Source: a bacterium (lineage in GTDB: Bacteria > Sysuimicrobiota > Sysuimicrobiia > Sysuimicrobiales > Kaftiobacteriaceae). Taken from it: 19,371 bases of DNA. Positions 1-19,371 of the stretch are shown here, one piece after another. The position numbers were made by a program, and so were the translations under genes. The notes below the pieces were generated by a model, which ran no database searches, had not been told where the DNA came from, and saw only the letters and a list, made by a program, of their open reading frames with translations. Positions within the stretch are counted from its first letter, which is position 1, and each line of letters starts with the position of its first letter. The stretch is taken from contig JBIOWP010000005.1 in the NCBI GenBank assembly GCA_044868695.1, positions 1 to 19,371 on the forward strand, read 5' to 3'.

Positions 1-4
1 CGAA

Positions 5-1672
5 CTACCGTTCCCACCAGGCCTTTCCGATGACCAGCGAGTGGCCGGTCGGGACGTTCGTCACTGTCCCGCCGCCCTCCACGCTGATGTTTCCGATCAG
101 CTGCAGGGTGGACTGCGCCACGAGGCCGCCGTGAATGTTCACGGCGCCTGTACCCGCCTGCAGCGTGCCGTTGACAATGATGGTGCCCCAGTAGTCGAAC
201 GTCCCATTCACGATCAGGTTCCCGTTGACCACGAGGGTGCCGTGCCCGCCGATGTTGCCGTTGACCGTCCAGTCTCCGTTGAGGACGAAGACCTTCTGCT
301 CGGTCTGCGTGCAGTAGGCGGCCGTCATCTCGGGCTTCTTGCAGCCCATATGATCCGTGGGCGCCGGGGTGCCGTCAATCCTGTTGCAGGCCGTCGGGAG
401 GCTCGGGAGCGTCCCGATGCCGGTCTTCGAACAATCATAGTTGTTCGTGACCGAACTGGTTTCAGGAAACGGCGGGACCGCGCCGTACTCGGGATACCGC
501 TGCAGGTCCGGCTGGACCGTCGGGTCGGGGTCCGCGGCGTTCGCCTTCACGCAGATGCTGTCGATGCATGCCGCGGTGCCGAGCCCGTTCCCGCGCTTCA
601 CCGCTGTCATCTTCGCCTCATCAAACCGCCAGTAATTGTCAAACCATTCCTCAAACACAATGGTCTTGAACCAGCGGGTATTCGGCGGGTTCCCGCCCGG
701 GACGAAGGCCCCGTTCTCGTCGAGGAACGGAGGATTATCGGCCGGGCCTTGCGACACCCACTTGAATGGCAACCCGCAGGGGAAGAGGTCGGGGTCCAGC
801 TGTGAGGGCACCGTCCCCGACGGGTCGTCGGGGTCAAATCCGTACTGGTCGATGGGCGCGGCGAGCGTGACGTTGGTCTGTAGAATGGCACCGGTGGGGA
901 CGGTCGTGTTGTAGGGGGGGAGTACCGCGCATCCATTTGCCTCGGCGTTGGCCTGAAACGCGAGAATATCCTGTCCAGCCGCCGTCGTCTCACTCACTCC
1001 CAGCCGCGTACCGGGATACCAGTTGGCGACGTCGGGGTTGCCGGGGTTTGCCGTCGTGCATCCCAGGTGCGTGTAGCAGGGAGCCACCGCGGGACCGCTG
1101 CCCGGCGTCTTGCTGACCCGCCAGCCCGCGTAGGTGATGGTCTGCGGCGGCGCACAGGCGTTGGTCGGGTAGCTCTTGTATTGGATAAACGACCTCGCAT
1201 ACGCATCACCGCAGGTGATCGCGGCACTGCCGGACTCGCTGACGCTGGCCGCAAAAGTGATGTCCGGCGGGAACGCGATGATCTGCTGCAGCACCAGCGC
1301 CGTCAGCTTTCGCGTGGCCGCGCCGACATTGGATGCCGTCGCCGTGATCTCCAGGTAGGCGGAGTTCGAGCCGGTGAAGACCCGCGTGACCGTGACGTTG
1401 ACCCGAGAATCGAGTACGCTCGTAAACGGAACACTGAACGGCCGTCCCATCTCCACTCTCCGGATCGCCTCTTGGATCCCGGCCTGGGCGAGTTCCGATG
1501 CCCGGACCCCGTCCCGCTGCAAACTGGCGATAACGATCTCGTTGCCGGTCACCGACAGCATCGCCGTGATAAGAATGAACACCAGCACCACGAACAGCAG
1601 GACGGTGATCAGCGCCGCCCCGCGGTCGCGCGACCGGATCTGCTCAATCAGTCTTCGTGCGCGTGCAAACAT
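5..1672 (-). CDS. Large PilX/GspK-like minor (tip) pilin, ~555 aa, with a Cys-rich middle region and a C-terminal beta-solenoid-like repeat region
   Basis: Basic leader then G|AALITVLLFVVLVFILITAML, a class III signal lacking Glu5 as is typical of PilX/GspK, followed by the PilX-N-like ASELAQAGIQEA. Contains 12 Cys and C-terminal VNG repeats, and ends WWER. The ATG at 1672 follows GGTGAGG; the ORF track uses TTG at 1684. It is the last gene of a FimU-PilV-PilW-PilX-like run. Confidence 0.8.
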   Translation of the reverse strand: MFARARRLIEQIRSRDRGAALITVLLFVVLVFILITAMLSVTGNEIVIASLQRDGVRASELAQAGIQEAIRRVEMGRPFSVPFTSVLDSRVNVTVTRVFTGSNSAYLEITATASNVGAATRKLTALVLQQIIAFPPDITFAASVSESGSAAITCGDAYARSFIQYKSYPTNACAPPQTITYAGWRVSKTPGSGPAVAPCYTHLGCTTANPGNPDVANWYPGTRLGVSETTAAGQDILAFQANAEANGCAVLPPYNTTVPTGAILQTNVTLAAPIDQYGFDPDDPSGTVPSQLDPDLFPCGLPFKWVSQGPADNPPFLDENGAFVPGGNPPNTRWFKTIVFEEWFDNYWRFDEAKMTAVKRGNGLGTAACIDSICVKANAADPDPTVQPDLQRYPEYGAVPPFPETSSVTNNYDCSKTGIGTLPSLPTACNRIDGTPAPTDHMGCKKPEMTAAYCTQTEQKVFVLNGDWTVNGNIGGHGTLVVNGNLIVNGTFDYWGTIIVNGTLQAGTGAVNIHGGLVAQSTLQLIGNISVEGGGTVTNVPTGHSLVIGKAWWER

Positions 1673-1698
1673 CGTCCTCACCAACGGCTCTCTGAGTT

Positions 1699-1717
1699 CC
1701 TTGCCGGCGCGGCAAGG
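1699..1717 (-). other. Perfect 8-bp inverted repeat (hairpin) immediately after the pilW-like stop codon
   Basis: CCTTGCCG (1699-1706), 3-nt loop, CGGCAAGG (1710-1717). No U-tract follows on the minus strand, so it is not a canonical intrinsic terminator. Confidence 0.55.
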
Positions 1718-2437
1718 TCAGTTGCGCGTCATCGACTGCCCGGGCAGGAGAATCTCCTGGTCCGGAATCGCCCTGCCCTGCACGACCTCGGTACCCTTGG
1801 CCTTCAGGGTCACCGAGACGATCCCGCCGGAAACACCGACATCAAAGCTTTCAATCATCGTAGCGATGATATCTCCGCCGGTGAGCAACCCGAGGTTCAG
1901 CACGGTCGTCGGCTGGCTGAGGTCGCCCACGACCCGGCGGAGCTCATGCATCCCATCGGGCGTATCCACGACGTAGTATCCGACGTAGCGCTGCCAGATG
2001 GGCGTATACGTCCCCCGCGGGACAATCGGCTCCGGGCTGGTGTACGGCGGGGGCGTAATGTTGCCGCCCGCGAAGGTGTAGCAGCGCGCGTCGTACCCGA
2101 GGCCCGTCGTGAGGCGCGTGTAGAGGCAGAACTTGTTGTTGTCTTCATTCAACCGGGCCGACTTGAAGACAATCTGGCTGTGTCCCGGCGTCGTGTTGTC
2201 GTACACGACCTCCACGACGCTGGTTTCCCGGATCTCGCGCGTCACCCGCTCGGTGGCGACACGCGCGTTCTGCTGCACGTCCGCGGCCACCTCGGTCTTG
2301 CGCGAGCTGGTGCGGGCGCTGCTGAACACGGCGTCAATCATCAGCATGAACAGCGCGAACACGGCCAGCGAGACCAGGAGCTCGATGAGTGTGACGCCCC
2401 GCTGCGCGCGGTGGAGCCGTGCCAGAGGCAGGGTCAT
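1718..2437 (-). CDS. PilW/GspJ-like type IV minor pilin, 239 aa
   Basis: Prepilin motif QRG|VTLIELLVSLAVFALFMLMI with Glu5, then ADVQQNARVATERVTREIRE, a helix typical of PilW. Two Cys. ATGA overlap with the upstream pilin. Confidence 0.85.
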   Translation of the reverse strand: MTLPLARLHRAQRGVTLIELLVSLAVFALFMLMIDAVFSSARTSSRKTEVAADVQQNARVATERVTREIRETSVVEVVYDNTTPGHSQIVFKSARLNEDNNKFCLYTRLTTGLGYDARCYTFAGGNITPPPYTSPEPIVPRGTYTPIWQRYVGYYVVDTPDGMHELRRVVGDLSQPTTVLNLGLLTGGDIIATMIESFDVGVSGGIVSVTLKAKGTEVVQGRAIPDQEILLPGQSMTRN

Positions 2438-2976
2438 GGGAGGAACCGGTCCACCTGCAGGGTCCGGGTCACGTTCCGGTACCGCCAGGTCAGGACGGAG
2501 CGGATGCGCACGAGGTACTCTTGGGTGGTATCAGTGGTGCAGCCCACGCCCGGGGTCACACTGTACTTCACGAACTTGGGAGGGACGGCCGCGTCGAAAC
2601 ACGCATACCACCGCTCGATGGTCACATCCAGCCGGCGCCAGTCCAGCTGGTATGGCTGTGTCGGCGGCGTGGGCCAGCCGGTCAGCCCTGAGGACGCCAG
2701 GTTGGGCGTGGAGCAGTCGGGTCCCTCACAGTAGCTGCCCGCGACCAGCGCCGCGCTGACTTGGCCCGACGCATTTTCCTGGAAGGCCTGCAAGTACACC
2801 GCGCCGGCCGTCATGTCCCGGGCCGCCCGCGTCGTGAGGAATCCGGTGGGAAACCCTTCAAGGAAGCCGCCGGAGCCCGCGGCGCCCAGCACGCCCAGGG
2901 CGCCGATGATGACGACCGCGAAGATCGCCAGCGACACCAGGATCTCGATCAGGGTAAACCCCTGCTCGTGTCTCAT
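2434..2976 (-). CDS. PilV/GspI-like type IV minor pilin, 180 aa
   Basis: MRHEQG|FTLIEILVSLAIFAVVIIGALGVL. The ATG at 2976 overlaps the upstream TGA (ATGA). Four Cys. It is only the C-terminal part of the 603-aa ORF-track entry. Confidence 0.85.
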   Translation of the reverse strand: MRHEQGFTLIEILVSLAIFAVVIIGALGVLGAAGSGGFLEGFPTGFLTTRAARDMTAGAVYLQAFQENASGQVSAALVAGSYCEGPDCSTPNLASSGLTGWPTPPTQPYQLDWRRLDVTIERWYACFDAAVPPKFVKYSVTPGVGCTTDTTQEYLVRIRSVLTWRYRNVTRTLQVDRFLP

Positions 2977-3503
2977 AGCCGCGACACGCTCACTCGCCCC
3001 GTGGCCGACTCGACCTTGACCTCGACCTGCTCGACGCCGGACGACTTCACCTTCAGCCGCATGCGGCCGCTCGCGGTGGCATACCCCAGAGGCTTGAACG
3101 TCGCGCAGTCGTTGGCTGTGTCGGCCGGCGCAGTACACGCCGGAAAGTTGGTCGGGCCGTCCATGATCTGGACGTTGGAGGGCCACTCGGACTGCACGGT
3201 CCGGACCAGAGTGGTCGGCGTTCCCACCTTCCAGATCTTCAGTCCCGTCGACGTGCCTGACCCCGTCACCACGTCGAACTCGACCATGTAGTCCACGTTT
3301 TCGGCCACGCTCCGCGCCTGCGCCCGGCGCAATTCCGACATCACCAGCGTCGCCGCGCGCTGGAGGGAAAAGGCGTCGCGGGCCTTCTGCACGCCGAGCG
3401 CAAGGACGCCAAGGACCACCGCAATGGTCCCAATGACGACGATGAGCTCCAGCAGCGTGAAGCCCGCCTGGCCGTCTTTGTGGCGCACCGGTTTCCAGGA
3501 CAT
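2973..3503 (-). CDS. FimU/FimT/GspH-like type IV minor pilin, ~176 aa
   Basis: GQAG|FTLLELIVVIGTIAVVLGVLAL, then LMSELRRAQARS-type helix (LVMSELRRAQARSV), TFKPLG and C-terminal VESATGRV, all typical of GspH/FimT. The ATG at 3503 has AGGAG 5 nt upstream; an alternative in-frame ATG is at 3521. Confidence 0.85.
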   Translation of the reverse strand: MSWKPVRHKDGQAGFTLLELIVVIGTIAVVLGVLALGVQKARDAFSLQRAATLVMSELRRAQARSVAENVDYMVEFDVVTGSGTSTGLKIWKVGTPTTLVRTVQSEWPSNVQIMDGPTNFPACTAPADTANDCATFKPLGYATASGRMRLKVKSSGVEQVEVKVESATGRVSVSRL

Positions 3504-3548
3504 GAGGTCTCCTATGGTCATGCCCTCCCCGTTTGGGGCATAGACACC

Positions 3549-3564
3549 AGCACGGCGCGTGCCA
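3549..3564 (-). promoter_or_regulatory. Putative sigma-54 (RpoN) -24/-12 promoter for the minor pilin operon
   Basis: The minus strand reads TGGCACG-CGCC-GTGCT against consensus TGGCACG-N4-TTGCW: one mismatch, with invariant GG and GC at the correct spacing. It lies in the pilD-pilin intergenic gap, correctly oriented, with an AT-rich tract just upstream. Confidence 0.7.
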
Positions 3565-3605
3565 CGGCCTCCTTCTATTATGTTTCCACAAAACTTCCGG
3601 CGATG

Positions 3606-4364
3606 CTATGGGGAACCGAGGTACCAGCGGAGGATCGCGCCGGACGCGAAGAGCGCGAGTACACCGCCGACGGCCAGCGAGGGACCGAATGGGATCGGGT
3701 CTTTGCGCGAGCGCTTCTTTGCAGCGATGAGTAGCACCCCGGCGGCCGCCCCCAGCACGAATGCGACCAGCAGCGCCAACGCAATCGCGGGCCAGCTCAA
3801 GAACGCGCCCATCATCGCGGCCAGCTTGATATCCCCTCCGCCCATGCCGCCGCGGCTGGCCATCGCTACGATCAGGAAGAAGCCCCCGGCGGCGGCGGCC
3901 GCGATCACGGACGAGACGAGGACCCCCTGGGGAATCGCGAGGAGCAGCCCGACCACGAGCCCGGGGTAGGTGATCGCGTTCGGCACGATCTGATGGTCGA
4001 GATCGATGAAGAACACCGCGAGCAGCGCCAGGGAGAACACACTGCCCGCGACGAGCGCCGTCCACGCGCCCGACTGCGCGAAGCGCAGCCACAGCGCGGC
4101 CAGCAGGATCCCGGCGGCCGTCTCGACCGCGGGATAGCGCCAGCCGATCGGGGCCCGGCACACCCGGCACCGTCCACGGAGTATCAGGAAGCTGAGGAGC
4201 GGGATATTGTCGACCGGCCGGATGGCCGCTCCGCAGTGCGGGCACCGGGACGCCGGCCGTACGATCGAGAGCCCCCTAGGCAGACGGTAAATCACCACGT
4301 TCAGAAAACTGCCCAGGATGGTCCCGAGGACAAACACGACGGCCGTGGACGCGATCAGGTTCAT
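3606..4364 (-). CDS. pilD: Prepilin peptidase / N-methyltransferase (peptidase A24A), 252 aa
   Basis: GSFLNVVIYRLP; Zn-binding pairs CPHC and CRVC; catalytic Asp motifs FIDLDHQIVP and GMGGGDIKL; C-terminal IPFGPSL; multiple TM segments. Confidence 0.95.
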   Translation of the reverse strand: MNLIASTAVVFVLGTILGSFLNVVIYRLPRGLSIVRPASRCPHCGAAIRPVDNIPLLSFLILRGRCRVCRAPIGWRYPAVETAAGILLAALWLRFAQSGAWTALVAGSVFSLALLAVFFIDLDHQIVPNAITYPGLVVGLLLAIPQGVLVSSVIAAAAAGGFFLIVAMASRGGMGGGDIKLAAMMGAFLSWPAIALALLVAFVLGAAAGVLLIAAKKRSRKDPIPFGPSLAVGGVLALFASGAILRWYLGSP

Positions 4365-6451
4365 CGCCCGGTCACCCGCCGCACCACGTGGCGCAACTCC
4401 ACCAGGGCATGTTCAGACGCCAGGTCCATTTCCGGGTCACGCTGCCGGTGGCCGTAGCGCACTTCTTCGAACGTCCGTGTGATCAGCTCCGCGGCGGGAC
4501 GCACCGGCTCCGGCAGCCGTGCGGCAAACTCGCGGGGTGTCGTCGCCGGGCCGCGGAGAAATCCGCGACGGGCCAGAACCTTCAGCATGGCCTCGTAGTG
4601 GTCCTCACCGAATGATAGCCTGCGGCCACGGCGGTCTCGACGAGCCCGGAGCAGCCCCACGGCCACCACGACGGCGCCGGCCGCCAGCAGGAGGACCGGC
4701 GGTTCTGCCGGCCTCGCGTCCGAGAGCGGGCGGATCAGCCGCGCCGCCGCGGCCCCCACCCACGCGAGCGCGTCGCGAGCCAACCACTGCCCCGTGGATT
4801 CGCGGGCCAGAACGTCGGCGGACGCAAATCCGGGCGAGGGCTCAAACTCCACCCACCCCACCCCGGGCTGGAAGACTTCCACCCAGGCGTGCGCGTCGGA
4901 GTTGCGGACCTCGTAGTACCCTGTGAAGATGTTGTAGGTTCCGGTGGTGTAACCGGTCACCAGGCGCGCGGGCACGCCGGCGGCCCGCAACAGCACAGCC
5001 ATGGCGCTGGCAAAGATCTCACACGACCCCTGCCGCGTGACGAAGAGGAATTCGTCGACCGCATCGGCGCCCGCGGACAGGGGCGGGGCCTGCAGCGTAT
5101 ATGAGAATCCTGTCGCCAGGTAGCGCTGGATCGCCGCCGCCTTCTGGTACGGGCTCGGCCATGGGACCGTCAGCTCCCGCGCGAGCTCCTGCACCCGCGA
5201 TGGAATCGACGGCAGCGGCAGATAGCGGGCGCCGATCCCAGGCGGGACGTCTCCACGGTCCCGTTCCAGGAGTGCCGCCGTCGGCACCGGAACGCGGCTG
5301 ATCACGCTGTAGATCATTCCGGACTCCAGCGGCACCGGACTGCGCAGGCCCGCGTAACGGTCCACGGCGATCGTTCCGGTGGGAAAGAACACTTCGAACG
5401 GCCTGTACGCGGCAAAGATGACGTTCGGCTGCTTCGCTTCCACGTAGAACGTCTGGATCACCTGCTCGGATCCGGCGGGCCAGGGCTCGTCGGGTCCGAG
5501 CCGGGGCGCCAGGCGCGGCTGGTCGGACGCATATTCGTCCACGGCCCGATCGCTCATGCGCCAGCCGCGCTTCATATAAGTGTCAAAGGCCAGCCCCCGC
5601 CAGAACGCCGGCCGCGTGGACCGCACGCGCATGACCAGCGTGTCGTCCAGCGTCCCGCGCATCCGCAGGTCCACGAACGTAGAGAACCCGACGTAGCCCT
5701 GCGGGTTGAACACCGCGGTGGTGGGCTCCAGGTCTGCTCCCGGTTCCTCCGGATAGGCGGGGTTAACAATACGCCCGGCCAGCGAGGTGGTCCAGAGCAG
5801 GCGCGGCGACACCGGCGTCCACCGCACGCGCAGCCCGCCGCCGCGTGGAATGAGCGCGAACAGCAGCGCCGCCACCAGCAGCACCGCGCCACCGAGCCGC
5901 ACCCCCGGCCCGACCAGCTCCGGGATCGGCATTCCCGGACCCGCTTGCATCGCCACGAGCGCCAGACCGGCGGCCAGCGCGAAGGGAATCAAAAACAGCC
6001 CAAAGGCCGCGTCGCGCGCGTACACCGCGCCGACGCCCATGAGGACGATGGCGCTGGCCAGCGAGTACTTGAGGTCCTTGCGGGCCGGCAGGTCAAAACC
6101 GTGCAGGACCTGCAGCCACAGGAACAGCCGCACCAGCGGGATGCGGGGGTCGTAGGGGTTATTGACCAGCGCCGTGAAAAAGTCGCGCGCGACCGCCAGA
6201 ATCAGGATGGCAATCGCCGCCTTCAGCCACCAGTTGGCCGCGCGGCGGCGGACGTAGCTGACCACGTACCCCACCACGATGGCGATGGCCGCGCCGGCTG
6301 CCTGCACCGTAAACTCCTCTTGCACCGCAACCGAGGCCACCGCGACGAGCACCACGAAGAGCACGGCGGCCCGGGATGCGATCGAGTCGTCCGGGGCGGG
6401 CCGCGGAAATCGGCGGGCGATGCGTCCTATCGTGTCAGTGAGCCTAGGCAC
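4361..6451 (-). CDS. TgpA-like membrane transglutaminase-domain protein (DUF3488 TM region + transglutaminase core + DUF4129-like tail), 696 aa
   Basis: N-terminal multi-TM region; FWRGLAFDTY; core GSCEIFASAMAVLLRAAGVPARLVTGY ... DAHAWVEVF ... GWVEFEP; tail TPREFA ... FEEVRYG. GTG start preceded by GGAGGAGG. Overlaps the DUF58 gene by 25 nt. Confidence 0.9.
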   Translation of the reverse strand: MPRLTDTIGRIARRFPRPAPDDSIASRAAVLFVVLVAVASVAVQEEFTVQAAGAAIAIVVGYVVSYVRRRAANWWLKAAIAILILAVARDFFTALVNNPYDPRIPLVRLFLWLQVLHGFDLPARKDLKYSLASAIVLMGVGAVYARDAAFGLFLIPFALAAGLALVAMQAGPGMPIPELVGPGVRLGGAVLLVAALLFALIPRGGGLRVRWTPVSPRLLWTTSLAGRIVNPAYPEEPGADLEPTTAVFNPQGYVGFSTFVDLRMRGTLDDTLVMRVRSTRPAFWRGLAFDTYMKRGWRMSDRAVDEYASDQPRLAPRLGPDEPWPAGSEQVIQTFYVEAKQPNVIFAAYRPFEVFFPTGTIAVDRYAGLRSPVPLESGMIYSVISRVPVPTAALLERDRGDVPPGIGARYLPLPSIPSRVQELARELTVPWPSPYQKAAAIQRYLATGFSYTLQAPPLSAGADAVDEFLFVTRQGSCEIFASAMAVLLRAAGVPARLVTGYTTGTYNIFTGYYEVRNSDAHAWVEVFQPGVGWVEFEPSPGFASADVLARESTGQWLARDALAWVGAAAARLIRPLSDARPAEPPVLLLAAGAVVVAVGLLRARRDRRGRRLSFGEDHYEAMLKVLARRGFLRGPATTPREFAARLPEPVRPAAELITRTFEEVRYGHRQRDPEMDLASEHALVELRHVVRRVTGR

Positions 6452-7530
6452 GCGCCCACCTCCTCCCCCTGCCGCAGGATGGCAACGGGAATCTCCAACG
6501 CCCGGAGCAGCATCTCTCCCGCGTCATCCGTCAACACCGCGGCAATCGGAATCCCCCGCTGGGCCAGGGCCGCCACGGCATCGGCATCGGCCGTACAGAC
6601 GACAGCCGGCGTCCCATCCGGCACTCCCGTCGCATAGACGTCCGCCAGCGGGAGGACTCCGTCGGGCTGAACGCGGGCCAGCCAGTGCAGCGCCCCAGAC
6701 CACCCCACAGACGCGCGCTGGACCTGCGTGCCGCTAGCCGCGGCCAGCAGCACAGCGCGCCCCGACCGCGTGACGGTCTGCGCGATCGACGCGGCCGCCC
6801 GCACCAGATCTTCGAACCTGTCGCTGGAGCGCGTGTCGAGGAGCAGGGCAACGGGTTGATGGATCTCCCGCTCAAACTCCCGCACGACCAGCACGCCGCG
6901 GCGTGCGGTGCTGCGCCAGTGGACGTGGCGCAGGGCGTCTCCATCGCGGAAGTCCCGCACGCCGGCGACCTCTGATCCGTCCCGCCCGGGACGCGGCACC
7001 GGCGACGCCTCCGCCTCGGCGCGGCCCGGCACAGGGAAATCTGCCAGAACCCAGTAGCGGGGGAAAACCGTGAGGATCCCCGGCGCGGGAACGCGGCGGC
7101 TCGATGCAAACAGACCGGTGAGCCCAGAAGATCGCACGTCGAGGGCGTCGACACGGTGGACGCCGCGGCGCTGGGCCTCCGCCTCATAGGTGACGATCCC
7201 CGGCGCGCGCGCATCACAGGAGGCGATGACGGCGGTGTGCGGTGACAGACCGGGAACGGCATCGGTGATCCGGATGAAGTGGCGGCGGCCCCGGCGCGGC
7301 ATCACCCGCAGCCGGACCTGAAGACGGTCTCCTTCAAACGCCTCGGGGGACATGTCGCGTTCAATCACCAGACCCTGCGACCCGGCGCGCGCGGACAGCC
7401 AGCCGACCGCCAGTGCGGCCAGCAGCAGGGCGTCCACCGCATACACCCAGCCGGCCTGGAGGTTGACCGCCACGAATAGGAGGAGCGCGGCCAGCACGCC
7501 GGCGGCGATGCCGTCGCCGGTGGGTCTCAT
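6427..7530 (-). CDS. DUF58 domain membrane protein (MoxR partner), 367 aa
   Basis: Two N-terminal TM segments; signature EVAGVRDFRDGDALRHVHWRSTARRGVLVVREFE followed by LLLDTR; canonical position between MoxR and a transglutaminase. Confidence 0.9.
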   Translation of the reverse strand: MRPTGDGIAAGVLAALLLFVAVNLQAGWVYAVDALLLAALAVGWLSARAGSQGLVIERDMSPEAFEGDRLQVRLRVMPRRGRRHFIRITDAVPGLSPHTAVIASCDARAPGIVTYEAEAQRRGVHRVDALDVRSSGLTGLFASSRRVPAPGILTVFPRYWVLADFPVPGRAEAEASPVPRPGRDGSEVAGVRDFRDGDALRHVHWRSTARRGVLVVREFEREIHQPVALLLDTRSSDRFEDLVRAAASIAQTVTRSGRAVLLAAASGTQVQRASVGWSGALHWLARVQPDGVLPLADVYATGVPDGTPAVVCTADADAVAALAQRGIPIAAVLTDDAGEMLLRALEIPVAILRQGEEVGACLGSLTR

Positions 7531-8492
7531 CGCGAGAGCACGGGAACAGGGATGCTGGACAGCAGTCCGTCGATCACGGCATCGGTCGACACCGTCCGGG
7601 ACCGCACCACCAGCCGGTGCGCCAGGACGTGCGGAACGATCCGTTTGATGTCGTCGGGGACGACGAACTCCCGCCCATCGCGCAGGGCCATCGCCTGCGC
7701 CAGACGGACGAGGCCGACCGATGCCCTCGGACTCGCGCCCATGGCCACTTCCGGGTGCACCCGCGTGGCGGCGACAATCTCTGCCGCATATGCCATCAGT
7801 GACCGGTCCACCCGCACCGCCCGAACCTGCAGCTGCCAGCGCAGGACATCGCCCGGCGACACGACCGGGTGGAGGGCATCCAGCGGGTGGGACAGCTGCT
7901 GGCGGGCGATGACCTCAACCTCGTCCTCTAAGGCGGGGTAGCCCAGGGACACCGACACCAGGAAGCGGTCCAGCTGGCCTTCAGGCAGCGGGTAGGTACC
8001 GTGATGTTCCACCGGGTTCAGCGTGGCGATCAGGACGAACGGCTGCGGGAGCGGGTAGGCGATGCCCTCAACGCTCACCTGCCCTTCCCCCATCGCCTCG
8101 AGGAACGCCGCCTGCGTGCGCGGGGTGGCGCGGTTGAGTTCGTCGGCCAGCACAATGTGCGCGAACAACGGTCCGGGCACGAAGCGCAGCGTGCCGCGCC
8201 CGGCGTCGTAGACCATGCCGCCCGTGATATCCGAGGGCAGCAGGTCCGGAGTGGCCTGGACCCGTTTGAACGTCCCGCCGATCGAGCGGGCGAGTGCCCG
8301 CGCCAGGATCGTCTTGCCGACACCGGGCACGTCCTGCAGCAGCAGGTGACCGCCGGCCAGCAGCACCGCCACGGCCAGGTCCAGGGCGCTCCGCTTGCCC
8401 ACGACGACGCGCTCGAGGTTTGTGACCAGTTCCTCAGCGCCGCGGGCCGCCTGCGCTATCGAGGACGGGGCGCCCTGCCCGGAGAGGCTCAT
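7527..8492 (-). CDS. moxR: MoxR-family AAA+ ATPase, 321 aa
   Basis: Walker A DVPGVGKT, TPDLLPSDITG, Walker B VLADELNRA, GTYPLPEGQLDRF, GASPRA, PDDIK. Confidence 0.95.
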   Translation of the reverse strand: MSLSGQGAPSSIAQAARGAEELVTNLERVVVGKRSALDLAVAVLLAGGHLLLQDVPGVGKTILARALARSIGGTFKRVQATPDLLPSDITGGMVYDAGRGTLRFVPGPLFAHIVLADELNRATPRTQAAFLEAMGEGQVSVEGIAYPLPQPFVLIATLNPVEHHGTYPLPEGQLDRFLVSVSLGYPALEDEVEVIARQQLSHPLDALHPVVSPGDVLRWQLQVRAVRVDRSLMAYAAEIVAATRVHPEVAMGASPRASVGLVRLAQAMALRDGREFVVPDDIKRIVPHVLAHRLVVRSRTVSTDAVIDGLLSSIPVPVLSR

Positions 8493-9688
8493 CGTGCCTC
8501 CCGGGCCGTCACGCGCGGCCCGTGACCGGCGGCGCGCGCAACGAAGCCGGCGATTTCTCTGGTGAACCGCTGCTGCGAGAATCGCTCCGCGTGGGCGCGG
8601 ATCGCGCTGCGCTCGAAGCGCATCGCGTCGGCCGCCCGCACCGCAGCCGCCAGCGCCTCGGGTGACTGTTCTTCAAAGAAGAACCCGGTCACACCCGGCA
8701 CAACCGTCTCCAGGGCTCCGCCGCGGCCGTAGGCGATGACCGGCCGCCCGCACGCCTGCGCCTCGACCGGTACCAGGCCGAAATCTTCCTCCCCCGGAAA
8801 TACCAGCGCCCGGCACCGGCGGTAATATCCCCGCAGCACCGCGTCGGACACCTCGCCGACAAACCGGATGTGCGGCCGGGCGTCTGCCTGCAGCCGCGCG
8901 CGCTGCGGTCCGTCGCCGGCGATCACGAGGGGACGGTCCAGACGGTTGAAGGCCTCCACCGCCACGTCCACGCGCTTGTACGGGACCAGGCGCGAAACGA
9001 TCAGGTAGAAATCCTCAGGTTCGCCGGACGGGGTCAGAAAATCCACGTCCACGGGCGGGTAGATCACGGTCGCCCCGCGGCCGTAGTGGCGCTGGATGCG
9101 CGACGCAACGTGCTGCGAATTCGCGACAAACAGATCAACGCGCTGCGCGGCGAGCCGATCGCACCGCCGCAGCCAGGCCAGCATGGCGCGTGCCGCCGGG
9201 CGCGCAATCGCCGGCACCGCCGCGAGGTACTCGTCCCGCAGATCCCAGGCGTAGCGCATCGGGGTATGGCAGTAGCAGATGTGCAGGCCGTCCGGCACGG
9301 CGACGCCGTGGGAGCAGGCGTGGCTGCTGCTGATGACGACGTCGTACCCGCGCAGCACGAGATGGCTGAACGCCAGCGGCATCAGGGGAACCAGCAGGCG
9401 ATGGTGCCGCGCGGCGCCGGGAATTCGCTGGAGCCACGTCGCGCGCACGTCGAGCCCCCGGAATGCGTCGGGCAGGCGGCGCAGGTCGTGGAGTCCCACG
9501 AACACCGGCGCCTGCGGAAACAACTCGTGCAACGACAGGAGCGCGCGGTCCGCGCCGCCCAGCGTGATGAGCCAGTTGTGGACGAGGGCGACCCGCAACG
9601 AACCAGGAAACGAGGGAACGCGGGAACGAGTTACATGCACGCGCTCCATCGGCCGTCGTGATTTTGGTTCGCTGGCGGTGGTAGCCAT
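8489..9688 (-). CDS. Glycosyltransferase family 4 (GT-B), ~399 aa
   Basis: RVALVHNWLITLGGADR, CYCHTPMRYAWD, VSRLVPYKRVD, EEDFGLVPVEAQACG (EX7E). The ATG at 9688 has GAGGGA upstream; the ORF-track start at 9793 lies inside the upstream gene. Confidence 0.92.
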   Translation of the reverse strand: MATTASEPKSRRPMERVHVTRSRVPSFPGSLRVALVHNWLITLGGADRALLSLHELFPQAPVFVGLHDLRRLPDAFRGLDVRATWLQRIPGAARHHRLLVPLMPLAFSHLVLRGYDVVISSSHACSHGVAVPDGLHICYCHTPMRYAWDLRDEYLAAVPAIARPAARAMLAWLRRCDRLAAQRVDLFVANSQHVASRIQRHYGRGATVIYPPVDVDFLTPSGEPEDFYLIVSRLVPYKRVDVAVEAFNRLDRPLVIAGDGPQRARLQADARPHIRFVGEVSDAVLRGYYRRCRALVFPGEEDFGLVPVEAQACGRPVIAYGRGGALETVVPGVTGFFFEEQSPEALAAAVRAADAMRFERSAIRAHAERFSQQRFTREIAGFVARAAGHGPRVTAREAR

Positions 9689-9710
9689 CTCGATCCCTCG
9701 TTCCCGCAGT

Positions 9711-11123
9711 TCAGTAGGCTCCGCGTCCCGCAATGACCGATGGCAGCGTCCGCAGCAGGATCTTGAGGTCGAGCCCGACCGACCAGTGATCAATATAGTA
9801 CATGTCGAGGCTCACGCGATGCGCGTAATCCGGCTCGTGATGGCGCAGCACCTGCCACATGCCGGTCAGACCGGGCCGCACGCACAACAGTCTCCGCTCC
9901 CACGGGCCGTATTTGCGCAGCTCCGCTTCGACGATCGGCCGGGGCCCGACCAGGCTCATCTCCCCCTTGAGCACGTTGAGCAGCTGGGGAAGTTCGTCGA
10001 GGCTTGTCCGCCGCAGCCACCGGCCCATCCGGGTGACCCTGGGATCGTCCACGAGTTTGTACGAAGAGGTAAACCGGTCCCGCAGGCGCGCATCACGGGT
10101 CAGGTGTTCCTCTGCCCGTTGCACCATGGTGCGAAACTTCCACGCGTAGAATGGCACACCGGCCTTACCGATTCGCTTCTGACGATAGAAGACCGGACCA
10201 GGACTGTCCAGCACCACCAGGACCGCGACGATGATGAACAGCGGCAGCGTCACGATCATCCCGATCAGCGCACCCATCAGGTCCGTGGCATCCTTCAGCC
10301 GCCGGCCCCACCCCACGAGCGGGCTGCCGCGCAGCGTGAGCAGCGGGAGTCGGTCCACCAGCTCTACATCCGCGCCCGTGGCGATGAGCGTGTACAGATC
10401 GGGTACGATGGCGAACGGCACGCCGGCCTCCTGGCAGACGGCGGCCACGTGCATCGTCGTCTCCCGCGCCTCGGCCGGAAGAGCGATGATCACACGGTGC
10501 GCGCCGGTGCGGCGGACCGCAGCCAGCACCTCCTCAGGCCGTCCCACCACGGGGAGGTCCTCACAGGATTCCGCGGGGGACGCATCGACGAACGCGATCG
10601 GGCGCTGGCCCAACTCCGGGCGCTCGCGCAGCGCGCGCACAAGTTCCCTGGCTTCGGTGCCGGTGCCGACCATCAAGACGTGGCTGACGTCGATCCCCCG
10701 GGCGCGGACCGCCCGGTGAGCCGCGCGGAGCGCTCCGCGCGCGCCGAGCACCAGAACGATGCTGATGGCCCAGGCAAAGACGATCCATAGGCGGGAGTAG
10801 GAGAACTGCCGGTAGAAGAACGACGCGGCCAGCAGCGCCATCGTGCCCACCGACACGGCGCTGGTCACCCGCAACGCTTCGTCAAAAAATCCGGAGAGCC
10901 GGTCCCGGTACAAACCGTAGGCCGCGAAGGTCGCGATCCACCCGGCGAGCAGGCCGGGCAGGATCGCGAGATACGGACGGGTGGGTGGAGCGTCGGATGC
11001 CGGCACCACCTCCCAGTAGAAGCGCAGGAGGTAGGCGAGCACGAATGCGGCGGCGATCGTGCACGCATCGAGCACGATCGCCAGCAGCACACGAAGTTGT
11101 CGGCGGCGACCCTCGGAGAGCAT
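9711..11123 (-). CDS. Priming polyprenyl-phosphate glycosylphosphotransferase (WcaJ/WbaP-like), 470 aa
   Basis: Four N-terminal TM segments, Rossmann-like VLMVGTG region, one further TM, then the Bac_transf domain: DSPGPVFYRQ, KFRTM, DDPRVT...RTSLDELPQLLNVLKGEMSLVGPRP. Confidence 0.95.
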   Translation of the reverse strand: MLSEGRRRQLRVLLAIVLDACTIAAAFVLAYLLRFYWEVVPASDAPPTRPYLAILPGLLAGWIATFAAYGLYRDRLSGFFDEALRVTSAVSVGTMALLAASFFYRQFSYSRLWIVFAWAISIVLVLGARGALRAAHRAVRARGIDVSHVLMVGTGTEARELVRALRERPELGQRPIAFVDASPAESCEDLPVVGRPEEVLAAVRRTGAHRVIIALPAEARETTMHVAAVCQEAGVPFAIVPDLYTLIATGADVELVDRLPLLTLRGSPLVGWGRRLKDATDLMGALIGMIVTLPLFIIVAVLVVLDSPGPVFYRQKRIGKAGVPFYAWKFRTMVQRAEEHLTRDARLRDRFTSSYKLVDDPRVTRMGRWLRRTSLDELPQLLNVLKGEMSLVGPRPIVEAELRKYGPWERRLLCVRPGLTGMWQVLRHHEPDYAHRVSLDMYYIDHWSVGLDLKILLRTLPSVIAGRGAY

Positions 11124-11190
11124 GGGTTGTCTACCAGACCCATGCCCGACCGCTCTGATGGGTAGTCGGCAGGGAATGACGAGGTGGCGG

Positions 11191-12306
11191 TTAGGACGCC
11201 CGCGTCCTGCGGGCCGCGAGGGCCGCGCGATAGACGGCGACCGTTCCCTCGCCCATCCGGTTCAGGCCGAACGCGCGCTCCACCCGAAGGCGGCCCTGCC
11301 TCCCGAGTGACGCCGCCGCGGGCCGGTCGGCGAGCAAGGTGAGCACCGCCCGCGCCAGCGCGTCCGCGTCACCGGCCGGCGCGGTCACTCCCGTTTCGCC
11401 ATCCAGGACGACCTCGGCAATACTGGGAAGCCGTGTGGCCACGACGGGGCGTGAGGCCGCCATCGCCTCCAGGACGATCAACGGCAATCCCTCCCACCGT
11501 GAGGGCACGACCACGACATCCATCGAACGCAGCAGCGACGGCACGTCGTCCCTGAACCCGGTCAGCACACAGCGGCCGGCCAGGCCCGCGCGGCGAACGG
11601 TGTCCGCCACAGGCTGCCGGAGCGGGCCATCGCCCACGATGAGAAAGTGCGCGTCCGGGATCGCGTCCGATACGAGGCGCGCCATGCGGACGAACGTCAG
11701 AGGATCTTTTTGCGGCACCAGGCGCGCGACCATTCCCACGACCGGCGTCGTCGGAGACAATCCCAGGTCGGTCCGGCAGTCGCGTGCGGCGTCAAACGGC
11801 GTGACGTCGATGCCGTTCGGTACGACAGTACACTGACCCACCGCAATCCTATGCCGGGCCGCGTCGGCCAGGTCGGCGTGGGTCAGACAGATCACCCGGT
11901 CGACATGCGCGCACGTAAACCTCTCCATCCGTGCGAACAGCCACCGGGCCGCCGCCGGCCCGGTGCGATGAAAGGAGAAGGCGTGCGCGGTGTAGATCGC
12001 CGGCCGGATGCCGGCCGCCTTTGCGGCGACCGCGCCGAACAGCCCGGCCCGGCTGCCGTGCAGGTGGAGCACGTCGGGGCCGACCGACCGGAAGAGCCGC
12101 GTGAGCGGCGCCAGCCGGGCGGGACCCAGCGCGCCGACCACGGTGACCGGCACCCCGAGCTGCCGGAGACGCTCGCTTGCGGGACCGTCTCTGCCGGATA
12201 CAACCGCGCTAGTGAATCCCGCGCGCGTCAGCTCGTGCGCCAGCAGGCGGAGATGTTCACCCCCGCCTCCGACCTCCACCGTATTGATGACGTGCAGCAC
12301 CCTCAT
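11191..12306 (-). CDS. Glycosyltransferase family 4 (GT-B), 371 aa
   Basis: MRVLHVINTVEVGGG, YTAH, VVPNGID, VARLVPQKDP, PSRWEGLPLIVLEAMA (EX7E). The ATG at 12306 overlaps the upstream TGA. Confidence 0.92.
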   Translation of the reverse strand: MRVLHVINTVEVGGGGEHLRLLAHELTRAGFTSAVVSGRDGPASERLRQLGVPVTVVGALGPARLAPLTRLFRSVGPDVLHLHGSRAGLFGAVAAKAAGIRPAIYTAHAFSFHRTGPAAARWLFARMERFTCAHVDRVICLTHADLADAARHRIAVGQCTVVPNGIDVTPFDAARDCRTDLGLSPTTPVVGMVARLVPQKDPLTFVRMARLVSDAIPDAHFLIVGDGPLRQPVADTVRRAGLAGRCVLTGFRDDVPSLLRSMDVVVVPSRWEGLPLIVLEAMAASRPVVATRLPSIAEVVLDGETGVTAPAGDADALARAVLTLLADRPAAASLGRQGRLRVERAFGLNRMGEGTVAVYRAALAARRTRAS

Positions 12307-13250
12307 CGGCCCGGCGAGCCGGTCTGCCAGCCGCGTTCGAGGACCTGCCCCAGCCGGTCGCGCCGCAGGAAGATGCGGACGAGGCGCACCAATCCGCGCC
12401 ACGTCCCCCGTACCGTCGCGGGATCCCAGACTTTTCCGAGCAGGGTCACGAACCCCAGGTTCAACCAGAGATAGCAGATCCGGTTGAACGGCGTCTTCAC
12501 GACGCACCGGGAGTAGAACCGCAGCCAGCTGAGGATCCGCAGCTCGCAGAACCGTTCACGACTTAGGCGGCTGGCCGGCGCTTCCTTATGAATCAGTCTC
12601 GCCCCCGGCACCCACCACAGCTCGAACCGCGTGGACACCAACACGGTGAAGTCGCGGTCCTCGCCAAAGCTGTACCCGGAGTACCCCTCATCGAACCGGA
12701 AGGACGCGAACACCTCGCGCCGGAGCGCCAGATCTCCGCCGTGCAGGCGCATCGCGCGCCGCGGCTGGGTCCCCGGGTAGAGGTGAAAGGCCAGCGTGTC
12801 GCGCTCGACGCCGAACGGCCCGCGGTAAAACAGCCAGGACCGGATCCGCTGCAGCCGGGACAGGCTGTCCGGAAGATTGACGATCAGCCCCCCGGCCCCC
12901 CCGATGCGTCGGTCGTGGTCGGCTTCGAAGACACGCATGATCTCGCGCAGATACCCGGGAGACAGCTCCACGTCGTCGTCGAGAAACAACACCACGTCGC
13001 CGTGGGAGAGATCAACCGCGCGGTTACGGGCGTGCGTCAACCCCGCCAGCGCAGGCGCGTGCTCGTAGCGCAACCGGATGCCGCAGGGCTCCACGACGCC
13101 GGCCACAGCCGGCCCAGAGGGATGCGGACTCTGGTCGACGATCACGATCTCCTGCGGCCGCCTGTCCTGCGTCACGGCCGACCGCAGGCAGGCCAGCAGT
13201 TCGGAAGGACGGTTCTTCGTTGGGATGAGCACCGAGAGGCTCAGCATCAC
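12303..13250 (-). CDS. Glycosyltransferase family 2 (GT-A), ~315 aa
   Basis: LSVLIPTKNR, EIVIVDQS, ARNRAV, DxD motif VLFLDDD, FDEGY...GEDRDF. The start is GTG 13250 or ATG 13247. Confidence 0.92.
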   Translation of the reverse strand: MMLSLSVLIPTKNRPSELLACLRSAVTQDRRPQEIVIVDQSPHPSGPAVAGVVEPCGIRLRYEHAPALAGLTHARNRAVDLSHGDVVLFLDDDVELSPGYLREIMRVFEADHDRRIGGAGGLIVNLPDSLSRLQRIRSWLFYRGPFGVERDTLAFHLYPGTQPRRAMRLHGGDLALRREVFASFRFDEGYSGYSFGEDRDFTVLVSTRFELWWVPGARLIHKEAPASRLSRERFCELRILSWLRFYSRCVVKTPFNRICYLWLNLGFVTLLGKVWDPATVRGTWRGLVRLVRIFLRRDRLGQVLERGWQTGSPGR

Positions 13251-14779
13251 GGTTGGCTCCGCCGCCGGAGTACCATCCAGAGCTTCCGCACCTGGACGCG
13301 GTCCTCATCTGGCAAGAACCCGGCCGCGGCCGCAGCGTAGGCACCCAGGACCGCCGCCGTGGTGCCGGCCAGACCAATGGGCCAGGCCGCCGTTCCTCCC
13401 CACGCCCACCGGGCCGCGACGACGCCGGCACCCGCACCGACGAGACCCGCGGCGAGGATGCGCAGCGTGGCCCGGGTGAACGGGACGATCCTCAGGCGCC
13501 TCTGCGCCTGAACAACCATGGCGAGATTGAGACCGGCGATCACCAGCGCGGCGGCGCCGGCCGCCCCCGTGGGGCCATAGCGGGGCACGAGGACGGCGCC
13601 CAGCGCGGCGAGCAGCGCCACCGCCGCCGCGTAGTGCCAGATGACGGTCCTGGCATGCCCGGTGAGCAACAGCAGGTATCCGACGGATCCGGTTCCGGCG
13701 TTGACCATCTGGCCGAGGGCCAGCAGCGTGAGCGCGGGGACGGCGACCTGATACTCGACTCCGAACGCGCGCAGCAACCCGGGCCCCGCAAAGATGAGCA
13801 GCAGACAGACCGGGATGCTCGCCAGGAGCGTCCACCGCGCGGCGCGTTGAAAACTGTCGCGCAGTACGTCACGCTCGGCGCGAGCCCACAGAACGCTGAT
13901 CGCCGGAGCGTAGACCGTATTCACCGCGGCGAGAATGGCCGCGACCAGAAATGCCATGCGTTCAGCGGCCGCGTACAAGCCAAGGGCACTCGCCGTCGAC
14001 TGCCGGCCGAGCTGCCAGACGGGCAGCGATTCGTGCACGCTTTGCAGGATGGCGAGCCCGAGCAACGGCGTCATCAGCACTACCAAATCCCGATCGAGCC
14101 GCCACGTGGGCCGGAGCCATGCGGTCCCGTACGATTCGACGCGCGACACCGCAACGCCGGCGATCCAGGCCGCAGCCGCCGCCGCCCCCGTGAACAGCCA
14201 CGCCACGGTCACCGGGGAACGCATCCCCCACGCCAGCGCGGCAACCAGGGACAGCGTGAACAGCGCCGGCCGGATAATTTGGCCGGGGATGATGGCCGAC
14301 GTGAACGCAAACGCCGCGCGCGAAGCCGCCCCCACCGCCGCCAGCAACACGAGGAACGGCAGTGAGAGCGCCATGGCCGCCAGGAGCCCGCCAGCCCCGT
14401 GATCCCCGAGCGCCGCGGCCAGCGGCGTTCGCCAGATGATGATCGCGATGGCCAGCACCCCCGCCACCGCCGTTGCCGGCCACGCGGCGCCGCCCAGCGT
14501 GACCGCCGCCTGCCCTTCGCGAGTGTCTCGCTTCGGGATGAGGGTCAGCAGCGCGTTGTGCAGCCCACCGGACGCCACCGCGGTTGCCACGGTCACGACG
14601 GACAAGCCGAGCCGGAACAGTCCGAATCCGGATATCCCCAGCAGGCGGGCCGCCATGAGCGCGCTCATCAGGCTCATCGCCGCGGCCCACAGCAGCCCGA
14701 ACAGCGCCAGCGCGGCCGCTCCCGCCATGGTCGGCCCGGCCGGCATCCGGATCGCCGGATCATAGTCGCGCACGGTCAT
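13247..14779 (-). CDS. Wzx-type oligosaccharide flippase (polysaccharide biosynthesis protein, MOP superfamily), ~510 aa
   Basis: Roughly 12-14 hydrophobic segments; ARLLG...FGLF, LGLYAAAER, FGVEY, LVPRYGPTGAA, which are typical of Wzx/RfbX. The ATG at 14779 overlaps the sulfotransferase TGA. Confidence 0.88.
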   Translation of the reverse strand: MTVRDYDPAIRMPAGPTMAGAAALALFGLLWAAAMSLMSALMAARLLGISGFGLFRLGLSVVTVATAVASGGLHNALLTLIPKRDTREGQAAVTLGGAAWPATAVAGVLAIAIIIWRTPLAAALGDHGAGGLLAAMALSLPFLVLLAAVGAASRAAFAFTSAIIPGQIIRPALFTLSLVAALAWGMRSPVTVAWLFTGAAAAAAWIAGVAVSRVESYGTAWLRPTWRLDRDLVVLMTPLLGLAILQSVHESLPVWQLGRQSTASALGLYAAAERMAFLVAAILAAVNTVYAPAISVLWARAERDVLRDSFQRAARWTLLASIPVCLLLIFAGPGLLRAFGVEYQVAVPALTLLALGQMVNAGTGSVGYLLLLTGHARTVIWHYAAAVALLAALGAVLVPRYGPTGAAGAAALVIAGLNLAMVVQAQRRLRIVPFTRATLRILAAGLVGAGAGVVAARWAWGGTAAWPIGLAGTTAAVLGAYAAAAAGFLPDEDRVQVRKLWMVLRRRSQP

Positions 14780-15714
14780 CGCCATGGGTAGCGGTATCGC
14801 AGGAGCAAGGGCCAGGTGAGAAACGTAACCATCCCGCGATGGGCGGCGGGCATCGTGCGGCGCCACTCGTCGTCAACGCGGACGTCGAGCGATCCGCGCT
14901 CGAAGCGCATGGGGTTGCCCGCGACGGTGTGATTGGTCTGCAGGCGCACCGCCCGTCCGTCGATGAAATCCAGCGCCGCGGGTCCGTCGCCCACGTCCCG
15001 CAGGACCGCAGCCAGCGCCTCTCTGGGTCGCTCGGCCAGGTCCTCATACCGGAGCACGGCCGCCCGGCTCGACGCGGCGCGCAGCGCGACGGTCAGCAGG
15101 TTCCACGACACCCACAGGCGCGCGCTGGCCCATGGCGCATACTGCAGCATATATTCGGTCTGCCAGTGGATCTCAGGCCGCTGCCTGCGGCGCCGGTAGG
15201 AAAACGCCACGGCCCGGCTGTCCCGGACGAGGTGCACGACCCGGAGATCAATGGAGGGGATCGCCCTGAGCAGGAATCCGTAGGCCGGGGACTTGGAAGA
15301 ATCCGCAACGATCGCGCACCCGGAAACCTCTGCAATGGCGCGGTACACCGCGGTGAGCGCCTGTCCGTAAGATGCCACGCGGCCGCGGTAGCTCCCGGGC
15401 ATCGCGCCGGAGACCAAATATGGAAGATACCGCGTCCGCAGGACGCTGCGCTGGAGATGGCGCATCTGGGGCACGTTAACCTGGTCCATGCCCCCAAACG
15501 CGCGGGCCATGACCTCCCGCCAGAAGGGACACTCGCGAAATCGGGACCCACAGCCGCACAGCTGATTGTCCCCCATGCCGCGGTCCCAGAGATATTCAAG
15601 CTCCCCGGAGGCGAAGATCCCGGGCACCTGCCCGAGGAGCAGGTCGAGCAGCGTACTGCCCGAGCGCGGGGCCCCGCCGACGTAGATGACCCGGACATCG
15701 CGACTCGCACTCAT
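14776..15714 (-). CDS. PAPS-dependent sulfotransferase, 312 aa
   Basis: 5'-PSB loop GGAPRSGSTLL, DSSK, 3'-PB HLVRDSRAVAFS, LRYEDL. The ATG at 15714 overlaps the upstream TGA; the ORF-track extension to 15987 is inside the upstream gene. Confidence 0.9.
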   Translation of the reverse strand: MSASRDVRVIYVGGAPRSGSTLLDLLLGQVPGIFASGELEYLWDRGMGDNQLCGCGSRFRECPFWREVMARAFGGMDQVNVPQMRHLQRSVLRTRYLPYLVSGAMPGSYRGRVASYGQALTAVYRAIAEVSGCAIVADSSKSPAYGFLLRAIPSIDLRVVHLVRDSRAVAFSYRRRRQRPEIHWQTEYMLQYAPWASARLWVSWNLLTVALRAASSRAAVLRYEDLAERPREALAAVLRDVGDGPAALDFIDGRAVRLQTNHTVAGNPMRFERGSLDVRVDDEWRRTMPAAHRGMVTFLTWPLLLRYRYPWR

Positions 15715-17786
15715 TGCGGAATCCGGGTGGACGGGGTCTGCAGGCGCTGAAGGCGTGCCCACAACACCTCGTTCGCGGGCGCGCGGGCAAGACCTTGAAC
15801 AAGGACCGCGGCGGCATCGGGTCTTCGGCCCTGCCGGACATAGATCGCCGCCAGGTCGAGCGCGGCGGGCATCCAGGTGGGATCGTCGCGCAGCAGTCCG
15901 GTCAAGACCTCTATCGCCTCCTGGGGCCGGCCGTCGCGGATCAGCCACGCGGCCCAATCCTGCTGCAACCCGGCCACTTCGGGCCACAGAAGAAGGTATG
16001 GGATTCCAGTCGCGAGCTGCCGCCCGACGTACCGCGCGGACGCATCGCGCAAGATTCGGCCGGCATCGGCCGCGCGGTCTTCCTGAACGTACAGGCGGGC
16101 CAGGCGGCGGTACGCTTCCGGCCGGTTCAGCGGATCAAGCTGGATGGCGTACCGCAGGAGGGAATCAGTCTCCGTCACCCGTGCGGTCCCAGGCGGCGCG
16201 GTGAGGACTCCGGCCAGCTGGAGCGGATGTGAGGCGTTCATCCGGTCCAGTGCCATCGCCCGGTGGAGCACCACCTCGGCCAGCTCCCGGTCCGGTGAGG
16301 CGGACCGCATCACTGCCGCGGCGCGGGCCGCGTAATACTGCGCCTGCAGCGGGTTCCACCGCGCAGCCCGCGCATACGCCTGCGCGGCGGCCGGCCAATT
16401 CCCTGCGCGGGCGAACACCTGCCCCCGCAGGGACTCGCGCTGGGCGGCCCAGCCGAAGACCACAGCCACGACCGCAAGGCACAGCGCCGCCGCGGCGGCA
16501 AACCGCCCGCTCGGCGCGCGCGCCGGCACGGTTTCGCCGGACGCCACCCGCTCGATCGAAGCAAGCATCCCGATGAGCGCCGCTGCCGTCGCGGGATTGG
16601 CGGGAAACATCCAATTCATCTCGATCGCGCTGTGGGCGAAGAACACCAGAAGCGCAACGCCGATCCCGGCGGTCAGCGGAAAGAGGTCGGTGTGCTGTGA
16701 GCGGCGATGCGCCCGGCGCCACACCATTCCAGTCGTCCCCAGGACCGCCGTGAGCGCGACCAATCCCGGGACGCCTGTCTCTGCCGCCGTCTGCAGGTAG
16801 AGGTTGTGCGCATCGGTCGCATAGAACCGCACGTCGCGCTGGTAGGCGGCGTGCATGGCCCCGAAGGTCCCCGCACCGGCGCCGGCCGGATGATCCAGGA
16901 AGATTGCCCACGCGGCCCGCCAGAAGTGCGCGCGGCCCTGGATCGAGAGTTGTCTCGCCACGGCATCCGCGGCCGCGCGTTTTTCGTCCTGCCCGACTCC
17001 CAGGACGGCGCCCTGCGTCACCACGACGGCCGCGGCGAGCACGGCCCCGGTGAGGAGCAGCCCCCGCCCCACCGCCCGCTTCCACGCCGAGGGTTGCAGC
17101 ACAATGACCACAAGCGGCAGGACGACCAGCAGGCTCAGCATGGCCCCGCGCGAGTAGGTCAGCACCAGCGCGGTCCCCAGCAGCGTGGCGAGCATCCCGT
17201 GGGCCACCGCGTCCCTGCGGGTACCGGCCCACACGGTGCGACAGATCTCAATGGGCAGCGCGAGCAGCAGAAACGCCGCAAACGGGTTGGGCCAGTAGAA
17301 CGTCGAGTACCAGCGCATGGCGGGGTTGCCGGCTCCCCAAAACGTGAACAGCGCGACAAGGCACAGCCATCCCGCGATGACGACGATGGTGTCGGCGAGC
17401 CAACGGATCCCGCGGGCACTCGTCACCGAGGCGCCCACCGCGGCTGTGATCCCCGCGTACATCAGCCACTGCAGCAGCACGCCGACGGTCGCCGCCGGTC
17501 GGACCGACCAGATCGTGCTGACGGCAGTCACCACGATTATTGCGATCATCGCGCTCGCGACCGGTGTCGGGGAGATCCGCCCGGCCAGCAGGAGCGCGAT
17601 GACGGTCAGGTAGATCGCGATCTGCGCGAACGCCAGCGTCGGCGCGTGCCGCCCTCCGTCGCTGAGCGCCAGCTTGAACAAAACGATCCCCACCAGCAGG
17701 GAAGCCAGCGAGGGCATCGGGATGCGCGCGCTTATCAGGCGCCGCGCCGCGAGGACCCGGTTGAAGGCAACCGCAACGGCACTCAT
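15711..17786 (-). CDS. O-antigen ligase family (Wzy_C) membrane protein with C-terminal TPR repeats; candidate O-oligosaccharyltransferase, ~690 aa
   Basis: STFYWPNPFAAFL, LTYSRGA, GRAHFWRAAW..F..HPAGAGAGTF, DAHNLYLQTAAETG. TPR-like helices end RWNP, ALDR, QLDP, RDDP and RAP. The start is uncertain (17861, 17786 or later). Confidence 0.85.
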   Translation of the reverse strand: MSAVAVAFNRVLAARRLISARIPMPSLASLLVGIVLFKLALSDGGRHAPTLAFAQIAIYLTVIALLLAGRISPTPVASAMIAIIVVTAVSTIWSVRPAATVGVLLQWLMYAGITAAVGASVTSARGIRWLADTIVVIAGWLCLVALFTFWGAGNPAMRWYSTFYWPNPFAAFLLLALPIEICRTVWAGTRRDAVAHGMLATLLGTALVLTYSRGAMLSLLVVLPLVVIVLQPSAWKRAVGRGLLLTGAVLAAAVVVTQGAVLGVGQDEKRAAADAVARQLSIQGRAHFWRAAWAIFLDHPAGAGAGTFGAMHAAYQRDVRFYATDAHNLYLQTAAETGVPGLVALTAVLGTTGMVWRRAHRRSQHTDLFPLTAGIGVALLVFFAHSAIEMNWMFPANPATAAALIGMLASIERVASGETVPARAPSGRFAAAAALCLAVVAVVFGWAAQRESLRGQVFARAGNWPAAAQAYARAARWNPLQAQYYAARAAAVMRSASPDRELAEVVLHRAMALDRMNASHPLQLAGVLTAPPGTARVTETDSLLRYAIQLDPLNRPEAYRRLARLYVQEDRAADAGRILRDASARYVGRQLATGIPYLLLWPEVAGLQQDWAAWLIRDGRPQEAIEVLTGLLRDDPTWMPAALDLAAIYVRQGRRPDAAAVLVQGLARAPANEVLWARLQRLQTPSTRIPQ

Positions 17787-17898
17787 CACGTATTCATCTT
17801 GCCCGAAGGCGGAATCGATAGGCACCGCACGCCGGCGGGTAGAGGAATCCCGGCCACGCATCGCCTACAAGTGACAAGAGGGACTGGGGGTCTGTAGG

Positions 17899-18615
17899 AT
17901 GAGCCGGATGTGCTCACAGGTCCTTGACGAAGTTCACCGGTCGATCCTTGGCCTGGTGCGGCAGATCGCGTCGTCGGACGGGATCACCTCACTGCTGGAT
18001 GTCGGCTGCTGGGACGGCGGCACCACCCTTGAATACGCCCGGGCCGCGGGGGGAGCGCGCGCCTACGGCGTGGAGGTGTTCGCAGACCCCGCGTCACGGG
18101 CGACCGCGCGCGGCGTGTCGGTGGCCGTGATGGATCTCGAACGGGACGTGTTCCCCTGGTCCGACCAGGCGATGGATCTGGTCGTGTGCAACCAGGTCTT
18201 CGAGCACCTGAAGAACGTGTGGCTGCCGATGTCGGAGATCGCACGCGTCCTCCGCGTCGGCGGCCACCTACTGTTCTCGGTCCCCAACCTCGCGAGTCTG
18301 CACAACCGGGTCCTGCTGGCCGCCGGAGTGCAGCCGACATCCATCCGCACGTTCGGCCCCCATGTGCGCGGGTTCACGCTCGGCCAGGCGCGAGGACTCC
18401 TCTGCGCCGGCGGGGTGTTCCGGATCCGCCGAACGGCCGCCGCCGGCTTCTATCCATTCCCGGCACGCTGGGCGCGGCCGCTCGCCGCGCTGTTCCCGGG
18501 TGCCGCCCACACCTCGCTCCTGCTGGCGCAGAAGAAGGAGCACCGGTCGGAATGGCCGTGGACCACGTATGCCCGCGTTCCCCAGGCTACGGCGTGGACG
18601 CAGGAATCGGCGTAG
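17899..18615 (+). CDS. Class I SAM-dependent methyltransferase, ~238 aa
   Basis: Motif I LLDVGCWDG, YGVE, DLVVCNQVFEHL, RVLRVGGHLLFSVPN. It is the only credible + strand gene. Confidence 0.88.
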   Translation: MSRMCSQVLDEVHRSILGLVRQIASSDGITSLLDVGCWDGGTTLEYARAAGGARAYGVEVFADPASRATARGVSVAVMDLERDVFPWSDQAMDLVVCNQVFEHLKNVWLPMSEIARVLRVGGHLLFSVPNLASLHNRVLLAAGVQPTSIRTFGPHVRGFTLGQARGLLCAGGVFRIRRTAAAGFYPFPARWARPLAALFPGAAHTSLLLAQKKEHRSEWPWTTYARVPQATAWTQESA

Positions 18616-19371
18616 CCGCCGGCTTCTGGACTGCTTCCCATCCACTGGCGGCACCGGCCAGGAGCCACACGAGCGGCGCCAGCGCGACGACGCTGAATGA
18701 AAACTGGACCTGCGTGAGATACGCGGTCACGGCGGCGAGCCATCCCGCCGCGAGCAGCTGCGACTCACCGGCCGCCCGGCGACGCAGCCGTGAGGCGCTC
18801 GAGACGATCAGGACCCACACGGCCGCATAGACGGCTGCCCCGGGGACGCCGATCGAGACCGCCATCTGCAGGAGATCGTTGTGCGCCTTATCGACGACGA
18901 TTGGCCGGACCCCGAACACGCTGACGAGAGATGGCCGGTCGTACGGGAACACCTCCCGCAGCGTTTCGATCCCCCATCCCAGCAGCGGCCTCGCGGGAAT
19001 CAGATCGAGGGTCCGATCCCAGATGTACAGCCGCTGGGCCAGGGATCCCGATCCTGTCTCCACCGACGCCGACACACGCGCTCCAACCAGCATGGGCGAT
19101 CCGACCACGGCAACCAGCAGGGTGATGGCCACGACGGCGGCAGCGACCATGCCGGCCGCCAGCGCCCACTGGCGGCGCCAGACGTCGCGACCGGCGGCGA
19201 GACCGAGCACGGCCAGGCCCGCCACGGCGGCCAGCCAGGCCCCCCGGGTCAGGGTCAGAGCCGCGTCGACGACCGCCAGGCACGACATGAGCAGCCACCC
19301 AAATCGGCGCACGCCCTGACTCCCTGCGGCGAGGACCAGCAGCAGCGGGATCATGAACGCCAGGTACCCGC
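18587..19371 (-). CDS. O-antigen ligase family (Wzy_C) membrane protein, 5'-truncated by the window edge
   Basis: The frame stays open to the window end (..GYLAFMIPLL); LTLTRGAWLA, QRLYIW...RPLLGWG, DKAHNDLLQMAVSIG. No TPR tail. Confidence 0.85.
   Translation of the reverse strand, partial: GYLAFMIPLLLVLAAGSQGVRRFGWLLMSCLAVVDAALTLTRGAWLAAVAGLAVLGLAAGRDVWRRQWALAAGMVAAAVVAITLLVAVVGSPMLVGARVSASVETGSGSLAQRLYIWDRTLDLIPARPLLGWGIETLREVFPYDRPSLVSVFGVRPIVVDKAHNDLLQMAVSIGVPGAAVYAAVWVLIVSSASRLRRRAAGESQLLAAGWLAAVTAYLTQVQFSFSVVALAPLVWLLAGAASGWEAVQKPAATPIPASTP

Follow-up and report, generated by a model that had tools for sequence, protein, structure and literature searches.

A variable, probably pilin-glycosylating cassette and a MoxR-DUF58-TgpA triad inside a type IVa pilus gene cluster of Sysuimicrobiota

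One way to look at a pilus locus that carries glycan genes is through the transferase that would hand the glycan to the pilin. The genes for TfpO, a Wzy_C protein, and for TfpW, a GT-C protein with a TPR domain, lie directly downstream of pilA (PMC9829042; bioRxiv 10.1101/2020.04.19.049825), and a published survey counted 21 of 31 pglL homologues as pilin-linked. The domain itself is a loose guide: WaaL, Wzy and protein transferases all fall under Wzy_C, and sequence cannot tell a protein transferase from WaaL. Transglutaminase-family proteins enter from another direction: uncharacterised archaeal peptidases of this family, encoded in type IV pilus loci, have been proposed to process or degrade pilins (PMC4858521).

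The window considered here is a whole contig of 19,371 nucleotides from Sysuimicrobiota (CSP1-3), and its interval 5-19371 carries 17 genes. The original prediction described 15 co-oriented genes, and this was borne out: all are on the minus strand, from 5 to roughly 17825-17861, and every one is an open frame of the family it named. Beyond the run come a plus-strand methyltransferase and a sixteenth minus-strand gene, a second Wzy_C ligase; co-orientation is interrupted once, because the methyltransferase sits between the two Wzy_C genes. The genes are as follows.

5..1684, minus strand: PilX/GspK-type large minor pilin of 559 aa, likely tip subunit (GspK model below cut-off)
1718..2437, minus strand: PilW-like minor pilin (N_methyl, PF07963)
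2434..2976, minus strand: PilV-like minor pilin (N_methyl)
2973..3521, minus strand: FimU/GspH-like minor pilin (N_methyl; GspH model below cut-off)
3606..4364, minus strand: PilD prepilin peptidase (A24_N_bact + Peptidase_A24)
4361..6451, minus strand: TgpA-type membrane transglutaminase-like protein (TgpA_N + Transglut_core + DUF4129)
6427..7530, minus strand: DUF58 protein with two predicted N-terminal membrane helices (DUF58)
7527..8492, minus strand: MoxR AAA+ ATPase, Walker A and B intact (AAA_3)
8489..9688, minus strand: GT4 glycosyltransferase, likely adds an inner sugar (domain match; conserved in the family)
9711..11123, minus strand: WcaJ/WbaP-type initiating phosphoglycosyltransferase (TIGR03025 above cut-off)
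11191..12306, minus strand: GT4 glycosyltransferase of the variable cassette (domain match)
12303..13250, minus strand: GT2 glycosyltransferase of the variable cassette (domain match)
13247..14785, minus strand: Wzx-type flippase (PF13440)
14776..15714, minus strand: sulfotransferase with no predicted membrane helix (PF13469)
15711..17825, minus strand: Wzy_C protein of ligase fold with a TPR domain at its C-terminus, candidate protein O-oligosaccharyltransferase (Wzy_C + TPR; start uncertain, at 17861, 17825 or further in)
17899..18615, plus strand: class I SAM methyltransferase (domain match; same place in two other genomes, G001 and G011)
18587..19371, minus strand: 3' part of the second Wzy_C protein, 5'-truncated (Wzy_C; 5' part on contig C145)

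Rather than a stand-alone locus, the window is an inner section of a complete type IVa pilus gene cluster. Contig C145 of the same genome shares a 228-nt overlap (96.5%) with the end of the window and carries pilB, pilT, pilC, two pilA genes, a TPR gene and the 5' part of the second ligase (423-491 aa in relatives); contig C141 begins with pilMNO-pilQ. This places the window between pilB-pilT-pilC-pilA-pilA-TPR upstream and pilMNOQ downstream, and contigs of a DNA run with the same study code (X3), although it is not listed as a possible source, bridge both junctions. The cluster is spread over four contigs in the window genome (G000), and is unbroken, in the same order, in G010 and G012. PilB, PilT, PilC, PilMNO, PilQ, PilD and both major and minor pilins are all found; the four pilins of the window are minor ones, the major pilins lying on C145, and its PilD is the sole PilD match in the genome. 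In the CSP1-3 literature searched, no mention of 'type IV' or of a pilus was found. The N-terminus of the 559-aa PilX-like pilin reads G|AAL, without Glu5, PilX_N is present on 10-13% of members of its nearest clusters, and its structural model (pLDDT 56; best match Thermus ComZ, E 6e-5, TM 0.15) is too weak to assign a function.

The original prediction saw here a three-module locus joined at ATGA overlaps. Both overlaps are present, at 8489-8492 between the GT4 gene and moxR and at 4361-4364 between the transglutaminase gene and pilD, but they are not special: 4-nt overlaps occur at 8 of the 14 junctions of the 15-gene run, against a background of 225 among 1235 pairs of co-oriented neighbours in the loci fetched (start calls approximate), and the TgpA-pilD gap in relatives runs from -4 to 55 nt. 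Promoter-like sites number 4 (shuffles 1.2 +/- 1.2) and terminator-like sites 10 (shuffles 8.1 +/- 2.9), counts that say little about transcription. The adjacency of the modules did hold up, though as a slice of an ordinary full pilus cluster: since the order wcaJ-GT4-moxR-DUF58-TgpA-pilD recurs across the family, linkage in the window genome is not chance. No characterised bacterial locus combining triad, glycan cassette and pilins was found in the literature searched, mostly open-access.

The glycan genes fall into a conserved wcaJ-GT4 core (within-family identity 67-79% for the WcaJ/WbaP-type transferase, 61-74% for the GT4 at 8489..9688) and a strain-variable outer part. In relatives the flippase position is occupied by other flippases. 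The sulfotransferase stands in the pilus cluster of 1 of 94 genomes, that of the window itself; it is a strain-level addition, and sulfation is ruled out as a core step. PAPS genes lie on contig C76, and a search of mostly open-access literature found no sulfated bacterial pilin glycan.

One tie between glycan genes and pilus is the position of the transferase. All 26 loci that could be scored have a gene for a Wzy_C or PMT_2-type GT-C protein no more than two genes from a major pilin, a raw count over related genomes from four families (29 loci examined, 3 at contig edges left out). The transferase type at this spot switches between lineages: PMT_2 genes take the ligase position in families f3, f4 and f5 and in G001, and the window has Wzy_C. 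Its own second ligase is separated from the major pilin by one TPR gene; pilin-transferase pairs recur as units in G036; and in the genome's second pilus cluster (contig C153) Wzy_C comes directly after pilA. The ligase Arg and His motifs are preserved in 8 of 8 aligned rows. A single-sequence PDB search with the N-terminal part gave no match, and neither ligase matched PglL_A (PF15864) or another PglL-specific Pfam at E 0.001 or 1e-4, where only Wzy_C and TPR appeared. The TPR-fused ligase is located outside the pilus cluster in G017.

From this gene content, pilin O-glycosylation is probably the job of the glycan genes. That is, WcaJ would prime undecaprenyl phosphate; the conserved GT4, then the variable GT4 and GT2, would extend a short lipid-linked chain; the cytoplasmic sulfotransferase, perhaps also the methyltransferase, would decorate it; Wzx would flip it; and the two Wzy_C enzymes, of which one has a TPR gene beside it and the other carries TPR as a fused domain, would attach it to PilD-processed pilins at internal or near-terminal Ser/Thr. 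The major pilins of the window genome end in Pro, not Ser/Thr, as do the pilins in 14 of 14 loci with an adjoining Wzy_C gene, and f5 genomes have Phe-ending pilins; the Pro-ending pilins point to candidate transferases with a different acceptor rule from that of TfpO/TfpM. Glycans can shield pili from phages. A variable coat of this kind would modulate adhesion or conceal the pilus from phages.

A competing account, which we consider unlikely, takes the glycan off the pilins and puts it either on lipid A, as an O-antigen-like unit, or in a surface polysaccharide associated with the pilus, in the manner of the cyanobacterial hps locus. The breadth of Wzy_C leaves room for this, and the closest solved membrane fold to the ligase is WaaL (7TPG, TM 0.62 on target); LpxC and LpxB are present in the genome (lpxC/lpxB on contig C29, not in the pilus cluster); hps loci combine glycosyltransferases with pseudopilins for polysaccharide secretion (PMC12475490), and among NCBIfam models the GT2 scores highest against HpsN, though far short of the cut-off. 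Such an account does not, however, sit well with transferases that track the major pilins and switch family at that spot. Nor was a chain-length regulator found: no Wzz/Wzc co-polymerase was among the scanned cluster proteins, Wzz appearing only on C53 and, below cut-off, on C103. The genome has better candidates for polymer or lipid A work: contig C53 holds a Wzc-WcaJ-Wzy_C locus, and C76 encodes a Wzy_C joined to a lipid-A-synthase-related domain (TIGR03492). KdtA was not found in this 95% complete genome.

The triad poses a different problem. Its order and domains (AAA_3; DUF58; TgpA_N + Transglut_core) are those of the known MoxR-DUF58-TgpA triad, and its TgpA-type protein, with Cys477, His521 and Glu537, matches P. 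aeruginosa TgpA (6G49) at E 1.6e-35; of 32 rows, in which two genomes appear twice, 28 have Glu at the third catalytic position and 4 have Asp. By analogy, the likeliest mechanism is that the ATPase would act on TgpA via the DUF58 protein, which is tethered in the membrane; the Cys-His-Glu domain of TgpA, facing outward, would then cross-link, anchor or clip secreted envelope proteins. The original prediction put glycan genes, triad and pilins into a single pathway. The glycan half of that proposal stands as the likeliest job of those genes; the half that gives the triad a part in pilin maturation is not supported above background, because synteny between the two families compared is already 74-92%.

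A pathway in which PilD cleaves, the cassette glycosylates and the TgpA domain cross-links, anchors or trims pilins, with MoxR-DUF58 as chaperone, appears doubtful on the whole. It gains from the persistence of the triad, which all 22 scorable genomes of the 48 examined carry inside the pilus cluster and which in 10 of 10 lies with pilC on one side and pilM on the other, while pilD, minor pilins and glycan system around it are rearranged or replaced; from the position of pilD, which immediately follows TgpA in all 14 loci of the window's family (f1) and in the one f6 locus; and from a TgpA Cys and His that do not vary across the 28 aligned rows. Further afield, archaeal transglutaminase-family genes are reportedly strongly linked to type IV pilus loci (PMC4858521), deletion of a transglutaminase in a MoxR/vWA cluster freed a filamentous surface protein (PMC13622651), and a separate TgpA lineage directly precedes pilE-fimT-pilVWX-pilY1 in five loci (L106, L128, L131, L132, L148). 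Yet retention of the triad stays within background synteny, and f3 pilus clusters keep their glycan genes with the triad absent (TgpA_N in 2 of 23 f3 and 0 of 12 f4 genomes; pilM in 19 of 23 and 9 of 12). The gene after TgpA in f5 is a protein O-mannosyltransferase-like (PMT-family) one and not pilD, the two being directly adjacent in 14 of 16 loci. Among outside TgpA loci, pilins lie within 3 kb downstream in 4 of 51, and the pilin-flanked ones group around a query chosen for its pilin context; annotated records from other taxa have pilins nearby in 0 of 3. A TgpA-pilin linkage as a general rule is thereby ruled out. The type of pilin C-terminus does not track TgpA presence, and trimming of a terminal Pro by TgpA to expose a TfpO/TfpM-type Ser/Thr is rejected: G072 and G080 combine Pro-ending pilins and Wzy_C with no TgpA match, and f5 genomes combine TgpA with Phe-ending pilins. 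The more elaborate version, a pilus-finishing line in one cluster with a new TPR-guided Wzy_C class, a strain-specific sulfated glycan placed via a terminal Ser/Thr-Pro signal and a triad that cross-links or trims pilus subunits, seems distinctly improbable. Least probable is that the triad serves glycosylation, TgpA modifying glycan or glycoproteins after transfer or joining a general O-glycosylation system. A glycosyltransferase directly before moxR (a GT4 in 13 of 13 f1 loci; 9 of 14 in f5) and the PMT-family neighbour in f5 would suit it, as would Bordetella WbmE, a periplasmic transglutaminase-like protein that modifies O-antigen post-assembly; but the glycosylation genes that flank the triad in f1 are unrelated to those in f5, f3 cassettes do without the triad, and glycan-gene queries matched 0 of 80 outside TgpA loci.

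The triad is thus probably a passenger, a co-transcribed general envelope module that the pilus may not need. Taken whole, the interior of a pilus cluster with a pilin-glycosylating cassette and an unneeded passenger triad is our best explanation, held at slightly under even confidence.

If this is right, a full set of type IVa pilus genes with an exchangeable, likely pilin-glycosylating cassette is present in an abundant uncultured phylum, and the TfpO-versus-TfpW switch known among P. aeruginosa strains is repeated there across the phylum. The different acceptor rule suggested by Pro-ending pilins would be useful for glycoengineering. Action of the triad on pili, if true, would settle the TgpA substrate question with the first natural substrate of a widespread triad; the cluster supplies a short list of candidate substrates, with a genomic case no stronger than background synteny.

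Among known systems, one close to the triad is in P. aeruginosa, where PA2875 and PA2874 are presumably MoxR and DUF58. PA2875-PA2874-tgpA is likewise a three-gene unit ending in tgpA, with the same TgpA domains (PMC3507681; 6G49) and a Cys and His that align with those of the window protein; here the third catalytic residue is mostly Glu and a single copy sits inside the pilus cluster. The archaeal loci share the linkage of a transglutaminase-family gene to type IV pilus genes, in another domain of life, and in the portion of that account available MoxR-DUF58 or glycan genes go unmentioned alongside (PMC4858521). The cyanobacterial hps locus clusters glycosyltransferases with minor pilins as here, for a secreted polysaccharide (PMC12475490); Thermus PilA4/PilA5 are O-glycosylated on internal serines (PMC7203116), and Thermus ComZ (6QVI) is a large minor pilin that weakly resembles the PilX-like one; the portions of these two papers available make no mention of the triad.

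On the glycan side, the ligase fold is like that of WaaL, but the gene is not in an LPS locus; and unlike Wzx/Wzy capsule or EPS loci, this cluster yielded no Wzz/Wzc. With PglL/PglS (PMC3643930) it shares the Wzy_C domain, a pilin-linked gene and presumably an internal acceptor site, differing in a TPR tail where a PglL-specific Pfam match would be. Also close are pilA-tfpO and pilA-tfpW of P. aeruginosa and pilin-tfpM of Moraxellaceae: there as here a lipid-linked-glycan transferase adjoins the major pilin, this transferase is Wzy_C in some lineages and GT-C in others, and the periplasmic TPR domain of TfpW recalls that of one ligase here. The window's cluster departs from all three in its two tandem Wzy_C genes with a TPR gene; from TfpW, a PMT-like GT-C downstream of pilA, in using Wzy_C; from TfpO and TfpM, whose cognate pilins end in Ser/Thr, in its Pro-ending pilins; and from TfpO, which borrows an O-antigen unit, in holding WcaJ, glycosyltransferases and Wzx all within the pilus cluster. 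With these differences, the locus is best read as a variant of known pilin-glycosylation loci.

The window, by contig comparison the entire contig C5, is interior to a type IVa pilus cluster, because other contigs of its genome (G000) carry further pilus genes and two relatives (G010 and G012) have the same pilus gene order in one unbroken stretch; its four pilins are therefore the minor set. In G000, pilB is found at the end of C115; C145 holds pilB, pilT, pilC, an unknown gene on the opposite strand, two major pilins and a TPR gene, together with the second ligase's 5' part; C141 starts with pilM, pilN, pilO and pilQ, followed by pepP, efp and nusB. Window positions 19144-19371 overlap C145 positions 1-228 over 228 nt at 96.5% identity (72/75 residues), which suggests that strain variation at the ligase gene broke the assembly here. 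We infer the join of C5 to C141 from the relatives. With ComEC found in G000, and a predicted PilX model that weakly resembles ComZ, DNA uptake by the host may be possible.

ORF listing and family scans place 15 genes on the minus strand, from 5 to about 17825-17861, followed by two more features:

17899-18615, plus strand: methyltransferase
18587-19371, minus strand: second Wzy_C gene, 3' part

The original prediction of a co-oriented 15-gene run over 5-19371 is thus right as to the 15 genes, but the interval also includes these two. The ATGA overlaps it placed at the module junctions (8489-8492 and 4361-4364) are present, but they do not stand out: 4-nt overlaps occur at 8 of the run's 14 junctions, versus 225 of 1235 co-oriented pairs over all fetched loci. 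Such dense packing would fit an operon.

The cluster varies in detail. A conserved opposite-strand gene without Pfam match (L238:2816-3397, plus strand, and relatives) lies between pilC and pilA in the host's own family and just before pilD in family f5. In genus g2 (L046, L067 of G013, L045 of G001) pilM directly follows pilD, and in G013 the fimU-pilVWX block is relocated behind pilQ. In genera g3, g4 and g7 (L049, L050, L052-L055, L059) an inserted MazE-like and PIN toxin-antitoxin pair separates pilD from fimU; toxin-antitoxin and other small genes are scattered around the triad in f5, where genus g22 (L089, L091) also has two inverted pilT-like genes between wcaJ and GT2-GtrA. One contig titled as a Methanobacteriota archaeon (L032) carries this bacterial cluster at 48-79% identity; the contig is probably a binning contaminant. 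A second pilus-like cluster in the host genome (G000:C153; L126, L127) comprises pilT, two pilB, pilC, four minor pilins and pilMNO, with a single pilin ending Thr-Pro and a Wzy_C gene directly after it; neither secretin nor triad was seen in this stretch.

Within the host's family the modules are linked, as the original prediction supposed: GT4 immediately precedes moxR at 13/13 loci, and pilD immediately follows TgpA at 14/14 (14 of the 19 relatives in which TgpA matched supplied loci, and L004 was added). WcaJ is 67-79% identical across the family. The ligase-to-wcaJ interval differs from genome to genome among the 11 listed, holding other flippases, GT4s, GT2s, methyltransferases, aminotransferases and inverted dTDP-sugar genes. 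Of 93 other genomes, 3 have a match to the sulfotransferase (31-35% identity), each on a contig other than that of the pilus cluster. The TPR-fused ligase has matches in 17 of 21 family relatives and in 0 of 72 others (at E 1e-40, with only 12 candidates scored in each genome). In 14 of the 17 it is found on one contig with pilC, wcaJ or TgpA; in G017 it is outside the cluster, and in two it could not be placed.

In the triad, the Walker motifs of MoxR are intact; in TgpA, Cys477 and His521 are retained and the third position is Glu or Asp. Among named relatives of TgpA, the nearest (61-72% identity) carry the labels ANGP1 and Ca. Calidihabitans tengchongensis; the latter belongs to Ca. Sysuimicrobiota, which PMC11604079 equates with the CSP1-3 phylum. 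TgpA can be aligned with that of Pseudomonas aeruginosa, which, according to PMC3507681, has transglutaminase activity in vitro and is encoded on one transcript with its two upstream genes. TgpA_N matches occur in 17/21 genomes of the host's family, 29/34 of f5, 1/1 of f6, 2/23 of f3 and 0/12 of f4; pilM matches occur in 19/23 of f3 and 9/12 of f4. Among 48 genomes with orthologous TgpA (two matches in f3 and an additional copy in G011 were set aside as non-orthologous or weak), pilC or pilM is on the same contig in 22, always within 35 kb, and TgpA lies between pilC and pilM in 10/10. The triad's neighbours in f5 are unlike those in the host's family: GT2-GtrA upstream, a PMT-family gene downstream.

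The triad's retention beside the pilus genes is within background. Twenty spaced 20-kb stretches of an f5 genome (G041) served as control, with 370 ORFs, 162 of them with a clear G000 ortholog; this is a single genome pair, true operons included. Scorable pairs were still within 10 kb of each other in 118/128 cases when up to 1 kb apart, 127/150 at 1-3 kb and 110/141 at 3-6 kb; of successive pairs that span a predicted operon boundary, 14/19 remained close, with 10 unscorable. Housekeeping flanks (pepP or efp, nusB, ispA, pyrG) are also kept beside pilus genes in the host's family, f4 and f5. The original prediction is borne out as to the genes observed, with small corrections, and its interpretation in part; the tie of triad to pilus is within background synteny.

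An integrated reading, in which pilins are cleaved, glycosylated and then cross-linked or trimmed by TgpA, is in our judgment unlikely. Precedents elsewhere speak for it: PMC4858521 links archaeal pilus loci with transglutaminase-family genes and proposes a role in pilin processing, and PMC13622651 describes a transglutaminase, encoded in a MoxR/vWA cluster of an actinobacterium, through which a surface filament protein is retained. On G082:C133 (L106), possibly a contaminant contig (G082 has 6% contamination), a different, proteobacterial-type TgpA triad is directly upstream of pilE-fimT-pilV-pilW-pilX-pilY1. A search with this TgpA confirmed 578 metagenome loci, of which 80 were retained; pilins lie within 3 kb downstream at 4 of the 51 with at least 1.5 kb of downstream sequence, and at one shorter locus. 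Relatives at 78-79% identity are without pilins, nor do pilins appear in the annotated Rubrobacter, Paenibacillus and Halogeometricum records. Besides L106, the triad is directly or nearly upstream of these pilus genes in L128, L131, L132, L148 and L175, patchily among close relatives.

Glycosylation of the pilin by the window's glycan genes, by comparison, we consider likely. A Wzy_C or PMT_2-type GT-C gene lies within two genes of the major pilin at 26/26 scorable loci (29 had a major pilin in view; the position of pilC or TgpA decided the choice of loci, two of which belong to G000 itself), and the transferase family changes between lineages on the PilC tree. No Wzz or Wzc occurs in the pilus cluster; the G000 polymer locus sits on C53. 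Against pilin glycosylation, LpxC and LpxB are present in G000, the nearest solved membrane fold to the ligase is that of WaaL, sequence alone, according to the literature, cannot separate WaaL from a protein transferase, and the PglL profile found no match. Elsewhere in G000, C76 (L242:14349-16673, minus strand) has a 775-aa open frame that fuses Wzy_C with a domain related to lipid-A-disaccharide synthase (TIGR03492, scoring above cut-off), adjoining flippase, phosphodiesterase-family, ATP sulfurylase/APS kinase (PAPS) and PMT-family genes.

The pilin ends offer a lead only, as they changed independently just two or three times on the tree. Where a Wzy_C gene is adjacent, pilins end in Pro (14/14), mostly Ser/Thr-Pro; where a GT-C gene is the only adjacent transferase, they end in Phe or Tyr (10/12). 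Pro-ending pilins go with GT-C in G036 and G048; in G039 and G049 the pilins end in Phe and a Wzy_C gene lies deeper in the cassette.

Among known systems, the locus falls outside TfpO/TfpM, PglL and TfpW by the features tested; its pilins lack the terminal Ser/Thr of the TfpO/TfpM rule. Sulfated glycans of archaea are, as listed, the subject of PMC11980604. The locus probably works like a pilin-glycosylation locus: a transferase that adjoins the pilin and switches family between lineages is the same arrangement as that described for TfpO and TfpW.
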